NCBI GenBank assembly: GCA_964489525.1 | Contig: CAZAYY010000001.1 | Span: forward strand, 2,248 to 66,247 | Origin: an uncultured Anaerolineales bacterium | GTDB taxonomy: Bacteria > Chloroflexota > Anaerolineae > Anaerolineales > JABWBV01 | Direction: 5' to 3' | Length of the DNA stretch: 64,000 nucleotides | Part shown: positions 1 to 64,000 of the stretch, in pieces | How positions within the stretch are numbered: the stretch's first letter is position 1 | Layout: every line of letters begins with the position of its first letter | Notes under the pieces: generated by a model | Told to the model about the DNA's origin: nothing | The model's database searches: none | The model's input: the letters and a program-made list of their open reading frames with translations, nothing else | Position numbers and translations under genes: made by a program

Positions 1-213
1 TTCAGAAACGGCGTAAACAATTCGCCAGTTATCCAGGCGAATGCGAAATAACTGGCGATCGGGGCTACTGAATTGTAATTGTTTGCTGCGAGGCGGTTGC
101 GGCTGCTGAGCTAATTCGCGAATAGCTTCTCGAATACGTTGTCGAACGTTGCCAGGTAAATCTTTGATTTCTGCCAAAGCTTCCGGCGTAACATATACTC
201 GAAACGGACTCAT
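1..213 (-). CDS. RelE/ParE-family type II toxin (partial; 3' end runs off the window)
   Basis: My own minus-strand translation from the ATG at 213-211 gives MSPFRVYVTPEALAEIKDLPGNVRQRIREAIRELAQQPQPPRSKQLQFSSPDRQLFRIRLDNWRIVYAVSE... The ...RIRLDNWRIVY... core is typical of RelE/ParE toxins. The start overlaps the antitoxin stop in an ATGA at 210-213. It is absent from the ORF track because it is open at the window edge. Confidence 0.7.
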   Translation of the reverse strand, partial: MSPFRVYVTPEALAEIKDLPGNVRQRIREAIRELAQQPQPPRSKQLQFSSPDRQLFRIRLDNWRIVYAVSE

Positions 214-434
214 TCCAGTTCCTTTTCGGCTTCATCCCATTCGATCCAGCCGGCACGCTTACGATCTCCGCCAGCAGCTTTTAAATTGGCAAAGGCTTGT
301 TGAGCAACCTGGACATCCTCAATGGTTTCTAACCATTCAACCAGTGCTTCCCAATCCTCTGCTGTAAGCACAGCAAACCGCTTCCCCTTAACGGTGACAA
401 ATTGGACAGATTGTAAAGCTTGTGTACCAGTCAT
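210..434 (-). CDS. type II antitoxin (Phd/YefM- or RHH-like), partner of the downstream toxin
   Basis: 74-aa ORF with an acidic C-terminus (WIEWDEAEKELE). Its 4-nt ATGA overlap with the toxin start gives the classic antitoxin-then-toxin order. Confidence 0.6.
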   Translation of the reverse strand: MTGTQALQSVQFVTVKGKRFAVLTAEDWEALVEWLETIEDVQVAQQAFANLKAAGGDRKRAGWIEWDEAEKELE

Positions 435-446
435 CTTGGCCTCTAG

Positions 447-490
447 ATAGGGTGAGAATTCTCAATAAAGCCCTATATTTTGATTATAAC
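447..490 (-). promoter_or_regulatory. candidate TA promoter and operator
   Basis: There is a perfect 12-bp palindrome, TGAGAATTCTCA, at 453-464, nested in the ATAGGG...CCCTAT arms. A minus-strand TGTTATAAT (extended -10; TATAAT is the reverse complement of 483-488) lies just upstream of the antitoxin ATG. Confidence 0.4.
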
Positions 491-930
491 AAAAATCTGC
501 AGTCAAAAAGCTGCTTTTGGGTTGCTTGTATATGGTGAGATGAGTCATTGGGAATTTCCGTGGTAAACGGGGGGTATCAATCATTCATTAATCTTTTTAC
601 GATACATGGGCCGCCGCCTGGACCAAATCGAACAGCCGCTGGAATTTTTCAGTGAGGCCATCGGATAGCCGAGCCACGCTCAGGGTGCCCATACAATCAA
701 TTTCAGATAAAAATTTGAATTTGGTTATGTTTTCTGGCAAGGATAGAAAACCCCAGAAGCAGGCCAACCTACCTCTGGGGTTCATTACGTAACGATCTGT
801 TGAGGATAGCTCAATCTATAACCGTTCTGATGCAGCCCGAAGCGGGTCATGCCGGAGCCGATGACCGAGATGAGCGGTCCACCCAGCAGGGCGTAGAATG
901 CTTGTATGCCTTGCAGTCGTCGGCCCGGAT

Positions 931-3573
931 TTATTGGGTCACTCTATCCAGCAAGCGGACAACGCCATTCGAGCCGTCCACTTCCACCAGTTGGCCGTCT
1001 TTAAGCAGTTGCGTCGCCTCATCCACACCCGAAACACAGGGCGTTCCGTACTCGCGCGCCACCACCGCACCATGCTGCAGCGCTCCGCCGATTTCGAGGA
1101 TGATGCCCGCTGCGTTGATGAACAGCGGCGTCCAGCCGGGGTCGGTGGCGCGCGCTACCAGGATTTCACCGGGCAGGAGCGGCTTTTCGTCGGCGGTATG
1201 CAGCACCTTGACGCGTCCCTGCACCACGCCGGGCGAGATGGGCACGCCGCTCAATTCACCGTCTTTGGCGGTTCTGCGCGGCGGATTGAAGACCTTGCCG
1301 CGCGAATCCAGGATGCGCGCTGTAAGTTTGTTCTTGCGAATTTTTTGGATCAACACGGCCTGCTCTTTTGCCAAAACGCGAATATCCAAGAGCGGGTCTG
1401 CCAGGGCGCGGTCAATGTCGGCGATGGTCAGGTCGAAGATTTGCTGGGGTGTATCCAGGCGGTCTTCGGCCACAAAACGCTGGGCAATTTCCAACACGCT
1501 GCGGCGGAATGAGTCAATTACCATGATCACGTAGTGCTTGCCGGTTTCACGTTGTCCGCCGAGTGTCAACCAGGTCTGGTAGAGTTTCTCGAAGGTTTTG
1601 ACTGCGCGCCGGCTTTTCTTTGCGGCAAGGGCATGCAGGGCTTGATAAGCCGCCTCACGTTTGGAGCGGGATTCATCAAAATAGGATCGTGAACTTTCGC
1701 GCTCGCGAATGAAAAGAGACAGGGTCTTGAGCTGCGTGAAGATTTGGGTGGGATTTTCCTTGGGGCGCTGCGTGGCGGGGTCTATTTCGCCAGGGCAGCG
1801 CATTCCGAATTCGGAGAGAAAATGCTCCCAGCGTTGGGCAAAGTCCGGCGAAAGTGCCCCCTGTTCGAGGTCTTCCAGGAAGCGGGCGGGGTCGTCGTAG
1901 CGGGTCAGTTCCTCTGCAGCCGCCAGTTCATACATCCGTTCGCCCATTTCAGCGGTTTTGTTGCCGGGCAGCGCCACGCCGAGATTGACGAGGTGGTCGC
2001 GAGCGTTTGCTTCATCTTTGAATAGATTTTGGATGCGCCGCTGGGCGATCTGCCCGGCGAGGATGATCGGGATGCCGTAATCGCCGTAGAAAAACGTGAG
2101 CAGGCTGGTGAGGGCGATGGATTGCTCCTGCAAGGTCATGCCCGCACTGTTAAAGGTCGTGATGCGGCGCGCTTGTTCGGGTAGGGCAGCCTGGTATTTC
2201 GCCAGCGAGCGCTGGGGGTTGAGGGTGGCATTCAGCACACCCAGCATCATCGGCAGCACCTTGAAAACCACAGCGCCGCGCATCGCTTTCAGTTTTTTGG
2301 GCATTTCGCCACGCGTGTACTCCTGCATGTCAATGCTGTCCAGGATTTCCAGCACGCTCGGGTCGCCAAAACTGCCCGGCGCCAGTGCCGCGTTGCGCAT
2401 CCCCAGCCTGTGGGCGTTCGAGATATTCATGTAATAGCCACCCCTGGCCGTAAAGACGATGCCATCCATGCCAATCGAGTCTTCGGCAACCGCTCCGCCG
2501 ACTTTGTTCAATACATAATGCAGAAAGTCTGTACCCAGTACAGAAAGCGGTTCCTGTAGGCCCTGTTCTATGAGCGTGGAGTTGGCGTACAGGCGTTTGG
2601 GCGCGCCGGGTGCGGTGACCATTTCGGGCGGCAGGGGTAGGTAGGTGGTGATGGGCCGCGCCTGCAAAAGGAAAATCTTCCCTTTGTTGATCGCCCATTC
2701 GATGTCCACCGGTTTTTGGTAATGCGATTCGACTTGTTGAACCAAATCGGTCAACGCCAATGCTTGCTCGTTGGTGATGGCGTTTTTTTGATCTTTCTCG
2801 CGGATCGACTTCTCCGTCCCCCCAGCCTGATTTAACTGAATGACGGTTTGCTTACTCCCGACTTTCGCGGTAGTGACTCGGCGATTGGGCTTGTCTACCA
2901 CGAACAGGTCTGGTTCTGCCTCCCCAGCCACTACCGATTCGCCCAATCCGTAATTGGCGTTGATGACGGCTTCGTCGTAGCAGTTGTTGAGCGGGTTGAG
3001 CGAGAACGCCACGCCCGCCGCGTCAGCATCCACCTGCTGCTGGACAATCACCGCGATCCGCGGTTCGGTGAGTGCAAAGCCGTGTTCTTTTTTGTAGAGG
3101 AAAACACGTTCATCAAAACTGGACACAAACGAATGCAGGATCGCCGCTTCGATGTTTTCCAAAGTGACTCCTAAGGTTGTTTCGTAGCCGCCTGCGAAAG
3201 ATGCGCCTTCCAGGTCTTCTTCGGGAGAGGACGAACGGACGGCAAATAGGTGTGCATGGTTGGCTTTGCGGAACGAGTCAAACGCTTGTTCCATTTCATT
3301 TCTTTGTTCCGCAGTGAAAGCCAGGGTGCGCGCCAGAGATTGAATCGCTTTGGCGGTTTGGCTTAGTTCATGGGCAGCGGCAGTCGTCAGCATGGAAAAT
3401 TGTGGCAGGCGTTGGAGGGAGTTTAGCCAGGGTTTGAAAAAATCTACTGTGAGTACAAATCCTGGTGGGACGGGCATGCCAATTTGCGTCATTTCGATTA
3501 AAGCCAAGGCCTTGCCGCCCGTTTGTTCAAGGGCGGGGAGGTGTTTTACATTGAATGAAAAAATGGTGCTCAT
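931..3573 (-). CDS. PEP-utilising enzyme with rifampicin-phosphotransferase (RPH)-type architecture
   Basis: 880 aa. The N-terminal PPDK_N/ATP-grasp part shows GGKALAL, FAVRSSSPEEDLEGASFAG and DIEWA...LLQARPITT. The middle segment contains FGMRCPGEIDPATQRPKENP. The C-terminal swivel phosphohistidine domain reads PGEILVARATDPGWTPLF...GGALQHGAVVAREYGTPCV. This domain order and size fit RPH-family enzymes rather than canonical PpsA. Confidence 0.8.
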   Translation of the reverse strand: MSTIFSFNVKHLPALEQTGGKALALIEMTQIGMPVPPGFVLTVDFFKPWLNSLQRLPQFSMLTTAAAHELSQTAKAIQSLARTLAFTAEQRNEMEQAFDSFRKANHAHLFAVRSSSPEEDLEGASFAGGYETTLGVTLENIEAAILHSFVSSFDERVFLYKKEHGFALTEPRIAVIVQQQVDADAAGVAFSLNPLNNCYDEAVINANYGLGESVVAGEAEPDLFVVDKPNRRVTTAKVGSKQTVIQLNQAGGTEKSIREKDQKNAITNEQALALTDLVQQVESHYQKPVDIEWAINKGKIFLLQARPITTYLPLPPEMVTAPGAPKRLYANSTLIEQGLQEPLSVLGTDFLHYVLNKVGGAVAEDSIGMDGIVFTARGGYYMNISNAHRLGMRNAALAPGSFGDPSVLEILDSIDMQEYTRGEMPKKLKAMRGAVVFKVLPMMLGVLNATLNPQRSLAKYQAALPEQARRITTFNSAGMTLQEQSIALTSLLTFFYGDYGIPIILAGQIAQRRIQNLFKDEANARDHLVNLGVALPGNKTAEMGERMYELAAAEELTRYDDPARFLEDLEQGALSPDFAQRWEHFLSEFGMRCPGEIDPATQRPKENPTQIFTQLKTLSLFIRERESSRSYFDESRSKREAAYQALHALAAKKSRRAVKTFEKLYQTWLTLGGQRETGKHYVIMVIDSFRRSVLEIAQRFVAEDRLDTPQQIFDLTIADIDRALADPLLDIRVLAKEQAVLIQKIRKNKLTARILDSRGKVFNPPRRTAKDGELSGVPISPGVVQGRVKVLHTADEKPLLPGEILVARATDPGWTPLFINAAGIILEIGGALQHGAVVAREYGTPCVSGVDEATQLLKDGQLVEVDGSNGVVRLLDRVTQ

Positions 3574-3591
3574 GAATGTGCGCTAAAAACC

Positions 3592-3690
3592 TAAAATTTT
3601 GTAATATAATTGCCTTGAAATCACAAAATTTGATTATAGATAAAATTTTGTAATTGTCAATAGTTTTGATTATAATAATTACAAATATGT
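3592..3690. promoter_or_regulatory. AT-rich divergent promoter with repeated operator-like motifs
   Basis: The 14-nt direct repeat TAAAATTTTGTAAT occurs at 3592-3605 and 3641-3654. TTGATTATA occurs at 3630-3638 and 3666-3674. TTGTAATT...AATTACAA form inverted arms. The region lies between the divergent RPH-like and TetR genes. Confidence 0.35.
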
Positions 3691-3721
3691 AAAGATGTTT
3701 GCTGTATGGAGTTTTGGTCAA

Positions 3722-4330
3722 ATGGATGGATTTGAACGCCGCAAAGAACAAAGCAAAGAAGAAATTCGCAAAGCGGCCTGGGAATTGTTCAGCCAGTTTG
3801 GCGTGGACAAGGTCAGTATGATGGACATTGCCAACAAAGCGGGGGTCTCGCAGGCAACCATCTACAACAATTTTGGCAGTAAAGAAGCATTAGTGCGGGA
3901 ATTTGTAAACGGCGCAGTGGAAATGCTCGCCAGAGGTGTGCAAAAGACTATTGAGCCTGGGCGGTCATTTCAAGAGAAAATGGCAGGATTCTTTCAGTTC
4001 ATTTCGGCGATGATGGAAAACGGGAAACCATCCGCCGCTGGAAATGCGGTCTTTACAGGCAGTCTCGATTTGCAGAACGACCCTGAGATCAAAAAAATCC
4101 GCATGAAGGCAGAAGAGGAGATGATTGCCCTGCTGCTGGGTTTGATCAAGGAAGGAAAACAGCAGGGGCAGGTAGACCCTGATTTATCCGAGGAAGCGCT
4201 GCGGCTCTATTTTACAGCCTTTATGAATATCTTCCCAAGCGCGGAGTTCCAACGTCAGTATTCTCGCCATCCAGACCTGGTAGGAGAACTTGGATCGTTG
4301 ATGTTGTATGGATTAAAGGGTCTTTCTTGA
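3722..4330 (+). CDS. TetR/AcrR-family transcriptional regulator
   Basis: The N-terminal HTH reads IRKAAWELFSQFGVDKVSMMDIANKAGVSQATIYNNFGSKEALV. The track ORF starts at 3695, but the ATG at 3722 (MDGFERRKEQ) is the more plausible start. Confidence 0.85.
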   Translation: MDGFERRKEQSKEEIRKAAWELFSQFGVDKVSMMDIANKAGVSQATIYNNFGSKEALVREFVNGAVEMLARGVQKTIEPGRSFQEKMAGFFQFISAMMENGKPSAAGNAVFTGSLDLQNDPEIKKIRMKAEEEMIALLLGLIKEGKQQGQVDPDLSEEALRLYFTAFMNIFPSAEFQRQYSRHPDLVGELGSLMLYGLKGLS

Positions 4331-4354
4331 TTTTTTGTGAAAGCAGAATGCGCT

Positions 4355-5392
4355 TCATGAATTTAACTCTTTCGCCAATACCGGAATGCTGAACTGCGGA
4401 GCATTTGGGTTGCCTCTGAAGCGCTCTTTGACTTTGTCATAACCCACCTGACTGAATGGACAAACAGCCAGGCAAACAGCACATCCATAATTTCGAGTGA
4501 AATAATCTCGACAAGTCGCGTGATCAATACACTGCATGCCGCCGTCTCCGCGAGGTTGCGGCTGCTCGTAAATTGCATCTACAGGGCACTTGCGTACACA
4601 TTTATGGCACATCGCGCAAAAGTCCCGCACCCATAAGTGTTCGTTCTCAGTCTGAAACGGAAGATTTTCGATATTGGTGTAGATGGTATTAATCCGTAAT
4701 CGAGCGCCTACATCGGGACTGATGAGCAGGCCGTGATAGCCAATGGCGCCTAAACCGGCCAGTTCTGCCAGATGCACATAATCGGTTACACCACCAAGCG
4801 CGGTGCCAGGGTACGCCGCAAACCCCTCGCTCCGCAAAAAGTGGGCTAACTTATTGCCAATAACCGCCATATTCTTGTAGCCGCGCATCACCTCGTGCTG
4901 CGAATCCCAGCTAGGGGACGTATCTATGGGCGCTTTGTCCATTTCTACTGTAAATACAATCGCATAAGGGTAAGGAATCTTCTTTCCTTGAAAAATCGCG
5001 TTAGGCGGCACTTTAACATAGCGAATATCCTTGACGCCCGCATCATACGCCATCTGTTCAAGGCGAGTGATCAATTCAGGCGCTGCATGGCTGTTTTTTG
5101 GCACGACCGGATGATCGTACATCCGTGATGCAATCAGCATATTGAACATGAGCGGCACAGCCTTGCTGATGGCTTGCAACCGCTGCTTGCCTTTAAGATT
5201 TGCCAGCCCCACCTCCCTGGCAGGCAGGCCCGAATCAAAAGGTGTACGCGGCTTCGATTCTGCAGCGGGAGCCACAAAGGTTGTCAAATGATCGGAATGA
5301 CGATCCATACTTTCAAGTAGACCGTCAAGCGATGGGGCTTTTGTGTTTTTATTCGCGCGTCCCATCAGGATTTTGAACATTTGCAAAAACAT
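4355..5392 (-). CDS. 4Fe-4S dicluster protein of the reductive-dehalogenase / epoxyqueuosine-reductase (RdhA/QueG) superfamily
   Basis: Two Cys clusters are visible: CAMCHKCVRKCP and C...CAVCLAVCPF. They are preceded by LAGLGAIGYHGLLISPDVGARLRINTIYT, which is typical of RdhA/QueG. I moved the start from the track ATG at 5455 to the ATG at 5392 (GGAG 6 nt upstream), because 5424-5449 is an operator palindrome. Confidence 0.6.
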   Translation of the reverse strand: MFLQMFKILMGRANKNTKAPSLDGLLESMDRHSDHLTTFVAPAAESKPRTPFDSGLPAREVGLANLKGKQRLQAISKAVPLMFNMLIASRMYDHPVVPKNSHAAPELITRLEQMAYDAGVKDIRYVKVPPNAIFQGKKIPYPYAIVFTVEMDKAPIDTSPSWDSQHEVMRGYKNMAVIGNKLAHFLRSEGFAAYPGTALGGVTDYVHLAELAGLGAIGYHGLLISPDVGARLRINTIYTNIENLPFQTENEHLWVRDFCAMCHKCVRKCPVDAIYEQPQPRGDGGMQCIDHATCRDYFTRNYGCAVCLAVCPFSQVGYDKVKERFRGNPNAPQFSIPVLAKELNS

Positions 5393-5423
5393 GATGAACT
5401 CCAATTTTTTACAAGGCGGCGAT

Positions 5424-5471
5424 TTATTGTTAGTTGTTACTAACAATAATATCACTTCGTTTATTGTTAGT
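5424..5471. promoter_or_regulatory. TetR-type operator: three copies of the half-site TTATTGTTAGT
   Basis: A perfect 11-4-11 palindrome, TTATTGTTAGT-tgtt-ACTAACAATAA, spans 5424-5449. A third direct copy sits at 5461-5471. The site lies between the divergent Fe-S and TetR genes. Confidence 0.65.
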
Positions 5472-5510
5472 CAATACTTGCAAATGGTATAATTACATCA
5501 GGAGCTAACC

Positions 5511-6077
5511 ATGCCAAAAGTGATTGCAGACCTACAAATTTTCCGGGCAGTGATGGAAACGATCGGTGCGCGCGGCTATGCTGGGGCCACCACTCGCCAG
5601 ATTGCCGAATCCGCTGGGGTCAGTGAAGTAACCCTGTTTCGAAAATATGGCAGCAAAATCGAACTGGTTAAGCGCGCGATCAACGCCCTTGTGGAGCAAA
5701 CCGAATTTGAATTGGCAACGCAATATACAGGCGATATTCGAGCTGATTTGCTGCGCGTGCTGCAGGCTTACCAGCAAACGGTCATCCTACACGAACGTTT
5801 TTTCTTTGCCCTGTTTGCTGAATTCAGGCATACCCCCGAGCTGACCGATTCGTTCTCTCAACCGTTGGGTTTGTTTCAATCCATTGGGGATTTACTTTTG
5901 CGCTATCAAACTGAAGGTGTCCTCAGGCCCGAAAACCCTCTGCACAGCGTGGCCTCCCTGCTTGGGCCGCTGCTCTATTTCTCAATGATTGTGCATTCGG
6001 TGGGTGATACCTCCATGCCGCCGGTGGATTTGGGGAAACATATCCAAATTTTTTTAGAAGGTCGGTTCAAGCCATAG
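5511..6077 (+). CDS. TetR/AcrR-family transcriptional regulator
   Basis: The HTH reads GYAGATTRQIAESAGVSEVTLFRKYGSKIELV. A GGAG lies 6 nt upstream of the ATG. Confidence 0.85.
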   Translation: MPKVIADLQIFRAVMETIGARGYAGATTRQIAESAGVSEVTLFRKYGSKIELVKRAINALVEQTEFELATQYTGDIRADLLRVLQAYQQTVILHERFFFALFAEFRHTPELTDSFSQPLGLFQSIGDLLLRYQTEGVLRPENPLHSVASLLGPLLYFSMIVHSVGDTSMPPVDLGKHIQIFLEGRFKP

Positions 6078-6232
6078 TCAATTGCTGAAGAAGACCATGC
6101 TGCGCCCGGGTTCTCACAAACCATCCATCCAATCATGAACCATAGGTGGCCGCCTGCCCAGTTCGATTTTGCCGCGCACTTACTGTTTTGCCTTTCAGTC
6201 AGGTATGGCGCAGGTTGATAGTTGAGGAAAAG

Positions 6233-7141
6233 CTACTCGTCAGACGACAATCTCTTCCCATCCGGGATGAAATTTGGAGGGGGTGGGCCTTCTTGACCGT
6301 ATCGTTCCAGATCCTGCAGCAGGTTGAGAGGACTGTAGGTGGGCTCATACCCAATTAGCTGACGTGCCGGTTCAATGTCATATACATCTGGTTTGAGCGC
6401 CGGATCCAGGCCGAACCTGGCAGCTGTCTCGGAATACGGTGCATAAACTTTTAGAAAGGTGGTTCCTGGTCCTTCTGAATCCCATGTTTGCAGGTCGTGT
6501 GGCGTGTATTCATACTTGCCATCCACAAATAGAGACAAACAGGAGTTAAGACTGTGTGTTGATAGTTGATCCAGGCTCTTTATCACGGCTTGGGTAACAT
6601 CATCAATATGTACGGCACCTTTCCAATACCATCTGGCAAAGTCCGGAAAGGCGGTGTACACAGTTCGGTTCCAATAGGGAATAAATGAACTGGGACGCAG
6701 GATAATCACATCCATATTGTGACGCTGTTGGTAGGTCAGGGCAATTTCTTCTGCAAGCACCTTGGTGTGACCATAAATCCCAAACCGATCTCTGACACTT
6801 GTGGTGGAAATGTAGACGATTTTCGAGATCCCCTGTTCAGCCGCGGCCTGAAACACATTAAAGGTCCCGTTTACGTTGAGATCCCAGAAATCGTAAACAT
6901 TCTTCTGGCCATTTACCAGGTGAATCCCATGCCAGGCAGCAATATGGACGATCATATCCATACCCTGCAGACTCTTTTTTAGCAGTTCCCGGTTTAGAAC
7001 GGTTCCTGAGATGTGCTGTCCGCCCTGTGCTGCAATAGGTGGGCGAATATCCAGGGAAGTGACCTGGTCACCCCTTTGCACCAGATCCCTGGTTAATAAA
7101 AGTCCGAGATCCCCCGATCCACCAGTCAAGAAAATGTTCAT
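6233..7141 (-). CDS. NAD-dependent epimerase/dehydratase (extended SDR)
   Basis: The N-terminal Rossmann motif is MNIFLTGGSGDLG. A YGHTK (YxxxK) catalytic motif is present. Confidence 0.75.
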   Translation of the reverse strand: MNIFLTGGSGDLGLLLTRDLVQRGDQVTSLDIRPPIAAQGGQHISGTVLNRELLKKSLQGMDMIVHIAAWHGIHLVNGQKNVYDFWDLNVNGTFNVFQAAAEQGISKIVYISTTSVRDRFGIYGHTKVLAEEIALTYQQRHNMDVIILRPSSFIPYWNRTVYTAFPDFARWYWKGAVHIDDVTQAVIKSLDQLSTHSLNSCLSLFVDGKYEYTPHDLQTWDSEGPGTTFLKVYAPYSETAARFGLDPALKPDVYDIEPARQLIGYEPTYSPLNLLQDLERYGQEGPPPPNFIPDGKRLSSDE

Positions 7142-7434
7142 TAGAATCCTCCGGGTTTATGGTTGGGTGATTATAACCATTTCTAAACCTTGATTTGAAA
7201 AATATGTCCTAAATGCTCCAAAGATAATTCCTCTCGAAATAATCTCCTGAATGAAATCATCTTTACTTTGAAGCGCCAGAGCAATTTCCTCCGGGGTCTT
7301 TCACCCGGCAGGTGTCAGCCTGGAGAAATCTTCTGTACCATACTGAAACTCAAAGAATCTCTGGAACAGTCTCACTCCTGATTAACTTGCAATACCTGAA
7401 AAGACGTTCGCATTTCAAACCCTGAAGGCCGTTT

Positions 7435-8955
7435 TTACCGGAAGATAAGGGGCAAGAAAATATTGCTGGTGGTAACAGCGCTGCATGTCGAACCGTTGAC
7501 CGTGAGGGTAACCTGGCTGGGTTGGTAGTCGGCGCTCCAATCAACAGAGAGCGCATCACAGCCAGCCATGCGCAGTGTGATGGTTTCTCCATCTTGAAAA
7601 CCGGGTATATTCCGGGCAAGGTCTGTCCCAAAGGCCAGCGAGAGCCCAAAAACGCCGCCGCTGCCCACCGCGGCACAGCCAGCCCGTTCGCCGCGCGGGG
7701 TAATCAGTTCAATCACGGTACCAATCGGGGCAGGTGTGCCGTCCAAATAAGCGCGGCCATACAGCAGGGAGGCGTATGGGGTGGCTGAAACCCCTGCACA
7801 GCCCGGGGGTTCGGCAGGGGGCAGGCTTCCAACAGCCGGGTACTCCAGGATTGCTGGTTGCGTCATGTGCACCAGGTAGCCCTGCCCCTGGCGAAAGGCC
7901 GAAAGGGTTTGGTAGTCTGCGGGTAGGCCGGGTGCATACGCGCCCAACTGCCCCACAACCAGGTCATAACTGCCCGCAATCGAGGCCAGGGCTTCGGCAG
8001 GGGGCAGAGGCGCATCGCCGCAGTACCCCAACCAGCGCCAGCCCGTTTCCAGCGGGATGGGTTCGAGCGGGTTGGCCTGGTTGCCAACCAGGATGAGCCT
8101 TTGCGGTTCGGCTGCATCCAGGTGCAGCCAGTATGCCCAGGGGGTGGACAGGTGTTCAAGCGTGTTCGCATCGCCACCAAAGGCGCCATCCGCACCCAGC
8201 AGCAGCGTGTCAAACGCTGCCAGGCTGCCCAAGGCCGTGGGGATGCTTTGCAGGGCCGGGTTTGCACAGGGGGCAAACAGGTTCCAGCCCGGCGCGGTGG
8301 GTTGGGTATGGATAGCGCCGTTCCAGGCAGCCAGATCCAACAATTCAGCGTTGGGGGAAACGGCCAGCAGTTCCAGGGGAATGGTCGCCAGCCCGGGGGC
8401 TGTGGGGCGGTTGGCTTCGAAAATAGCCAGGGTGCCATCGCCGCTGAATCCAGGTTCGCTGCCGTAAGAATAAGCCCCAATTGAAAAGGTGTCGTCTTCT
8501 TGCAGCGGGCCAACCTGCCCTACGCTGCGCCCGGTGCTTTCCAGGGCGCTGCCCAGGCTGATCGAAAGCAGCCCGGCCTCCCCTTCCGGGCTGCCCGCGC
8601 TGATTTCATACCCGCCCAGGTCTTCCAACCCATACCCAAGCAGGGCAAGCTGGATCGTTTCAGGCCCAAACCCGGCTGGCGCCCACCCCGCTGCCGGTCC
8701 CACTGCCTGCAAGAGTTCCGCACCGCTTAACAGGGCCAGGGATGTTTCTTTGCCAGGTTGGCCATTCGAAGTCCCAGCCAGCCCGGCAGGGCTGCCGGAT
8801 TGGGCCGGGGTTTGGCTGGCGCTGCCCGGCAGTTGCCCGGCGGGTTGGGCGAGGGGCGGTGTAGAATTGGCTGGCCCAGGCTCCCCGGAACAGCCCGGGA
8901 TCCACAGCGCAGCCAGGATCAGGATCAAAAGCCAGTGGTGCCAGGTTGCTTTCAT
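7435..8955 (-). CDS. secreted protein / probable lipoprotein of unknown function, with the C-terminal IFLPLIFR tail
   Basis: I moved the start to the ATG at 8955 (AGGAGG 6 nt upstream). The signal peptide with Cys reads MKATWHHWLLILILAALWIPGC. I recognise no domain. The start is 50 nt downstream of the giant gene's stop. Confidence 0.6.
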   Translation of the reverse strand: MKATWHHWLLILILAALWIPGCSGEPGPANSTPPLAQPAGQLPGSASQTPAQSGSPAGLAGTSNGQPGKETSLALLSGAELLQAVGPAAGWAPAGFGPETIQLALLGYGLEDLGGYEISAGSPEGEAGLLSISLGSALESTGRSVGQVGPLQEDDTFSIGAYSYGSEPGFSGDGTLAIFEANRPTAPGLATIPLELLAVSPNAELLDLAAWNGAIHTQPTAPGWNLFAPCANPALQSIPTALGSLAAFDTLLLGADGAFGGDANTLEHLSTPWAYWLHLDAAEPQRLILVGNQANPLEPIPLETGWRWLGYCGDAPLPPAEALASIAGSYDLVVGQLGAYAPGLPADYQTLSAFRQGQGYLVHMTQPAILEYPAVGSLPPAEPPGCAGVSATPYASLLYGRAYLDGTPAPIGTVIELITPRGERAGCAAVGSGGVFGLSLAFGTDLARNIPGFQDGETITLRMAGCDALSVDWSADYQPSQVTLTVNGSTCSAVTTSNIFLPLIFR

Positions 8956-9005
8956 GGGGTTCCTCCTGCATTTTGGTGTGCGGGTGGTCTGGTTGCCAAC
9001 CATGG

Positions 9006-12000
9006 TTATTCCACCTCAATTGTGAAAGTGGCCTTCCAGGGTTCCGCAACGTCATCCCCCGGGTCGTCGGGGTCGTTCAAATAGGTGAGTTTCACCTGTG
9101 CGCCGGTGTTCCAGCATCCGCCATCATTCCACCAGCGGTTGTCCCAGCCCACCCAGGTTTCGGGTTCGCAAAAACCCAGGCCAACCCCCAACCAGAGGTC
9201 GCCGGTGAAGGCCGTACAGCCCTCGGCAGTGTCGCAGGTGCGCCCGCCCTGGCTTTTGCCCGATTGGCGAATGTGTTCAATCACCAGGGTAACCTCACCA
9301 CGGGCGCTGATCAGGCACAGCCCTGTGCCGTACACGCTGGCCCGCAGGTAGCCGCCGTAAATGGGGTCGCTTCCCCCTGAAGGCTCGAAGTACCAGAAGC
9401 GCACTTCCCCGCTGGCAGCCACAATGACGGTGCACGGGCGGATGTTGTATATTGGGAAATTGCCCCAAACGGCCACGTACACCCCCGTAAACAAACCCGG
9501 TGGAGCGGCACTGGCCGATTTGCCGTTATCTGCGCCGATTTTGTCCAGCAGGTCTTTAAAACCGGCCTCGCGCAGCACAGCGCTGGTCGGGTTGATTTTG
9601 CCAAAAAGCAGGGCAGCCCCCACGGTATAGCCGCTGAATGTGCCCTCGCCGCGCAGGCCCAGGTAGAACATCGGCTCGTAGTTGTACTGCCCGGCTCCGA
9701 ACACGGCTCCGATATAGCGGAATTTTAACTCAGAGATGGTCAGGTCTTTCAGCGCCAGGCTGCCTTCAATCCGTTCATAGCCGGCTTTGGTGCCAATCAG
9801 CAGGGCAAAATCGGCTTTGATCTTAAAGTCTCCGGTCAGGCCGGTGCTGACATTTTTGCCGATAATCAGGATTTCGCCGTCCCGGTTGATTTGAAGGCTC
9901 AGCCAATCGGCGTTGACCAGGGTCTGGTTGCTCACGCTGACATCTACCTGCGACCCAAACGCCAGGCTGACCAGCCGGTAATCTTTGCCCGCTTTTTCGA
10001 AAATGATCTGGCCCATGCCGGTATTGAATTTCACCCCGGCATTGCTGAGCAGCGAACCCGTGGAAAGCCCTGTAATACCGTAGGACTCTTTGCCTTTGAG
10101 TGCCAGCACCACGGGCTCTAACACCGCATAGGCTTCTTTGTAGCTCAGCGAGGTAGACTGCCCGCCGGACTGCTTGATCCATTTGCTCCAAATGACCGAG
10201 GCCAGGTCAACCGGGTCGTTCTGGTTGTTGGGGTTGCGATCCCACCCGCCGTAGTTAAAATCGGAAGCCCAATCTGCAGTTCTCTTTGAAACCAGCGACC
10301 AGTCGTTGGGGTTGAGGATGGTGAAATCGTGCAGCGCCAGGGCACGGAAGGCGGCCTGGCTGGCGGCGTAGCCGAAAAAGATGCCAAAATCGCCCACGAA
10401 GCCTGCCGAGCTGTCGAAGTTGATTTCCGCCACCACAGCGATATCGGATTTAACCACTTCCAGGCCGCTGAGCGGCAGAACGCTGAAATCTTTAAACAGG
10501 CCCACCAGCGCCCCGCCGGAGGTATTGGCCATGAATTTGACCGGCAAAAATTTACTGATGACCCCGTTGATCAGGGGCAGCGCCAGGCTGAGGGCAGGGT
10601 TTTTGGCCGACCCCACCACCACCCCGGCCCCCTGCACAATTTGGGTGACGATGCCCGCCGCGCCGCCAATGCTGATGGGCATGGAGCTGTATACCGGCCA
10701 TTTGCTGAGCAGGGAATCGGCCACGTAGGGCAGAACCCCGGCGTCATCCGCGGCGCGGGCAGATGGGTCGGGTTCCACTTCGCCAAAGAAGCTGACCGCG
10801 CCGTTGCCATCCACAACCACCAGCCCGCAGCCAAAAACCTGCCTTGCTGCGCAGGCTTTTAAGGATGCCCCGGTCAGGACGCCGTCTGCATCCAACAGGG
10901 CAGGTGAAAACGGGACCAGGTTGGCGGCTTGTGCCAGGCCCAGGGTGGAAGGCAGGCTGGTGTGGTCCAGCGGCCGGGCGTAGTAGCGGCTGAGCTTGAT
11001 GTCGCGCAAGGCAAAGGCAACGCCACTCACCCGCAGGTAGTCGGGAAGCTGCTGGTTGGAAGCGCCGGTAGGCAGCGCCAAAATGTCGCCATAATCCCCG
11101 TCCGGCAGCCACTGGCTGTGCAGGGTGATGCTCACCGGGCGCGAGGCCTCGGCAAGGGTTGTGGGGTTCTGGCCCAGGCCGTTGATATAGGCCTTGCCCT
11201 GCAGTTCAAGCACATGGGTGAACGCAGCGGGTAGCGGCTCGCCGAAGCTGGACTGGTAGTCTTGCGGGTAGCTGGTCTGGCTGGTGGGCACAAACTCGGC
11301 ATGGTCGGGGTATTCCAAAAAGTTCCAATACTGGTGCAGCACCGGGCCGGCGCTGCCAATTTCCCCGCGAGCCGGGCAGGCATCCATTGAAAAGCTGTTG
11401 ACCCCATCCAAAACCCATTCAAAACTGGCGTTGGTCGGGTAAGGCAGGCGCAGGCTGAACAGGCCGGTGGTGGGGTCTACCAGGGTATTGTCCAGGAAAA
11501 CCAGGTCTAGCTGGCTGATCGAAAGTTCATAGCCGCGGTAGCGGATGGCGCCGTAGCTGTCTGCATGGAAATGCACCAGACCGCTCACCCCACCCCGGCG
11601 GACATACAGGTCGAAATCTACATCGTTAAACAAAGCCGGTTCAGCGCACGGGTATTCCACCGCGCTGTGCTGCGCCTGGATGTTGAAACCAGGCTCCAGG
11701 CTGGCATAGGCTGGCGCAGTGGCCTCAAGGGAACGCCAGGCGTTTTCGGCAGGGGCTGGCGCCCAGGGGGCCAGGCGCGGCCAGCCATTTTCGGCGTAGG
11801 TCGCACCTGCGGCGTAGAAGCTGGCAGCGACTTCCGGCCGGTTGGTGTCCACCGCCATCCCCTCCAGCCAGGCCAGGCCGGCCGGGCTGAATGAAACGCT
11901 TCCGGCCAAAATGCCGCCGGGTAGAACGGGCAGGTCGGCCAGCCCGGTTTGGAGGGTGGTATATACCGGGGGAACCCCGGCGCGCCAAGCCGGGTAATAG

Positions 12001-15000
12001 CCTTCTTTTACCAGGTAGCTGAGGTCGGTGCCGATGGCCTGGTAATCGAGGCTAAGGGCTGCGTCAAAAAGCAGCCCATCAAGCACCTGGCTTTCAGCAA
12101 TTTCCAGGCTGGCCCCGCTGGCCATCACCACCACAGCCCCAGGCAGGCTGGTGTTGTAGGCCACTGCCTGGGTGGTGGTGAACGCACCCTGCAGCCCTAA
12201 CTTCGAAACCACGACATTGGGCGAGGTGTATACTGGGCGCATGAAGGCCAGGTTGTTGTCTGGCAGCGCCAGGGTTGGGTTCAACGGCGCAGGCACCGCC
12301 ACCGGGGTGTATACCAGTCGGGAAACCGTGGTGGCCTGTCCGCCGAGGCTGGCCTGGCCCGCTCCAATGCTCAGGCCTTGGGGTGAGCTGATTCTCCAGG
12401 GTAAATTTTCATCCACAATTTCGTACCCGGCCAGGTCGAACAGCGGTTCGTACGAAAAATCGGGCAGGGCGTTGAAGAAAACTGCAAACACCTGGCTGCT
12501 GCGCCACCCGGTGGTAGTAGACTCTACTACCTTGATATTGTGGGGCAGCCCCAGCAGCACTTCAATTTTCGCCAGTCCCGGGGTAAATTCAATGTGGCCT
12601 AAATACTGCTGAAATTCAGCCGGGGCTTCTTTATAAACATCCAGTGTGGTAACAATTCGCCCGCTGGTATGTATCCACTGCCCATCTTGAAAGGTCACCC
12701 CCACGTTGAGCACATCGGTTGGGAAAGCGTCTAACCCGCTGGTGCGCAGCATCCCCCGGCCGTGCAGGTTGTCTAACGAAACCGTAATACCGCAGGCCGG
12801 GTTATACTCGCGGTAGGCGCTCATCAGGATATACCAGCCATGCGCCAGTTCAATCCGGGCGGGCAAATCACCCCCGGCGGGAATTTCCGTGTAGGAACAG
12901 GCAACGCTGGGGCCGGGTGGCAGGGGGGCGGAAAGATACACCGGCTCTGGCGCATCGCGCGGCCCAATATTAAGCGATTCCCAATAGCCCAACACTTCCC
13001 AGGAAAGCGGGCTGAAGGCTAGGGCCATGTAATTATAGGCTTGCTCCGGGCTGGGGTCGGATGTATCCACGATGACCCAGGTGTTGGTGAACATGCCGCC
13101 CGGGCCAAAGGTGCCCTGGGTAAGGGTGATGGGTTGGACCGGGGTAACCTGCATCCAGTTTTGGCCTTCTCCCTGGCGGAAGAGCGCCACCCAGGGCTGC
13201 AGGCTGCCCGGCTGGACATCTTCCATCTGAAAACCGCTGAAATAGACGTTGACCGCTGGCGTGGCTCCTGCATCCCATTCCAGGCCGAGTAACTGCCCGG
13301 CCTGGGTCAGGTGACGGTGGGTGCCCAGGAAATTGTTCGGGTTGCGCAGCAGCACAAACTGCGAACGGCTCTGCCCGTTCAGGTTGGTGTTATAAATCTC
13401 CACTTCGAGCGTTTCCCCATCCCTGGCGGAAAGCGTGGGCGTGTCGCCGGGCTGGACAGAAACCGTGGATGACTGCACCTGCAGAATCCCCTCGCTGGCC
13501 CGGTAGACCTTTACCTCGCGCCGCTCCAGGCCGGCGGCTGAACCCACCAGGTCAAGGTCCACTTCCCACACCAACGTGTCGGGGTTTTGACTGTGGTAGT
13601 TCTCGCCATTCCAGGCGGGGGCCTGCGGGGGTGTGCCCGGGTTGCTGGTATCGCAGTAGGGCGGCTGGTTTTCGGCTGGAACCAGTGGGGTGACATTGCC
13701 GTAGGCATCCACGGCTTCAAAGCGGTAGTACAGGTTGGCGGGGTAGGGAGCCACGTAGTCTTCGCTAAAAGTCACCTGGCCGTTTTGAATTTCGAGCCGC
13801 CGGATAAGCTGGAAATCCGCCAAGGACCCACCAGGCGTGAAATCAGCGCCGGGTTCAAACGCCCGGTAAACATTGAGCATTACCAACCCCGGTGTCAGCC
13901 CGGCCAGGGCCAGGGGCGGTTTGTCCGAACAGTCTGCCCAACCGTTGGTGTTGGGGCTGAAGGCCGGGGCGGTGCGCGGGTACAGCCCGGCCTGCACTGG
14001 CGGCGCGGCGGGTGACCAGTTTCCGGCATTGTCGCGAAGCTGCACACTGTACCAGAAAACCTGGCCCAGCGGCGGGGTGTCTGTGATAGACAGGGTCACT
14101 GTAGGCGAGACGCGGTGGCTGGCCACCACGGGCAGGGGAACCCCGCCAGGGGTAAGCTCTGTCCACAGGGTGGCGGTCAGGGTGGGGGTGGGGCTGCGCA
14201 CAAAAAAGGCGCGTAAAGGCAGGCTGGTTTCAAGTGCATCACTGTACACCAGCGTGAGCGTGAGCAGGCTGTGGTCAGGGGCAGCCAGCGCTTCCAGCGG
14301 CGGGGCGGCCGCGGGCGGGTCGAGGTCGCGCACTGCGGCGGCCACATCGCTGCACGGTCCTGGCTTGCCCAGCAGGTCGAGCGGGCACACCCGGTATTCG
14401 TACCCGCCAAACAAAAGACCGGGGAAAGCAGCCGGGTAGGCGTTGAACAGGTTGTCTTCAACAAAATAGCGGCCATCCGGGTCTTCCAGGTCCTGCGGGG
14501 TGCCGGGGCGAATGGGCCGGAAGCCGCTCATCGCCTCCAGGGGTGGGTTGACCCACTCCCAGGAAGAGCCAGTGGCCGGCCCGTTGCGGTAAATCGCATA
14601 CCCACCCACGGCTGGCTGCGAAGCGCTTGGGCTGGGCATATCCCACACCAGGTACACACTGCCATGCGCCCGGCGGTCGGCCTGGGCGCTGTCCCAGTCG
14701 TAGCGTTCCCCGGCGGTGAACGGGCGCAGGCTGTTGGGTTTGCCTAACTCGGATGGGCCGTCGAAAATTGCCGCCTCGCGCAGGTTGGCTGGGGCAGACA
14801 GGCTCGCGCCTGCTGGCACGGTGACCGGCCCAATGATGAGCCAGGCCTGGTCCTTGGGGGAAACAAAATACTCCACATCCCCCGGTGGGGCGTCGCCGTC
14901 TATAAAGGCCAGCCCAAGCGCCATGGCTGCCTGGTAATACTGGTCGGCCAGGGCGCTGGCCCGGCCGGGTTCTGCCAGTAAGATGTCGTATATATCTTCC

Positions 15001-18000
15001 ACGCTCAGGGGTTGGGATGGATCGAGGGCCAAATCTACCCTGATTTGATTGAGCATGTTGGGCCACTGAGACAGGAAGCCTTCCAGGTCGGATGGGCTGG
15101 TGACCATGCGGGTCTCGCCAATGGCCACAAAATTTTGCCCGCCCGGCGCCCGCCGGTAAATGACAAATTCTGAGCCCGGGCCTGTATGGTCGGCAGGCAG
15201 ACCGAACGCCTCCCAGCGCCAGCGCAGCAGCACCCAGCGGTATCCCTCGACAGTGTCCTGCGCCCAAAGCAGGTTGCGTGCATCACAGGGCGCCCGCCAG
15301 GCGGTGGCCAGGGTGGTGACTTCTTCCACCTCCACCAGGCCGTTCTGGTTCAAGTCGTGTTCAGGGCGCAGGGGCACAAGCCCCACCCGTCCCGCCGCAA
15401 GCTGGATATCCTGGATGCTGACGGTTTTGGTCCCCGGTTTGGCGTCCAGGGCCACATTGCAGGCCGAAACCAGCGGGGTTCCTGGCGGCAGGTCGTTATC
15501 ACGGATGATTACACTGTGATTGGCCAACCCCAGCCGGGCATGGGCGCTGGGTACAGCGCTGGGGTTGTAGAGCGTCACCAGGATGACTTCTTCATTTTCA
15601 TTGGCTGTGTCGTCCAAAAGCTGGATGGGTATCGTTTGGGTGGTTTCGCCCAGGTTAAAAGTGAGGGTTCCACTGATTGGGGTGAAATCCTGCCCGGCAG
15701 ATGCCGAGGAACTGGCCAGGGTGGTTGTATACTGCACCGTCACCTGGCTGGAAGCCGGAAAGGCCAGCCGGACAGGCAGGTTGAGCACTCCATTTGTCTC
15801 AACAACACTGGTGGTTTCCGTTTCAAACCCTACGGTGTTCTGGTACATACCAGCGTCAATCCCGGCCTGGGCCTGGCCGTTGGCAAGTGTGAAGGCAGCG
15901 GTGCGCCAGGTTGCCGGGTTCACATCGCTGTCCAGGGCCTCATCGGCGCCCTGGTCCTGCAGGGTGAAGGTGTAGCCGGTGGGTTTGAGCACTTCAATCC
16001 GATAGCTGCCGGGTTTCAACCCGGAGAAGAGATATTCGCCGTTCGCGCCGGTGCTCACACTGTCCAGGGGCGTGGCCTCGTCGGGCGGCAGCAGCAGCAG
16101 GGTCACCCCGGCAATGCCGGGTTCGCCGGGGTCTTGCAGCCCATTCTGGTTCAGGTCTTCCCAGGCCCGGTCGCCTACCGAAGATGGTTTATAAAACCCG
16201 GCGTCCCAGGCGAGGGCGTTCTGACCGGCAGCCAGGGCAATGGCAGCGGTGCGCCCGTTGGTTGGGTCGGCGTCGCTGTCCAGGGCGTCGTTGGCCCCCT
16301 GGTCCTGGGGACTGTATTGGGCATCAAACGGCTGGTCAAACACCACCTGGTAGCTGCCCGGCAAGAGTCCTTCGAAGCGGTAGGCCCCGTTTGCCAGGGT
16401 CAGGGTTTGGGTGAGAAACTCGCCCTGGCGGAAAAGCGAAACCGCAAGGCTGGCAAGCGGGGCGCTCTCCTGGCGCACACCGTCTGCGTTTGCATCTTCC
16501 CAGGCCATACCACCCAATCCAGCCGGCTGGACGACCTGGATAGAAGAGATTGCCGCGTCACTGGCCAGGTTTCCAGGGCTGCCAAGCTGGTGGGCGCTCG
16601 CTTCGGTGTGCAGCAGGAAGCTGGCTGCACCCACCACAAACCCACAGGTATAGGTTTTGCTCGCCCCGGCTGCCAGGTTGCCCAGTGCCTGGGTGCATTC
16701 CGAGATGGGGAAGGTATTGGTTTCTTCGCCAAATGCGCTCACAAACAGGTTTTCCAGGTTTACCGAGCCGCTGTTGGTTACAACAATCGTAACCGATATT
16801 GGGCTGTTCACCAGGACGACCGGTACGGAAGGCTGTTGGGCAATAACCAAATGGACCGGGAGAAAAGTTCCTGTGGGCGTTGGGGTTTGGCTGGGTGTTC
16901 CCGTAGAAGTGGGCGTAAAAGTGGCTGTAGGCGGCTGGGTGTTCGTCGGGGTTGGGGTCGCGGTTTGGGTGGTTGTGCTGGTGGGGGTTGCGGTGTGGGT
17001 GCTGGTTGGGGTGTGGGTCTTTGTAGAAGTAGGCGTTGCTGTGGGGGTGTTTGTACTCGTGGGGGTTGCGGTTTGGGTATTGGTGCTGGTAGGTGTCGCG
17101 GTCTGGGTGTTTGTTGCTGTGGCCAGGCTGGTTGGGGTTGGGCTGGGTTGGGGCGGAGGAGGCTCGCCCGGGGAATAACGGCCAATGTACAGTGATGGCT
17201 TGCCCCCGGCTAACCTGAAGTATCCTGCAGCCCATAAATCGTAAACCGGGCCTGCTTGATGTAAAATCGCTGCTTTTGGCTCGCCATCTGCCAGACCACT
17301 GCCCAACGGCATCCACTCGGTGCCATCCCAACGGGCGGCATTTTGGACAGGCGTCCCCCCTGCCGATGTGAAAATTCCAAAAGCGTACAGGTAACCCAGG
17401 TTGTCGGCAGCCAGGGCGAACACTTCGCCGGTTTCTATACCAGTTCCCAGGGAGGACCAGGAGGAACCGTTCCATTTTGCAATGCGACCGGTCGAAGCCC
17501 TACCAGCAGAAGAAAAACCACCACCCGCATAGAGATTGCCAAATCCATCTACTGCCAACGCATACACAGGCGCGTCCATGCCAGCCCCCATGGCAGACCA
17601 GGCTGTGCCGTCCCAACGGGCAATATGATTGACCAAAACCCCGCCGGCGTGGGTGAAATCCCCGGCGGCGTAGAGGATGCCATCATCATAGGCCAGCGCC
17701 CGGACCGAGCCGTTCATGCCGTCCCCCAGGGCATGCCAGCTATCGCCATCCCAACGGGCAACGAACAGAGCGCCCTGGCCGGAAGCATTGGAAAAATCCC
17801 CCCCGGCATACAGGCTGCCTGGGGCAGCAGCCAGGGCATACACCGTGCCATCTACCCCATCGGCGAGCGGAAACCAATTGGAGCCATTCCAGCCTGCAAT
17901 GCCGTATGCGCTGACTTCACCCGCCTGCCAAAAGCTGCCTCCGGCATACAGATTGTAGTCTGAACCTATTGCCAAAGCATATACCGTATGATTGACTCCG

Positions 18001-19337
18001 GCCCCAAGGGCTTCCCAGGTTGTGCCGTTCCAAAAGGCAATGTTGAGCGCATCGGTGAGCACATCCTGGTAATAACTGCCGCCGGCATACACCAGTCCAT
18101 CCGAGTCAGCGGCCAGGGCATAAACATATGAATACAACCCCTGGTTGCTGCCGACGGCAGACCAGCTTTCGCCATTCCAGGCGGCAATGTAGCCTGCCTC
18201 GATGCCGCCAGCCTGGGTGAAATCACCACCGGCGTAAATGACTCCAGAAAATTCCGCTATACTGAACACCGCTGGGGCGCCAACGTCCACGCCAACCCCC
18301 AGGGCGTGCCAGTTGGAGCCATCCCAGCGGGCAATTCGCCCGGCGAAAGTCCCACTCGCATTGGTAAAATAGCCGCCTGCGTACAGGTCTTCTTCTATAT
18401 AAAACAGCGTAAGCACAGTGGAATTAACCCCCTCCCCGAGGGGCTGCCAGGTTTCGCCATTCCAGTGCGCCACAAAATTCACGGGCGTTTCTCCGATTTG
18501 CGTGAATGAGCCTCCCGCATACAATCCCCCATACAAATCTCTTTCCAGAGCAAACACGGCGCTGCTGGGGCTGCCAATAGAAGACCAGCTCTCGCCATCC
18601 CATCGGGCCAGGTTGGCAATGCTTTGCCCGTCTACCTCGCTGAAAGTCCCGCCGGCATACAGGGTATCGCCAATCGTTTCCAGCGCCAGCACATCCGGGC
18701 TGCCGCCAGCCGTGCCCGTCCCCAGGGCCGACCAGGTTGCCCCATCCCACTTTGCGATGTGGTTTACAGTTAAATCCCCTACCGTCGTGAACGCACCCCC
18801 TGCGTAGACATTTCCAGCCCCATCCACAGCCACAGCCCAGATGTGGCTGTTAAAACCATCCCCAAGCCGAAGCCAGTTTGTTCCATCCCAACGCTGGATG
18901 CAGGCAAAAAACCCGCCGCAAGGTGAACCATACGCGCCTACATAAAGAAAATCATCTTCGTCTACAGCCAGGGCCTGAATTTCATATTCTGAAGAATGAT
19001 CCAGCGGCCGCCAGGTTGTGCCGTCGTAGCTCGCCAGGTACTGGGCAGGCGCACCGCCTGCCAGGCTAAACCTGCCGGCCACATAAAGGTGTGTGCTCGA
19101 AGCGGCCAGGGCATGAACTGTGTAATTTACGCCAGAACGGCCAAATTCCGCACTCCAATACGGGTCTTCAGCCGTACGGAATCCACCGGCATCTCCTCCG
19201 GATGGCGCTGCATTTGCAGAGACAGCCGAAGCCGCCCAGGCGTTAACCCCTTTGGCAAGGGCAGCGATAAACAGCAGCAGTAAGATAGACTGAATGGCTT
19301 TTTGCCAGGGCCAGGATGGGATGTTGGTTTTAGCCAT
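9006..19337 (-). CDS. giant (3443-aa) secreted multidomain protein: beta-propeller repeats, Pro/Thr linker, CnaB/SdrD-B, Calx-beta, and a long unassigned C-terminal region
   Basis: I moved the start from the track ATG at 19520 to the ATG at 19337 (GGAGG 8 nt upstream). This gives the signal peptide MAKTNIPSWPWQKAIQSILLLLFIAALAKGVNAWA. Visible elements: 13-14 tandem ~47-aa repeats; a PT linker; two CnaB-type modules (AWEDANADGVRQ... and AWEDLNQNGLQDPGEPGIAGV..., each with G.Y.F..L.PGSY); and one Calx-beta (GQDFTPISGTLTFNLGETTQTIPIQLLDD, about 15561-15800). The remaining ~2000 residues (about 9006-15000) match nothing I recognise. Confidence 0.85.
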   Translation of the reverse strand: MAKTNIPSWPWQKAIQSILLLLFIAALAKGVNAWAASAVSANAAPSGGDAGGFRTAEDPYWSAEFGRSGVNYTVHALAASSTHLYVAGRFSLAGGAPAQYLASYDGTTWRPLDHSSEYEIQALAVDEDDFLYVGAYGSPCGGFFACIQRWDGTNWLRLGDGFNSHIWAVAVDGAGNVYAGGAFTTVGDLTVNHIAKWDGATWSALGTGTAGGSPDVLALETIGDTLYAGGTFSEVDGQSIANLARWDGESWSSIGSPSSAVFALERDLYGGLYAGGSFTQIGETPVNFVAHWNGETWQPLGEGVNSTVLTLFYIEEDLYAGGYFTNASGTFAGRIARWDGSNWHALGVGVDVGAPAVFSIAEFSGVIYAGGDFTQAGGIEAGYIAAWNGESWSAVGSNQGLYSYVYALAADSDGLVYAGGSYYQDVLTDALNIAFWNGTTWEALGAGVNHTVYALAIGSDYNLYAGGSFWQAGEVSAYGIAGWNGSNWFPLADGVDGTVYALAAAPGSLYAGGDFSNASGQGALFVARWDGDSWHALGDGMNGSVRALAYDDGILYAAGDFTHAGGVLVNHIARWDGTAWSAMGAGMDAPVYALAVDGFGNLYAGGGFSSAGRASTGRIAKWNGSSWSSLGTGIETGEVFALAADNLGYLYAFGIFTSAGGTPVQNAARWDGTEWMPLGSGLADGEPKAAILHQAGPVYDLWAAGYFRLAGGKPSLYIGRYSPGEPPPPQPSPTPTSLATATNTQTATPTSTNTQTATPTSTNTPTATPTSTKTHTPTSTHTATPTSTTTQTATPTPTNTQPPTATFTPTSTGTPSQTPTPTGTFLPVHLVIAQQPSVPVVLVNSPISVTIVVTNSGSVNLENLFVSAFGEETNTFPISECTQALGNLAAGASKTYTCGFVVGAASFLLHTEASAHQLGSPGNLASDAAISSIQVVQPAGLGGMAWEDANADGVRQESAPLASLAVSLFRQGEFLTQTLTLANGAYRFEGLLPGSYQVVFDQPFDAQYSPQDQGANDALDSDADPTNGRTAAIALAAGQNALAWDAGFYKPSSVGDRAWEDLNQNGLQDPGEPGIAGVTLLLLPPDEATPLDSVSTGANGEYLFSGLKPGSYRIEVLKPTGYTFTLQDQGADEALDSDVNPATWRTAAFTLANGQAQAGIDAGMYQNTVGFETETTSVVETNGVLNLPVRLAFPASSQVTVQYTTTLASSSASAGQDFTPISGTLTFNLGETTQTIPIQLLDDTANENEEVILVTLYNPSAVPSAHARLGLANHSVIIRDNDLPPGTPLVSACNVALDAKPGTKTVSIQDIQLAAGRVGLVPLRPEHDLNQNGLVEVEEVTTLATAWRAPCDARNLLWAQDTVEGYRWVLLRWRWEAFGLPADHTGPGSEFVIYRRAPGGQNFVAIGETRMVTSPSDLEGFLSQWPNMLNQIRVDLALDPSQPLSVEDIYDILLAEPGRASALADQYYQAAMALGLAFIDGDAPPGDVEYFVSPKDQAWLIIGPVTVPAGASLSAPANLREAAIFDGPSELGKPNSLRPFTAGERYDWDSAQADRRAHGSVYLVWDMPSPSASQPAVGGYAIYRNGPATGSSWEWVNPPLEAMSGFRPIRPGTPQDLEDPDGRYFVEDNLFNAYPAAFPGLLFGGYEYRVCPLDLLGKPGPCSDVAAAVRDLDPPAAAPPLEALAAPDHSLLTLTLVYSDALETSLPLRAFFVRSPTPTLTATLWTELTPGGVPLPVVASHRVSPTVTLSITDTPPLGQVFWYSVQLRDNAGNWSPAAPPVQAGLYPRTAPAFSPNTNGWADCSDKPPLALAGLTPGLVMLNVYRAFEPGADFTPGGSLADFQLIRRLEIQNGQVTFSEDYVAPYPANLYYRFEAVDAYGNVTPLVPAENQPPYCDTSNPGTPPQAPAWNGENYHSQNPDTLVWEVDLDLVGSAAGLERREVKVYRASEGILQVQSSTVSVQPGDTPTLSARDGETLEVEIYNTNLNGQSRSQFVLLRNPNNFLGTHRHLTQAGQLLGLEWDAGATPAVNVYFSGFQMEDVQPGSLQPWVALFRQGEGQNWMQVTPVQPITLTQGTFGPGGMFTNTWVIVDTSDPSPEQAYNYMALAFSPLSWEVLGYWESLNIGPRDAPEPVYLSAPLPPGPSVACSYTEIPAGGDLPARIELAHGWYILMSAYREYNPACGITVSLDNLHGRGMLRTSGLDAFPTDVLNVGVTFQDGQWIHTSGRIVTTLDVYKEAPAEFQQYLGHIEFTPGLAKIEVLLGLPHNIKVVESTTTGWRSSQVFAVFFNALPDFSYEPLFDLAGYEIVDENLPWRISSPQGLSIGAGQASLGGQATTVSRLVYTPVAVPAPLNPTLALPDNNLAFMRPVYTSPNVVVSKLGLQGAFTTTQAVAYNTSLPGAVVVMASGASLEIAESQVLDGLLFDAALSLDYQAIGTDLSYLVKEGYYPAWRAGVPPVYTTLQTGLADLPVLPGGILAGSVSFSPAGLAWLEGMAVDTNRPEVAASFYAAGATYAENGWPRLAPWAPAPAENAWRSLEATAPAYASLEPGFNIQAQHSAVEYPCAEPALFNDVDFDLYVRRGGVSGLVHFHADSYGAIRYRGYELSISQLDLVFLDNTLVDPTTGLFSLRLPYPTNASFEWVLDGVNSFSMDACPARGEIGSAGPVLHQYWNFLEYPDHAEFVPTSQTSYPQDYQSSFGEPLPAAFTHVLELQGKAYINGLGQNPTTLAEASRPVSITLHSQWLPDGDYGDILALPTGASNQQLPDYLRVSGVAFALRDIKLSRYYARPLDHTSLPSTLGLAQAANLVPFSPALLDADGVLTGASLKACAARQVFGCGLVVVDGNGAVSFFGEVEPDPSARAADDAGVLPYVADSLLSKWPVYSSMPISIGGAAGIVTQIVQGAGVVVGSAKNPALSLALPLINGVISKFLPVKFMANTSGGALVGLFKDFSVLPLSGLEVVKSDIAVVAEINFDSSAGFVGDFGIFFGYAASQAAFRALALHDFTILNPNDWSLVSKRTADWASDFNYGGWDRNPNNQNDPVDLASVIWSKWIKQSGGQSTSLSYKEAYAVLEPVVLALKGKESYGITGLSTGSLLSNAGVKFNTGMGQIIFEKAGKDYRLVSLAFGSQVDVSVSNQTLVNADWLSLQINRDGEILIIGKNVSTGLTGDFKIKADFALLIGTKAGYERIEGSLALKDLTISELKFRYIGAVFGAGQYNYEPMFYLGLRGEGTFSGYTVGAALLFGKINPTSAVLREAGFKDLLDKIGADNGKSASAAPPGLFTGVYVAVWGNFPIYNIRPCTVIVAASGEVRFWYFEPSGGSDPIYGGYLRASVYGTGLCLISARGEVTLVIEHIRQSGKSQGGRTCDTAEGCTAFTGDLWLGVGLGFCEPETWVGWDNRWWNDGGCWNTGAQVKLTYLNDPDDPGDDVAEPWKATFTIEVE
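16865..17165 (-). repeat. imperfect 30-nt tandem repeat encoding a Pro/Thr-rich linker
   Basis: It encodes PPPPQPSPTPTSLATATNTQTATPTSTNTQTATPTSTNTPTATPTSTKTHTPTSTHTATPTSTTTQTATPTPTNTQPPTATFTPTSTGTPSQTPTPTG. The unit is about TATPTSTNTQ. Confidence 0.8.
17210..19223 (-). repeat. 13-14 tandem beta-propeller-type repeats inside the giant CDS (protein-level repeat)
   Basis: The consensus read from the translation is V[YF]ALA(x4-6)LYAGGxFxxxGGxxxxxIAxWDGxxWxxLGxG, e.g. VYALAVDGFGNLYAGGGFSSAGRASTGRIAKWNGSSWSSLGTG. Confidence 0.75.
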
Positions 19338-19682
19338 CACTTTATCCTCCACAATTCCCACGAAAGACGCAGATTCCAGGCACCACAGTATCCATGCATT
19401 TTTCAGCATGGCGGTGATTTCTGGCAAATCTCCAGGAAAACCAGGCGAGGGTATGTTGGGGTGGAGAAGAAATCGAGTTGACAGCAAAAGCGCCCGGCAC
19501 CGCCAGGCTTTTTTATTCACCCATTACCAGGCAGATTTCCCCTGGCGGGCCTGATCTTCCAAACAAAAAAAACGTGGCGGTTTTTTGGCAATCGCAAGCG
19601 GGTTGCCCTTGGGTTTAACACCCCCCGTCCTTCCTACCGCCAGGGCAGCCTCACCGGCGAACGCTTTCTTTAATTATTTAAA

Positions 19683-19711
19683 GTGTAGACCTTTTAGAGG
19701 GCGGCGTCAAG
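19683..19711 (-). promoter_or_regulatory. candidate sigma70-type promoter for the giant gene
   Basis: The minus strand reads TTGACG, then 17 nt, then TACACT. Use of this promoter would imply a 5' leader of about 340 nt before the ATG at 19337. Confidence 0.3.
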
Positions 19712-19894
19712 CGGCTTTGATAGCGTAATCGCATCTTATCCAACCAAGAGTTTGAGGAGATCATCCACATTCCAACCGCACTATTCATGACATAGTTGTC
19801 ATTCCATCATCAATTGATGTTAGGGTTATGTCCGAGTCTCGCAGTGACAATAGGTAGAGCGTTACCCGATTTTATACACTCATTTTTTACTCTC

Positions 19895-22800
19895 TTATCG
19901 CCGGATGAGGGGTATATAGACGAGGAAGCCGTGATACTCATAGACGCCCAGATCTATGACGGCATCTACAATCCGGGCGTTGCCGTCCAGGTCGGTGGGG
20001 CTGGGATTGAAAGCGTTCTGCCCCAGATTGAGTGCAGGAGAGGTGTTTTGTAGCCGGTAATTGCCCGAGGTGGTGGGGGTGGCAAAGGGGCTGGCCTGGA
20101 AGAAAAAAAGCGGATCGGCATCGGCCAAGTTGCTGCCGTTGTCCGTACCGCAGGCGGGGTTCCATACCCCGTCAGGTTTGCAGCCGCTCACCAGGCTGAA
20201 GGTAAAGGTGGGGGTGGAACTATCTTGGTTGGCAACTTGCGACCCGATAGTTGCCAGGTTGCCCCAGATAAGACTGTTCCGGATCAACGGGTTGCTGGCA
20301 CTGCGATTGAATATCCCGCCCCCTGTCCCCGCACGGTTGCCGGAGAAGGTTACATTGGTCAGGGTGGGACTGCTGTCTGTGTTGTACATCCCCGCTCCAA
20401 AGGTTGCATGATTGCCCGAGAAGAGTACTCCCACGAGGATGGGATTGCTGGAGTTGTTCTGGATCCCTCCGCCGAGGTCGGCCTGGTTGCCGGTAAATGT
20501 GGTGTTGACCAGGCTCGGGTTGCTTTCTGAGTTGAACATTCCACCACCAAACCACGCCTTGTTGCCGGAGAATGTCGTGTAGGTTAACAGGGGATTGCTT
20601 TCTTCGTTGAACATCCCACCCCCATTGAATGCGGCGCTGTTGTTTGCAATGGTAACGTCCGACAGGGTAGGGTTCGCAGAGAAGATGTTGTATATCCCGG
20701 CACCGTATTGGGCAGAGTTGTTGGAAATGAGTACGGTGAAAAGGAGGGGGCTGCTGTACCAGTTCCAGATCCCGCCGCCTTCCAAGCCGGCTTTATTGCC
20801 CGAAAAGGTCGTGTGGGTCAGGAGGGGGCTGCTTTCTTCGTTAGCTAACCCACCACCCAGGTAAACTGACTCGTTGCCGATGAAAGCCGAGTCGGTCAGC
20901 GTCAGATCGCTCGCATAAGTGTACATCCCGCCACCGGCTTGGCCCGCGTGGTTACCGGTGAAAGTGGCATAAGTAATGCTTGGGCTGCTGTTATCGCTGG
21001 CCATCCCTCCACCAGAGCTGTTAGCCCGGTTACCCGTGAAGGTAATATGAGCAATGGTCGGGCTGCTGCCACCAAGGGTGACCATTCCACCGCCAACAAC
21101 TGCCTGGTTGCCAGAGAAAGCCAGGTTTACCAGCACCGGGCTGCCCGAAACGATATATAAGCCTCCGCCGCAGTGAGGACCGCAAGGCGCTACGAAGCTT
21201 AAAGTTGCCATCCCGCCCGTGATGGTGAAGCCATCCAGCACCGCACTACTATCCGTCCCGCTGCCGGTGACTACGTGATGGGCGTTATTTCCGGACATAT
21301 ATTCTGTGTCGGTAATCACTCCATAGGAATCGGTGGTATCGTTCTGGTAAAGGTCGCCGCTCAAGACAGTGAGGTTGGCTGTCCAATTGCGTTGGGTGCG
21401 TTGGGTTTCGGTGCCAACAAAACCACCGTAAATTCTCACTCCGTTTTTGAGGGCAAAAGTGCTGGTGAGCAGGTCATCCGTTTGGTCGAAGCCTTCGTCG
21501 GGGTAATAAACGCCTGCAGCCACCCAGATTTCACAGCTTTCGACGACAGCCAGGGCATTTTGCAGTTTAGGGAACGCGCTGGGCCAATCCTGGCCGATGG
21601 CGGCACCAGCAGCATCCACATCCACAAATAAAACGCCTCCCGCCGGGCATAACAAAACCTGATACTCATAAGCACCTAGGTCAATGATGGCATTTGCAAT
21701 GCGCGGATTGGTGTCCAGGTCGGTAACGGTAGTATTGAAGGCATTATTCCCCACGTTGAGCGCAGGGGAATTCTTTTGCAGCCGGTAGTCGCCCGATGTG
21801 GTTGGGGCGCTGACTGCGCTGACAGGGGTGACAAAGAGCGGATCGGCATCTGTCCGGTTATTGCCGCCGTCCGTACCGCATTTTAAAGTATCCCATAAGC
21901 CACTGGGGCTGCATCCCTGCACAAGGCTGTAAGAATAGGTGGGGGTAGAAGAACCCAAGATGAGATTCTCCGGGCCGATAGTTGCGCTGTTGCCCCAAAA
22001 GATGCTGTTCCGGATGATTGGGTAGCTGAATTCAGCGTTGAACAATCCGCCACCGTACTGCGCTTGGTTGCCAGAGATGGTGGCATTGGTCAATACCAGG
22101 GTGCTACTCTGGCTGTTAAGAATCGCACCGCCAGATTGGCTGGCCTGGTTGCCGAAAAAAACAACATTGGTGATATTTGGGCTGGAGGAGTAGTTGTACA
22201 GCCCGCCACCGTCCAAGGCGTGGTTGTCAGAAAAGGAAACGTTGATTATGGTTGGATTGGAGCCGATGTTGTACATTCCGCCACCAGCAGAGGCTTTGTT
22301 CCCAGTGAAAGCGGAGTTCGTGATGGTTGGGCTGCCGCCGCTGTTGGTCATTCCGCCGCCGGAGCTGTGTTGGGCTGATTCAGTCGCCAGGCCGGCAGTG
22401 ATGGTGAAGCCATCGAGTACCGCAGTGTTATTTGTCCCGCTGCCAGTAGTGACGTGGTAGGCGTTGCTGCCAGTGGGGCTGCCGGCGTCATTACCATCCA
22501 GGTCGCCGTTCAAGATGGTGGGCTGGGTAACCCAGTTTCTCTGGCTGAGCTGGATTTCGGTCCCGGCAAAGCCGCCGTAGAGGGCAACGCCGTTCAGGAG
22601 GGCAAAGGTGCTGGTGCGCAAATTGTCAATTTGGCCGGCACCAATGTCGGGATAGTAAACACCGGCGGCCACCCAAATCTGTTGGTTGGCGGCTGGGCAG
22701 GCAGCAGCCTGTGCCAGGGCATCTTGCAGGCCGGTGTAGGCGTTAGCCCAGTCTGCACCATTATTGGCGCCAACGGCTGCGGCTTTCACATAGATCGGGG

Positions 22801-22954
22801 TAAAGGAACTGCAGATGGCAGAAGTGGGGGCCGGTCGGCTCATGGCCAGGGAGAACACGAGGGCGAGTATGACCGTGACGCTCTTGATTAACAAGGGGGG
22901 GTGGAAATAATGGGAAAGTAAAGACAGCATGGACTTCTCCTGTGATGGACGCAT
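19895..22954 (-). CDS. secreted right-handed beta-helix (PbH1 / polymorphic-membrane-protein-type) protein made of two tandem paralogous modules, with the C-terminal VYIPLIRR tail
   Basis: 1019 aa with a hydrophobic N-terminal signal/anchor. The head IWVAAGVYYPD...TSTFAL.NGV..YGGF.GTE.Q..QRNW occurs twice. Both modules carry many G-G-G/N-rich beta-helix rungs (GGGMYN, GGGLFN, and similar). Both end in a choice-of-anchor-Q-like segment (DADPLF...TTSG.YRLQ..SPALN.G.NAFN....DLD.N.RI..A.IDLG.YEY). Confidence 0.75.
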   Translation of the reverse strand: MRPSQEKSMLSLLSHYFHPPLLIKSVTVILALVFSLAMSRPAPTSAICSSFTPIYVKAAAVGANNGADWANAYTGLQDALAQAAACPAANQQIWVAAGVYYPDIGAGQIDNLRTSTFALLNGVALYGGFAGTEIQLSQRNWVTQPTILNGDLDGNDAGSPTGSNAYHVTTGSGTNNTAVLDGFTITAGLATESAQHSSGGGMTNSGGSPTITNSAFTGNKASAGGGMYNIGSNPTIINVSFSDNHALDGGGLYNYSSSPNITNVVFFGNQASQSGGAILNSQSSTLVLTNATISGNQAQYGGGLFNAEFSYPIIRNSIFWGNSATIGPENLILGSSTPTYSYSLVQGCSPSGLWDTLKCGTDGGNNRTDADPLFVTPVSAVSAPTTSGDYRLQKNSPALNVGNNAFNTTVTDLDTNPRIANAIIDLGAYEYQVLLCPAGGVLFVDVDAAGAAIGQDWPSAFPKLQNALAVVESCEIWVAAGVYYPDEGFDQTDDLLTSTFALKNGVRIYGGFVGTETQRTQRNWTANLTVLSGDLYQNDTTDSYGVITDTEYMSGNNAHHVVTGSGTDSSAVLDGFTITGGMATLSFVAPCGPHCGGGLYIVSGSPVLVNLAFSGNQAVVGGGMVTLGGSSPTIAHITFTGNRANSSGGGMASDNSSPSITYATFTGNHAGQAGGGMYTYASDLTLTDSAFIGNESVYLGGGLANEESSPLLTHTTFSGNKAGLEGGGIWNWYSSPLLFTVLISNNSAQYGAGIYNIFSANPTLSDVTIANNSAAFNGGGMFNEESNPLLTYTTFSGNKAWFGGGMFNSESNPSLVNTTFTGNQADLGGGIQNNSSNPILVGVLFSGNHATFGAGMYNTDSSPTLTNVTFSGNRAGTGGGIFNRSASNPLIRNSLIWGNLATIGSQVANQDSSTPTFTFSLVSGCKPDGVWNPACGTDNGSNLADADPLFFFQASPFATPTTSGNYRLQNTSPALNLGQNAFNPSPTDLDGNARIVDAVIDLGVYEYHGFLVYIPLIRR

Positions 22955-23176
22955 AAGGGAAAAACCACAGCGACCTTCGCAGGATGAAGGGGTTTGGATA
23001 CTGTGTAATCTCCAGGGGTTCTTTGAAGTGTGTGGACCGCTAAAGGGTTAAAAAGGAGTATATCATAGGCGAGAGGAGTGGGAAGATTCTTTAAATTCCC
23101 CCTTTTGCAAACTTGGTGAAATCTCTTGTGCAGTGCCCGTAAAACAGTGCATGACGCGCCAGAATAATCACGAAAT

Positions 23177-23275
23177 ACTTGACCGGCAGCTTTTCTTCGT
23201 AGAGGTGCAAAATCCCGCGGAGAAGCTTTTGTTTGTTAATCAACAGGTAAGCAGTATGGATACTCCAACCCCTCG
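23177..23275 (+). repeat. copy 1 of a ~98-nt direct repeat (partner at 50927-51024)
   Basis: It shares identical runs of 34 nt (23192-23225 = 50941-50974) and 25 nt (23227-23251 = 50976-51000), plus ATGGATACTCC. By eye, roughly nine of ten positions are identical across the repeat. Confidence 0.8.
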
Positions 23276-23404
23276 AAAAAATTCGCTTTCCAGCCGCAAT
23301 CAGGTGGGGCAGCACTGGCGAGGTGACCAGCCCATTCGCCACACTCAGAGGGGTCTTTAAAAATGGCCTTATCGGCGGTGGGCGCAGGCTGCTCCGCTCT
23401 GCCA

Positions 23405-23674
23405 GTTCTTTGGTGTAGCGCGGTTCAGCGTACTGGATGACCGCATACCCACCAATAATCAGGTATCTAACGTTGTTGGCGTTGAAAAGACTCAACAGAT
23501 CGCTGAAGTCGGAGTTGGCGAACATCGTGGCCTTTTACGCTCCAGGCGTGTACTACCAGTTCCCAGGCAGCCTTGAACCGCTCATTGGTGGGCTGGGACT
23601 GCCAAAACTTTCAGCTCAAATGACCTATCCAGGTCAGCGAGCTTGCCCTTGCGTTCAGAGAAAATTTTATCCAT
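23405..23674 (-). pseudogene. decayed two-gene module: frame-broken small ORF plus the N-terminal ~40 codons of a nucleotidyltransferase
   Basis: The small ORF MDKIFSERKGKLADLDRSFELKVLAVPAHQ* (23674-23582) continues in another frame as PTNERFKAAWELVVHAWSVKG. The ATG at 23525 then gives MFANSDFSDLLSLFNANNVRYLIIGGYAVIQYAEPRYTKEL, an NTase-type N-terminus. Similarity is lost after that, and the rest of the 144-aa track ORF is antisense to repeat copy 1. Confidence 0.45.
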
Positions 23675-23954
23675 AGCTTGATTATTCTTTCAGCAGAGAA
23701 TTTAATTTTTCTGAAATAACCCAAATGGCTGTAATAAGTCACGATCTGTATGAGTAATTATTTTTGATGCGGTAGATTGAGACATCAGGCAAGGTCTTTT
23801 TAATCTAATTATGAACCATGAGATGTCGCCTGCCAATATTGAGCAACACCTGGAACATCTCGTCGCGAACGGGTTCGCCAGTTCTGTTGACCAGTATATT
23901 GCCAACTACAACCCAGGCTGTCTTGCTTATCTAGAATCACTTTTAGTGATTTAC

Positions 23955-24917
23955 CTAGTTGGGCGGGCCAAATACTTCTGGTGGAAAGAAAAATTGGGTC
24001 ATGGCCTGTACGACCGGTTCTTTTGGCCCAACGCTGTCGGCAAATTCGGGCCAGAGTTCTGTCATGGAAAAGGAGTATAGATGGGTGTTGAGGCAGCGGC
24101 GGGCAAAGTGCGGCGGCAGTTGCCCATCAGGAAAAAATGCTTGCAAACAGCGCCGCATGGCCTCCTGGTCCTGGTTTATCGTCCAGAACCAATGAAAAGC
24201 GATATCCCATTCCGCAGGGCCCAGCATGGCCTCCGCCCAATCAATAAAACCTGTAATCTTTGCTTCACCTGCCTGGCGAGCGACGTAAATGTGGGCGTGC
24301 GAGAAATCGGAGTGGGTCAATACCAGGGGTTGGGTCAGGAATTCGCGCGCTTCTCCGTTCATGTGATCGAGCAAGGCCTCTCGCTGGCGCAGGGATAAGC
24401 GCTCAGCAGCCTGGATTTGCGCATTTCGTTCTGCCAGCATGGCAGCCGCATATTCGTACCGTCCGCCAAATCGTGCTTCCACGTGTGCCAGCGTTTCCTG
24501 TGGCAGTGGGTGAACTGCCGCAGTGATGGTTCCAATTTCGTGAGCAATTTTCAATTGCTCCGGGCGGGTCAGTGTTTGCCAGGTGTGCTGCAAAGTTGCT
24601 CCGGCAATCTCAGTCATAATCAGATAGGGCGGCAGTTGCGAACGCTCTCTCGCAGCAATAAAACGCGGGGCGGGAATAGCCGGATTTTTGGACAGGGTTT
24701 GCAGAACATTCGATTCGACGTGGAACTGGCGCTCAGAATTTGGCCCATAAAGTTTGAGACAGCGTTGGCTTCCGATCCGAAAAACGGCGTTATTGCGATT
24801 CACATCGGAACCGGAGAATTTTTGTTCCCAGGTTGTAATCATTTCAATCTCGCCATGTGCCACGTTCGCATCGTTGCAGCAGGCTGTCGCCAGGTCTGTC
24901 CAATCTTTTGAGTTCAT
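23955..24917 (-). CDS. aminoglycoside/choline-kinase (APH)-family phosphotransferase
   Basis: The catalytic loop reads LTHSDFSHAHIYV (an H.D....N-type motif with His in the Asn position). The metal-binding segment reads ITGFIDWAEAMLGPAEWD. The start is only 24 nt downstream of the stop of the 2315-aa gene. Confidence 0.7.
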   Translation of the reverse strand: MNSKDWTDLATACCNDANVAHGEIEMITTWEQKFSGSDVNRNNAVFRIGSQRCLKLYGPNSERQFHVESNVLQTLSKNPAIPAPRFIAARERSQLPPYLIMTEIAGATLQHTWQTLTRPEQLKIAHEIGTITAAVHPLPQETLAHVEARFGGRYEYAAAMLAERNAQIQAAERLSLRQREALLDHMNGEAREFLTQPLVLTHSDFSHAHIYVARQAGEAKITGFIDWAEAMLGPAEWDIAFHWFWTINQDQEAMRRCLQAFFPDGQLPPHFARRCLNTHLYSFSMTELWPEFADSVGPKEPVVQAMTQFFFPPEVFGPPN

Positions 24918-24941
24918 CGTTTGGCTCCTATCATTGATGCT

Positions 24942-27900
24942 TTAGCGGCGCAAAAGCGGCAGGTATACCTGGTGCGGGGTGATGATGGCGTAGACCTGGA
25001 TCACATAGGTGAACCCATCATCCCGCTGTCCCTCCTGCCCACCAGCCAAATCTCCAGGGCTGGAAATGATCAGTTCAGCCCTGTATTCGCCAAAAGGCAG
25101 GCCGTGGTTCAGGTTCACCAGCAGGTTGTCCGGCGTTTGGCCTCCGGGGGCGGAAAGGGTCAACCAGGTGGCCGTAGTGACTGCCGTCCACGAGATGGGG
25201 GTGCTGTAATCCAGGTTATACACATTGATCAATGCCGCAGTTTCGCCGGGCTGGTTGGTGAGGACAATTAAGCCATCATCGGGTGAAATGCGCAGTTCAG
25301 TGGGCTGCAGCGGGAGCAGCGCGGTATCCGTAACCACGCCCAGGGTAAACAGCAGTTCGCTGGCATCCCCGTGGCTGTCCACGGCGCGCAGGGTGATGGT
25401 ATGTTCGCCCGGCGCAAGCTGCACAGGCAGCACACTCCCTGTGCCCAGCAAGCCCGACACATCCGATGTCCAGGAAATTTGAAGATCGTCCAGGGCGTCG
25501 CCGTCCGGGTCGGTGACCCAGGCGCGCAGCGGGATGGTTTGATCCACCAGGAAAACCGCACCCGGGGCGGGGTGCGCCAGCCCCAGGTCCGGGGGTTGGT
25601 TAGGCACCACAAACGCGCCGCTGTCTGCGTACACGGTGTGCAGCCCATCACTGGCCATCACCCGCAGGCGGGCAGCAGGGCTGGCGCTGATTTGGGAGCG
25701 GGAGATGGTGAGCGTGGGGGTCACCAGGTCGGTGGCCAGGGTGCGCCAGCTTTGGCCGTCATCCGGGCTGAACAGTACGCTGAAGTACAGCAGGTCGCCG
25801 TCCGGGTCGCCCGCTTCCCAGGCAAGCGCAATGTTTCCCTCGCCCAGGATTTCCGGCGCCAGGGCGGGCCAGGCAGGCTGCAGCACTGCACTGAATGGAG
25901 AAACCTGTTCAAACAACAGCGGGGCGGTCAGTGTCAGCGTGGGCGGGTTGGGGCTGGCCTGGATGCTGCCCAGCAAAGCGCTGCTGGGACCGGTCACTTC
26001 CAGCAGTTCCACACCGGCTGGCAGGGCCACTGCCTGGGTGAACAAAACCTCCGCGCCGCCTTCGTAAGCAGAGTTGTCGCGCATTTCCAGCGGCACGCTT
26101 TGCAGCAGAACCCCGCCCGCACCGCGCAGCACAAGGGTATACTCGCTGGCTGCCGGGGGCAGATCCGGGTAGGCTTCCGGCAATACGTACAGCGGCATAA
26201 ACGCAAACTGGCTTTCAATGGCGTCGTAGATTGCGCTGAACAGCAAAACCGGGCCAGGCGCGCCTTGTGCCTGGCGGGTTGATTCTTCCCTGGGTAGGTT
26301 GCCGACAAAATTGATGATCGCTTGCCAGGTATAATCGCTGATCCATTTGTTATTGCAGTAGGTCATGATATCGCCGTACCGGTTGTACCAATACGTCTCC
26401 TCATCCTGGATGTTAAAGCCCACGAACATCCGCGTTCGATCGCCTAACAGACCATCCTCGTAGGGATAGTTGTCGTCCACGCCTTCGGGTTTTGTGCAGG
26501 GCATCCACTCATCATCAGTAGGTGCATCCACATGCTGGCGGCCTTGAACATGCCCGAGTTCGTGCATCAGCGTGCGCCCATCCGTTGAATCAACAACGAA
26601 TAAAGTCAATCCAACCGCCATCCCGGCAATTTTGAATGTGCTGTTATCGGCTCTGCGCCCGATGATTCCGGCATGGTCGGGGATCAGGCCTCCGTAAATG
26701 GTGCCCGCCTCGGTTGCACCGGAGGCAATATCTCTTGCCAGCAAACCTGATAAAAAGCCCATAACCTGGTTGCTGGACGGCTTGGTTGGGGCAGCGGGCA
26801 TGACTGCCGAACGGACCTGGTAATTCATATTCACCGGGTAGTGATTTCGCATCATTTCCAACATCGCTGCCAGGTTTTCTTCGTTGGGGCGAATAATGGT
26901 GCAGGGTTGGAACAGCGGGCAAACGTTGTAAGACACTTTGTAAATCACCAGCGAAGCGTTGGGCGGTGGGGAAGTAAACGAAACTTGCAGGCTGATCTGG
27001 TTGTCGGTATAGTTCTCTTCTTGAATAGCCTGGTCGGCATTTATTTCTGCCACCAGGTTAAGCATTCCCTGGCTCATGTGCGCAGGCAGTTCATACCAGT
27101 AGTGCGTGTTGAAGCCCTCTTCACCTATAAACCCTTGCCAGCCGGATTTAAGTGGGCGCGGGTTTAACGCTTCAAGGCGCTGTCCATTGGCGTACACATC
27201 CATTTTGACATTGTCCGGTGGTCGATTTCGGCATTCGGGGAAAGCGGTTTTAATAACCACAGAAGGAGAGTAGCGTATAAAAGTCTGGCGACCAGCAACC
27301 AGAGGTACATTTTGCGTGTAGGCCCCCTGGATGGTTTGGACAACCTGGATCTGGCTCTCGAAGTTTCCAGTAAAGTTAACGCAAATTGGCGGCGTATCAT
27401 CGTCTTCGATGGATGCCAGGATCTGGACCGGGCTTTGCCTGTCCAGCCTGGCATTTTGCGGGTTTTGTAAAACCACACTGAAAGTTTCAAGGGGTTCTTC
27501 CAGGTCATCTTGCAGTACCCGCAAGGTGCAGGGCATCAGCACCTGTCCCGGGTCAAAGGTAATGGTCTGCAGGCGTTCAACACTGTAATCCTGCATGCGC
27601 GTGGCAGTACCGCCGCCAAACGCACAGGTCACCCGCACCGGGATGGGCGATGGAGCAGAGAGCTGAACATAAATCAGCCCAGTCCCTCCTGAATTGGCCT
27701 CGGAAAATGTTACAGCGCTCTTCTGAAAAAAGACGGAGGGAATATCATCGTCTTCAATAACCAGCGTCATCTGGTTATCAATGTAGGGGGTGGGTAAGCC
27801 GTTGGTGTCGCGCAGAAGCCCAAACACGGCATTGGATGGGTTTGCCAGTTTTAACCCGATAACCTCATCGTTTTCGCCCGTTATAGCGTCGTTGGTGATG

Positions 27901-30900
27901 GAGAGTGGGAAAGCCTGGCTGGTTTGCCCGGGGGCAAAATTCAGAGTTCCGGGGGTAAAGCTGTAATCGTCCGGGCTGGCCTGGATGGCCAGACTGAGCG
28001 GGTCGGGGCTGGCCAGCAGGTAGCCCACCCGCACTTTGTGTTGGGAAGGGCGGTCGAGGGTGACAACGACCTGCACCGTTCCATCGCCTTCGCTAACGAC
28101 CTGGCGGCGCATGGCAAAACGCACCACGGGTTGGGGGTCGTTGTTTAAAATGTCAAAAGTGGCTTGGGCTGGTTCCCCCAGGGTAAGCGCGCCAATCGGG
28201 GAATGCAGGCTGACCAGCAGGCGTTCCGTCTCTGGCTCGTGGATGTTGTCGTTGATGATATTAAATGGGATGGTTTGTTCAGTTTGCCCTGCGGAAAAGT
28301 TCAGCACGCCATCAACCCCAGTGTAATCCTGCCCGACGGTGGCGGTTTCAGGGGTGAAGGCATACGAAACCTGGTAGGAAAAAGCCGGGTTGGGGTTGAA
28401 CAGCCGCACCACCAGGCTGACCTGCCCGGCGCTTTCGGCTGCGGAATACGCCTCGCGCTCAAATGTCACATACGGCGCGCCCAACACCGTGATTGGTACG
28501 CTGTCGGTAGTGATGGATGGGGCCGGGCCGCCGGTGTTGCCCATATCGTTGCTGGCAATCTGAATGGCGGCAGGTCCGCTGTAGCCCCCGGTGGGGCGGA
28601 AGCGCAGGCCATCCAGGGCCCGGTTCACCAGGTCTATGCGCGCTTTAAAGCTGATGACGGCGTTGTCGCCGGTGTAGGGCAGGGTGAAATTCAGCCCGAT
28701 CACATTCGGGTTGAGCGCCAGGGTGCCGTTTTCCGCTCGCAGCGTAACGCTGATGGGCGTGTTGGTGGGTACATCCACATCGCTCACCGCCAGGCGGTTG
28801 CCCGCCGCAGCGTATAAGAACGAGTCCGTGTTTGGGGGGATAGTTTGCGCCGGGGGCAGGGCGTGGACGGGCGGGTCGTTTACCGGCGCGACAAAGATGC
28901 TGAAGAAAGCCTCCAGGGTTTTCTCTCCACCTGCGCCGCTCAAACCGCCATCGGCAGCCTGCACCTTCAAAGAGGTTTGCCCATTGAAATCGGGCGCCAG
29001 GTGAAGCTGCATGCCATCCAGGGCGGCGTTGGTGTCGGTCAGGGTGGCCTGCCAGGTCATCACCGTATCTGTAATGCCGTCGCCCAGGCTGAAGACCAGC
29101 CCTTGCTGGCTTGCCAGGGTGAGGGCAGCGCCGGTCCCCATGGAAAGGGTCACCCGCAGCGTGCCGGTGTAAATGTCCGGGTCGTAAAGTTCCAGGCGGT
29201 TTGCACCGCCAAACGCAAAAGCCTGGTCTTCCTGCAAAAACAGAAACCCCCCTGGGGAGCTAACCAGGCGCGGCGCATCGTTCACCGGGGAATAGAAAAT
29301 GGGCACAACGTGGGTGGCTACCCCCGGACCGCCAGCCGCAGGGTGGGAAAGGTCGTTCACCTCGACCAGCAGGCTGGCCGCACCGGTATAGTCGGGCAGG
29401 GGGGTCAGGTACATATCGAGCAGGGCGGCTTGCAGATCGGCCAGGGTGCCTTCGGCAATCAGAGCCGCATCGCCAACACCGTCCCCTTGCAGGAAGGTCA
29501 GCCCGGCCGCCTGCCCCAGCGTCACCCAGCCGTGCGTGGCTTCCACCCGCAGGCGCAAAACCGATGCGCCTGCGTCCAGGTCATCCAGGGCAAAATCAGT
29601 CTGGTAAGCGGGGGAGAAGGCCAGCGGGTAATCTTCGGGCAGGCTTTGGGTGCCGGGCCCAGCCAGGGTGGGGGGAATGTTGGGAATAAGGTACTCCACT
29701 GCGCCAATGTCGCAGCGGGCAGTTGCGTCCCCATCGCCATCCGCCGGGCGGGGAGCAGTGCGCTGGTCGTGGTCCAGCGCCAGGGTAGCAGCCTGGTCAG
29801 AGAAGCAGCCCGCCGGGTTTCCGGCGTCAATGGCCGGGCTGGATTCGTCCAGCAAATGGGCTGCGGCGTACGGCAAAGCCTCCAGGCCAGGAGTGGCAGC
29901 CAACGGTGTAAGCAGCGGGTCGGTGTTCACCTGGTCGCCTGCCGCATTCAACCCGCAGCCAGAACCGTCTTCCAGGTTGTAGCCCTGCGAAGACCCGCCG
30001 GAAAGCACCGCACTGCAGTTGTTGGGCGCGCCGTTGGCAAGGCCGCCAGCAATAATGGTGTTGCGAATGGCAGTGCTGCCGTTGATGTGGGCTTGCAGGT
30101 TGCCGCCGCCGTTGGCCTGGCGCGCCACACCATCCGCCAGGGTGACATTGTACAGGGACAGGACACTGTTAGAATCGTTGCCACCAGGCGTCCGGGCAAC
30201 GCCCCCGCCAAAGGCGCCCTCATTGGCAGACAGGGTGACGTTCACCAGGGCAGCGCTGGCATTGCCAGAGAGGAAAACCCCGCCGCCCCCGCCAGCGGCG
30301 GTGGCCAGGTTGCCGGCCAGCAGGCTGTCTTGAATCAACGCCTGGGTAGCGGGCTGCAGGGAAAGCGCGCCGCCGTTCCCGCCATCCGCTTGGTTAAGCT
30401 CAAAAGCGCCCCGCTGGATGTCCAGGTTCAAGTCAGATGTCCAGATCGCGCCGCCGCCTGCCGACCCTGCCCGGTTGCGGGTGAACTGGCTGTCGGCAAT
30501 GGTGACATTCGGTTTTGGCCCGCCGCAGCAGGGCTTTTCCAGGTACAGCGCGCCGCCGCCGGTAGACGTCCAATAGCCAGTGCGATTGTTTTCAAACAGG
30601 CTGTTGTGTACCGTAAGCGAACTGGCTTTCAACCAGCCAGCGCCGCCCTGGGAAGAAGTGCTGTTGTTGCGAAAAACCGAACCGGTCAGTTCCAGGCTGT
30701 TGGCAGACAACACCAGCAGCGCCCCGCCGCCGCCGGATGTGCTGGTGTTGGTCAAGAACTGGCTGGATTGGATTGCCACGGACGCGGCATTGATGCTCAA
30801 CGCCCCGCCGCCTGCCGCCGTGTTCTCGGTAAATAGCGTATTGCTGATCACCCCATTGGCATCCATGCGGATCGCCCCGCCGTAGCCTGCCGGGCTGCCG

Positions 30901-31889
30901 TTGTCCAGCACGGTGTTGTCGAAAAAGATAGAGTTGTAAATATTGAGTGTACCCGCGGCATAAATGGCCCCGCCATCCAGGCGGGCTCGGTTGTGTTCAA
31001 AGGTGCTGTCGTAAATGTTCACCGTGAAAACAGCGCCGCCCAGCCGGTCAATGACCGCCCCGCGCCCGCTCTGGTTTAGGGCATTGACGGTGTTGGTGTT
31101 GCTGTAAAAAGCACTGCTGGACACGCTCAGTTGGGCATTTTGCCCCATCTGCACCACCGGGTAGCTGTGGTGGTGCAGGTCGCTGTTCTCAATGGACAGG
31201 CTGCCTTCATTATAAAACGCCCCGGTCCAGTTGCCGCTGAAATCGCTGTGGACCACCTGCATTTGCGCCCCACTGGCAATATACAGGTTTCCCATTGGCC
31301 CCCCGGCATCGTCATAATTGGCGTTGCCTGTAACCAGGGTGTCGCTGATCAGCGTGGTGCTGCCGCTTTGCGCCCACACTGCCGCTCCGGAGAGGCAGCA
31401 GCGGGCATTGTCCTTGAGCACGCTGGAACGAATTTCCAGCGTACCCAGGTTGTTGATAGCCCCGCAACCCCGGCAATTTGCCCGCTGCACCGTCAATTCC
31501 ACCAGGGTGAGCGCAGTCGTGGCCGGGACATTAAAAATCCCCACAGCATGATTCCCATCCAGGGTCACCAACCCCCCGCCGTCGATCACATAGGTCTTGC
31601 CGGCCTGGAGGTCAATTCGGGCGGTAAACACAATCGTCACCGGGTCGGGCCCGCAGTTAAACGTGACATACAGGTTGTCCCCACTGCCCAGGGCTGCCAC
31701 CAGTGCATTGCGCGTGCAGCTTTCGGGGGTGCCGCTGCCCACCACAACCGGATTCAGCGCCAGGGCGAGCTGCGCTTCGCCAGGCGCTGTACTATGCGCC
31801 TGCGCCGAACCTGGCAGCAGCCAAAACAGCCCGATAACCAGGCAAATCCCAATCACAACCGAACCCAGAAAGGCCAGCGATTTTTTCAT
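24942..31889 (-). CDS. giant (2315-aa) secreted multidomain protein: beta-helix, cadherin-like VNDAP modules, three Calx-beta, a metzincin-type protease region and Ig-like modules, with the C-terminal VYLPLLRR tail
   Basis: The signal peptide is MKKSLAFLGSVVIGICLVIGLFWLLPGSAQA. Beta-helix rungs with GGAI/GGAL span about 29700-31800 and end in CDIGAVEY. Three modules end in P(V)NDAP/NDPP (about 28480-29700). Three Calx-beta domains (GQDYTGVDGVLNFSAGQTEQTIPF, and similar) span about 27440-28475. HELGHVQGRQH lies at 26532-26564. Beta-sandwich-like C-terminal modules follow. Confidence 0.85.
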   Translation of the reverse strand: MKKSLAFLGSVVIGICLVIGLFWLLPGSAQAHSTAPGEAQLALALNPVVVGSGTPESCTRNALVAALGSGDNLYVTFNCGPDPVTIVFTARIDLQAGKTYVIDGGGLVTLDGNHAVGIFNVPATTALTLVELTVQRANCRGCGAINNLGTLEIRSSVLKDNARCCLSGAAVWAQSGSTTLISDTLVTGNANYDDAGGPMGNLYIASGAQMQVVHSDFSGNWTGAFYNEGSLSIENSDLHHHSYPVVQMGQNAQLSVSSSAFYSNTNTVNALNQSGRGAVIDRLGGAVFTVNIYDSTFEHNRARLDGGAIYAAGTLNIYNSIFFDNTVLDNGSPAGYGGAIRMDANGVISNTLFTENTAAGGGALSINAASVAIQSSQFLTNTSTSGGGGALLVLSANSLELTGSVFRNNSTSSQGGAGWLKASSLTVHNSLFENNRTGYWTSTGGGALYLEKPCCGGPKPNVTIADSQFTRNRAGSAGGGAIWTSDLNLDIQRGAFELNQADGGNGGALSLQPATQALIQDSLLAGNLATAAGGGGGVFLSGNASAALVNVTLSANEGAFGGGVARTPGGNDSNSVLSLYNVTLADGVARQANGGGNLQAHINGSTAIRNTIIAGGLANGAPNNCSAVLSGGSSQGYNLEDGSGCGLNAAGDQVNTDPLLTPLAATPGLEALPYAAAHLLDESSPAIDAGNPAGCFSDQAATLALDHDQRTAPRPADGDGDATARCDIGAVEYLIPNIPPTLAGPGTQSLPEDYPLAFSPAYQTDFALDDLDAGASVLRLRVEATHGWVTLGQAAGLTFLQGDGVGDAALIAEGTLADLQAALLDMYLTPLPDYTGAASLLVEVNDLSHPAAGGPGVATHVVPIFYSPVNDAPRLVSSPGGFLFLQEDQAFAFGGANRLELYDPDIYTGTLRVTLSMGTGAALTLASQQGLVFSLGDGITDTVMTWQATLTDTNAALDGMQLHLAPDFNGQTSLKVQAADGGLSGAGGEKTLEAFFSIFVAPVNDPPVHALPPAQTIPPNTDSFLYAAAGNRLAVSDVDVPTNTPISVTLRAENGTLALNPNVIGLNFTLPYTGDNAVISFKARIDLVNRALDGLRFRPTGGYSGPAAIQIASNDMGNTGGPAPSITTDSVPITVLGAPYVTFEREAYSAAESAGQVSLVVRLFNPNPAFSYQVSYAFTPETATVGQDYTGVDGVLNFSAGQTEQTIPFNIINDNIHEPETERLLVSLHSPIGALTLGEPAQATFDILNNDPQPVVRFAMRRQVVSEGDGTVQVVVTLDRPSQHKVRVGYLLASPDPLSLAIQASPDDYSFTPGTLNFAPGQTSQAFPLSITNDAITGENDEVIGLKLANPSNAVFGLLRDTNGLPTPYIDNQMTLVIEDDDIPSVFFQKSAVTFSEANSGGTGLIYVQLSAPSPIPVRVTCAFGGGTATRMQDYSVERLQTITFDPGQVLMPCTLRVLQDDLEEPLETFSVVLQNPQNARLDRQSPVQILASIEDDDTPPICVNFTGNFESQIQVVQTIQGAYTQNVPLVAGRQTFIRYSPSVVIKTAFPECRNRPPDNVKMDVYANGQRLEALNPRPLKSGWQGFIGEEGFNTHYWYELPAHMSQGMLNLVAEINADQAIQEENYTDNQISLQVSFTSPPPNASLVIYKVSYNVCPLFQPCTIIRPNEENLAAMLEMMRNHYPVNMNYQVRSAVMPAAPTKPSSNQVMGFLSGLLARDIASGATEAGTIYGGLIPDHAGIIGRRADNSTFKIAGMAVGLTLFVVDSTDGRTLMHELGHVQGRQHVDAPTDDEWMPCTKPEGVDDNYPYEDGLLGDRTRMFVGFNIQDEETYWYNRYGDIMTYCNNKWISDYTWQAIINFVGNLPREESTRQAQGAPGPVLLFSAIYDAIESQFAFMPLYVLPEAYPDLPPAASEYTLVLRGAGGVLLQSVPLEMRDNSAYEGGAEVLFTQAVALPAGVELLEVTGPSSALLGSIQASPNPPTLTLTAPLLFEQVSPFSAVLQPAWPALAPEILGEGNIALAWEAGDPDGDLLYFSVLFSPDDGQSWRTLATDLVTPTLTISRSQISASPAARLRVMASDGLHTVYADSGAFVVPNQPPDLGLAHPAPGAVFLVDQTIPLRAWVTDPDGDALDDLQISWTSDVSGLLGTGSVLPVQLAPGEHTITLRAVDSHGDASELLFTLGVVTDTALLPLQPTELRISPDDGLIVLTNQPGETAALINVYNLDYSTPISWTAVTTATWLTLSAPGGQTPDNLLVNLNHGLPFGEYRAELIISSPGDLAGGQEGQRDDGFTYVIQVYAIITPHQVYLPLLRR
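26532..26564 (-). other. HExxHxxGxxH zinc-binding signature (metzincin type) inside the 2315-aa CDS
   Basis: Minus-strand codons read L M H E L G H V Q G R Q H V. Context: FVVDSTDGRTLMHELGHVQGRQHVDAP. Confidence 0.6.
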
Positions 31890-32085
31890 AACGGCTCCAA
31901 GGAGGTAAATTTGCAGTGCTGAGAATTATAAATGGAAACAGCGTCTTTTGAAAATCATTAATGGTTGTACCGCTCGGAATGACACGCAGTGGTTGCGCCC
32001 TCCAGTAGGGATGGGTCACAGCGCAGCGGAAACGTGGCAGTTCCCCAATCCAGATCCTGCAGAACGTGAATAACTCGCTTGACGC

Positions 32086-32202
32086 GTTCCCGCGTTACCG
32101 TTATTTTCAAGATCTCCTGTGTCTGTCTTTACGACACACTAGGGATACCGCTCCAGACCCACCAAAAAGGATATTAATAAAAACCTGCGGTAACGCGGGA
32201 AC
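32086..32202. promoter_or_regulatory. perfect 15-bp inverted repeat pair in the divergent intergenic region between the 2315-aa gene and the LAL regulator
   Basis: GTTCCCGCGTTACCG at 32086-32100 and its exact reverse complement CGGTAACGCGGGAAC at 32188-32202 are separated by 87 nt. Confidence 0.45.
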
Positions 32203-32362
32203 ATTGTAGATACGGATAGGGTCGCGAGCGCATTCCCCGGCAGAATGCCGCAAGAACTGGCCTACCGAGGCCCAAAGCCCTTTCGTTCTGTTTGTATTGA
32301 TCTGTTCTGCTTACAATAAAGTACACAATGATAGGCCAATCCTGGCCAAGTATAATATTTAC

Positions 32363-34909
32363 ATGTCCATGCGCTTAAGAACCACCAAACTTTTTCACCC
32401 TACACTGACCCGGTATTGGATAGAACGCGAACGTTTGCTGCATCAGCTAACTACAAGCTTGCAAAGTGAACACCTGCTGACCCTGGTTTCCGCACCAGCG
32501 GGTTATGGCAAAAGCACCCTGGTCGGCGCCTGGTTGACAAAGATAGCCTTACCGGCAGCCTGGTTATCTCTCGACGAAATGGATGACGATCCCGGGCGTT
32601 TTCTGCTGTATTTTATTGCTGCCATCCAACGTACCGAACCAGCTTTTTGTACCGAGTTGTTCGCCGCACTTCAGGCCGGGCAGCTGCCAACAGCAGATGT
32701 GCTGGTAACGATTTTTGTGAACGAAATGTCCGGCTGGGCCGATAGGCGCATTTTGGTGCTGGACGATTTTCAATGCATCCAAAACAGCTTCATTCTGGAG
32801 ATTTTAGGCCACCTGCTGGCCCAACAACCGCGTGCGTTGCAACTGGTGATCATCACCCGGGAAGACCCCGCCTTACCTCTGGCGCGCCTGAGGGCGCGCG
32901 GCCAGTTGACCGAAATCCGCGCTGCTGACTTGCGCTTTTCGGAGATTGAAGCGGCCCGACTGCTGCGGGATGGGCTGCGCTTGGAGCTATCAACGGACGA
33001 TGTATCTCGCCTGACAGAGCGTACCGAAGGCTGGGCTGCCGGGTTGCAGTTGGCTGGCTTATCCCTTCAGGGGCACGAGAATCCCGGATCGTTTGTCCAA
33101 ACCTTGAGCGGCAGCCATCGCTTTATCCTGGATTACCTGACGGAAGAAGTGCTCAAGACCCAGCCGTCCGATGTGCAGGATTTTCTACTGAAGACTTCGA
33201 TTTTGCCGCGCATGAGCGGAGATCTGTGCGATGCTGTAACCGGACGCACTGGCAGCGCCAATCTGCTGGAACGCTTGCTGGCGGCAAACCTGTTCATCAT
33301 CCCGCTAGACGACGAGGGGAGTTGGTATCGCTACCACCACCTTTTTGCCGAACTGCTTCAGCACCGCTTAAAGCGTGAGTGCGCAGACTGCCTGTTTGAG
33401 CTGCACCAACGTGCCAGCCAATGGTACGAAAGCCAGGATATGCCCACTGCCAGCATTGAACACGCGTTGGCAGGAGGGGATGAGGCAAGGGTGGCAGCGC
33501 TGCTTGAAAAATTTGGCTGGCGTTTGTTGACACATGGTCACTCACGCCTTTTCCTGAAATGGGCTGTTGCGCTGCCCGATGCCCTGCGCAGCAGCAGCCC
33601 GAAACTCAATCCCGTGATTGTGTGGGGCAAAATCCTGCACGGCGATTACCAGCGAGCCGTCCCCTACCTGTTGGCGGCGCAGTCAACATTGCAAAGCCTG
33701 CCGCCAGGCAGTGTCGAAGCCCGAGCCCTGCACGCCGATCTCCTGGCCTTGCAGTCTTTCATCGTCAAGGCGCAGGGCAAGAACCCCGAGTCCCTGGCGC
33801 TGGCAGAGCAGGCCCGGGCGCTCGCGCCGAGGGATGATGTGCGTCTGGTCGCTTCGACAGCGCTGGCGTTGGGGACGGCGTATCGCACGGTGGGGCGTTT
33901 TTCCGAAGCCATCGAAACGTTGGAAGAAGCCTTGCGCGCCGCTCATGCCATAGACGATCATGTCACGGCAATGGTAGCGATGGCGCACTTAGCTTTGATC
34001 TGGTTTCCGCTGGGTCGTTTGCACCTGCTGGCCGAACGGGCAAAAGCGGTTGTTGAACGGGCCGAAACCCTTTCGCGAATTGCCCCGGCAATGAGCGGTT
34101 CGGTACATGCTGTGCTGGGACAGGTTTATTACGAGTGGAACCAGGTGGAAGAAGCCCGGGAGGCGCTGTTGCATGGCGCTCGGCTGGCAGCTTTAGCCGA
34201 ACAGCCGGCTTCGGTGGTGTATGCCAATGTGCACCTGGCGCGTCTATACCAGGGCCAGGGCAACTTGCAAGCGGCCGCGGAATGCTTGCGCGTGGCTGGT
34301 GAGACGCTGGCAAAAGGAGGCCCGGACTGGGCACGCCCAGATTGGATTGCCCAACAAGCCAGCCTGCTGGTGGCACAGGGCAGCCTGAACGAAACAGAAG
34401 CCGCGTTACGCGCTTCCGGCATAGCAGCAGAGGAACCGGTCAGTTATCGCACGGATGTCATCCACTTGGCCTGGCTGCGCTGGATGATTGCCAGCCACCA
34501 CCCTGCTGCTTTCTCGCTGGCGAAACGGATTGTCCACAGCGCCGAAGCCGAAGGGCGCAGCGGCACGTTGATCCAGGCGTTGGTGCTGGGGTCAAACGTG
34601 GGCGGCGGCGCGGGCTGGTTGGCGCGTGCCCGTCAGCTCGGCGAGCCTGAAGGCTACCAGCGTGTTTTTATGGATGCAGCCAGCGGCCAGCAGCCGGTTG
34701 TTTCTCAAGAATTGATTGAACAACTGACCGAACGCGAGTTGGAAGTGCTGCGCCTGCTGGCTCAAGGGCTGACTTACGCCCAGATAGCCGGGCGGTTGGT
34801 GGTCAGCGTCAACACGGTGCGCTATCATGTTAAGGGCGTATATGCCAAGTTGGGGGTGGAGAAGCAGACCCAGGCCATTGAGCGTGGGCGGGCGTTGGGG
34901 CTGATTTAA
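32363..34909 (+). CDS. MalT/LAL-type large ATP-binding LuxR-family transcriptional regulator
   Basis: The Walker A is VSAPAGYGKSTL. A long helical/TPR-like middle region follows. The C-terminal LuxR HTH reads LTERELEVLRLLAQGLTYAQIAGRLVVSVNTVRYHVKGVYAKLGV. I chose the ATG at 32363 (MSMRLRTTKLFHP); the track ORF opens at 32297. A TATAAT at 32351-32356 lies 6 nt before this ATG. Confidence 0.85.
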   Translation: MSMRLRTTKLFHPTLTRYWIERERLLHQLTTSLQSEHLLTLVSAPAGYGKSTLVGAWLTKIALPAAWLSLDEMDDDPGRFLLYFIAAIQRTEPAFCTELFAALQAGQLPTADVLVTIFVNEMSGWADRRILVLDDFQCIQNSFILEILGHLLAQQPRALQLVIITREDPALPLARLRARGQLTEIRAADLRFSEIEAARLLRDGLRLELSTDDVSRLTERTEGWAAGLQLAGLSLQGHENPGSFVQTLSGSHRFILDYLTEEVLKTQPSDVQDFLLKTSILPRMSGDLCDAVTGRTGSANLLERLLAANLFIIPLDDEGSWYRYHHLFAELLQHRLKRECADCLFELHQRASQWYESQDMPTASIEHALAGGDEARVAALLEKFGWRLLTHGHSRLFLKWAVALPDALRSSSPKLNPVIVWGKILHGDYQRAVPYLLAAQSTLQSLPPGSVEARALHADLLALQSFIVKAQGKNPESLALAEQARALAPRDDVRLVASTALALGTAYRTVGRFSEAIETLEEALRAAHAIDDHVTAMVAMAHLALIWFPLGRLHLLAERAKAVVERAETLSRIAPAMSGSVHAVLGQVYYEWNQVEEAREALLHGARLAALAEQPASVVYANVHLARLYQGQGNLQAAAECLRVAGETLAKGGPDWARPDWIAQQASLLVAQGSLNETEAALRASGIAAEEPVSYRTDVIHLAWLRWMIASHHPAAFSLAKRIVHSAEAEGRSGTLIQALVLGSNVGGGAGWLARARQLGEPEGYQRVFMDAASGQQPVVSQELIEQLTERELEVLRLLAQGLTYAQIAGRLVVSVNTVRYHVKGVYAKLGVEKQTQAIERGRALGLI

Positions 34910-34932
34910 TCCAAAACCACATCTTTTTGCTG

Positions 34933-34965
34933 AAACGGACTACATCTTTATGTAGTCCGTTTTTG
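34933..34965 (+). terminator. Rho-independent terminator after the LAL regulator
   Basis: A perfect 13-bp stem, AAACGGACTACAT / ATGTAGTCCGTTT, with a CTTT loop runs into a T-tract. Confidence 0.85.
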
Positions 34966-35007
34966 TTAGTTGGGTTGTACACTTAGGCTTGAATCAGGAG
35001 AAAGTTG

Positions 35008-35241
35008 ATGATCACAACAGCCGATCCAAACACCTATACACTAAAATTCTCCGGCGCGCCGGACGATGATTTTCTGGCCGGCTACTGCCCTGAAGGCACC
35101 CGTCTGGTTGTCGAAAGGAACACCTTTACCCTTTCCAACCTGCGCACCGACCAGGCTGGCGTCTTGGGAATCATCCGCAGCCTGCACAATCTGGGCTATG
35201 TACTCCTATCCTTATCTACTGAACCAGGAGATCATTCATGA
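35008..35241 (+). CDS. small conserved-looking hypothetical protein
   Basis: 77 aa with a GGAG 8 nt upstream. The C-terminal DQAGVLGIIRSLHNLGYVLLSL resembles a recurrent small-protein motif (DQAAL.G.L..L..LG..L.S). Its stop overlaps the next start (ATGA). Confidence 0.45.
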   Translation: MITTADPNTYTLKFSGAPDDDFLAGYCPEGTRLVVERNTFTLSNLRTDQAGVLGIIRSLHNLGYVLLSLSTEPGDHS

Positions 35242-35741
35242 ATAAACGATTTCTTATCACCTATGCCACTCGGGCTGGTTCCACGCCAGAGATTGCTGCA
35301 GCCATCGGCGAAACACTTGCGGTGCGCGGTTTCAAGGTGGACGTCAAACCCGTCAAGGTTAAACCAGATCTCAGCGGCTATGACGCTGTCATCCTGGGCA
35401 GTGCCATCCGAGTGGGCAACTGGCTGCCTGAGATGGTGGATTACATCAAAGCCAACCACGCTGCGCTCCAGGCGCTTCCGGTCGCCATTTTCACCGTCCA
35501 CATGCTCAACCTGGGCGAGGATGAAATCAGCCGCGCCGCGCGTACCACCTATACTGCGCCCATTCGCCAAATAATTAACCCCACAGATGAAGCCTTTTTT
35601 GCTGGCAAAATAGACTATGCCACACTCTCGTTTCTTGACCGGTTGATGACGATGGCTGTCCAAAAGCAGACTGGCGCCGCCATCGGAGACAAGCGAGATT
35701 GGAATAAAATTCACGCCTGGGCAGAAAAGGCGTTGGGATGA
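35238..35741 (+). CDS. flavodoxin-domain protein (HemG/flavodoxin_5-like)
   Basis: The N-terminus FLITYATRAGSTPEIAAAIGETL...YDAVILGSAIRVGNWLPEM fits the flavodoxin-like family. Confidence 0.65.
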   Translation: MNKRFLITYATRAGSTPEIAAAIGETLAVRGFKVDVKPVKVKPDLSGYDAVILGSAIRVGNWLPEMVDYIKANHAALQALPVAIFTVHMLNLGEDEISRAARTTYTAPIRQIINPTDEAFFAGKIDYATLSFLDRLMTMAVQKQTGAAIGDKRDWNKIHAWAEKALG

Positions 35742-35771
35742 TGCCAGACTTCTTTAGAAAGGAAAAATTTC

Positions 35772-36698
35772 ATGAAAACCCATCATCGCCCATTTATATA
35801 CGAGAGCTCAGATTTTAAACACATGTGTGCCCTGCTTGTGCGCGACAACGCCAGCAAGCGAGACTCGTTTGTCTGGCACGTTGCCCGGTTGGTAGACTGG
35901 AAATACAACTTGTTTAACTTCAAACGGTGTTTCCCCGGTAATTATGCGAGTGCGGCGCATCTGTGGTTCAACTTTTATGATGAACTGATCGGGTTTGTGA
36001 TTTCTGAAGAGTTCAACGAACAGTTCGACATCATTGTGCTGGAAGAATACGAGTACTTGTACCCCGAAATGCTTGCCTGGGCTCAGGTTGAATGGGGGCC
36101 GCAGTACCGTCACCTGCTCACCAGCGCCGCAGATGTGCACGAAAAACGCATTTTTGCGCTCGAGCAGGCTGGTTATCAACGCACCGGCGATGTGGAGATG
36201 ACCCGCATTTTCGATACTGCGTATTTTCGTGATGTGCCCTACCCGGCTGCGCCGCTGCGCTTTGAGAGCATGGCAGAAAACAAAAATTATGCCAACCAGG
36301 CCATCTTGCGGCGCAGCGCCTGGCCCAATCATCGCTACGACCCGCAGACAGATGAGGCCATTCGCGTGTACATTCGCACCAGTCCAATCTACGATGCCCG
36401 CTTTGATTTTGTGCTGGTGGATGAATCTGGCACCCATGTATCCGGTTGTGAAGCGTTTATTGATTATGCTAACAACACGGCAGAAATCGAGCGTGTTTGC
36501 ACACACGCTGAACATCATAATAAAGGCTATTCAAAGATGACGCTCCGCGCCTGCCTGCGCGTGCTGCATGAAAATCATATCGGCACGGCCTATATTTCGG
36601 GCGGCTACGACAAAACCATCCACCTTTATGGCGCGTTGGGGCACATCAACGAGTTTGCCACCCTTTTTTACAGGTTGGATTTAGGAGAATCAAAATGA
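35772..36698 (+). CDS. hypothetical protein with a GNAT-like C-terminal acetyltransferase fold
   Basis: The segment VDESGTHVSGCEAFIDYANNTAEIERVCTHAEHHNKGYSKMTLRACL resembles the GNAT motif A region. The assignment is weak. Confidence 0.4.
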   Translation: MKTHHRPFIYESSDFKHMCALLVRDNASKRDSFVWHVARLVDWKYNLFNFKRCFPGNYASAAHLWFNFYDELIGFVISEEFNEQFDIIVLEEYEYLYPEMLAWAQVEWGPQYRHLLTSAADVHEKRIFALEQAGYQRTGDVEMTRIFDTAYFRDVPYPAAPLRFESMAENKNYANQAILRRSAWPNHRYDPQTDEAIRVYIRTSPIYDARFDFVLVDESGTHVSGCEAFIDYANNTAEIERVCTHAEHHNKGYSKMTLRACLRVLHENHIGTAYISGGYDKTIHLYGALGHINEFATLFYRLDLGESK

Positions 36699-37576
36699 AC
36701 CCTGTCTTAAAATGGCTTATCCCTCTAATTTTTATCCTGGCCCTCATCACTGCTGGCGCAGGATTGTTTATTCGAGGCGGATCAGGCCCTTATGCATTCC
36801 AGACTGTGCGCGGGCAGCAGGTACAGATGTATGGGCGCGGCATTTATGCAAACGATTCGCTGTTCAGCGGCGCTGCCTTTCGCGGTACCGATTTCGTCAC
36901 TTTATTGGTTGTGCTGCCGTTATTATTGTCATGTTACTCTTTATCTTTGCGCGGTTCCCAGAATGCGCAAATTGCCCAGATTGGCATATTGTTTTATTGC
37001 CTGTATATCGGCGCTTCAATGGCCTTCGGGGCAGCCTTCAATGCGATGTTCCTTTTTTACACGGCGCTGTTTTCATCCAGTCTGTTTGCGGTCATTACCG
37101 CTCTGGCGACATTCAACTTGCAAACGCTCACGGTGCGCATTAAGCCTGGATTTCCGCATCGCAACCTGGTAATTTTTAACTTTGTCGCAGGCTTTGGCAC
37201 TTTATTCATCTGGTTGAGCGATATCATTGCGCCGCTAATGAATGGCAGTGTGCCCGAGTTGCTTGGACCTTACACCACCATGTTCACACATAGTTTTGAC
37301 TCAGCAGTCATTACCCCAGCGGCAGTAAGCACTGCGGTTTTTCTCTTGCAGCGCAAATCGCTTGGACATTTGTTGGCTGCGCCAATGCTCATTCTGTGTA
37401 CCTTGATTGGGGTTGTGGTTATTGGCCAAACCATCAGCCAAACCCTGGAGGGAATTACTTTCCCGATGGGTGTTTATATAGGCATGATAGGCTCGTGGCT
37501 TGTCATGGGTGCATTTGCCATCGGCCTGACCATATCTTTCTTTCGCAGCCTTAACAAGGAAAATAATATCCCATGA
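36695..37576 (+). CDS. polytopic membrane protein of unknown function (paralogue A)
   Basis: 293 aa with about 7-8 hydrophobic spans. The N-terminus MNPVLKWLIPLIFILALITAGAGLF...VRGQQVQMYGRGIYANDSLF parallels the next gene. The start overlaps the upstream stop (ATGA). Confidence 0.6.
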   Translation: MNPVLKWLIPLIFILALITAGAGLFIRGGSGPYAFQTVRGQQVQMYGRGIYANDSLFSGAAFRGTDFVTLLVVLPLLLSCYSLSLRGSQNAQIAQIGILFYCLYIGASMAFGAAFNAMFLFYTALFSSSLFAVITALATFNLQTLTVRIKPGFPHRNLVIFNFVAGFGTLFIWLSDIIAPLMNGSVPELLGPYTTMFTHSFDSAVITPAAVSTAVFLLQRKSLGHLLAAPMLILCTLIGVVVIGQTISQTLEGITFPMGVYIGMIGSWLVMGAFAIGLTISFFRSLNKENNIP

Positions 37577-38427
37577 AACACCAAAATGTGCTCCAATGGC
37601 TCATCCCCCTGATTTTTATTCTGGCCCTGTTCGCCGCGCTGGCGGGCGTGTGGCCCGCCACGGGTACGCCTTACCCGCTGACCACCTTCCGCGGGGAAGA
37701 GGTGACCATCAACGCCCGCGGGCTGTATTACTGGGACACGGTCAGTTCCGCTGCCCAGATGCAAGCCAATGACCTGGTGACCCTCATCCTCGGTCTTCCC
37801 CTGCTGGCGATTTCCTTTTGGTTAGCGCTGCGCGGCTCCCTGCGTGGACGGCTGCTCCTGGCGGGTACGCTCGGCTTCATCCTGTACACCTACATTACCA
37901 TGATGGTGGGGGCGCACTACAACGCCCTCTTCCTGGTCTATGTCGCCCTGTTCAGCCTGAGCCTGTTCGCCCTGGTGCTGGTGCTGATATCTATTGATCT
38001 GGCGACTCTGCCAGCGCACTTCTCCGAAAAACTGCCGCGCCGCTGGGTTGCAGGACTGCTCTTCTTTGCCGCCGCTTTTCTCTCGTTTGCCTGGTTGGGG
38101 CGCATCGCTTCCACGTTCTCCCCGGGAGCCGTCCCAGCGCTGGAAAACACCACCAGCCTGTTCATCCAGGCCATGGACCTGGGGTTGATCGTCCCAGTTT
38201 GTATCCTTTCGGGTATCCTGCTCTTGCGCCGCCACGCCTGGGGCTACCTGCTGGCTTCGGTTGGGCTGACCAAGTTTCTCACCCTCGGCATCGCCGTCAG
38301 CCTGATGGGGCTGAACATGGCCCGGGTCGGCGTGCCGGTCAGTGTGGTTGAGTTGGTCATCTTCCCTGGCATGGCATTGGCCGGGGTGGTGATGACGGTT
38401 ATTTTGTTGAAAAACGTCAGAGAATAG
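37573..38427 (+). CDS. polytopic membrane protein of unknown function (paralogue B)
   Basis: 284 aa. The N-terminus MKHQNVLQWLIPLIFILALFAALAGVW...FRGEEVTINARGLYYWDTV is collinear with paralogue A. There is an ATGA overlap with paralogue A. Confidence 0.6.
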   Translation: MKHQNVLQWLIPLIFILALFAALAGVWPATGTPYPLTTFRGEEVTINARGLYYWDTVSSAAQMQANDLVTLILGLPLLAISFWLALRGSLRGRLLLAGTLGFILYTYITMMVGAHYNALFLVYVALFSLSLFALVLVLISIDLATLPAHFSEKLPRRWVAGLLFFAAAFLSFAWLGRIASTFSPGAVPALENTTSLFIQAMDLGLIVPVCILSGILLLRRHAWGYLLASVGLTKFLTLGIAVSLMGLNMARVGVPVSVVELVIFPGMALAGVVMTVILLKNVRE

Positions 38428-38474
38428 TACAATGAAACAACGGTATTGGCAAATAACCAAAGGATTATGACCCT

Positions 38475-39026
38475 ATGGCAAACAAACCCACCATTTCATC
38501 TCCCAGGTTAATCCTGCGCGCCTTTTGTCCCACTGACGACGAAGATTTGCATTCCTATCTCTCAGATGAGCAGATTTACCAGTTCGAACCGGGAGAGCCA
38601 ATTGACCTGGCCCAGGCCCGCACGATGGCGCAGGATCTCGCTGCATCACCCAATTTTTGGGCGGTTGAACTGCAAGAAACCCACAAAGTTATCGGGCAGA
38701 TCTATTTCAAGCACATTGAGCCGCAGCACCTGATGACCTGGGAATTGGGCTACATCCTCAACCCGCAGTATCAGCGGCAAGGTTATATGTCGGAAGCTGT
38801 GGCAGCGTTGGTGCGCTATGGGTTTACCCAGGCCGCTATCCATCGCGTGGTGGCTCACTGCAACCCAAAAAACGTCGCATCTTGGAAACTGTTGGAAAGA
38901 GTTGGCTTTCAGAGGGAAGGATTGCTGCGCCAAAACATCTTCTTTCGGCAGAATGCGCAAGGTCAGCCTTTGTGGACTGACACATTTCTCTATGCCATGC
39001 TGTCAGCGGATGCTAAACTTGTTTAG
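38475..39026 (+). CDS. GNAT-family N-acetyltransferase (RimJ/RimL-like)
   Basis: The N-terminus PRLILRAFCPTDDEDLHSYLSD is typical of the family. A motif-A-like segment reads YQRQGYMSEAVAALVRYGF. The segment HRVVAHCNPKNVASWKLLERVGF is also present. Confidence 0.8.
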   Translation: MANKPTISSPRLILRAFCPTDDEDLHSYLSDEQIYQFEPGEPIDLAQARTMAQDLAASPNFWAVELQETHKVIGQIYFKHIEPQHLMTWELGYILNPQYQRQGYMSEAVAALVRYGFTQAAIHRVVAHCNPKNVASWKLLERVGFQREGLLRQNIFFRQNAQGQPLWTDTFLYAMLSADAKLV

Positions 39027-39249
39027 CCGCCCTGCAATTTTCTCCATAATATCCACTTTTACCGCTTCTGAACGCCTGATGCTCCAGGTATTGGTGTATG
39101 ATTTTGACATGGAGAACACACACCAGTTGGAAAATGTACTCCAAAAAAGAGATATGCTTTAGAATATATTAAAATATCCGATGGACATCCCTGTGGCAAG
39201 GGCGCAGCAAAATGGATGACATGCTGTGCTTTTGCTTGGCCTATGAGAG

Positions 39250-40467
39250 ATGATCACCGCAAAGGAATCACACACAATGACAACAGCTTCAATCCCCAAT
39301 ACCCTGCAGCCGGTGAAAAAAGCCGAGCGCATCCAGATCCTCGACATTTTGCGTGGCTTTGCCGTGTTTGGCATCCTGGCCGTCAATATTGGCGGGTTTG
39401 CCAGCCCGGCTTTTTACCCTGGTTATCTCCCGCCTGAAAACCTGCCCTGGTACGATGAGATTGCCGAAATGCTCATGCTCTTTTTTGCCGAGGGCAAGTT
39501 CTACACCATTTTCTCCTTTCTGTTTGGGCTGGGTTTTTCGGTACAACTGGCGCGTGCAGAGGCCAAAGGCAAGGATGTGCGCTCGTTCTACCCGCGCCGC
39601 CTGTGGGTCTTGTTGGGGCTGGGGTTGCTGCACACCGTTCTTTTTTGGATTGGCGACATCCTGCGCATGTATGCCCTGCTTGGATTTGCCCTGCTGGCTT
39701 TTCGGCGCCGCTCCGACCGCACGTTGGTCACCTGGGCGGGGATTTTCTTCGCCCTGGGATTCGTCATCCTGGCGCTGATTGGTGGGCCTGCCGGCGGCGG
39801 GAAGGTTGAAGGTATGCCCATGGATGTAGTAGCCATGGCCCGCCAGGCTTTCACAAGCGATTCTTTCTTTACGGTGGTCATCTTCCAGGTTTTTTCCGGC
39901 GTGATTTCGTTCATCATCATCGCCCTGACCCAGGGCGCCACCGTGATGGCGCTTTTCTTGCTCGGCCTGCTGGTGGGACGGATGAAATTCTTTGAACAAC
40001 TTCCAGAGCAGCGGAACCTGCTTAAGAAAATTGCCCTGTGGGGGCTGCTCATCGGTTTGGCGTTCAACGCGCTATTTGTCTTTACCGAAAATCCATGGTG
40101 GACAAGTTTGGGCTTTATCATTGGCGCTCCGGCGCTGGCGGCAGTGTATATCAGTGGGTTGTCCTTGATTTCGTTGAAGGAGCGCGGCGCAAAACTGTTG
40201 GCACCGATCGGCCAGGTGGGCCGCATGGCGCTCAGCAACTACGTGCTGCAATCGGTGATTTGCTCGCTGATTTTCAATGGCTACGGACTGGGCTTGTTCG
40301 AAAAAGTCGGTGCGGCGTGGTTGTGGGGCATCACCTTTGCGATTTACCTGGTTCAAATTCCACTCAGCGTTTGGTGGCTAAGCCGCTTCCAGTTTGGCCC
40401 GCTCGAATGGGTGTGGCGTTCGCTGACTTATGGAAAAAGACAGCCGTTTGTGTTGGAGAAAGGCTGA
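39250..40467 (+). CDS. DUF418 (YeiB-like) membrane protein
   Basis: The N-terminal ERIQILDILRGFAVFGILAVNI and the C-terminal FGPLEWVWRSLTYGKRQP are hallmark ends of the DUF418/YeiB family. The true start may be the ATG at 39277. Confidence 0.75.
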   Translation: MITAKESHTMTTASIPNTLQPVKKAERIQILDILRGFAVFGILAVNIGGFASPAFYPGYLPPENLPWYDEIAEMLMLFFAEGKFYTIFSFLFGLGFSVQLARAEAKGKDVRSFYPRRLWVLLGLGLLHTVLFWIGDILRMYALLGFALLAFRRRSDRTLVTWAGIFFALGFVILALIGGPAGGGKVEGMPMDVVAMARQAFTSDSFFTVVIFQVFSGVISFIIIALTQGATVMALFLLGLLVGRMKFFEQLPEQRNLLKKIALWGLLIGLAFNALFVFTENPWWTSLGFIIGAPALAAVYISGLSLISLKERGAKLLAPIGQVGRMALSNYVLQSVICSLIFNGYGLGLFEKVGAAWLWGITFAIYLVQIPLSVWWLSRFQFGPLEWVWRSLTYGKRQPFVLEKG

Positions 40468-40525
40468 AAAAGCGCGCGGCCAGGCCTCGGCAGCAGGTTG
40501 TTGGAGACCGATATAGGAGTGAGGG

Positions 40526-41767
40526 ATGAAAACCATCTTGTTTGCCCCCGAAACCATTAACATTGCTGAAACCACGCGCATGATCGAGATCGCCAAAGCT
40601 TGCTGCGGTCAGTTTCATTGTGTCTTTTTCGGCTATAGTGACAAATTTTCTGGCCTGATCGAACAGGCCGGTTTTGAATTTCGACGCATGCAGCCCTGGT
40701 TGACGGATGAGAAAATCGAGCATTTGTGGAAAGTTGACAGGATGGAATCGTTTGAAGACCCTTTCTTGGAGGAAGAACTTCGACAGCGCGTGGAGAGCGA
40801 ACTGGCGCTCTATGCCGAATTGAATCCGGCGGCGCTGGTGATAGGCTTCACGCTGAGTACCGTTATCTCTGCCCGCGCTGCTCAATTGCCGTTGGTGTAC
40901 GTGATTCCCTTTCCGCTCTCCCGCCCGTTCCTCGAAGCAAACCTGAGCACCTGGCCCGACGCATTTGATCTGTCTGCGTTGCGCTGGATCCCCCAACGTT
41001 GGCTGGATACTATCGCCAATCGTTGGCTTTTAAGCACCAGGTTGTGGATCAAACCCTTTACCCGCTTGGCAAAAACCTATGGAATTCGCCCCATCCGCCG
41101 CCTGGTAGACATTTACGAGGGCGATTACACTTTAGTCACCGACATCCCCGAACTGACCGGGGTTACTAAACTGCCTGAAAACTGGTATTACATCGGCCCG
41201 ATTTTTGCCCATCTGGACGGAGAAATTCCGCCAGAAATCCTGGCTCTGCCGCGGGAAAAACCGCTGATCTACTGTGCCATGGGTAGTTCAGCCAATCGCG
41301 ATATTCTAAAAACCGTGCTGGAGAGTTTTTCAGGTGCGCCTTACACAGTCATCGCCCCGGTGAAAGCGCACTTGAAAGATGGCGCAGTGCGTGTCCCAGA
41401 GAATGTCCATATCTTTGACTGGCTACCAGCCCACAAAGTAAATCCATTGGCAGATCTTGCGGTAATTCACGGTGGGCAAGGCACGGTGCAAACAGCTTGT
41501 GCATCTGGAACACCGTTTGTGGGCATAGGCTTGCAGCCCGAACAGGAAAGCAATATTGAATTTGTGGTAAAGTTCGGCAGCGCTGTTCGCATTCGAAAAC
41601 GCCGCCTGACACAAAAAACACTCTTAAACAGTCTCGAACAGCTCATCAACGACCAGCATGCAAAAGATTTAGCTGTGCGTCTGAAGACCATTCTTACTGC
41701 ATGGGATGGCACCCAACACGCTGCTGATTTCCTGATCGAAAGGTTTCATGAGCGGTCACTTTTGTAA
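40526..41767 (+). CDS. GT1-family (MGT/UDP-glycosyltransferase-like) glycosyltransferase
   Basis: The C-terminal nucleotide-sugar motif reads VIHGGQGTVQTACASGTPFVGIGLQPEQESN. The size (413 aa) and two-lobe layout fit GT1. Confidence 0.7.
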   Translation: MKTILFAPETINIAETTRMIEIAKACCGQFHCVFFGYSDKFSGLIEQAGFEFRRMQPWLTDEKIEHLWKVDRMESFEDPFLEEELRQRVESELALYAELNPAALVIGFTLSTVISARAAQLPLVYVIPFPLSRPFLEANLSTWPDAFDLSALRWIPQRWLDTIANRWLLSTRLWIKPFTRLAKTYGIRPIRRLVDIYEGDYTLVTDIPELTGVTKLPENWYYIGPIFAHLDGEIPPEILALPREKPLIYCAMGSSANRDILKTVLESFSGAPYTVIAPVKAHLKDGAVRVPENVHIFDWLPAHKVNPLADLAVIHGGQGTVQTACASGTPFVGIGLQPEQESNIEFVVKFGSAVRIRKRRLTQKTLLNSLEQLINDQHAKDLAVRLKTILTAWDGTQHAADFLIERFHERSLL

Positions 41768-41874
41768 GCCAGCAGGTAAACCAGCGCACCAATCGAACCA
41801 GTGGCCAGGGTGAGCAGCAGCCAGGGCCAGGGGTTGCGCCCGGCAGCTTTGGCATCCTGCCACATTTCTGCCAT
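41746..41874 (-). CDS. possible 42-aa membrane peptide (PLDc_N-like), not in the ORF track
   Basis: My own translation gives MAEMWQDAKAAGRNPWPWLLLTLATGSIGALVYLLAYKSDRS. It lies divergent from marR and overlaps the 3' end of the GT1 gene by 22 nt. It has no clear SD sequence. Confidence 0.35.
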   Translation of the reverse strand: MAEMWQDAKAAGRNPWPWLLLTLATGSIGALVYLLAYKSDRS

Positions 41875-41894
41875 TGACAGGGGCGAAATTCAGG

Positions 41895-41924
41895 CATATA
41901 GTTTATGCATCAACCATATTGGTT
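41895..41924. promoter_or_regulatory. candidate MarR operator (site A)
   Basis: The sequence is CATATAGTTTATGCATCAACCATATTGGTT. It contains AACCA-tat-TGGTT inverted arms and shares the words ATAGTTTAT and TCAACCAT with site B. Confidence 0.4.
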
Positions 41925-41938
41925 TTTGGGAGCATTCT

Positions 41939-42385
41939 ATGAATCAGGCGGAAAAAATTTACAGTGCCCTGGTAAGATCGCACATGCTGCTGAGCGAGAG
42001 CGATGACCGTTTTTTTGAGCGGTATCATCTTGGCAAAACCCGCTATTATGCCTTGCTTCATATTGATCAGCAGCCTGGTATTTCACTCAGTGAATTGAGT
42101 AAGCGCCTGTTGTGCACGAAAGGGAATACGACGCGCATTGTTAGAGGACTCGAACAAGAAGGAATGATTGCTCGCCAGGTGGATCCTCATGATAACCGGG
42201 CAGTGCGCCTGCTGTTAACGGAGCGAGGAGCAAACCTGTTAAAAGATGTAAGTCATGCATACCAGGCTCATAAGCAAACTCTTTTTACCTGCCTGGAAGA
42301 TGGAGCGGCAAACTCTTTGATTGAAAACCTGGAAACGATCAACCGGCACTGTATCACGCTGCTGCGCCCTGAGAAAGGGGGTTGA
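41939..42385 (+). CDS. MarR-family transcriptional regulator
   Basis: The winged HTH reads ISLSELSKRLLCTKGNTTRIVRGLEQEGMIARQVDPHDNRAVRLLLTERG. I chose the start MNQAEK at 41939; the track ORF opens at 41801. Confidence 0.85.
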   Translation: MNQAEKIYSALVRSHMLLSESDDRFFERYHLGKTRYYALLHIDQQPGISLSELSKRLLCTKGNTTRIVRGLEQEGMIARQVDPHDNRAVRLLLTERGANLLKDVSHAYQAHKQTLFTCLEDGAANSLIENLETINRHCITLLRPEKGG

Positions 42386-42410
42386 TTTTTTTACGGTCCT
42401 TACCGTGAAT

Positions 42411-42475
42411 ATAGTTGACATATAAACTATCCGGGTATAAAATCAAAATGGTTTATATATCAACCATTTTGATTT
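42411..42475. promoter_or_regulatory. candidate MarR operator (site B) / large palindrome upstream of the DUF2000 gene
   Basis: The perfect 14-bp inverted repeat AAATCAAAATGGTT (42440-42453) / AACCATTTTGATTT (42462-42475) has an 8-nt loop. The upstream CATATAAACTAT is the reverse complement of the ATAGTTTAT word in site A. Confidence 0.4.
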
Positions 42476-42558
42476 CTCGGCTGAAGTTTTTGTTGGGATA
42501 ACGGACTTATTTACGCAACCAACACAATATCTGAAAACTTGATTCCTGGAGAAGGTTT

Positions 42559-42996
42559 ATGGATGTCAGTCGCTTGCCTGATGAAAACGCCTACCGCTTT
42601 GTGGCGGTGTTGAATAAGAAAATTGAAACCGGCAAACTGATGAATGCCCTGGGGCACATGGCTGCCGGGCTGGCTGGAAAAGTTTGCCAGCAGGAGATGC
42701 ACTTTCTCAACTATCTGGACAAGGATGGGGGCAGCCACCCGGGTATATCTCATTTTCCCTTTATTGCTTTGGTTGCAGATAACTCGAATAAGATCAGAAC
42801 TGCCCGTCAGGAGGCCATTGCCAGGGGCATACCGTTTACCGATTTCACCAGCACCATGACCATCGGCAGCAGCCAGCAGCAATTGGATGCGACCGAGGCA
42901 GCCTCGGAAGCCGAGTTGGAGTATTTCGGACTGTGCTTATTTGGGAAAACGGAAATCCTGCGAGAATTTACCAGCAAATTTTCACTGTTTAAATAG
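42559..42996 (+). CDS. DUF2000-domain protein
   Basis: The segments RFVAVLNKKIETGKLMNALGHMAAGLAG and the C-terminal LEYFGLCLFGKTEILREFTSKFSLFK fit the DUF2000 pattern. Confidence 0.6.
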   Translation: MDVSRLPDENAYRFVAVLNKKIETGKLMNALGHMAAGLAGKVCQQEMHFLNYLDKDGGSHPGISHFPFIALVADNSNKIRTARQEAIARGIPFTDFTSTMTIGSSQQQLDATEAASEAELEYFGLCLFGKTEILREFTSKFSLFK

Positions 42997-43010
42997 GTTG
43001 TGATGCAGCC

Positions 43011-44924
43011 ATGACCCTCGATCAAACACACACGCCCAGGTTGCAGGCTGCACAGTGGCTGCCTTTTGGCGCCATCAAACCCGCCGGGTGGATGCGCGCC
43101 CAGATGGGGCACGATCTAGAACACGGTTTTGTCGGTCATTTGGACGAGCTCGTCCCCGGCCTGTTTGCGCAGGATGATATCTATGGCGCAAACAGGCTGA
43201 CCAAAGCGGCCAAGACCAAGGAACTCGGCGTCGTCGCCAGGGAGACCCGCTGGGAAGTGCAGTTCTTGTGGTGGAACAGCGAAACCCAATCCAACTGGCT
43301 GGATGGCCTGGTGCGCACCGCGCTGCTCACAGAAAATCCGTTTTTTATCGAAAAGGCCCGCACCCGCATTGAACACCTGCTCGCCACCCAGGATGCGGAC
43401 GGCTACCTGGGTATCTATGCCCCTGATTTGCGCTTCAACTTCAGCGGCGAAAACGGTGAATTGTGGGCACAGGCCTCGCTTTTCCGGGTTTTGCTGGGCT
43501 GGTACGAAGCCACCAGGGACGAACGCGTTCTGACAGCCGTCCGGCGGGCGGTGGCGGTGACCATGCGCGCCTATCTGCCCGGGCAATCTCACCCCTTTGA
43601 CGTGAAAGATGACTTTGCCGGGGTTGGGCACGGGCTGGTTTTTACCGATGTCCTCGACCGCCTGTACCAACTCACTGGCGAAGAAGGCTACCTGGCTTAC
43701 GCCCGTTGGCTTTATACCGAATACAGCCGCCAGCCGCTCAGCCAGGATGATCTCCAACTGGCGCATTTGCTGGATCCCGCCTACCGCTTCAAGGCGCACG
43801 GTGTTCACACCTACGAACAGATCCGTTCACTGCTGACCGCGGCTTATGCGATGGATGATCCACAGCTGGAAACAGCGTTGGCTGCGGCGTTGGCCAAACT
43901 CGAAACCTGCCTCACTCCCTCCGGCGGCCCGATGGGTGATGAGTTTATCGACGGGCGCGAAGCTGATGCGGGCGAAACTGGTTACGAATACTGCTCCAGC
44001 CATGAACTGCTCGATACCTACACCCACCTGCTGCAGAAAACCGGCGCAGCGAAGTGGGGCGACCAGATTGAATGGCTGCTCTTCAATGCCGGGCAGGGGG
44101 CGCGCCACCCGAATCAGCCTGCAATTGCCTATCTAAAAACGGACAATTCTTTCTCGATGACCGGCCCGCTCCATCCAGATGATCCGCAAGACCCTGCCAA
44201 CCCGCAAATTCGCTACAAATATTCACCCGCCCACCAGGATGTGGCGGTGTGCTGTGTGCCCAATGCCGGGCGGATTTTCCCGTATTATGTCCGCTCCATG
44301 TGGCTGCGCTCGGAAAATGGGTTGGTGGCAGGCCTGTACGGGGCCTGTGAAATGCAAACCGAGATCCATGGCGTCAGGGTGAGCATCCGCGAGGAAACCC
44401 AATATCCCTTCGATCTGACCATCAACCTATCCCTGCGCCTCGAACAGCCAACCGCATTTGATCTGGCGCTGCGCCTGCCAGCCTGGGCGGATGGATTTGA
44501 ACTGAGTGGCGTCGACAACCATGAAATTCGCGATGGATTCATCTATATCCAGCGCGCCTGGCAAAACGGGGATCACGTTTCCTTGCGCTTTATCACCGGG
44601 GTGAAAACCCACGCCTGGCGAAACAGGGAGGTTTATTTCAGCCACGGCCCGCTGCTGTTTGCGCTGCCGCTGCCGGGAGAATCCAGGCCAGGGCGCAGCT
44701 ACCCGCGGCACGGCTTTCAGGATGAATATGTGGACGCAGCGGGCCGCGACACACCCCACAGCGTAAGCCGCGAGCAAACCTTCAGCCTTGAACAAGGTAT
44801 CTTCCACCCACAGCACCCCTGGGAATCCTTGGCGCTGCGCGGCCTGCTCTCCAACAGCCCGCTACGCCTGGTGCCAATGGGGGGGACGATTCTGCGCCAG
44901 GTCACCTTTCTATTCAAGGAGTAA
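43011..44924 (+). CDS. beta-L-arabinofuranosidase-domain (GH127/GH146-like, DUF1680) glycoside hydrolase
   Basis: The N-terminus reads GAIKPAGWMRAQMGHDLEHGFVGHLDELVP...NWLDGLVRTALL...LLATQDADGYLG. At 637 aa it fits this six-hairpin family by recollection. Confidence 0.55.
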   Translation: MTLDQTHTPRLQAAQWLPFGAIKPAGWMRAQMGHDLEHGFVGHLDELVPGLFAQDDIYGANRLTKAAKTKELGVVARETRWEVQFLWWNSETQSNWLDGLVRTALLTENPFFIEKARTRIEHLLATQDADGYLGIYAPDLRFNFSGENGELWAQASLFRVLLGWYEATRDERVLTAVRRAVAVTMRAYLPGQSHPFDVKDDFAGVGHGLVFTDVLDRLYQLTGEEGYLAYARWLYTEYSRQPLSQDDLQLAHLLDPAYRFKAHGVHTYEQIRSLLTAAYAMDDPQLETALAAALAKLETCLTPSGGPMGDEFIDGREADAGETGYEYCSSHELLDTYTHLLQKTGAAKWGDQIEWLLFNAGQGARHPNQPAIAYLKTDNSFSMTGPLHPDDPQDPANPQIRYKYSPAHQDVAVCCVPNAGRIFPYYVRSMWLRSENGLVAGLYGACEMQTEIHGVRVSIREETQYPFDLTINLSLRLEQPTAFDLALRLPAWADGFELSGVDNHEIRDGFIYIQRAWQNGDHVSLRFITGVKTHAWRNREVYFSHGPLLFALPLPGESRPGRSYPRHGFQDEYVDAAGRDTPHSVSREQTFSLEQGIFHPQHPWESLALRGLLSNSPLRLVPMGGTILRQVTFLFKE

Positions 44925-44926
44925 AG

Positions 44927-46054
44927 ATGTTGCCCACACTGCTTACAGGAACGATCGAGCCGCTCGTTGAACACTTGAAAAAGCACGGACAGGCGCCGGA
45001 AGCTTACCTGCTCCATGTTTTTAAATCTCACGATGTCGTTTTGTTGGCCGAAGAACATGCCATCCGGCATAACCTTGAACTGGCTCAGCGGATGATCCCC
45101 TTACTCTACCAGGCAGGCATATATACCTTTGGCATGGAGTTTGGGGCGAGTGAAGACCAGGCGGAACTGGACGAGTTGGTGACTGGTGCTGCCTATGATG
45201 AAGATACAGCTCGCCGGATCATGTTTCGTTACAACACCGGTTGGGCTTATCAAGAATACCTCGACATTTACCGCACTGCCTGGGCTTTCAACCGCAGCCT
45301 GCCCGCATCGGCCCGCAAATTTCGTATTCTGAACTTGAGTTACCAATACAACTGGGCTGAGGCGCCAGTCGTGCGTACGCCAGCCAATGCCCAGAAAATT
45401 TATCACCGCGGCCCGGTGGATGCATACCGCGCCGCGCTTGTTCGGCGGGAGATATTGGATAAAAACGAGAAAATCCTGATCTTAACCGGCACACCCCATG
45501 CATTTACCCGCTACCGCATCCCGTTTTTTGATTTCAACGCCCCAGATTTTGTGCGTTTTGAAGAACGCAACCTGGGGCAGCTGCTTTACCAGCAGGCCCC
45601 AAAAAAGGTGTTTTGTGTGCTGCTGCACCAGCCATTCGACAGTCTGCACGAGGGAGGAGCGAGAAAGCTATACCCTGCGCGTGGGGCGATTGACCAGGTG
45701 ATGGCCCAATTCCCAGGTCAGGCCAAGGGTTTTGACCTGGTTGGTTCGCCTTTTGGCAACCTGCCGGATGACAGCTACTACGCCAGCGGGTATCAAGATT
45801 TTCAGCTCGCCCAGTTGGCGGACGGTTATATCTATCTCCAACCTTTTGCAGCTTATCAAGGCTGTACCCTGGATGAAGCCTTTCTTACCGAAGCCAATTG
45901 GCCAGAAGCGCAGCGCCAATTCCCCGACCCAGACTGGCATCGCCGCCCACAAACCCTTTCCGAGTATTGGCAGCAAATTCGCGCTTATGTGGACATCCAA
46001 CAGCGCTTGGCCGGACTTGAGCCGCCCCCCTGGTTGACCGGAGGAACACTGTGA
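44927..46054 (+). CDS. hypothetical protein with weak ChaN/Tiki-like resemblance
   Basis: The segment HDVVLLAEEHAIRHNLELAQRMIPLLYQAGIYTFGMEF resembles the ChaN/Tiki (PF04187-type) N-terminal motif. The gene starts 3 nt after the GH127-like stop. Confidence 0.35.
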   Translation: MLPTLLTGTIEPLVEHLKKHGQAPEAYLLHVFKSHDVVLLAEEHAIRHNLELAQRMIPLLYQAGIYTFGMEFGASEDQAELDELVTGAAYDEDTARRIMFRYNTGWAYQEYLDIYRTAWAFNRSLPASARKFRILNLSYQYNWAEAPVVRTPANAQKIYHRGPVDAYRAALVRREILDKNEKILILTGTPHAFTRYRIPFFDFNAPDFVRFEERNLGQLLYQQAPKKVFCVLLHQPFDSLHEGGARKLYPARGAIDQVMAQFPGQAKGFDLVGSPFGNLPDDSYYASGYQDFQLAQLADGYIYLQPFAAYQGCTLDEAFLTEANWPEAQRQFPDPDWHRRPQTLSEYWQQIRAYVDIQQRLAGLEPPPWLTGGTL

Positions 46055-46224
46055 CACACATTTCCCCGGTTGAAATCGAAATCCGCCCCGGGCAGTTGGG
46101 CGATCAGGATGACCCGCAATTTCATGAATTTATCCCAAAACTTCTGGATGTGCCCGCTGCTGAACGCTTTTTTAAAGTCCTGCATCCAGCCGGGGTTCAC
46201 TTTTATCAGATAACTGCTGTATAG
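46051..46224 (+). CDS. possible 57-aa ORF with a GTG start (not in the track)
   Basis: It encodes VTHISPVEIEIRPGQLGDQDDPQFHEFIPKLLDVPAAERFFKVLHPAGVHFYQITAV. The GTGA overlaps the upstream stop, and the ORF fills the gap before the GH38 gene. Confidence 0.3.
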   Translation: MTHISPVEIEIRPGQLGDQDDPQFHEFIPKLLDVPAAERFFKVLHPAGVHFYQITAV

Positions 46225-46232
46225 GAGCTAAG

Positions 46233-49200
46233 GTGCATATGAATCACGCTGTTCGTTGGACTGTTGAAAAGATCACCCAGCGCCTGGATTTAATTGAGCC
46301 GCTGGTCTATCGCCGCCGGGTTGCACTGCCACATTTCTGTTACCAGTTAGTTCCGGCTGGCTTGACCGACCCGGTATCGCTAAACAACCTGCCGGAAAGC
46401 GGCTCGGAGATTGTCCCAGGAACCTATTGGGGGCAGCCTTTTACCAATTTTATCCTGCGCACCACCTTTCAAATCCCCGCTGATTGGGGCGCCGGCCACC
46501 CGTTGGTACTCTATTTGCCGCTTGGTGATGCCAAAAATTTCAGCCACCCCGAAGCATTGGTGTATGTGGATGGGCAGGCCTATGCCAGTGCCGACCGCCA
46601 CCACCAGGAGATTCTGCTGCGTCCGGATTGGGCCGATGGGCAGGCACACGAACTACTTTTACACGGCTGGACAGGGCTTGGCGATCACTGGAACACGGAG
46701 AAGCTGACCCGAATGGTGATGCACACCGCTTACCTGGCGCAGCTCGACCAGCCGGCGCGCCAGTTTACCAGCATCGCGCGTGTGGCGCTTGGCGCAGCCC
46801 GGGTATTGGAAACCAATTATCCCAGCCGTTCCAGCCTGCTCAACGCCCTGGATGCCGCTTTCCGCATTCTTGATACCCGCGAGCCGTTTGGTGAGGCCTT
46901 TTATGCCAGCCTGCCGGCAGCGCAGGCCGCTCTGGCGGATGGTATTGCTGGCGCTGGCGCGCCGCTGGAGGTGCGCCTGACCGCCACCGGTCACGCCCAT
47001 ATTGATGTTGCCTGGTTGTGGACGCTGGATCAGACCCGGCGTAAAGCAGCGCGCACTTTCTACACGGCGCTGCGGCTCATGGAGCAGTTTCCCGCCTATC
47101 ACTTTACCCAAAGTCAGCCTCAGTTATACGAGTTTATCCGGCAGGATCACCCGGCGCTGTTTGAGGCCATTCGCCAGCGAATCGCCGAGGGACGCTGGGA
47201 GCCAATTGGCGGGATGTGGGTTGAGGCAGACTGCAACCTGAGCGGGGCCGAAGCGCTGGCCCGCCAGTTCCTGCTGGGGCGCTCCTATTTCCGCCGGCAC
47301 TTTGGCGCACAAGCCGAATCGCCTGTGTTGTGGCTGCCGGATGTGTTTGGCTATGCCTGGGCGCTGCCGCAGTTGATCAAGCAGGCAGGTCTGGAGTATT
47401 TCTTTACCATCAAATTGGGCTGGAACCAGTACAACCGCATCCCGTATGACAGCTTTTGGTGGCAAGGGCTGGATGGCACTCGCGTCTTGACCCATTTCGG
47501 CACCACCCCTGAAAACAGTTCAACCACGATCGCCACATATAACGCGCCGGCAACACCGGAAGCTGCGCTGAACTCATGGAAGAATTTCCAGCAAAAAGAT
47601 CAGCAGACGGAAGTATTCATGGCCTTTGGTTATGGCGATGGCGGCGGCGGCCCAACCCGCGAGATGTTGGAAAATTTACAGGCGCTCGAACACTTTCCGG
47701 GTATGCCCCAGGTGCGCCAGCGCTCTGCTGGGGAATTCTTCCGTGACCTGGAAGCGAACTCCGGCGCCGGGCTGCCGGTGTGGAACGGCGAGCTGTACCT
47801 TGAATACCACCGCGGCACCTACACCAGCCAGGCGCGCAACAAACGCGCCAATCGCAAAAGCGAATTTGCCCTGCACGATGCCGAATTTCTGGCTTGCCTG
47901 GCCAACTGGTTTGACCCGGCCTACACCTACCCGGCTGAGGTCTTCCAGCAAGCCTGGCAGCTGGTTTGTTTGAACCAGTTCCATGACATCATCCCCGGCA
48001 GCAGCATTGGCGAAGTGTATCAGGAGTCACAGGCGCAGTATGCCCAGGTGCAGCAAATCGTCTCCTCTGCCAGTGCTCAGGCCCTGGCCACCATCGCCAA
48101 CAGGTTGGGGGGTGAAGTGCTGCTGGTTAATCCAACCAGTTTCATTCAATCTGGCCCCGTTGTCGTTCCAGGTGTATTTGACACGGGTTTGGCGCTGCGG
48201 GGGCGGGCGCTGCTTACCCAGCCGGTTGAAGTGGGCCTGCTGGTGGATGCCGGGGAACTGCCGCCCTACAGCGTAACCTTGCTGGAGACTGCGGCGGCTT
48301 CCCCCGCTTTCCCGGACCCGCATGCTGACAGCCAGGAGCCGCTTTGCCTGGAAAACGATTGCTTGCGGGTGGAATTCACCCCTGCCGGGGATATCAGTCG
48401 CATTTTCGACAAGGCCAACCAGCGCGAAGTGCTACCTGAAGGCGTGCTCGCTAACCAGTTTCAGGCTTTCGAAGATCGTCCCAAGTTTTGGGATGCCTGG
48501 GATATTGATATTTTCTATGATGACCGGGTGTGGCTGGCCGAACCGGCGTCTGCGCTGCGTTGGGTGGAGCGCGGCCCGCTGCGCTGGACGGTTGAAATTC
48601 CCCGGCGCATTTTGAACAGCACCTATTCCCAGCAGATATCGCTCCAGCGCGGCTCTGCTCGCCTGGATTTTGACACAAGCCTCGATTGGCGCGAGCGGCA
48701 TATCCTGCTCAAAGTAGCCTTTCCGGTAGAAATCCTTTCGCCTGTGGCCACCTATGATATCCAATGGGGCAATGTTCAGCGCCCAACCCACCGCAACACC
48801 AGTTGGGATTGGGCGCGCTTTGAAACCTGTGCCCACAAGTGGGTGGACCTCAGCGAAGGCGGTTACGGCGTCAGCCTGCTGAATGACTGCAAGTACGGGC
48901 ACGACATTCACGATAACGTACTGCGGCTCAGCCTGCTGCGCTCGCCTACTATCCCCGATCCCGAAGCTGACCAGGGCAACCATCGCTTCACCTACAGTTT
49001 ATTACCCCACAGTGGAACCTGGGAAGGCAGCACCCCGGCGCAAGCCTATGCCTTGAATGATCCCGTCATCGCCTTTGTCTCTGCACCCCAAAACCGGGCA
49101 AAACATCCTGCCGAGATGCAGTCTTTTGTGCAGGTTTCCGATCCGCATGTGATTATCGAAACCGTCAAGCGTGCCGAAGATGGACACGGGTACATTGTCC

Positions 49201-49388
49201 GGCTGTACGAGAATCAGCGGCGGCGCGGCGAGATTACCCTGCAGACGGTATTTTCGCTGGCCAGCGTTCACCGGTGTACCTTGCTCGAAGAGAACCAGGA
49301 GCCGCTTGCGCACCTGGACACCCTGGTGCGCTTCACGATCAAACCCTATGAAATCGTCACCTTACGGCTTGTTGTTAAGAAGGGGTAA
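46233..49388 (+). CDS. GH38 alpha-mannosidase
   Basis: The motifs TGHAHIDVAWLW, QPQLYEF, EPIGGMWVEADCNLSGAE and PDVFGY are present. The 1051-aa size is typical of bacterial GH38. Confidence 0.85.
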   Translation: MHMNHAVRWTVEKITQRLDLIEPLVYRRRVALPHFCYQLVPAGLTDPVSLNNLPESGSEIVPGTYWGQPFTNFILRTTFQIPADWGAGHPLVLYLPLGDAKNFSHPEALVYVDGQAYASADRHHQEILLRPDWADGQAHELLLHGWTGLGDHWNTEKLTRMVMHTAYLAQLDQPARQFTSIARVALGAARVLETNYPSRSSLLNALDAAFRILDTREPFGEAFYASLPAAQAALADGIAGAGAPLEVRLTATGHAHIDVAWLWTLDQTRRKAARTFYTALRLMEQFPAYHFTQSQPQLYEFIRQDHPALFEAIRQRIAEGRWEPIGGMWVEADCNLSGAEALARQFLLGRSYFRRHFGAQAESPVLWLPDVFGYAWALPQLIKQAGLEYFFTIKLGWNQYNRIPYDSFWWQGLDGTRVLTHFGTTPENSSTTIATYNAPATPEAALNSWKNFQQKDQQTEVFMAFGYGDGGGGPTREMLENLQALEHFPGMPQVRQRSAGEFFRDLEANSGAGLPVWNGELYLEYHRGTYTSQARNKRANRKSEFALHDAEFLACLANWFDPAYTYPAEVFQQAWQLVCLNQFHDIIPGSSIGEVYQESQAQYAQVQQIVSSASAQALATIANRLGGEVLLVNPTSFIQSGPVVVPGVFDTGLALRGRALLTQPVEVGLLVDAGELPPYSVTLLETAAASPAFPDPHADSQEPLCLENDCLRVEFTPAGDISRIFDKANQREVLPEGVLANQFQAFEDRPKFWDAWDIDIFYDDRVWLAEPASALRWVERGPLRWTVEIPRRILNSTYSQQISLQRGSARLDFDTSLDWRERHILLKVAFPVEILSPVATYDIQWGNVQRPTHRNTSWDWARFETCAHKWVDLSEGGYGVSLLNDCKYGHDIHDNVLRLSLLRSPTIPDPEADQGNHRFTYSLLPHSGTWEGSTPAQAYALNDPVIAFVSAPQNRAKHPAEMQSFVQVSDPHVIIETVKRAEDGHGYIVRLYENQRRRGEITLQTVFSLASVHRCTLLEENQEPLAHLDTLVRFTIKPYEIVTLRLVVKKG

Positions 49389-49439
49389 CGCGATGATCAC
49401 TGGAGAGAACGGGCGAGTTGATGTTTATTAAACCCTCCT

Positions 49440-50260
49440 CACCTCTCAGCGCTTCTGCTTTGAGGTGGAGCGTCCGCACTACCCGGTTCCTGGCAACGCG
49501 CACATTTTTTGTGTGGCGTCCCTTGTCGCTGGAGTGAATCATCTTAAGATCGCTCATTTGACTATACAGGGATGCATTGATTAAGTTATTCAGTCCCTCC
49601 GGCCCTAGCACGCGCTCCACAGCCAGCCGGTTGCGCGCTTGTACCTCAAAGTGCGCTACGTTAGCCTGCGCGACCTGAGCCGCGCCCTGCCCAGCCCGGA
49701 GCGCTTCAGCGCCAACAAAGTCGCCCTCCCCGGCCACCCTCTCTGGCAGGCTAGTCACTTTCGACGAGCGCTGCCATGTCCAGGCCGAAGTCCTGGCCGC
49801 CCATTTCCCCGATTCCCAAAGGGAGGTCAAGCTGAACCCCAATCCACCTCCCACAAAGTCGCCTGATATGCGCGTGTCCCTCCCCCTGCCCGCTGCGCTT
49901 AGCCCAGCCAGCCCCCCGGCTGACCGATCCGGGCAAACAGCGCCGGGCGCTGACTCCCCTGCCGCCGCTGCCGGGAGACCTCGGCTACTACCTGCTGGTT
50001 TCCGGGCAGCAGGGGGCTGGTGCATGTGGGTAGTTGCAAGGCCGGGCTGTTGTGCGGCCAGCGCCAGCGGGGGTGTGGGCTGCACCTGAGGTGATCGCCG
50101 TCGAGCAGGCACTTTGTGTGCGCTGTGCGCAGGTGGCGGGGCTACCCGCCCTGTTTGCCGCCCGGCAGGCCGCGTTTGAGCGGCAGTTCCCGGAGTATGC
50201 CGGGTGAAAGCGGCCTGCTGCGCCGCAGCCCCTCGAGCCAGGGCCCTTGCGCCGCAAGGC
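49440..50260 (+). pseudogene. frame-broken remnant(s) of unidentified gene(s)
   Basis: Protein-like stretches switch frame or hit stops. Examples: KVRYVSLRDLSRALPSPERFSANKVALPGHPLWQ; VTFDERCHVQAEVLAAHFPDSQREVKLNP; and LTPLPPLPGDLGYYLLVSGQQGAGACG*LQGRAVVRPAPAGVWAAPEVIAVEQALCVRCAQVAGLPALFAARQAAFERQFPEYAG*. No frame is coherent for long. Confidence 0.3.
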
Positions 50261-50488
50261 GCAATGCTGGCCCGCAGCGGGACGCTAGTCCCGGGCGAGG
50301 GGGGCGCAAGGCGCTTTGGCCGCTGGCAGAATACAAGTTATCCACAGATGGACGCAGATTTGCGCAGATGCAGATCAGGAGAAAAGAAGATGGAGATACA
50401 AGTTCAAGGTGCCTCGACATGCACCCTCAACGCCGGGCGTGTGTTGGAAACCCAGGCCGGGTAGGCGCTCATCCAGCTGCCGCAGCGC

Positions 50489-50746
50489 TTGTTATTCGAT
50501 CAGGTGTTGGACTGGCTGGAGCAGCAGCTGAAGGTCGAGACAGGCGGCAATTCGGACAATCGCTCGGTCACAAATCTCAAGGGATATAACGAAGAGCCAG
50601 CCTGGTCTCCTGATGGTAAGTGGATTGCTTTTTGGTCGACCCATACTGGAGACCGGGAAATATTGTTGACCAACCTGGATGGGAGCATCCTGTTCAACTT
50701 GACCAACACTCCAGGCGCAGATGAATTGCCTGATTGGACTCCATAG
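50489..50746 (+). pseudogene. C-terminal fragment of a TolB-like PD40 beta-propeller protein
   Basis: The sequence EEPAWSPDGKWIAFWSTHTGDREILLTNLDGSILFNLTNTPGADELPDWTP is a PD40-type repeat and a half. There is no credible N-terminal part upstream. Confidence 0.5.
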
Positions 50747-50769
50747 CTAAAGCCGGTGTTAGATTTATA

Positions 50770-50807
50770 GAGGGTGTGATGGCAGCTTACGCCACCATCA
50801 CACCCTC
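50770..50807. other. strong isolated stem-loop
   Basis: The perfect 13-bp inverted repeat GAGGGTGTGATGG (50770-50782) / CCATCACACCCTC (50795-50807) has a 12-nt loop. No adjacent U-tract is present on either strand. Confidence 0.4.
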
Positions 50808-50926
50808 CAATAACACCATTGGAGTGCCCCTCCAGCTTTGGAACGATCACCCCTGGCATCAAATCATGGTAAAATGGTCCCAGCAGTGCCGCAGAGCAGT
50901 GCGCAAAATGTAGATAAGGCAAGACC

Positions 50927-51024
50927 ACTTTACCGGCGGCTTTCTTCGTAGAGGTGCAAAATCCCGCGGAGAAGTTTTTGTTTGTTAATCAACAGGTAAG
51001 AATCATGGATACTCCCACCCCCCG
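50927..51024 (+). repeat. copy 2 of the ~98-nt direct repeat (partner at 23177-23275)
   Basis: See copy 1. Here the repeat runs into the start of the DUF2292-like ORF (ATG at 51005). Confidence 0.8.
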
Positions 51025-51250
51025 CAAATCGCTTCCTGTCGGACGCTCCCGGCCTGGGCACACGCCTTTAAAAGGAAGTGAAGCCCTGCGTTGTTTGAAC
51101 CCTGAGCAGGTTCGAATGATAGATGCTGCCCTGGCAGACCTGGGTGAATATGGTGAACTGCACCTGGTGATCGAAAAAGGGCGCCTGCGATTTTTGATCG
51201 TTCAGAAAAGTATTGATGCGCTCAAGTGGCAGAGCGCAGAAGTGGAATAA
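51005..51250 (+). CDS. small DUF2292 (YezD)-like protein
   Basis: The segment LADLGEYGELHLVIEKGRLRFLIVQKS resembles the YezD/DUF2292 core (G.v.l.v..Gr....v.k). A GTG start at 50954 is also possible. Confidence 0.4.
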   Translation: MDTPTPRKSLPVGRSRPGHTPLKGSEALRCLNPEQVRMIDAALADLGEYGELHLVIEKGRLRFLIVQKSIDALKWQSAEVE

Positions 51251-51323
51251 GTCTGGGCAATGTTGAATCGTTTTGATTGGCAGGTTGGCTGCTTCTAAGG
51301 CCAACCCCACATCCGGAGTTTTG

Positions 51324-51872
51324 ATGTACCCGTCGTCGATGTCTGACCTGAAGGAATCTTCAGTACATTGGTATGCCTTGCGCAGCAAGCCGCGCAAAGA
51401 GGAAGCCGCCTACCGCGAGGTTGTCAATCGCGGTTATGAAGCTTATTTTCCGCGCCTGCGGGTTAACCCGGTCAATCCCCGCTCGAAGAAATTCCAACCC
51501 TACTTCCCTGGCTATTTGTTTTTACGCGCCGATGTCCAGGCTGTGGGGATTTCCGTCTTCCAGTGGATGCCGCACACCCTGGGTTTGGTGATGTTTGGTG
51601 GTGAACCGGCTGCCGTTCCTGAAAACCTGGTTCACGAACTGCGCTCCCGGCTGGCGCAGGTACAGGCTGCTGGCGGCCAGGCTTTTGCCGGGCTGCAGCC
51701 AGGCGATGTGGTGCGGGTCGAATCTGGCCCGTTTGCGGGTTACGAGGCGATTTTTGATGCCCGTCTGGATGGCACTGAACGCGTCCGGGTGCTGCTGCGC
51801 CTGCTCAACAGCCGCCAGATGCCCCTCGAACTGCCGGTGGGGCAGGTGGTGCGCTTAAAAAACAAGGCCTGA
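51324..51872 (+). CDS. specialised NusG paralogue (RfaH/LoaP/UpxY-like transcription antiterminator)
   Basis: The NGN domain reads WYALRSKPRKEEAAYREVVNRGYEAYFPRLRV...FPGYLFLRAD. The KOW domain reads GDVVRVESGPFAGYEAIFDARLDGTERVRVLL. I chose the ATG at 51324 (GGAG 6 nt upstream). The gene sits at the head of a polysaccharide locus, not in the secE-nusG-rplK context. Confidence 0.8.
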   Translation: MYPSSMSDLKESSVHWYALRSKPRKEEAAYREVVNRGYEAYFPRLRVNPVNPRSKKFQPYFPGYLFLRADVQAVGISVFQWMPHTLGLVMFGGEPAAVPENLVHELRSRLAQVQAAGGQAFAGLQPGDVVRVESGPFAGYEAIFDARLDGTERVRVLLRLLNSRQMPLELPVGQVVRLKNKA

Positions 51873-52122
51873 TCCACGCCGCCAGCGGTCTCCCGGCCTG
51901 GATAGGATGGACTTAACGTCCACGTCCAGGCTCCTGGCTCCAGGTTTTTCAAAAAATGTCCATGTCGGAAGGGCGGAGCGCGCCAGGGTATCGAATTCTC
52001 CCAAAAAAAACTTTGTGCTTCCCCCTTTACGCCCTTTGTGTTAAAAATTCCCAGGCTCCAGGCTCCTGGCGCTCCTGGCTTCCCACAAAACCAAAAACTC
52101 CCCACGAATAAAGGAATTAACC

Positions 52123-53190
52123 ATGAAAAAAGCATTAATCACCGGTATCACAGGTCAGGACGGCTCATACCTTGCCGAGCTGCTGCTTGCCCAGGGCTAT
52201 GAGGTCCACGGCATCATTCGCAGGGCCAGCGCCTTCAACACCCGCCGGATTGACCACATCTACAAAGACCCGCACAGTAAAGGCGGTGCCAACCTGCATC
52301 TGCATTACGGCGACATTGGCGGCAGCGGCAATCTGGTTGACCTGATTTATGAAATCCGCCCGGACGAAGTCTACAACCTGGCGGCACAGAGCCATGTACG
52401 GGTCAGTTTCGACATGCCCGAATACACGGGCGATGTCACCGGCCTGGGCGCCATTCGCCTGCTGGAAGCGGTGCGCAAGAGCGGCATCAAAGCCCGGGTC
52501 TACCAGGCTTCGTCCAGCGAGATGTTTGGCGCAGCCAAGCCTCCCCAAAGCGAGCTGACTCCCTTTGTGCCGCAAAGCCCGTATGCCGCCGCCAAGGTCT
52601 ATGCCTACTGGGTCACCCGCAACTACCGCGAGGCCTACCAGATGTTTTCCACCAACGGCATCTTGTTCAACCACGAGTCGCCCCGCCGCGGCGAAACCTT
52701 TGTGACCCGCAAGATCACCCGGGCTGTGGCGGCCATTAAGGCTGGAACCCAGAAAAAGCTCTACCTGGGCAACCTCGACGCCCGCCGCGATTGGGGCTAT
52801 GCTCCCGATTACGTCGCCGCCATGTGGAAGATGCTGCAGACCGACAACCCCAACGATTTTGTGGTTGGCACCGGCGAGGCCCACTCGGTGCGCGAGTTCC
52901 TGGATGAGGCCTTTGGCTATGTGGACATGGATTGGAAAGACTATGTCGAGATTGACCCGCGCTACTTCCGCCCAACCGAGGTGGATTACCTGCTGGCCGA
53001 CCCGACCAAAACCCGCACCCTGCTCGGCTGGGAACCGCGCGTCTTCTTCAAAGACCTGGTGCGGATTATGATTGACGCCGACCTCGAGCTGATTGGCCTG
53101 GATTCGCCTGGCGCTGGTCGCCAGATTTTGGAAAAGCACCATGGCGCCTGGCACCGCTGGGACAGCCAGGTGATCAGTATGGAGAAATAG
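52123..53190 (+). CDS. gmd: GDP-mannose 4,6-dehydratase
   Basis: The motifs [32 protein letters not shown] and [21 protein letters not shown] are diagnostic of Gmd. Confidence 0.9.
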
Positions 53191-53214
53191 CGCCAGGCCT
53201 GGCTGCTGTTTTAA

Positions 53215-55233
53215 ATGAAAAAACTTGCACCGCTGCTCGGCCTGCTGCTGGGCGGCGTGGCCCTCTGGCTGGCTGCCCGTTCGGTAGATTTCTCGGCCGT
53301 CTGGGAGGTATTGGCGCAGGCTTTGCAAGCGCCGCATGCCTGGCGCTGGGTCGTCCTGGCCTTGATCAGCATTTCTGCCAACAACCTGGGCAAGGTGCTG
53401 CGCTGGGCGGTCCTCACCGGGAGTTCTGGGGGTGCACCAGGTGAAGGTGCCCCAGACACGCGAAGCTTGTACGGGCGTCTCTTCTGGCTCGGAATGGTTT
53501 TCGCTGCCAGCCAGCTGGTCAACCTGGCCAGCCCCGGCCGCCTGGGTGATTTTGGCCGGGCAGCGCTCACCCGCCGCCTATCCTCAATTGACTCTTCAAG
53601 CCGGCCTACGCTGTACCCGTCGCAAACGCATGGGTTTGGCGCGGCCTTCGGCTTGGGCCTTGGCGCCCTGGTTTTAGAAAAACTGCTCGACCTGGCCGCC
53701 TTTGGGCTGCTGGCCCTGACGCTTATCCTGGCGCTGCCGTTTGGATCCGAAGTATCCGCAGGCTCGCTTGTTACACTGCCGCCCGAACTTGATTCCCTGC
53801 CCGTTTTCGCCGGGGTTGGGGCTGCGGTACTGGTGGGGCTGCTGGCGCTGGGAATGTTGTGGGGGCGGTTTGAGAGCCGGCTTTTACCAAAGGTGTTGGC
53901 GCTGGCCAACCGGTTTGCCCCCGCTCGCTGGGCGCCTGGCTTGCAGGCAGCCCTGGGCAGCCCGGGCAGCCTGAGCCAACCAGGTACCGTTCTGGCCCTG
54001 GCCGGGCTGACTGCCTGGGTCTGGTTTACCGCTTTGCTGACCAATCAGCTGGCATTTTGGGCTGTGGGGCTGGATGTTCCGCCGCTGGCTGCGTTGGTGG
54101 TGCTGGTGAGTTTGCAGGTGGGCATTTCCACTGGCCTTGCCCCTGCCCATGTCGGTATTTTTGAACTGGCCTGTGTGCTGGCGCTGGGCATGTTTGGTGT
54201 TCCGGCTGCGCAAGGGCTGGCGTATGGCCTGCTGCTCCACGGCCTGCTTTTGGCCTGGCATATTGCGGCCGGCGCTCCTGCCCTGGCCTGGTTGGGTGTG
54301 ACCCTGCGAAACGAAGATTTTCCCGGGCGTCCGCAGGCCGCACCAGGGACGAACAACTCCCCTTTTTCCGACAAGCCCCCCCAGCGTGTGGCCACCCTCC
54401 AGGTGCCTTTCCTCCGGGTGGACATTCTGGGCGTTCCAGTGGCCTGCCTGGATAAGCCCGGCCTGTTGGCAATCGCCAGTGCCTGGATCTCAGGAAACGA
54501 GGTTTCCTCAGGGAACGAAGTTTCTTCGGACCCAGCAGGTGCGGGCTTTCCGCAGTCAGCACCACGTTTGGTCACCTACGTCTACGCCAACTGCCTGAAC
54601 ATCTCGGTTGAACAGCCCGCCTTCAAACAAGCCCTGGCCCAAATGGACCTGGTCTATGCCGATGGGGTAGGGGTTGTCTGGGCTGGCCGGCTTTTGGCTC
54701 GAAAACAAGACAAACCCGAGTGCCGCCTGCAAAAGCTTACCGGAGCAGACTGGTTTGGCGACTTCTGCCAGCTGGCGGTCCGGCGTGGCTGGCGCATTTT
54801 TCTGTTGGGCGGCCAACCCGGAGTTGCCGAACGAGCTCGCCAGGCCCTTGAATCCACCTACGCGGGTATCCAGGTGGTGGGCGCCGCCTCTGGCTTCTTT
54901 TCACCTGAGCAAGAAAGCGACCTGCTGGCCGAAATTGCCCGCTGCACCCCGGATGTCCTCTTTGTGGGCATGGGCGCACCTCGCCAGGAATTCTGGCTGC
55001 AATCTGTGTCCGCCCGGCTGGCGGAAGAAACCCCATCTCTCCGGCTGGCCTGGGGGGTGGGGGCGCTTTTCGACTACCTGGCCGGGGAAGAACGCCGGGC
55101 CCCGCGCTGGATGCGCCGCCTTCCCCTCGAATGGCTGTGGCGCTGGAGCCAGGACCCCAGTGGCAAATGGCGCCGCAATCTGCTGGGCATCCCCAAGTTT
55201 ACCTGGCGCATCCTGCTTCAGTGGATAAACTAA
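53215..55233 (+). CDS. fusion protein: N-terminal flippase-like (LPG_synthase_TM/UPF0104) membrane domain plus C-terminal WecG/TagA/CpsF (GT26) glycosyltransferase
   Basis: The N-terminus MKKLAPLLGLLLGGVALWLAARSVDFSAVWEVL is followed by multiple TM spans. The C-terminus carries DLVYADGVGVVWAGRLL, WRIFLLGGQPGVAERA and PDVLFVGMGAPRQEFWL. Confidence 0.7.
   Translation: MKKLAPLLGLLLGGVALWLAARSVDFSAVWEVLAQALQAPHAWRWVVLALISISANNLGKVLRWAVLTGSSGGAPGEGAPDTRSLYGRLFWLGMVFAASQLVNLASPGRLGDFGRAALTRRLSSIDSSSRPTLYPSQTHGFGAAFGLGLGALVLEKLLDLAAFGLLALTLILALPFGSEVSAGSLVTLPPELDSLPVFAGVGAAVLVGLLALGMLWGRFESRLLPKVLALANRFAPARWAPGLQAALGSPGSLSQPGTVLALAGLTAWVWFTALLTNQLAFWAVGLDVPPLAALVVLVSLQVGISTGLAPAHVGIFELACVLALGMFGVPAAQGLAYGLLLHGLLLAWHIAAGAPALAWLGVTLRNEDFPGRPQAAPGTNNSPFSDKPPQRVATLQVPFLRVDILGVPVACLDKPGLLAIASAWISGNEVSSGNEVSSDPAGAGFPQSAPRLVTYVYANCLNISVEQPAFKQALAQMDLVYADGVGVVWAGRLLARKQDKPECRLQKLTGADWFGDFCQLAVRRGWRIFLLGGQPGVAERARQALESTYAGIQVVGAASGFFSPEQESDLLAEIARCTPDVLFVGMGAPRQEFWLQSVSARLAEETPSLRLAWGVGALFDYLAGEERRAPRWMRRLPLEWLWRWSQDPSGKWRRNLLGIPKFTWRILLQWIN
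54493..54525 (+). repeat. two tandem in-frame 15-nt palindromic units (each encoding GNEVSS)
   Basis: GGAAACGAGGTTTCC lies at 54493-54507 and GGGAACGAAGTTTCT at 54511-54525. Both sit within the GT26 part of the fusion CDS. Confidence 0.7.
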
Positions 55234-55354
55234 CAAACTGCGCATAGCCGATTTACCCCTGAAACCTTCCTCCTCTCCATCCCTCCACCCCCCCATCTCC
55301 CAGCTATCTTCCAAATTCATAATTCTTAGTTCTTAATTCTTAAATTCCCCCCTG

Positions 55355-56347
55355 ATGTCTTCATCCCCAACCGCTCTGATCACCGGCGCTGCCGGGCAAG
55401 ATGGATATTACCTGAGCCAACTGCTCCTCGAGCAGGGCTACAGGGTGTTGGCGCTTGACCGCCCCGGCAAAATCGGCCAGTTCCCTGTGGGGGAGAAGGG
55501 CCTTTCTGCGAGCGCCTTTGCCGCAAATTTCCAACCCGTCCCATACGACCTGAGCAACCTGGCCGGCTTGCCAGACTTGCTCGAAAGCACCGCCCCCGAC
55601 GAGGTCTACCACCTGGCGGCGCTTTCTTCGGTGGGGGGGTCGTGGGCCGATCCGGTTGGCTATGTCCAGGTCAACGCTGCCCTGGTGGCCGCCCTGCTGG
55701 AGGCCCTGCGCCGTGTTCGCCCCCAGGCCCGTTTTTACCAGGCCTCTTCCAGCGAACTCTTTGGTGCACCCAACCACTTCCCCCAAAACGAAGCCACCTC
55801 CTTTGACCCGCGCAGCCCCTACGCCTCTGCCAAAGCCTGCGCCCACTACCTGGTCAAAAGCTACCGGGAGGGCTACGGCATGTATGCCGTTTCGGGGATC
55901 TTGTTCAACCACGAATCGCCCCGCCGCGACCTGCTCTACGTCACCCGCAAGGTTACCCACGCTGCCGCTCGCATCAGCCTGGGCCTGCAGGAACGGCTTG
56001 GCCTGGGCAACTTGAGCAACCTGCGCGACTGGGGGTATGCGGGCGATTATGTGCGCGCCATGTGGCTCATGCTCCAGCAAGACACCCCTGAGGATTATGT
56101 CATCGGCACCGGCAAGCTGCACACCGTGGCCGATCTGTGCGACCTGGCTTTTGGCTGCCTGGGCCTGGATTATCGGGCCTACGTCTACACCGACCCTCAG
56201 TTCTACCGCCCCCTCGAACCCGGCCTGATTGTCGCCGACAGCAGCAAAGCCCACCGCCAGTTGGGCTGGCAGCCCCAGGTTTCCTTCGAAGCCCTGATCC
56301 AGATGATGGTTGAGCACGACCTGGAAACTCTCAAACAATCCACCTGA
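55355..56347 (+). CDS. second Gmd-family SDR (GDP-mannose 4,6-dehydratase paralogue; exact activity unresolved)
   Basis: The motifs ALITGAAGQDGYYLSQLLL, YASAKACAHY and [21 protein letters not shown] are present. Confidence 0.7.
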   Translation: MSSSPTALITGAAGQDGYYLSQLLLEQGYRVLALDRPGKIGQFPVGEKGLSASAFAANFQPVPYDLSNLAGLPDLLESTAPDEVYHLAALSSVGGSWADPVGYVQVNAALVAALLEALRRVRPQARFYQASSSELFGAPNHFPQNEATSFDPRSPYASAKACAHYLVKSYREGYGMYAVSGILFNHESPRRDLLYVTRKVTHAAARISLGLQERLGLGNLSNLRDWGYAGDYVRAMWLMLQQDTPEDYVIGTGKLHTVADLCDLAFGCLGLDYRAYVYTDPQFYRPLEPGLIVADSSKAHRQLGWQPQVSFEALIQMMVEHDLETLKQST

Positions 56348-56417
56348 TCCGCCCCGCACCACCCGCCCAAAACAATTCCCAATTCAAAATTTAAAATTTC
56401 CAAATTTTCATTTTCTG

Positions 56418-56888
56418 ATGCCCTCCATCTTATTCGTTTGCACCGGCAACATCTGCCGCTCTCCCCTGGCTGAAGGCCTCTTCAAAGACCTGCTGGCCAG
56501 CAAAGGCCTCAGCGACCACTGGCGGGTCAGCTCCGCCGGCACCTGGGCCTTGCCCGGTGAGCCAGCTGCCTACGAAGTCCAAAACATCCTCACCCGGCGC
56601 GGCGTGGACCTGACAAGCCACCGTGCCCGTGAAGTCAACCGCACCCTCATTGCCAACGCCGACCTGGTGTTGACCATGACCCGCAGTCAGAAAGAAGCCC
56701 TGCAGCTCGAGTTCCCCGGCCAGGCCAGCCGCATCATGCTCATCAGCGAACTGGGCGGCATGGTCTACGACATCCCCGACCCCTACGGCGGCCCGTCGGA
56801 GCTGTACGGGGAGATCGCCGGCGAACTCGAAGCCCTGCTCGAAATGGGCTGGAAAACCACCTTCGCTAACCTTGCCCGAGAGGGCTAA
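56418..56888 (+). CDS. low-molecular-weight protein tyrosine phosphatase (Wzb-like)
   Basis: The active-site loop is ILFVCTGNICRSPLAEG (CX5R-S). A DPYGG segment is present. I chose the ATG at 56418; the track ORF opens at 56310. Confidence 0.85.
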   Translation: MPSILFVCTGNICRSPLAEGLFKDLLASKGLSDHWRVSSAGTWALPGEPAAYEVQNILTRRGVDLTSHRAREVNRTLIANADLVLTMTRSQKEALQLEFPGQASRIMLISELGGMVYDIPDPYGGPSELYGEIAGELEALLEMGWKTTFANLAREG

Positions 56889-56959
56889 ACGAACCCGGCA
56901 CCCACAAAACGGTGCTCCGTTTCGGGGAACTGCTTTGATGATGGGTGTTCCATCTGTAA

Positions 56960-56989
56960 GGATGGAAAGAGCGTACGCTCTCTCCATCC
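56960..56989 (+). terminator. strong stem-loop inside the polysaccharide operon (possible terminator or processing site)
   Basis: GGATGGAAAGAGC-GTAC-GCTCTCTCCATCC forms 12 bp plus one mismatch. An upstream TCCATC (56949-56954) could pair alternatively with GATGGA. T-rich sequence begins about 8 nt downstream. Confidence 0.35.
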
Positions 56990-57008
56990 TTGGCCGTTTA
57001 TATTTTCC

Positions 57009-58409
57009 TTGACCAATCCAACCTCTGATCCAACCCCCACCCCAGACGTTTCCGCCGCATCTTCCCGCATTGCCGCACGCTACACCAGCACGGGGGTGCC
57101 AGCGGCCCATCTTCCCCCCGCTGTCGAACCCGGGCCGCTGGCTGCCCAGCTTTTCCAGGCGGTCTGCAACACCCTGGCAGGCGTCCCCAACGCCGGCGAA
57201 TGGGTATATCTGCCCGCAGAAGCCTGGCCGCTGCTGCCCGGCATAACCGATTTCGAAGGGGTTGGCCCCCTGCTCTTCACCGTCCTGCGCCGCGGCAGCA
57301 CTCTGCCCCTGGCCAGCCTGGCCAATTCCGCCCCGGCCATCCAGGCCCTCGGCCAGCAGTACTACAACACCGCCGCCCAAAACACCCTTTTCCATAAAGC
57401 CCTGCTGCAAATTTTGGCTGCTTTCCAGTCTGCGGGTGTGCAGCCGCTTCTCTTAAAGGGCGCTGCGCTGGCTTTTACCCATTTTGCCCAGGACGATCGC
57501 CCCGTCTACCTCGACCCGGCCCTGCGCCCCATGGTGGACCTCGATTTCCTCGTCCGCCTCGAACAGCGCGGCGCGGCCCTCGAAGCCCTCGAAAGCCTCG
57601 GCTATACCGACGCCGAACCCGAAACCGTGCCCGGCCTGGCCCAGCACACCCTCCACGCCGCCTACTACCGCGGCGGCCCCGCCAACCGGGTTGGCGTTGA
57701 ACTGCACTGGAACCTGATCGCCGGCCCCGCCGACGAACGCACCGTGCCCTCCGAATGGTTTTGGGCCCAGGCCCGCCCGGCTGTGGTGATCCCAGATTGG
57801 GTGAATTCCTGCGGGGTCCAACCCCAAATCCTCACGCCCACTGCCCACCTGCTCTACCTTGTGGGTCACCAGGGCCTGCGTCACCCCGACTACCTGCGCC
57901 TGCTCTGGCTTTACGACATCCACCTGCTGCTCGTGCGCCACTGGATCGCAGTCCGCCAGGCTGGCGCTGAGGATCGCCAGGACACCTCGCCAAACCATTC
58001 CTTGTTGGACTGGGACACCCTCGCCCAACAGGCCCTCGCCCTCGGCTGGGGTCCTGCCCTGGCCGCCGTCCTCAGCGAAGTGCAGGCCTGCTTTGGTTCC
58101 CCACTTCCCCCGGGCTTCCTCGAGCGCCTGCCCGGCCCGCGCCTGGACCCGCAGCCCGCGTTTCAACGCACTCGCACCCAACACACCTGGGACGAACTGC
58201 GCCGCCTGGCCCCCCTGGCCCGCATCCAGGCCATCTTCGCCCTGCTTTTCCCCGCCCCATCCTACATGCGCTGGCGCTACCAGAAACGCCCCGCCGGGGC
58301 ATTTCCACCCGCCGGGTCGCTGCCCCTCATCCTGGCCTACCCCTACCGCTGGTTCGACATGGCCGCCGACCTCGCCCGCACGCTCATCAAAAAGGCCCGC
58401 CGCCGGTGA
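57009..58409 (+). CDS. uncharacterised nucleotidyltransferase-family protein (NTP_transf_5-like)
   Basis: The segment LLLKGAALAFTHFAQDDRPVYLDPALRPMVDLDFLV is the typical core of this family. The start is a TTG as given by the track. Confidence 0.55.
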   Translation: MTNPTSDPTPTPDVSAASSRIAARYTSTGVPAAHLPPAVEPGPLAAQLFQAVCNTLAGVPNAGEWVYLPAEAWPLLPGITDFEGVGPLLFTVLRRGSTLPLASLANSAPAIQALGQQYYNTAAQNTLFHKALLQILAAFQSAGVQPLLLKGAALAFTHFAQDDRPVYLDPALRPMVDLDFLVRLEQRGAALEALESLGYTDAEPETVPGLAQHTLHAAYYRGGPANRVGVELHWNLIAGPADERTVPSEWFWAQARPAVVIPDWVNSCGVQPQILTPTAHLLYLVGHQGLRHPDYLRLLWLYDIHLLLVRHWIAVRQAGAEDRQDTSPNHSLLDWDTLAQQALALGWGPALAAVLSEVQACFGSPLPPGFLERLPGPRLDPQPAFQRTRTQHTWDELRRLAPLARIQAIFALLFPAPSYMRWRYQKRPAGAFPPAGSLPLILAYPYRWFDMAADLARTLIKKARRR

Positions 58410-59107
58410 ACCGCCGCCTGCTTTGGCTCTCCCTCGCCGTCTTCCTGGCTGCCCTCGCCCTGCTGCTCCTTCTGCCGCAAGCGCTCAGCCGCAATCTGGC
58501 CGGCCTGCAGGCCCTCGAAGTCTGCCTCACAGGAAACGAAGTTTCCTCGGGCCCGGCTGCCCAAAATCTCCAACCTGGCTTCCCCTTCTTCGCCGCTGGC
58601 CTGGCCCGCTGCCAGGGGAATGAACAGGCTGCCCTGCAGTCCTACACCCAGGCCTTCGCCGACCCCCACACCCCGGTAGACGCCGTGCGCGGTGCCTTCC
58701 CGACCGATCTCGACCTTGCCCGCCAGGCTGTTGCCGCCCGCCCCGATGACCCCGCCTCCTTCTTCTGGCTCGCCGACATCCTCCGCTCCAGCGACCCCGC
58801 CGCCGCCATCCCCGTCTACGAACAGGCCCTCACCCTCGCCCCGCGCGAAGCCCTCGCCTGGGACCGCCTGGGCCATTTATATGAAGACGCCCAGCGCCTG
58901 GAAGACGCCCTCCACGCCTACAGCCAGGCCTGCCGCTACCTCGACCAGGGCAAAAACGGCTGCCTCAACGCCGGGGGTGTCGCCATGCGCCTCGAACGCT
59001 ACGCCGAAGCCGCCGACTTCTACCGCCAGGCCCTCCGCCAGCTCCCCAACTACCCCCCCGCCCAGGCCGGCTACACCGCCGCCCTCGAAGCCCTGCAAGG
59101 CCCATAA
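58406..59107 (+). CDS. membrane-anchored TPR-repeat protein
   Basis: The N-terminal TM segment is LLWLSLAVFLAALALLLLL. TPR-like helices follow (AIPVYEQALTLAPREALAWDRLGHLYEDAQRLEDALHAYSQA...). The start overlaps the upstream stop. Confidence 0.6.
   Translation: MNRRLLWLSLAVFLAALALLLLLPQALSRNLAGLQALEVCLTGNEVSSGPAAQNLQPGFPFFAAGLARCQGNEQAALQSYTQAFADPHTPVDAVRGAFPTDLDLARQAVAARPDDPASFFWLADILRSSDPAAAIPVYEQALTLAPREALAWDRLGHLYEDAQRLEDALHAYSQACRYLDQGKNGCLNAGGVAMRLERYAEAADFYRQALRQLPNYPPAQAGYTAALEALQGP
58532..58546 (+). repeat. third in-frame copy of the 15-nt palindrome (encodes GNEVSS)
   Basis: GGAAACGAAGTTTCC lies within the TPR-protein CDS. Confidence 0.7.
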
Positions 59108-59224
59108 GAGTTTCAACACAAAGCACACAAAGCGGGTATCTGGCCGCGAATGGCGCTAATTTCCGCGAAGTCGGTGAAGCAGGCAGGCCCATACATTACG
59201 CGAATTTCTGCAAAGCGAAATCAA

Positions 59225-59635
59225 GTGAACGAAATCCTTCATAAAGAGCTTTCTTTTCAGATTGTCGGGGCGGCAATGGAAGTCCACCGTATTTTGGGGC
59301 CAGGTTTTTTGGAAGCCGTATATGAAGAAGCACTTGCGCAAGAACTCACACTGCGAGAAATTCCTTTTGAAAGACAAAAACAGCTCAAAGTGAATTATAA
59401 GGGGGTTGTGGTTGGGGAATACATTGCGGATATCGTGGTCAATGACACCGTGATTATCGAATTAAAAGCCAGGCCCAATCTGGTTCCAGCCAATGAAGCC
59501 CAGGCAATCAACTACCTTGCCGCAACGGGATATAAACTTGCGCTCATCTTAAATTTTGGCACACCTTCTCTGCAACAAAAGCGAATTGTCCTTTCAACCC
59601 AAAAGCCAAAAAAAAACCTCAACAAATCAGTGTAA
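59225..59635 (+). CDS. GxxExxY protein (PD-(D/E)XK-like small protein family)
   Basis: The sequence LSFQIVGAAMEVHRILGPGFLEAVYEEALAQELTLREIPFERQ...VGEYIADIVVNDTVIIELKA contains the eponymous G..E..Y motif. I chose the GTG at 59225. Confidence 0.8.
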   Translation: MNEILHKELSFQIVGAAMEVHRILGPGFLEAVYEEALAQELTLREIPFERQKQLKVNYKGVVVGEYIADIVVNDTVIIELKARPNLVPANEAQAINYLAATGYKLALILNFGTPSLQQKRIVLSTQKPKKNLNKSV

Positions 59636-59699
59636 TTCTTAAGTAGAAAACAACAGAAAAATTCGAGAAAATTCGCGTAATTCGTGGCAAAAACTCCCT

Positions 59700-60554
59700 A
59701 TGACTGAAACAACCTCCGATTCCTGGACCATGATCATCCGCCCCCGCCGCGGCTGGTGGGACCTCCGCCTGCGCGAACTGTGGGACGCCCGCGAACTCGT
59801 CGGCCTCTTCGTCTGGCGCGACTTCGTCTCCGTCTACAAACAAACCATCCTAGGCCCCCTCTGGTACCTCATCCAACCCCTCCTCACCACCCTCACCTTC
59901 ACCGTCATCTTTGGCCGCATCGCCAGCCTGCCCACCGACGGCCTGCCCGACTTCCTCTTCTACCTCTCCGGCAACGTCATCTGGCACTACTTCGCCGAAT
60001 GCCTCACCAAAACCAGCGTCACCTTCAGCGCCAACGCCGGCCTTTTTGGCAAAGTCTACTTCCCCCGCCTCGCCGTCCCCATCTCCATCCTCATCTCCAA
60101 CATGATCGCCTTCGCCATCCAATTCGGCATGTTCCTCGCCTTTGGCGCCTACTTCCTCCTCTCCGGCTCCGCCATCGAACCCAACCTCTGGATCCTCACC
60201 CTCCCGCTCCTGCTCCTCCTCATGGCCGGCCTCGGCCTGGGCTTTGGCCTGATTGTCTCCGCCCTCACCACCCGCTACCGAGACCTGCGCTACCTGGTCA
60301 GCTTTGGCATCTCCCTCGCCATGTACGCCACCCCCGTCATCTACCCCGTCTCCTCCGTCCCCGAGCGCTTCCAATGGCTCATCCAGCTCAACCCCCTCGC
60401 CCCCGTCGTCGAAACCTTCCGCCACGCCTTCCTCGGCGCCGGTAACGCCAGCGCCGCCGGCCTCCTCTACAGCGCCGCCTTCACCGCCGTCCTCCTCCTC
60501 CTCGGCATCCTCATCTTCAACCGGGTGGAGAACACGTTTATGGATACGGTGTAG
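59700..60554 (+). CDS. ABC-2-type polysaccharide export permease (Wzm-like)
   Basis: The N-terminus RELVGLFVWRDFVSVYKQTILGPLWYLIQPLL and six hydrophobic spans are typical of Wzm/TagG permeases. Confidence 0.8.
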   Translation: MTETTSDSWTMIIRPRRGWWDLRLRELWDARELVGLFVWRDFVSVYKQTILGPLWYLIQPLLTTLTFTVIFGRIASLPTDGLPDFLFYLSGNVIWHYFAECLTKTSVTFSANAGLFGKVYFPRLAVPISILISNMIAFAIQFGMFLAFGAYFLLSGSAIEPNLWILTLPLLLLLMAGLGLGFGLIVSALTTRYRDLRYLVSFGISLAMYATPVIYPVSSVPERFQWLIQLNPLAPVVETFRHAFLGAGNASAAGLLYSAAFTAVLLLLGILIFNRVENTFMDTV

Positions 60555-60652
60555 GGGGAGATAGCTTGTAGCGGGTAGCAGGTGGCTTGTAGAGGATAGC
60601 TTGTAGGAAGTGGCTTGTGGCGAGTAGCGAGTAGCTTTTGGATAGGAATGCT

Positions 60653-61021
60653 ATGGAAAAGGATCGGCCTGCTTTTGAGGATCTGGTTGCCTGGCAAAAA
60701 AGCCTGGCTTTCGCAAACGAAATCTTTGAGCTAACCGAACGTCTCGCCCAGGGGCGCAAGCATTTTCGCTTATTCGAACAAATCGAAGCATCCGCCGCCT
60801 CCGTGCCTGCCAATATCGCTGAAGGCAAAGGCCGGGCGACGACCAAAGAGATAATCCATTTTTTCGTGATTGCCCGTGGCTCTCTCTACGAAACCCTGAC
60901 ATTTCTGCGCCTCTTTCACATGCGCGGTTGGATTTCTGCCGAAGAACACCAACGGCTGGATGCGCTGGCGCTCGAAGTGGCCCGCCTCCTCAACGGCCTC
61001 CTCCGCTCCTACAAATCCTAA
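60653..61021 (+). CDS. four-helix-bundle protein (23S rRNA intervening-sequence protein family)
   Basis: The motifs FEDLVAWQKSLAFANEIFELT, IPANIAEGKGR and ARGSLYETLTFL are hallmarks of this family. Confidence 0.85.
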   Translation: MEKDRPAFEDLVAWQKSLAFANEIFELTERLAQGRKHFRLFEQIEASAASVPANIAEGKGRATTKEIIHFFVIARGSLYETLTFLRLFHMRGWISAEEHQRLDALALEVARLLNGLLRSYKS

Positions 61022-61073
61022 CCCTCCTCCCCACCTGCTGCAACCTACAAGCTACAAGCCACGCCCTACAACC

Positions 61074-62198
61074 ATGAAATCCCTCCTCATCAACCTTGCC
61101 CTGCTGCTTGTCTCAACCCTGCTCACCCTGTTTGCCCTGGAGGGGTTTGTGCGCATCGTCATGCCGCAGCAGCTCATCATCATCCGCCCCGACATCTGGA
61201 TTCCGGATGAAAATGGCTTCGGCTGGCGGCAGGCGGCCAACGTCAACACCACCCTCAACACCGGCGAGCGCACCGTTCGCTTTGTCACCGATGCAAACGG
61301 CAACCGCATAGACCCCGCCGGTTCCACAAACGCTGAAAAGCGCATTCTCGTCATAGGCGACTCCTTCCTCGCCGCAGTCCAGGTGGAATATGCCGACAGC
61401 ATTCCAGGTCAGTTAGAAAAACTGCTGGCCCAATCCTTAAACGAACCCGTTCAGGTCGTCAACACAGCCGTCGGCGGGTGGGGACCGGGCCAATACCTGC
61501 GCAAAATGCGCACCGAACTTGCATCCAACCAATACGACCTCGCCCTCGTCTTCCTCTACACAGGCAACGACATCCTGGTTGGGCTGGAAGATTACGCCCC
61601 TCCCAAACAAAACCAGATCCGCCGCTCCCTCCGCCTTCCCCAGGCCCTCACCAAAGCCGAAATCATTGACGCCTGGCTCTACCCCTTTAACGACTTCTTT
61701 GAAGAGCGTTCCCACCTCTACACCCTGGTCAAAAACCGCACCCAGTTTCTGCTCATGCGCCTGGGCCTCAGCCGCTGGTATTTTGCTGAACCCCTGCTGA
61801 CCGCCGAAGCCGGTTCCCCCCGCTGGGCCGACACCACCGAAATGTGTGCCCGCATGGCCGAAGCTGCCGCAGCCCACAACACCCCGGTTCTTTTCATTCT
61901 GCTCCCGGCAGACCACCAGGTAGACCCCGCCATCGCCTCTGCCTATATGCAGGTCATGGGCATCACCCAGGATCAGGTAGACCTGGAACAGCCCTCCCGC
62001 CTGCTGTCCGCCGAATTTGCCCAACGCAGCCTCCCCCTGGTGGACCTGCTCCCCAAAATGCGTGCAGCCCACACCGCTGGCGAGCCCAATCTATACGGAA
62101 AAATAGACACCCACCTCGCCCCCGCCGGCCACCGCCTGGCCGCCGAAACCCTCCTTCCACTGCTGCTGCCGTATCTGCAGGCAAACCCAACCCCATAA
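61074..62198 (+). CDS. membrane-anchored SGNH/GDSL hydrolase
   Basis: I chose the ATG at 61074 (MKSLLINLALLLVSTLLTLFAL). All four SGNH blocks are visible: VIGDSF, GGWGPGQY, YTGNDIL and DTHLAPAGH. Confidence 0.7.
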   Translation: MKSLLINLALLLVSTLLTLFALEGFVRIVMPQQLIIIRPDIWIPDENGFGWRQAANVNTTLNTGERTVRFVTDANGNRIDPAGSTNAEKRILVIGDSFLAAVQVEYADSIPGQLEKLLAQSLNEPVQVVNTAVGGWGPGQYLRKMRTELASNQYDLALVFLYTGNDILVGLEDYAPPKQNQIRRSLRLPQALTKAEIIDAWLYPFNDFFEERSHLYTLVKNRTQFLLMRLGLSRWYFAEPLLTAEAGSPRWADTTEMCARMAEAAAAHNTPVLFILLPADHQVDPAIASAYMQVMGITQDQVDLEQPSRLLSAEFAQRSLPLVDLLPKMRAAHTAGEPNLYGKIDTHLAPAGHRLAAETLLPLLLPYLQANPTP

Positions 62199-62244
62199 CC
62201 CTTCTACCCCGCCCTCCCCCGTCCTCGGTCTCCGGTCTTATACC

Positions 62245-63633
62245 ATGCCCTCAGCCAACCAACCCAAAACCCTCTCCAAGTACAAATCTTTATGGATTGT
62301 ACTGCTTATATTGTTGGCCGTCCGGTTGGTAATTTTTGCAGTTGGAACAAGGGCAGGGGAAGGCCGGTTTATCGCAAACGATACAGGGGGGTACGAGTCT
62401 ATTGCCCAGGCCTGGATGCTGAGCGGCCAGTTTAGTGTCTCTCCAGAATATTTGGATATTCCTGAAACATTGCGAACGCCAGGGTATCCTGCTTTTTTGG
62501 GTTTTATCCACACCCTCTTTGGCGATGGTTTTTCCGCGGTGATCTTGATCCAGATGTGGGTCAGCCTGGGCACCGCCGCGATTGTGTATAAAATTGGTCA
62601 AAAAATTTGGGGGGAACCTTATGGCGTATGGGCAGCCCTGTTGTTTGGCCTTGAAGCCGCCGGGTTGGGCCTGGTTTTCCAGGTTCTGACGGAAACACTG
62701 TTTACATTTTTCCTGGCTTTATTTTTGTTCGCAGGGCTAAACTGGATCGAGAAGCCCGAAAAATGGGCTCCCCCCCTCCTGGCCGGGCTTTGGTTGGGCC
62801 TGGCTGCACTGGTGCGCCCGGTGGTCTACTATCTTCCCCCGCTGGTAGCGCTGGCAGCACTCGCCGTGCTCTGGCGAACACACAATCGCAAAGTCGCCTT
62901 TTTAGGCGCTGCCCGTTTTTTTTTGCCCGCCCTGATCCTGATTGGCGGCTGGCAGCTTCGCAACCTGGTGCTTACAGGCAACCCCTCCTTCAGCCAGATC
63001 GCCGGTGTTAACATGCTCTATTATCGTGGGGCGGCTGTTCTGGCTGAGCATCAAGGTGTTTCGATCCACGACGCCCGGCTGGCGTTAGTTGGCGAGGTTA
63101 ACCCCTGGAATTTAGCAAACTTAAACCCAGAACAGCAACTGAGTCAGCGCTGGCAAAGCCAGGGCTTTGAACTGGCCAGGGCATACCCTGCCGCAGCGCT
63201 GAAAGTAACCCTGTCTGGAATGGCCAACATGTTTTTGGGTTCAGGCGATGGGTATGTTTCCGGGGCTTTAGGTGAGCAAGTTGGCAAAGAAGGCCCGTTA
63301 GGGGACATACTGCGCTTATCATTTCAAGACTACATCCAGCGTTGGGTTGTGGAGCGGCCTCTTTCGCTGTTCGTTTTTATCCTTTCAGTGTCCCTTCAGG
63401 TTTTGCTTTATGCTGGTGTGATCCTTTGGGGCTGGCAGGTCTTTAAAACCCGGCGTATTTCACTCCAAGAAGTATTCTTAATTGGTGTAGCCATTTACTT
63501 AATTGCAATTTCCGCCGGCTCCGAAACCTATTTTCGGTTCCGCGTTCCAGTGATGCCCGCTTTAGCCGTAATTTCTGCCGCTGGTATAGGATACTTAAAA
63601 ACCAGGTTTCATCTTCATAAGCATACCCGGTAA
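62245..63633 (+). CDS. GT39/GT83-like (ArnT/PMT_2-type) polytopic glycosyltransferase
   Basis: The N-terminal TM is followed by DTGGYESIAQAW...LRTPGYPAFLGFIH and about 10 further hydrophobic spans. Confidence 0.55.
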   Translation: MPSANQPKTLSKYKSLWIVLLILLAVRLVIFAVGTRAGEGRFIANDTGGYESIAQAWMLSGQFSVSPEYLDIPETLRTPGYPAFLGFIHTLFGDGFSAVILIQMWVSLGTAAIVYKIGQKIWGEPYGVWAALLFGLEAAGLGLVFQVLTETLFTFFLALFLFAGLNWIEKPEKWAPPLLAGLWLGLAALVRPVVYYLPPLVALAALAVLWRTHNRKVAFLGAARFFLPALILIGGWQLRNLVLTGNPSFSQIAGVNMLYYRGAAVLAEHQGVSIHDARLALVGEVNPWNLANLNPEQQLSQRWQSQGFELARAYPAAALKVTLSGMANMFLGSGDGYVSGALGEQVGKEGPLGDILRLSFQDYIQRWVVERPLSLFVFILSVSLQVLLYAGVILWGWQVFKTRRISLQEVFLIGVAIYLIAISAGSETYFRFRVPVMPALAVISAAGIGYLKTRFHLHKHTR

Positions 63634-63673
63634 AGCCGCACCAACGATTTTTTAAGTTCAACCTCAAGTTCAA

Positions 63674-64000
63674 ATGTCTGTTATAAAAGTCGAAAACCTC
63701 TCCAAATCCTACCGCCTCGGCGTCATTGGCGCCAAAACCCTCCGTGACGACCTCAGCCGCTGGTGGGCCAAACTCCGCCGCCGCCCCGACCCCCTCCTCA
63801 AAATCGGCCAGTCCCCCCCGTCGCCCCAGGTGGGAGAGGGGGGTAGGGGGGTGAGGGGCGCTCCTCCGTCTTCCTCCGACGACCGCATCTGGGCCTTACG
63901 CGACGTCTCCTTCGAAGTCCAGCAAGGCGAAGTCCTCGGCATCATCGGCCGCAACGGCGCCGGCAAATCCACCCTCCTCAAAATCCTCTCCCGCGTCACC
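63674..64000 (+). CDS. polysaccharide ABC transporter ATP-binding protein (Wzt-like), partial at the window edge
   Basis: My own translation gives [31 protein letters not shown]...[35 protein letters not shown] (Walker A). It contains an unusual insert at about 63812-63877. Confidence 0.8.

What the first reader, a model, noticed from the sequence alone, without database searches (positions are those of the whole stretch)
7438..24968. Three secreted proteins share an unannotated C-terminal octapeptide, [IV][FY][LI]PL[IL][FR]R-stop: a candidate new sorting or processing tag
Seen directly: three proteins end in closely related tails immediately before the stop codon. The 522-aa lipoprotein ends ...SNIFLPLIFR* (7438-7461). 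The 1019-aa beta-helix protein ends ...GFLVYIPLIRR* (19898-19921). The 2315-aa metzincin protein ends ...HQVYLPLLRR* (24945-24968). All three have N-terminal signal sequences and are otherwise unrelated at their C-termini. The tail has no transmembrane helix. It is not LPXTG, PEP-CTERM, GlyGly-CTERM, PGF-CTERM or another sorting signal I know. Two of the carriers contain choice-of-anchor-type beta-helix ends, a domain class that normally travels with some C-terminal anchor signal (established knowledge). Inference: this is a short C-terminal recognition motif for sorting, cleavage or attachment. The tail-less 3443-aa giant may depend on its tail-bearing downstream partner. No sortase- or exosortase-like gene is present in the window.
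Basis: partly seen in the sequence, partly recalled or inferred. Interest (0 to 1): 0.8.

Follow-up and report, generated by a model that had tools for sequence, protein, structure and literature searches.

The report
Short secreted-protein tail tag in Chloroflexota
Three secreted proteins in this window end in the same eight-residue tail, and that tail marks the C-terminus of many unrelated secreted proteins across filamentous Chloroflexota; I found no description of it, and it most likely acts as a sorting or surface-retention tag.

Summary
Three Sec-exported proteins end in IFLPLIFR*, VYIPLIRR* and VYLPLLRR*. No other ORF C-terminus in the window matches.

The tail is general. Consensus: φ-[YF]-L-P-[LV]-[VI]-x-[RK], then stop or up to about 5 residues. 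Pro is invariant.
- It ends 51-53 of 120 homologues of the beta-helix carrier.
- It ends 61-64 of 69 close homologues of an unrelated solute-binding protein, and 0 of 51 distant ones.
- A back-translated pattern scan of one genome per species gave 100 of 120 loci from Chloroflexota. There, 97 of 102 matches terminate long ORFs.
- One Patescibacteria contig carries two tailed proteins.

Carriers span 75 Pfam families and 84% have signal peptides. In homologues from other phyla the same position holds T9SS domains or TM-plus-Arg anchors. AlphaFold shows the tail as a free, disordered appendage. Codons differ between copies, so selection acts on the peptide.

It matches no Pfam or NCBIfam model, and I found no paper describing it. 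It lacks the TM helix that defines the LPXTG and PEP-CTERM class of signals. No cognate enzyme lies in the window or recurs near carriers.

Best reading: a TM-less C-terminal sorting or retention tag read by a housekeeping factor encoded elsewhere. The function and the partner are inferred, not shown.

The parts
7438..7461 (-). Tail 1: IFLPLIFR, followed by stop TAA at 7435-7437
19898..19921 (-). Tail 2: VYIPLIRR, followed by stop TAA at 19895-19897
   Evidence: AlphaFold gives pLDDT below 50 and no secondary structure for these residues.
24945..24968 (-). Tail 3: VYLPLLRR, followed by stop TAA at 24942-24944
7435..9003 (-). Carrier 1: 522-aa ORF (probable start at M17, giving 506 aa). An orphan secreted protein with a lipobox-like signal (…AALWIPGC) and no Pfam or NCBIfam family.
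   Evidence: The only hit among 5.8 billion proteins is itself.
19895..22954 (-). Carrier 2: 1019-aa secreted right-handed beta-helix protein with two PMP-repeat and choice-of-anchor Q modules
   Evidence: AlphaFold mean pLDDT is 90.
24942..31889 (-). Carrier 3: 2315-aa secreted protein with a beta-helix, choice-of-anchor Q, cadherin-like and 3 Calx-beta domains, and an HExxHxxGxxH metalloprotease motif
8890..8955 (-). Predicted signal peptide with lipobox of carrier 1 (MKATWHHWLLILILAALWIPGC)
   Evidence: Read directly from the translation. The database start agrees. No SignalP tool was available.
22817..22930 (-). Predicted signal peptide region of carrier 2 (MLSLLSHYFHPPLLIKSVTVILALVFSLAMSRPAPTSA)
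   Evidence: translation. The N-terminal ~36 residues have low pLDDT.
31797..31889 (-). Predicted signal peptide of carrier 3 (MKKSLAFLGSVVIGICLVIGLFWLLPGSAQA)
   Evidence: translation
9006..19520 (-). Tail-less giant secreted protein (3504-aa ORF, probable start at M62) directly upstream of and abutting carrier 1. It has propeller repeats, a PT linker, SdrD_B and Calx-beta domains. It is context, not a carrier.
   Evidence: Its modules are homologous to tailed proteins in L039, L099, L117 and L040.

Best explanation
The tail is a lineage-specific, TM-less C-terminal tag on Sec-exported proteins. Its consensus is φ-[YF]-L-P-[LV]-[VI]-x-[RK], followed by a stop or by up to about 5 more residues. 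It occurs in filamentous Chloroflexota: Anaerolineae, Chloroflexia, Thermoflexales, Caldilineales, Ardenticatenales and Herpetosiphonaceae. It also occurs in at least one Patescibacteria genome.

Proposed mechanism:
1. The N-terminal signal peptide takes the protein across the membrane. The three window carriers show such signals, as do 36 of 43 complete carriers from the genome loci.
2. The flexible tail projects from the folded protein. This is shown by modelling.
3. One conserved factor encoded elsewhere in the genome recognises the invariant L-P core and its hydrophobic and basic surroundings. This is inferred.
4. The result is that the cargo (adhesin-like giants, hydrolases, binding proteins) stays on the cell envelope instead of diffusing away. 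This is inferred.

Whether the factor is a processing enzyme that cleaves the tail and couples the protein covalently, or a receptor that docks the tail non-covalently, is not resolved. I put covalent processing at about 0.3 and non-covalent docking at about 0.25. The rest of the probability goes to the rival explanations.
For: Real and selected:
- 3 of 546 ORF ends in the window match, against 0 expected.
- Codons differ between the copies.
- Pro is invariant in 53 of 53 and in 61 of 61 aligned tails.

C-terminal by design:
- Among hits not selected by the search pattern, 10 are terminal and 2 internal in 466,000 residues.
- In the homologue set, 51 loose-pattern matches are terminal. Only about 4 full-motif matches are internal.

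Lineage-wide:
- 100 of 120 loci from a one-genome-per-species scan are Chloroflexota, and 97 of 102 matches there end long ORFs.
- 16 of 20 matches from other phyla are trivial, and all 4 viral matches are trivial.

On secreted proteins of many families:
- 101 carriers fall into 57 clusters.
- 43 carriers hit 75 Pfam families.
- 36 of 43 have a signal-like N-terminus against 15 of 53 controls (P = 5e-8).

Same position as known anchors: beta-helix homologues elsewhere end in T9SS domains or a TM helix plus Arg/Lys cluster. Two window carriers contain 'choice-of-anchor' Q domains.

Not structural: the tail has pLDDT below 50 and is unstructured in a model with mean pLDDT 90. It also follows many different domain types.

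Hint of retention: in one SBP_bac_5 clade the tail is near-universal (61-64 of 69) and lipoboxes are nearly absent (1 of 69). Distant homologues never have the tail, and 13 of 51 have lipoboxes (P = 9e-26 and 4e-4).

Tailed genes cluster: 13 of 91 loci hold 2-3 tailed genes within 8 kb.
Against: - No experiment bears on localisation, cleavage or attachment.
- No cognate enzyme or receptor was found. None is in the window. No non-carrier family recurs next to carriers; the best reaches 5 of 100 loci.
- Without a TM helix it is unclear what would hold the substrate at the membrane for an enzyme to act on it.
- The solute-binding-protein argument is weakened in two ways. Those proteins are orphans with no permease genes nearby. 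The tail-versus-lipobox contrast is also confounded with phylogeny.
- Only 3 of 88 tails follow a strongly Pro/Thr-rich wall-spanning linker.
- A few proteins carry the motif internally, followed by another domain. That fits a processing site as well as it fits an anchor.
- Signal peptides were judged by a hydropathy heuristic, not by SignalP.
- Taxon labels come from MAG record titles.
Confidence: 0.6

Rival explanations
1. The tail is a passive anchor. The short hydrophobic stretch, bracketed by basic residues, sticks directly to the membrane surface or to anionic wall polymers. No dedicated enzyme or receptor is involved.
For: The hydrophobic hexapeptide has an aromatic residue at position 0. 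R/K is enriched at -2/-3 (5-9 fold) and at +5/+6. No partner gene was found near carriers.
Against: Six or seven hydrophobic residues give only weak membrane affinity; this is my own estimate from interfacial hydrophobicity scales. An invariant Pro and near-invariant Leu at fixed positions across classes and in dozens of protein families indicate recognition by one specific binding site, not general stickiness. A generic hydrophobic patch would not need to be within about 6 residues of the C-terminus.
Confidence: 0.1
2. The tail is an export or second-step secretion signal. It directs already Sec-translocated proteins across an outer layer (sheath, S-layer or outer membrane-like layer), or into the medium or vesicles. 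It does not retain them.
For: It takes the place of the T9SS C-terminal domain in homologues, and that domain is first of all a secretion signal. The cargo is typical of secreted hydrolases and adhesins.
Against: No secretion-system genes recur near carriers. A clade of solute-binding-protein homologues, which normally act at the cell, carries the tail almost universally. Whether filamentous Chloroflexota have an outer membrane is debated; published opinion as I recall it favours a single membrane, and I did not check this here.
Confidence: 0.12
3. The tail is a recognition element for an extracytoplasmic protease. It serves maturation, turnover or quality control, as with PDZ-type C-terminal processing proteases. 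Localisation would not be its role.
For: The location is strictly C-terminal. The tail is free and disordered. The rare internal copies sit at domain boundaries like cleavage sites.
Against: PDZ-type recognition is anchored on the terminal carboxylate. Here the motif can be followed by 0 to about 6 extra residues. A degradation tag on dozens of abundant structural, adhesive and enzymatic proteins, conserved across a phylum, is hard to rationalise. Positional equivalence with anchors points to sorting.
Confidence: 0.1
4. The tail is a by-product of nucleic-acid-level features: a repeat, a mobile-element footprint, a terminator or a translation-termination context. The peptide itself would have no function.
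For: All three window copies are followed by TAA.
Against: Codons for the conserved residues differ between copies and the flanking DNA is unrelated. Across genomes all three stop codons are used. Conservation is at amino-acid level across homologues that share 40-50% identity. Occurrence is tied to signal-peptide proteins.
Confidence: 0.02

Closest known systems
Tripartite C-terminal sorting signals and their sorting enzymes: LPXTG/sortase, PEP-CTERM/exosortase, PGF-CTERM/archaeosortase, GlyGly-CTERM/rhombosortase, MYXO-CTERM/myxosortase
   Same: A short conserved motif at the C-terminus of Sec-exported proteins. It sits on many unrelated cargo families, with tens of cargo proteins per genome, and is lineage-restricted. 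The cargo includes 'choice-of-anchor' domains. A hydrophobic residue followed by Pro forms the core (compare LP in LPXTG and VP in PEP-CTERM), and a basic residue closes the signal. By analogy, many cargoes would be read by one housekeeping enzyme that need not be adjacent to them.
   Different: The class is defined as signature motif, then TM segment, then Arg-rich cluster (Haft 2023, bioRxiv 10.1101/2023.06.07.544157, abstract). Here only 2-3 hydrophobic residues separate the motif from the basic residue, and the whole signal is about 8 residues long. So no membrane-spanning segment exists to present the motif to a membrane-embedded active site. There is no Thr-Gly, no Gly-Gly and no invariant Cys. 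No cognate enzyme has been identified.
Type IX secretion C-terminal domain (T9SS CTD; PF18962 / TIGR04183)
   Same: It occupies the same position in homologues of the beta-helix carrier. It is likewise attached to large adhesins and hydrolases.
   Different: The T9SS CTD is a folded domain of roughly 70-100 residues, found in Bacteroidota. The tail is 8 disordered residues, and no PF18962 hit was found in the window carriers.
Short peptide docking motifs bound by beta-strand augmentation (TonB box, PDZ ligands, pilus donor strands)
   Same: The length is 6-8 residues. Hydrophobic residues alternate in a pattern compatible with a buried strand, and the motif sits at a flexible terminus.
   Different: Those motifs have known receptors. 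PDZ ligands are fixed relative to the carboxylate, whereas this motif tolerates 0-6 trailing residues. An invariant mid-motif Pro is unusual for a regular strand. This resemblance comes from my own knowledge and was not tested.
CaaX box with the Rce1/CPBP proteases
   Same: A very short TM-less C-terminal signal that is processed at a membrane. Bacterial CPBP relatives are now known as sorting enzymes (Haft 2023; PMC11980579, listed).
   Different: CaaX needs an invariant lipidated Cys and acts on the cytoplasmic side. The tail has no Cys and sits on exported proteins.

Membership tests
LPXTG / sortase substrates | L-P-x-T-G pentapeptide | tested here: not met
   L-P is conserved, but the following positions are [LV]-[VI]-x, never T-G (logos). 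Val and Ile at the Thr position are both beta-branched, and Val is roughly isosteric with Thr. That is a resemblance only.
LPXTG / sortase substrates | Hydrophobic TM segment, then a basic tail, after the motif | tested here: not met
   Only 2-3 residues separate Pro from the terminal R/K. The protein ends 0-6 residues later.
LPXTG / sortase substrates | A sortase gene in the genome | not testable with these tools
   None was found among the 24 window proteins scanned.
Tripartite exosortase, archaeosortase, rhombosortase and myxosortase signals (PEP-CTERM, PGF-CTERM, GlyGly-CTERM, MYXO-CTERM and others) | Signature motif + TM helix + Arg-rich cluster (Haft 2023) | tested here: not met
   There is no TM helix. 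No NCBIfam sorting-domain model matched any carrier's C-terminus even at E <= 1. The only rhombosortase-related rows (rhombotarget A at residues 192-304, E = 0.056; SVAGG at residues 1425-1470, E = 0.0065) are weak internal matches far below their curated cut-offs.
T9SS C-terminal sorting domain | Folded C-terminal domain of roughly 70-100 aa matching PF18962 / TIGR04183 | tested here: not met
   There is no such hit in the window carriers. The tail is 8 disordered residues. The domain is present instead of the tail in some homologues.
PDZ-recognised C-terminal ligands / C-terminal processing protease substrates | Motif at a fixed register relative to the free carboxylate | tested here: not met
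   27 of 53 and 41 of 61 tails stop right after R/K. The others carry 1-6 extra residues such as NYP, NTP, STP or GY.
Outer-membrane-protein beta-signal | Terminal aromatic residue on a beta-barrel protein | tested here: not met
   Tails end in R/K. The carriers are soluble multidomain proteins.
Type I secretion C-terminal signal | No N-terminal signal peptide; the signal lies in the last ~50 residues, often with RTX repeats | tested here: not met
   The carriers have Sec-type N-terminal signals, and no RTX family was found.
New TM-less tail tag (working definition from this study) | φ-[YF]-L-P-[LV]-[VI]-x-[RK] within about 6 residues of the C-terminus of a protein with an N-terminal signal peptide | tested here: met
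   All three window proteins meet it. So do 97 genome-derived ORFs, 51-53 beta-helix homologues and 61-64 SBP homologues.

The most novel reading that the evidence does not exclude
This is a new class of minimal C-terminal sorting signal that works without a transmembrane segment. An as yet unknown, phylum-wide sorting enzyme or receptor (a new 'sortase' type) reads it and fixes tens of adhesins, hydrolases and binding proteins per genome to the surface of filamentous Chloroflexota and some Patescibacteria. If so, it would be the main surface-display route of a major, poorly studied bacterial phylum.
Probability: 0.35. Interest if true: 0.9.

Novelty: new variant of a known kind. Interest (0 to 1): 0.8.

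Why it matters
Chloroflexota are abundant in soils, sediments, hot-spring mats and wastewater sludge. How they hold proteins on their surface is essentially unknown.

A tag that marks tens of secreted proteins per genome would have several uses:
- It gives an immediate, sequence-only way to list their surface proteome.
- It gives a handle (peptide pull-downs, phylogenetic profiling) for finding the machinery that reads it.
- If the machinery is a transpeptidase, it could yield a new short tag for protein display or ligation.

It also challenges the current rule that prokaryotic C-terminal sorting signals need a motif, a TM helix and a basic cluster. Its presence in a small Patescibacteria genome could narrow the search for the partner to very few genes.

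Tried and rejected
1. Fetching the source genome. A whole-proteome scan of this organism was therefore impossible, and I used related genomes instead.
2. Orthologues of the 522-aa carrier. It is an orphan whose only hit is itself, so it says nothing about conservation.
The pattern was redesigned with CTN Leu and CGN Arg codons. This biases the sample towards [VI]YLPLVxR-stop.
4. Cognate enzyme by gene neighbourhood. All-against-all clustering of 2590 ORFs from 100 loci plus the window found no recurrent non-carrier family. The best reached 5 loci and is a beta-propeller fragment.
5. Cognate enzyme in the window. Pfam scans of 24 proteins found no sortase, exosortase, rhomboid, CPBP or S41 family.
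6. Structural role of the tail. Rejected, because AlphaFold leaves it disordered and it follows unrelated domains.
7. DNA repeat or mobile-element footprint. Rejected, because the codons differ.
8. The argument that the tail replaces the lipid anchor of an ABC-transporter binding protein. Only partly upheld, because the tailed SBPs are orphans without adjacent permeases.
9. Literature. Seven searches found no description. Motif-string hits were frog temporins, which start FLPLI and are unrelated. A review of activated-sludge Chloroflexi had nothing on surface-bound exoenzymes or the envelope.
10. Pro/Thr-rich wall-spanning linkers upstream of the tail were expected, but are present in only 3 of 88.

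Full report
**1. The observation**

The three genes lie on the minus strand.
- ORF 7435-9003 (522 aa) ends …TTSNIFLPLIFR*.
- ORF 19895-22954 (1019 aa) ends …HGFLVYIPLIRR*.
- ORF 24942-31889 (2315 aa) ends …PHQVYLPLLRR*.

A strict regular expression for the tail hits only these three of 546 six-frame ORF C-termini of at least 60 aa. The core motif occurs just once more in all six frames. A back-translated DNA pattern gives 3 matches where 100 dinucleotide-preserving shuffles give none. The conserved residues are encoded by different codons in the three copies and the downstream DNA is unrelated. So what is conserved is the peptide, not a DNA element.

All three proteins begin with signal-like sequences. 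The 522-aa ORF is on record as a 506-aa product starting MKATWHHWLLILILAALWIPGC, a plausible if atypical lipobox. The 1019-aa and 2315-aa proteins contain PMP repeats and choice-of-anchor Q domains. The latter also has Calx-beta domains and an HExxHxxGxxH motif.

**2. The tail is general**

The 522-aa protein is an orphan, but the 1019-aa protein has thousands of homologues. Of the best 120, 51-53 end in the same kind of tail. Examples are IYLPVVVK, FFLPLVRR, LFLPLILR, IFLPLVVR, VYLPLVLRSTP, IYLPLVMRNR and VYLPLIVRHYR.

Aligned on the proline, the profile (n = 53) is:

| Position | Residues |
|---|---|
| -1 | V, I or L |
| 0 | Y 33, F 17 |
| +1 | L 44 |
| +2 | P 53 of 53 |
| +3 | L 30, V 9 |
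| +4 | V 32, I 14 |
| +5 | variable, mostly hydrophobic |
| +6 | R 35, K 14 |
| after +6 | stop (27), or a short extension such as N-[YT]-P or G-Y, at most about 5 residues |

In the same family, homologues from other lineages end in T9SS sorting domains. Several others, some from Chloroflexota MAGs, end in a TM helix followed by basic residues. The tail therefore sits where recognised anchors sit.

**3. Taxonomic range**

Collection scans require fully specified bases. I therefore searched one codon-restricted version, RTNTAYCTNCCNCTNGTNNNNCGNTRR, which encodes [VI]-Y-L-P-L-V-x-R-stop.
- In 2.9 million viral contigs it found 4 places, all in ORFs of 27 aa or fewer.

By record title, 100 of the 120 loci are Chloroflexota. 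They include Anaerolineae/Anaerolineales, Chloroflexia (Roseiflexus, Chloroflexus, Oscillochloris, Chloroploca, Viridilinea), Thermoflexales, Caldilineales, Ardenticatenaceae and Herpetosiphonaceae. No record title names Dehalococcoidia, Ktedonobacteria or Thermomicrobia, although several titles say only 'Chloroflexota bacterium'.

In the Chloroflexota loci, 97 of 102 matches are the in-frame end of an ORF that is at least 100 aa long or runs off the locus. The longest is 2369 aa. Of the 20 matches from other phyla, 16 are in tiny ORFs or are followed by TGG, so they are chance matches.

One exception is real. A 38%-GC Patescibacteria contig with ordinary housekeeping neighbours encodes two adjacent paralogous small secreted proteins, both tailed (…NNFIYLPLVTR* and …QQQIFLPLIQG*).

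Several MAGs contribute 3 or 4 loci each to this one narrow pattern. Non-ascertained tails occur at about 14 per Mb in the flanking DNA. This suggests tens of carriers per genome, although gene clustering inflates the figure.

**4. What carries it**

The 101 carriers in the loci fall into 57 unrelated sequence clusters. Forty-three complete carriers hit 75 Pfam families. These include beta-helix, LVIVD, FG-GAP, beta-propellers, PKD, InlB B-repeats, peptidases C11, C13, C25 and M23, RCC1, NHL and a family-5 solute-binding protein. This is the usual extracellular cargo of bacterial sorting systems.

Thirty-six of the 43 have a hydrophobic signal-like N-terminus, usually followed by an Ala-x-Ala-type site, and only about one has a lipobox. 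The same heuristic scores 15 of 53 non-carrier genes, most of them integral membrane proteins (odds ratio 13, P = 5e-8).

The strict motif is almost never internal. Among hits not selected by the search pattern, 10 are terminal and 2 internal in 466,000 residues, and one of the two internal hits lies only 11 residues from the end. The rare internal copies sit between a complete module and an extra C-terminal domain: PPC-like in P0024, CARDB-like in P0121, and a second tailed module in L065.

Upstream of the tail, R/K is enriched 5-9 fold at -2/-3 and Pro 2-3 fold at -5 to -7. Only 3 of 88 tails follow a strongly Pro/Thr-rich linker. Tailed genes cluster: 13 of 91 loci hold 2-3 within 8 kb, as does the window.

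**5. Tests bearing on mechanism**

(a) Structure. AlphaFold2, with a 34-sequence alignment, models the 1010-residue carrier at mean pLDDT 90. Its last nine residues, LVYIPLIRR, score below 50 and have no secondary structure. The tail is a free appendage, not a strand of the preceding domain.

(b) Partner by neighbourhood. No non-carrier family recurs beside carriers; the best reaches 5 of 100 loci. Pfam scans of 24 window proteins found no sortase, exosortase, rhomboid, CPBP or S41 family. Any partner must be encoded elsewhere, as housekeeping sortase A is.

(c) Retention test. I searched homologues of the tailed solute-binding protein (L123), because such proteins normally work at the cell. 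Among 69 close homologues (at least 40% identity), 61 have the tail by regex and 3 more have variants. Only one has a lipobox. Among 51 distant homologues, none has the tail and 13 have classical lipoboxes, including named Firmicutes. The statistics are P = 9e-26 for tail versus group and P = 4e-4 for tail versus lipobox.

This fits a tail that replaces N-terminal lipid anchoring as the means of staying cell-bound. Two caveats apply. The contrast is confounded with phylogeny. Also, the two tailed SBPs whose context I could see are orphans with no permease genes nearby.

**6. Explanation**

What is shown: a short peptide under strong selection sits at the C-terminus of Sec-type secreted proteins of many families. 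It is restricted mainly to filamentous Chloroflexota, is structurally free, and occupies the place of known anchors.

What is inferred: one conserved trans-acting factor reads it, and the outcome is sorting to, or retention on, the cell envelope. An invariant Pro and near-invariant Leu across unrelated cargo and across classes argue for a single specific binding site.

Whether the factor cleaves and couples the protein or merely docks it cannot be decided here. The need to be within about 6 residues of the end, with tolerance of 0-6 trailing residues, argues against carboxylate-anchored (PDZ-like) recognition. It is compatible with an active-site cleft or groove of limited depth.

Rivals: a passive membrane or wall anchor (0.1), a second-step export signal (0.12), a protease recognition tag without a localisation role (0.1), and a nucleic-acid by-product (0.02, effectively refuted).

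**7. Comparison with known systems**

The nearest class is the family of small C-terminal sorting domains: LPXTG, PEP-CTERM, PGF-CTERM, GlyGly-CTERM and MYXO-CTERM. Haft defines them as signature motif, then TM segment, then Arg-rich cluster (bioRxiv 10.1101/2023.06.07.544157).

The tail shares the logic: a C-terminal motif with a hydrophobic-Pro core, a closing basic residue, many cargoes, and lineage restriction. It fails the defining TM-segment test. No NCBIfam sorting-domain model matches the C-terminus of any carrier even at E <= 1. It looks like a tripartite signal whose middle part has shrunk to 2-3 residues.

L-P-[LV]-[VI] resembles L-P-x-T in shape, because Val is roughly isosteric with Thr. 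This is a lead, not evidence. An older review notes only that Chloroflexus has one protein with a sortase-like N-terminal region and no evidence that it acts as a sortase (PMC1586193).

It is not a T9SS domain, an OMP beta-signal, a T1SS signal or a CaaX box (see the membership table).

**8. Novelty and limits**

I found no description in seven full-text searches and no family model. I cannot exclude mention in papers outside the searched library.

Limits:
- Taxonomy rests on MAG record titles.
- Signal peptides were judged by hydropathy.
- No experimental data exist.
- The organism's own genome beyond the window was not available.

**Verdict.** I file it as a new variant of a known kind: a C-terminal sorting or retention signal with a new, TM-less architecture and an unknown reader. 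Interest is 0.8.

Noticed in passing
window 9006-19520 (-) and 7435-9003 (-): A 3504-aa ORF (probable start at M62) encodes a tail-less giant secreted protein with propeller-like repeats, a long Pro/Thr linker, SdrD_B and Calx-beta domains, and a ~2100-aa region with no family hit. Its stop at 9006 abuts the start (9003) of tailed carrier 1, which suggests co-translation as a pair. Its propeller and SdrD_B modules are homologous to tailed proteins in L039, L099, L117 and L040.
   Followed up: partly
L009:62-745 (+) and L009:996-1652 (+): A low-GC (38%) Patescibacteria MAG contig encodes two adjacent paralogous small secreted proteins (227 and 218 aa) that both end in the tail. The tag therefore exists outside Chloroflexota, in a lineage with very small genomes. 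That could help find the partner.
   Followed up: partly
P0024 (residues ~1600-1746), P0121 (~950-1134), L065:2473-5382 (-): In rare proteins the full motif is internal and followed by another domain. It is PPC-like in P0024, CARDB-like in P0121, and a whole second module with its own terminal tail in L065. These may be fusion products, or clues that the motif is a cleavage site.
   Followed up: partly
P0005, P0040, P0044, P0107 (C-termini): Some homologues of the beta-helix carrier, several labelled as Chloroflexota or Anaerolineae MAGs, end in a different signal: …VGPTAV-x-L…, then a TM helix and a basic cluster. So a classical tripartite anchor and the TM-less tail appear to coexist in the phylum and in the same protein family.
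   Followed up: no
P0140-P0190 subset (SBP_bac_5 homologues of ~700 aa): A subclade of the tailed solute-binding-protein homologues has an extra ~150-residue C-terminal region with a conserved …ICHLS-x-FALFG… motif just before the tail. The tailed SBPs whose context was visible (L125, L127) are orphans without adjacent ABC permease genes.
   Followed up: partly
window 36695-37576 (+) and 37573-38427 (+): Two overlapping, paralogous multi-pass membrane proteins (293 and 284 aa), both starting …WLIPLIFILAL…, have no Pfam hit. Their function is unknown.
   Followed up: no
window 23955-24917 (-): An APH-family phosphotransferase gene lies 25 bp downstream of the 2315-aa tailed metalloprotease gene on the same strand. 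It is probably co-transcribed. I see no obvious functional link.
   Followed up: no
window ~51270-63633 (+): A cell-envelope glycan cluster. It holds a NusG-like regulator, two GDP-mannose-dehydratase/epimerase-like genes, a WecG/TagA glycosyltransferase fused to an LPG_synthase_TM domain, an NTP_transf_5 protein, a TPR protein, an ABC-2-type permease (judged by eye), an AlgX/SGNH-like protein and a PMT_2 glycosyltransferase. It could build the wall polymer that surface proteins meet.
   Followed up: partly
window 32297-34909 (+): A MalT/LuxR-type 870-aa regulator (judged by eye from the translation) is divergently placed upstream of the 2315-aa carrier gene. It may control this surface-protein cluster.
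   Followed up: no
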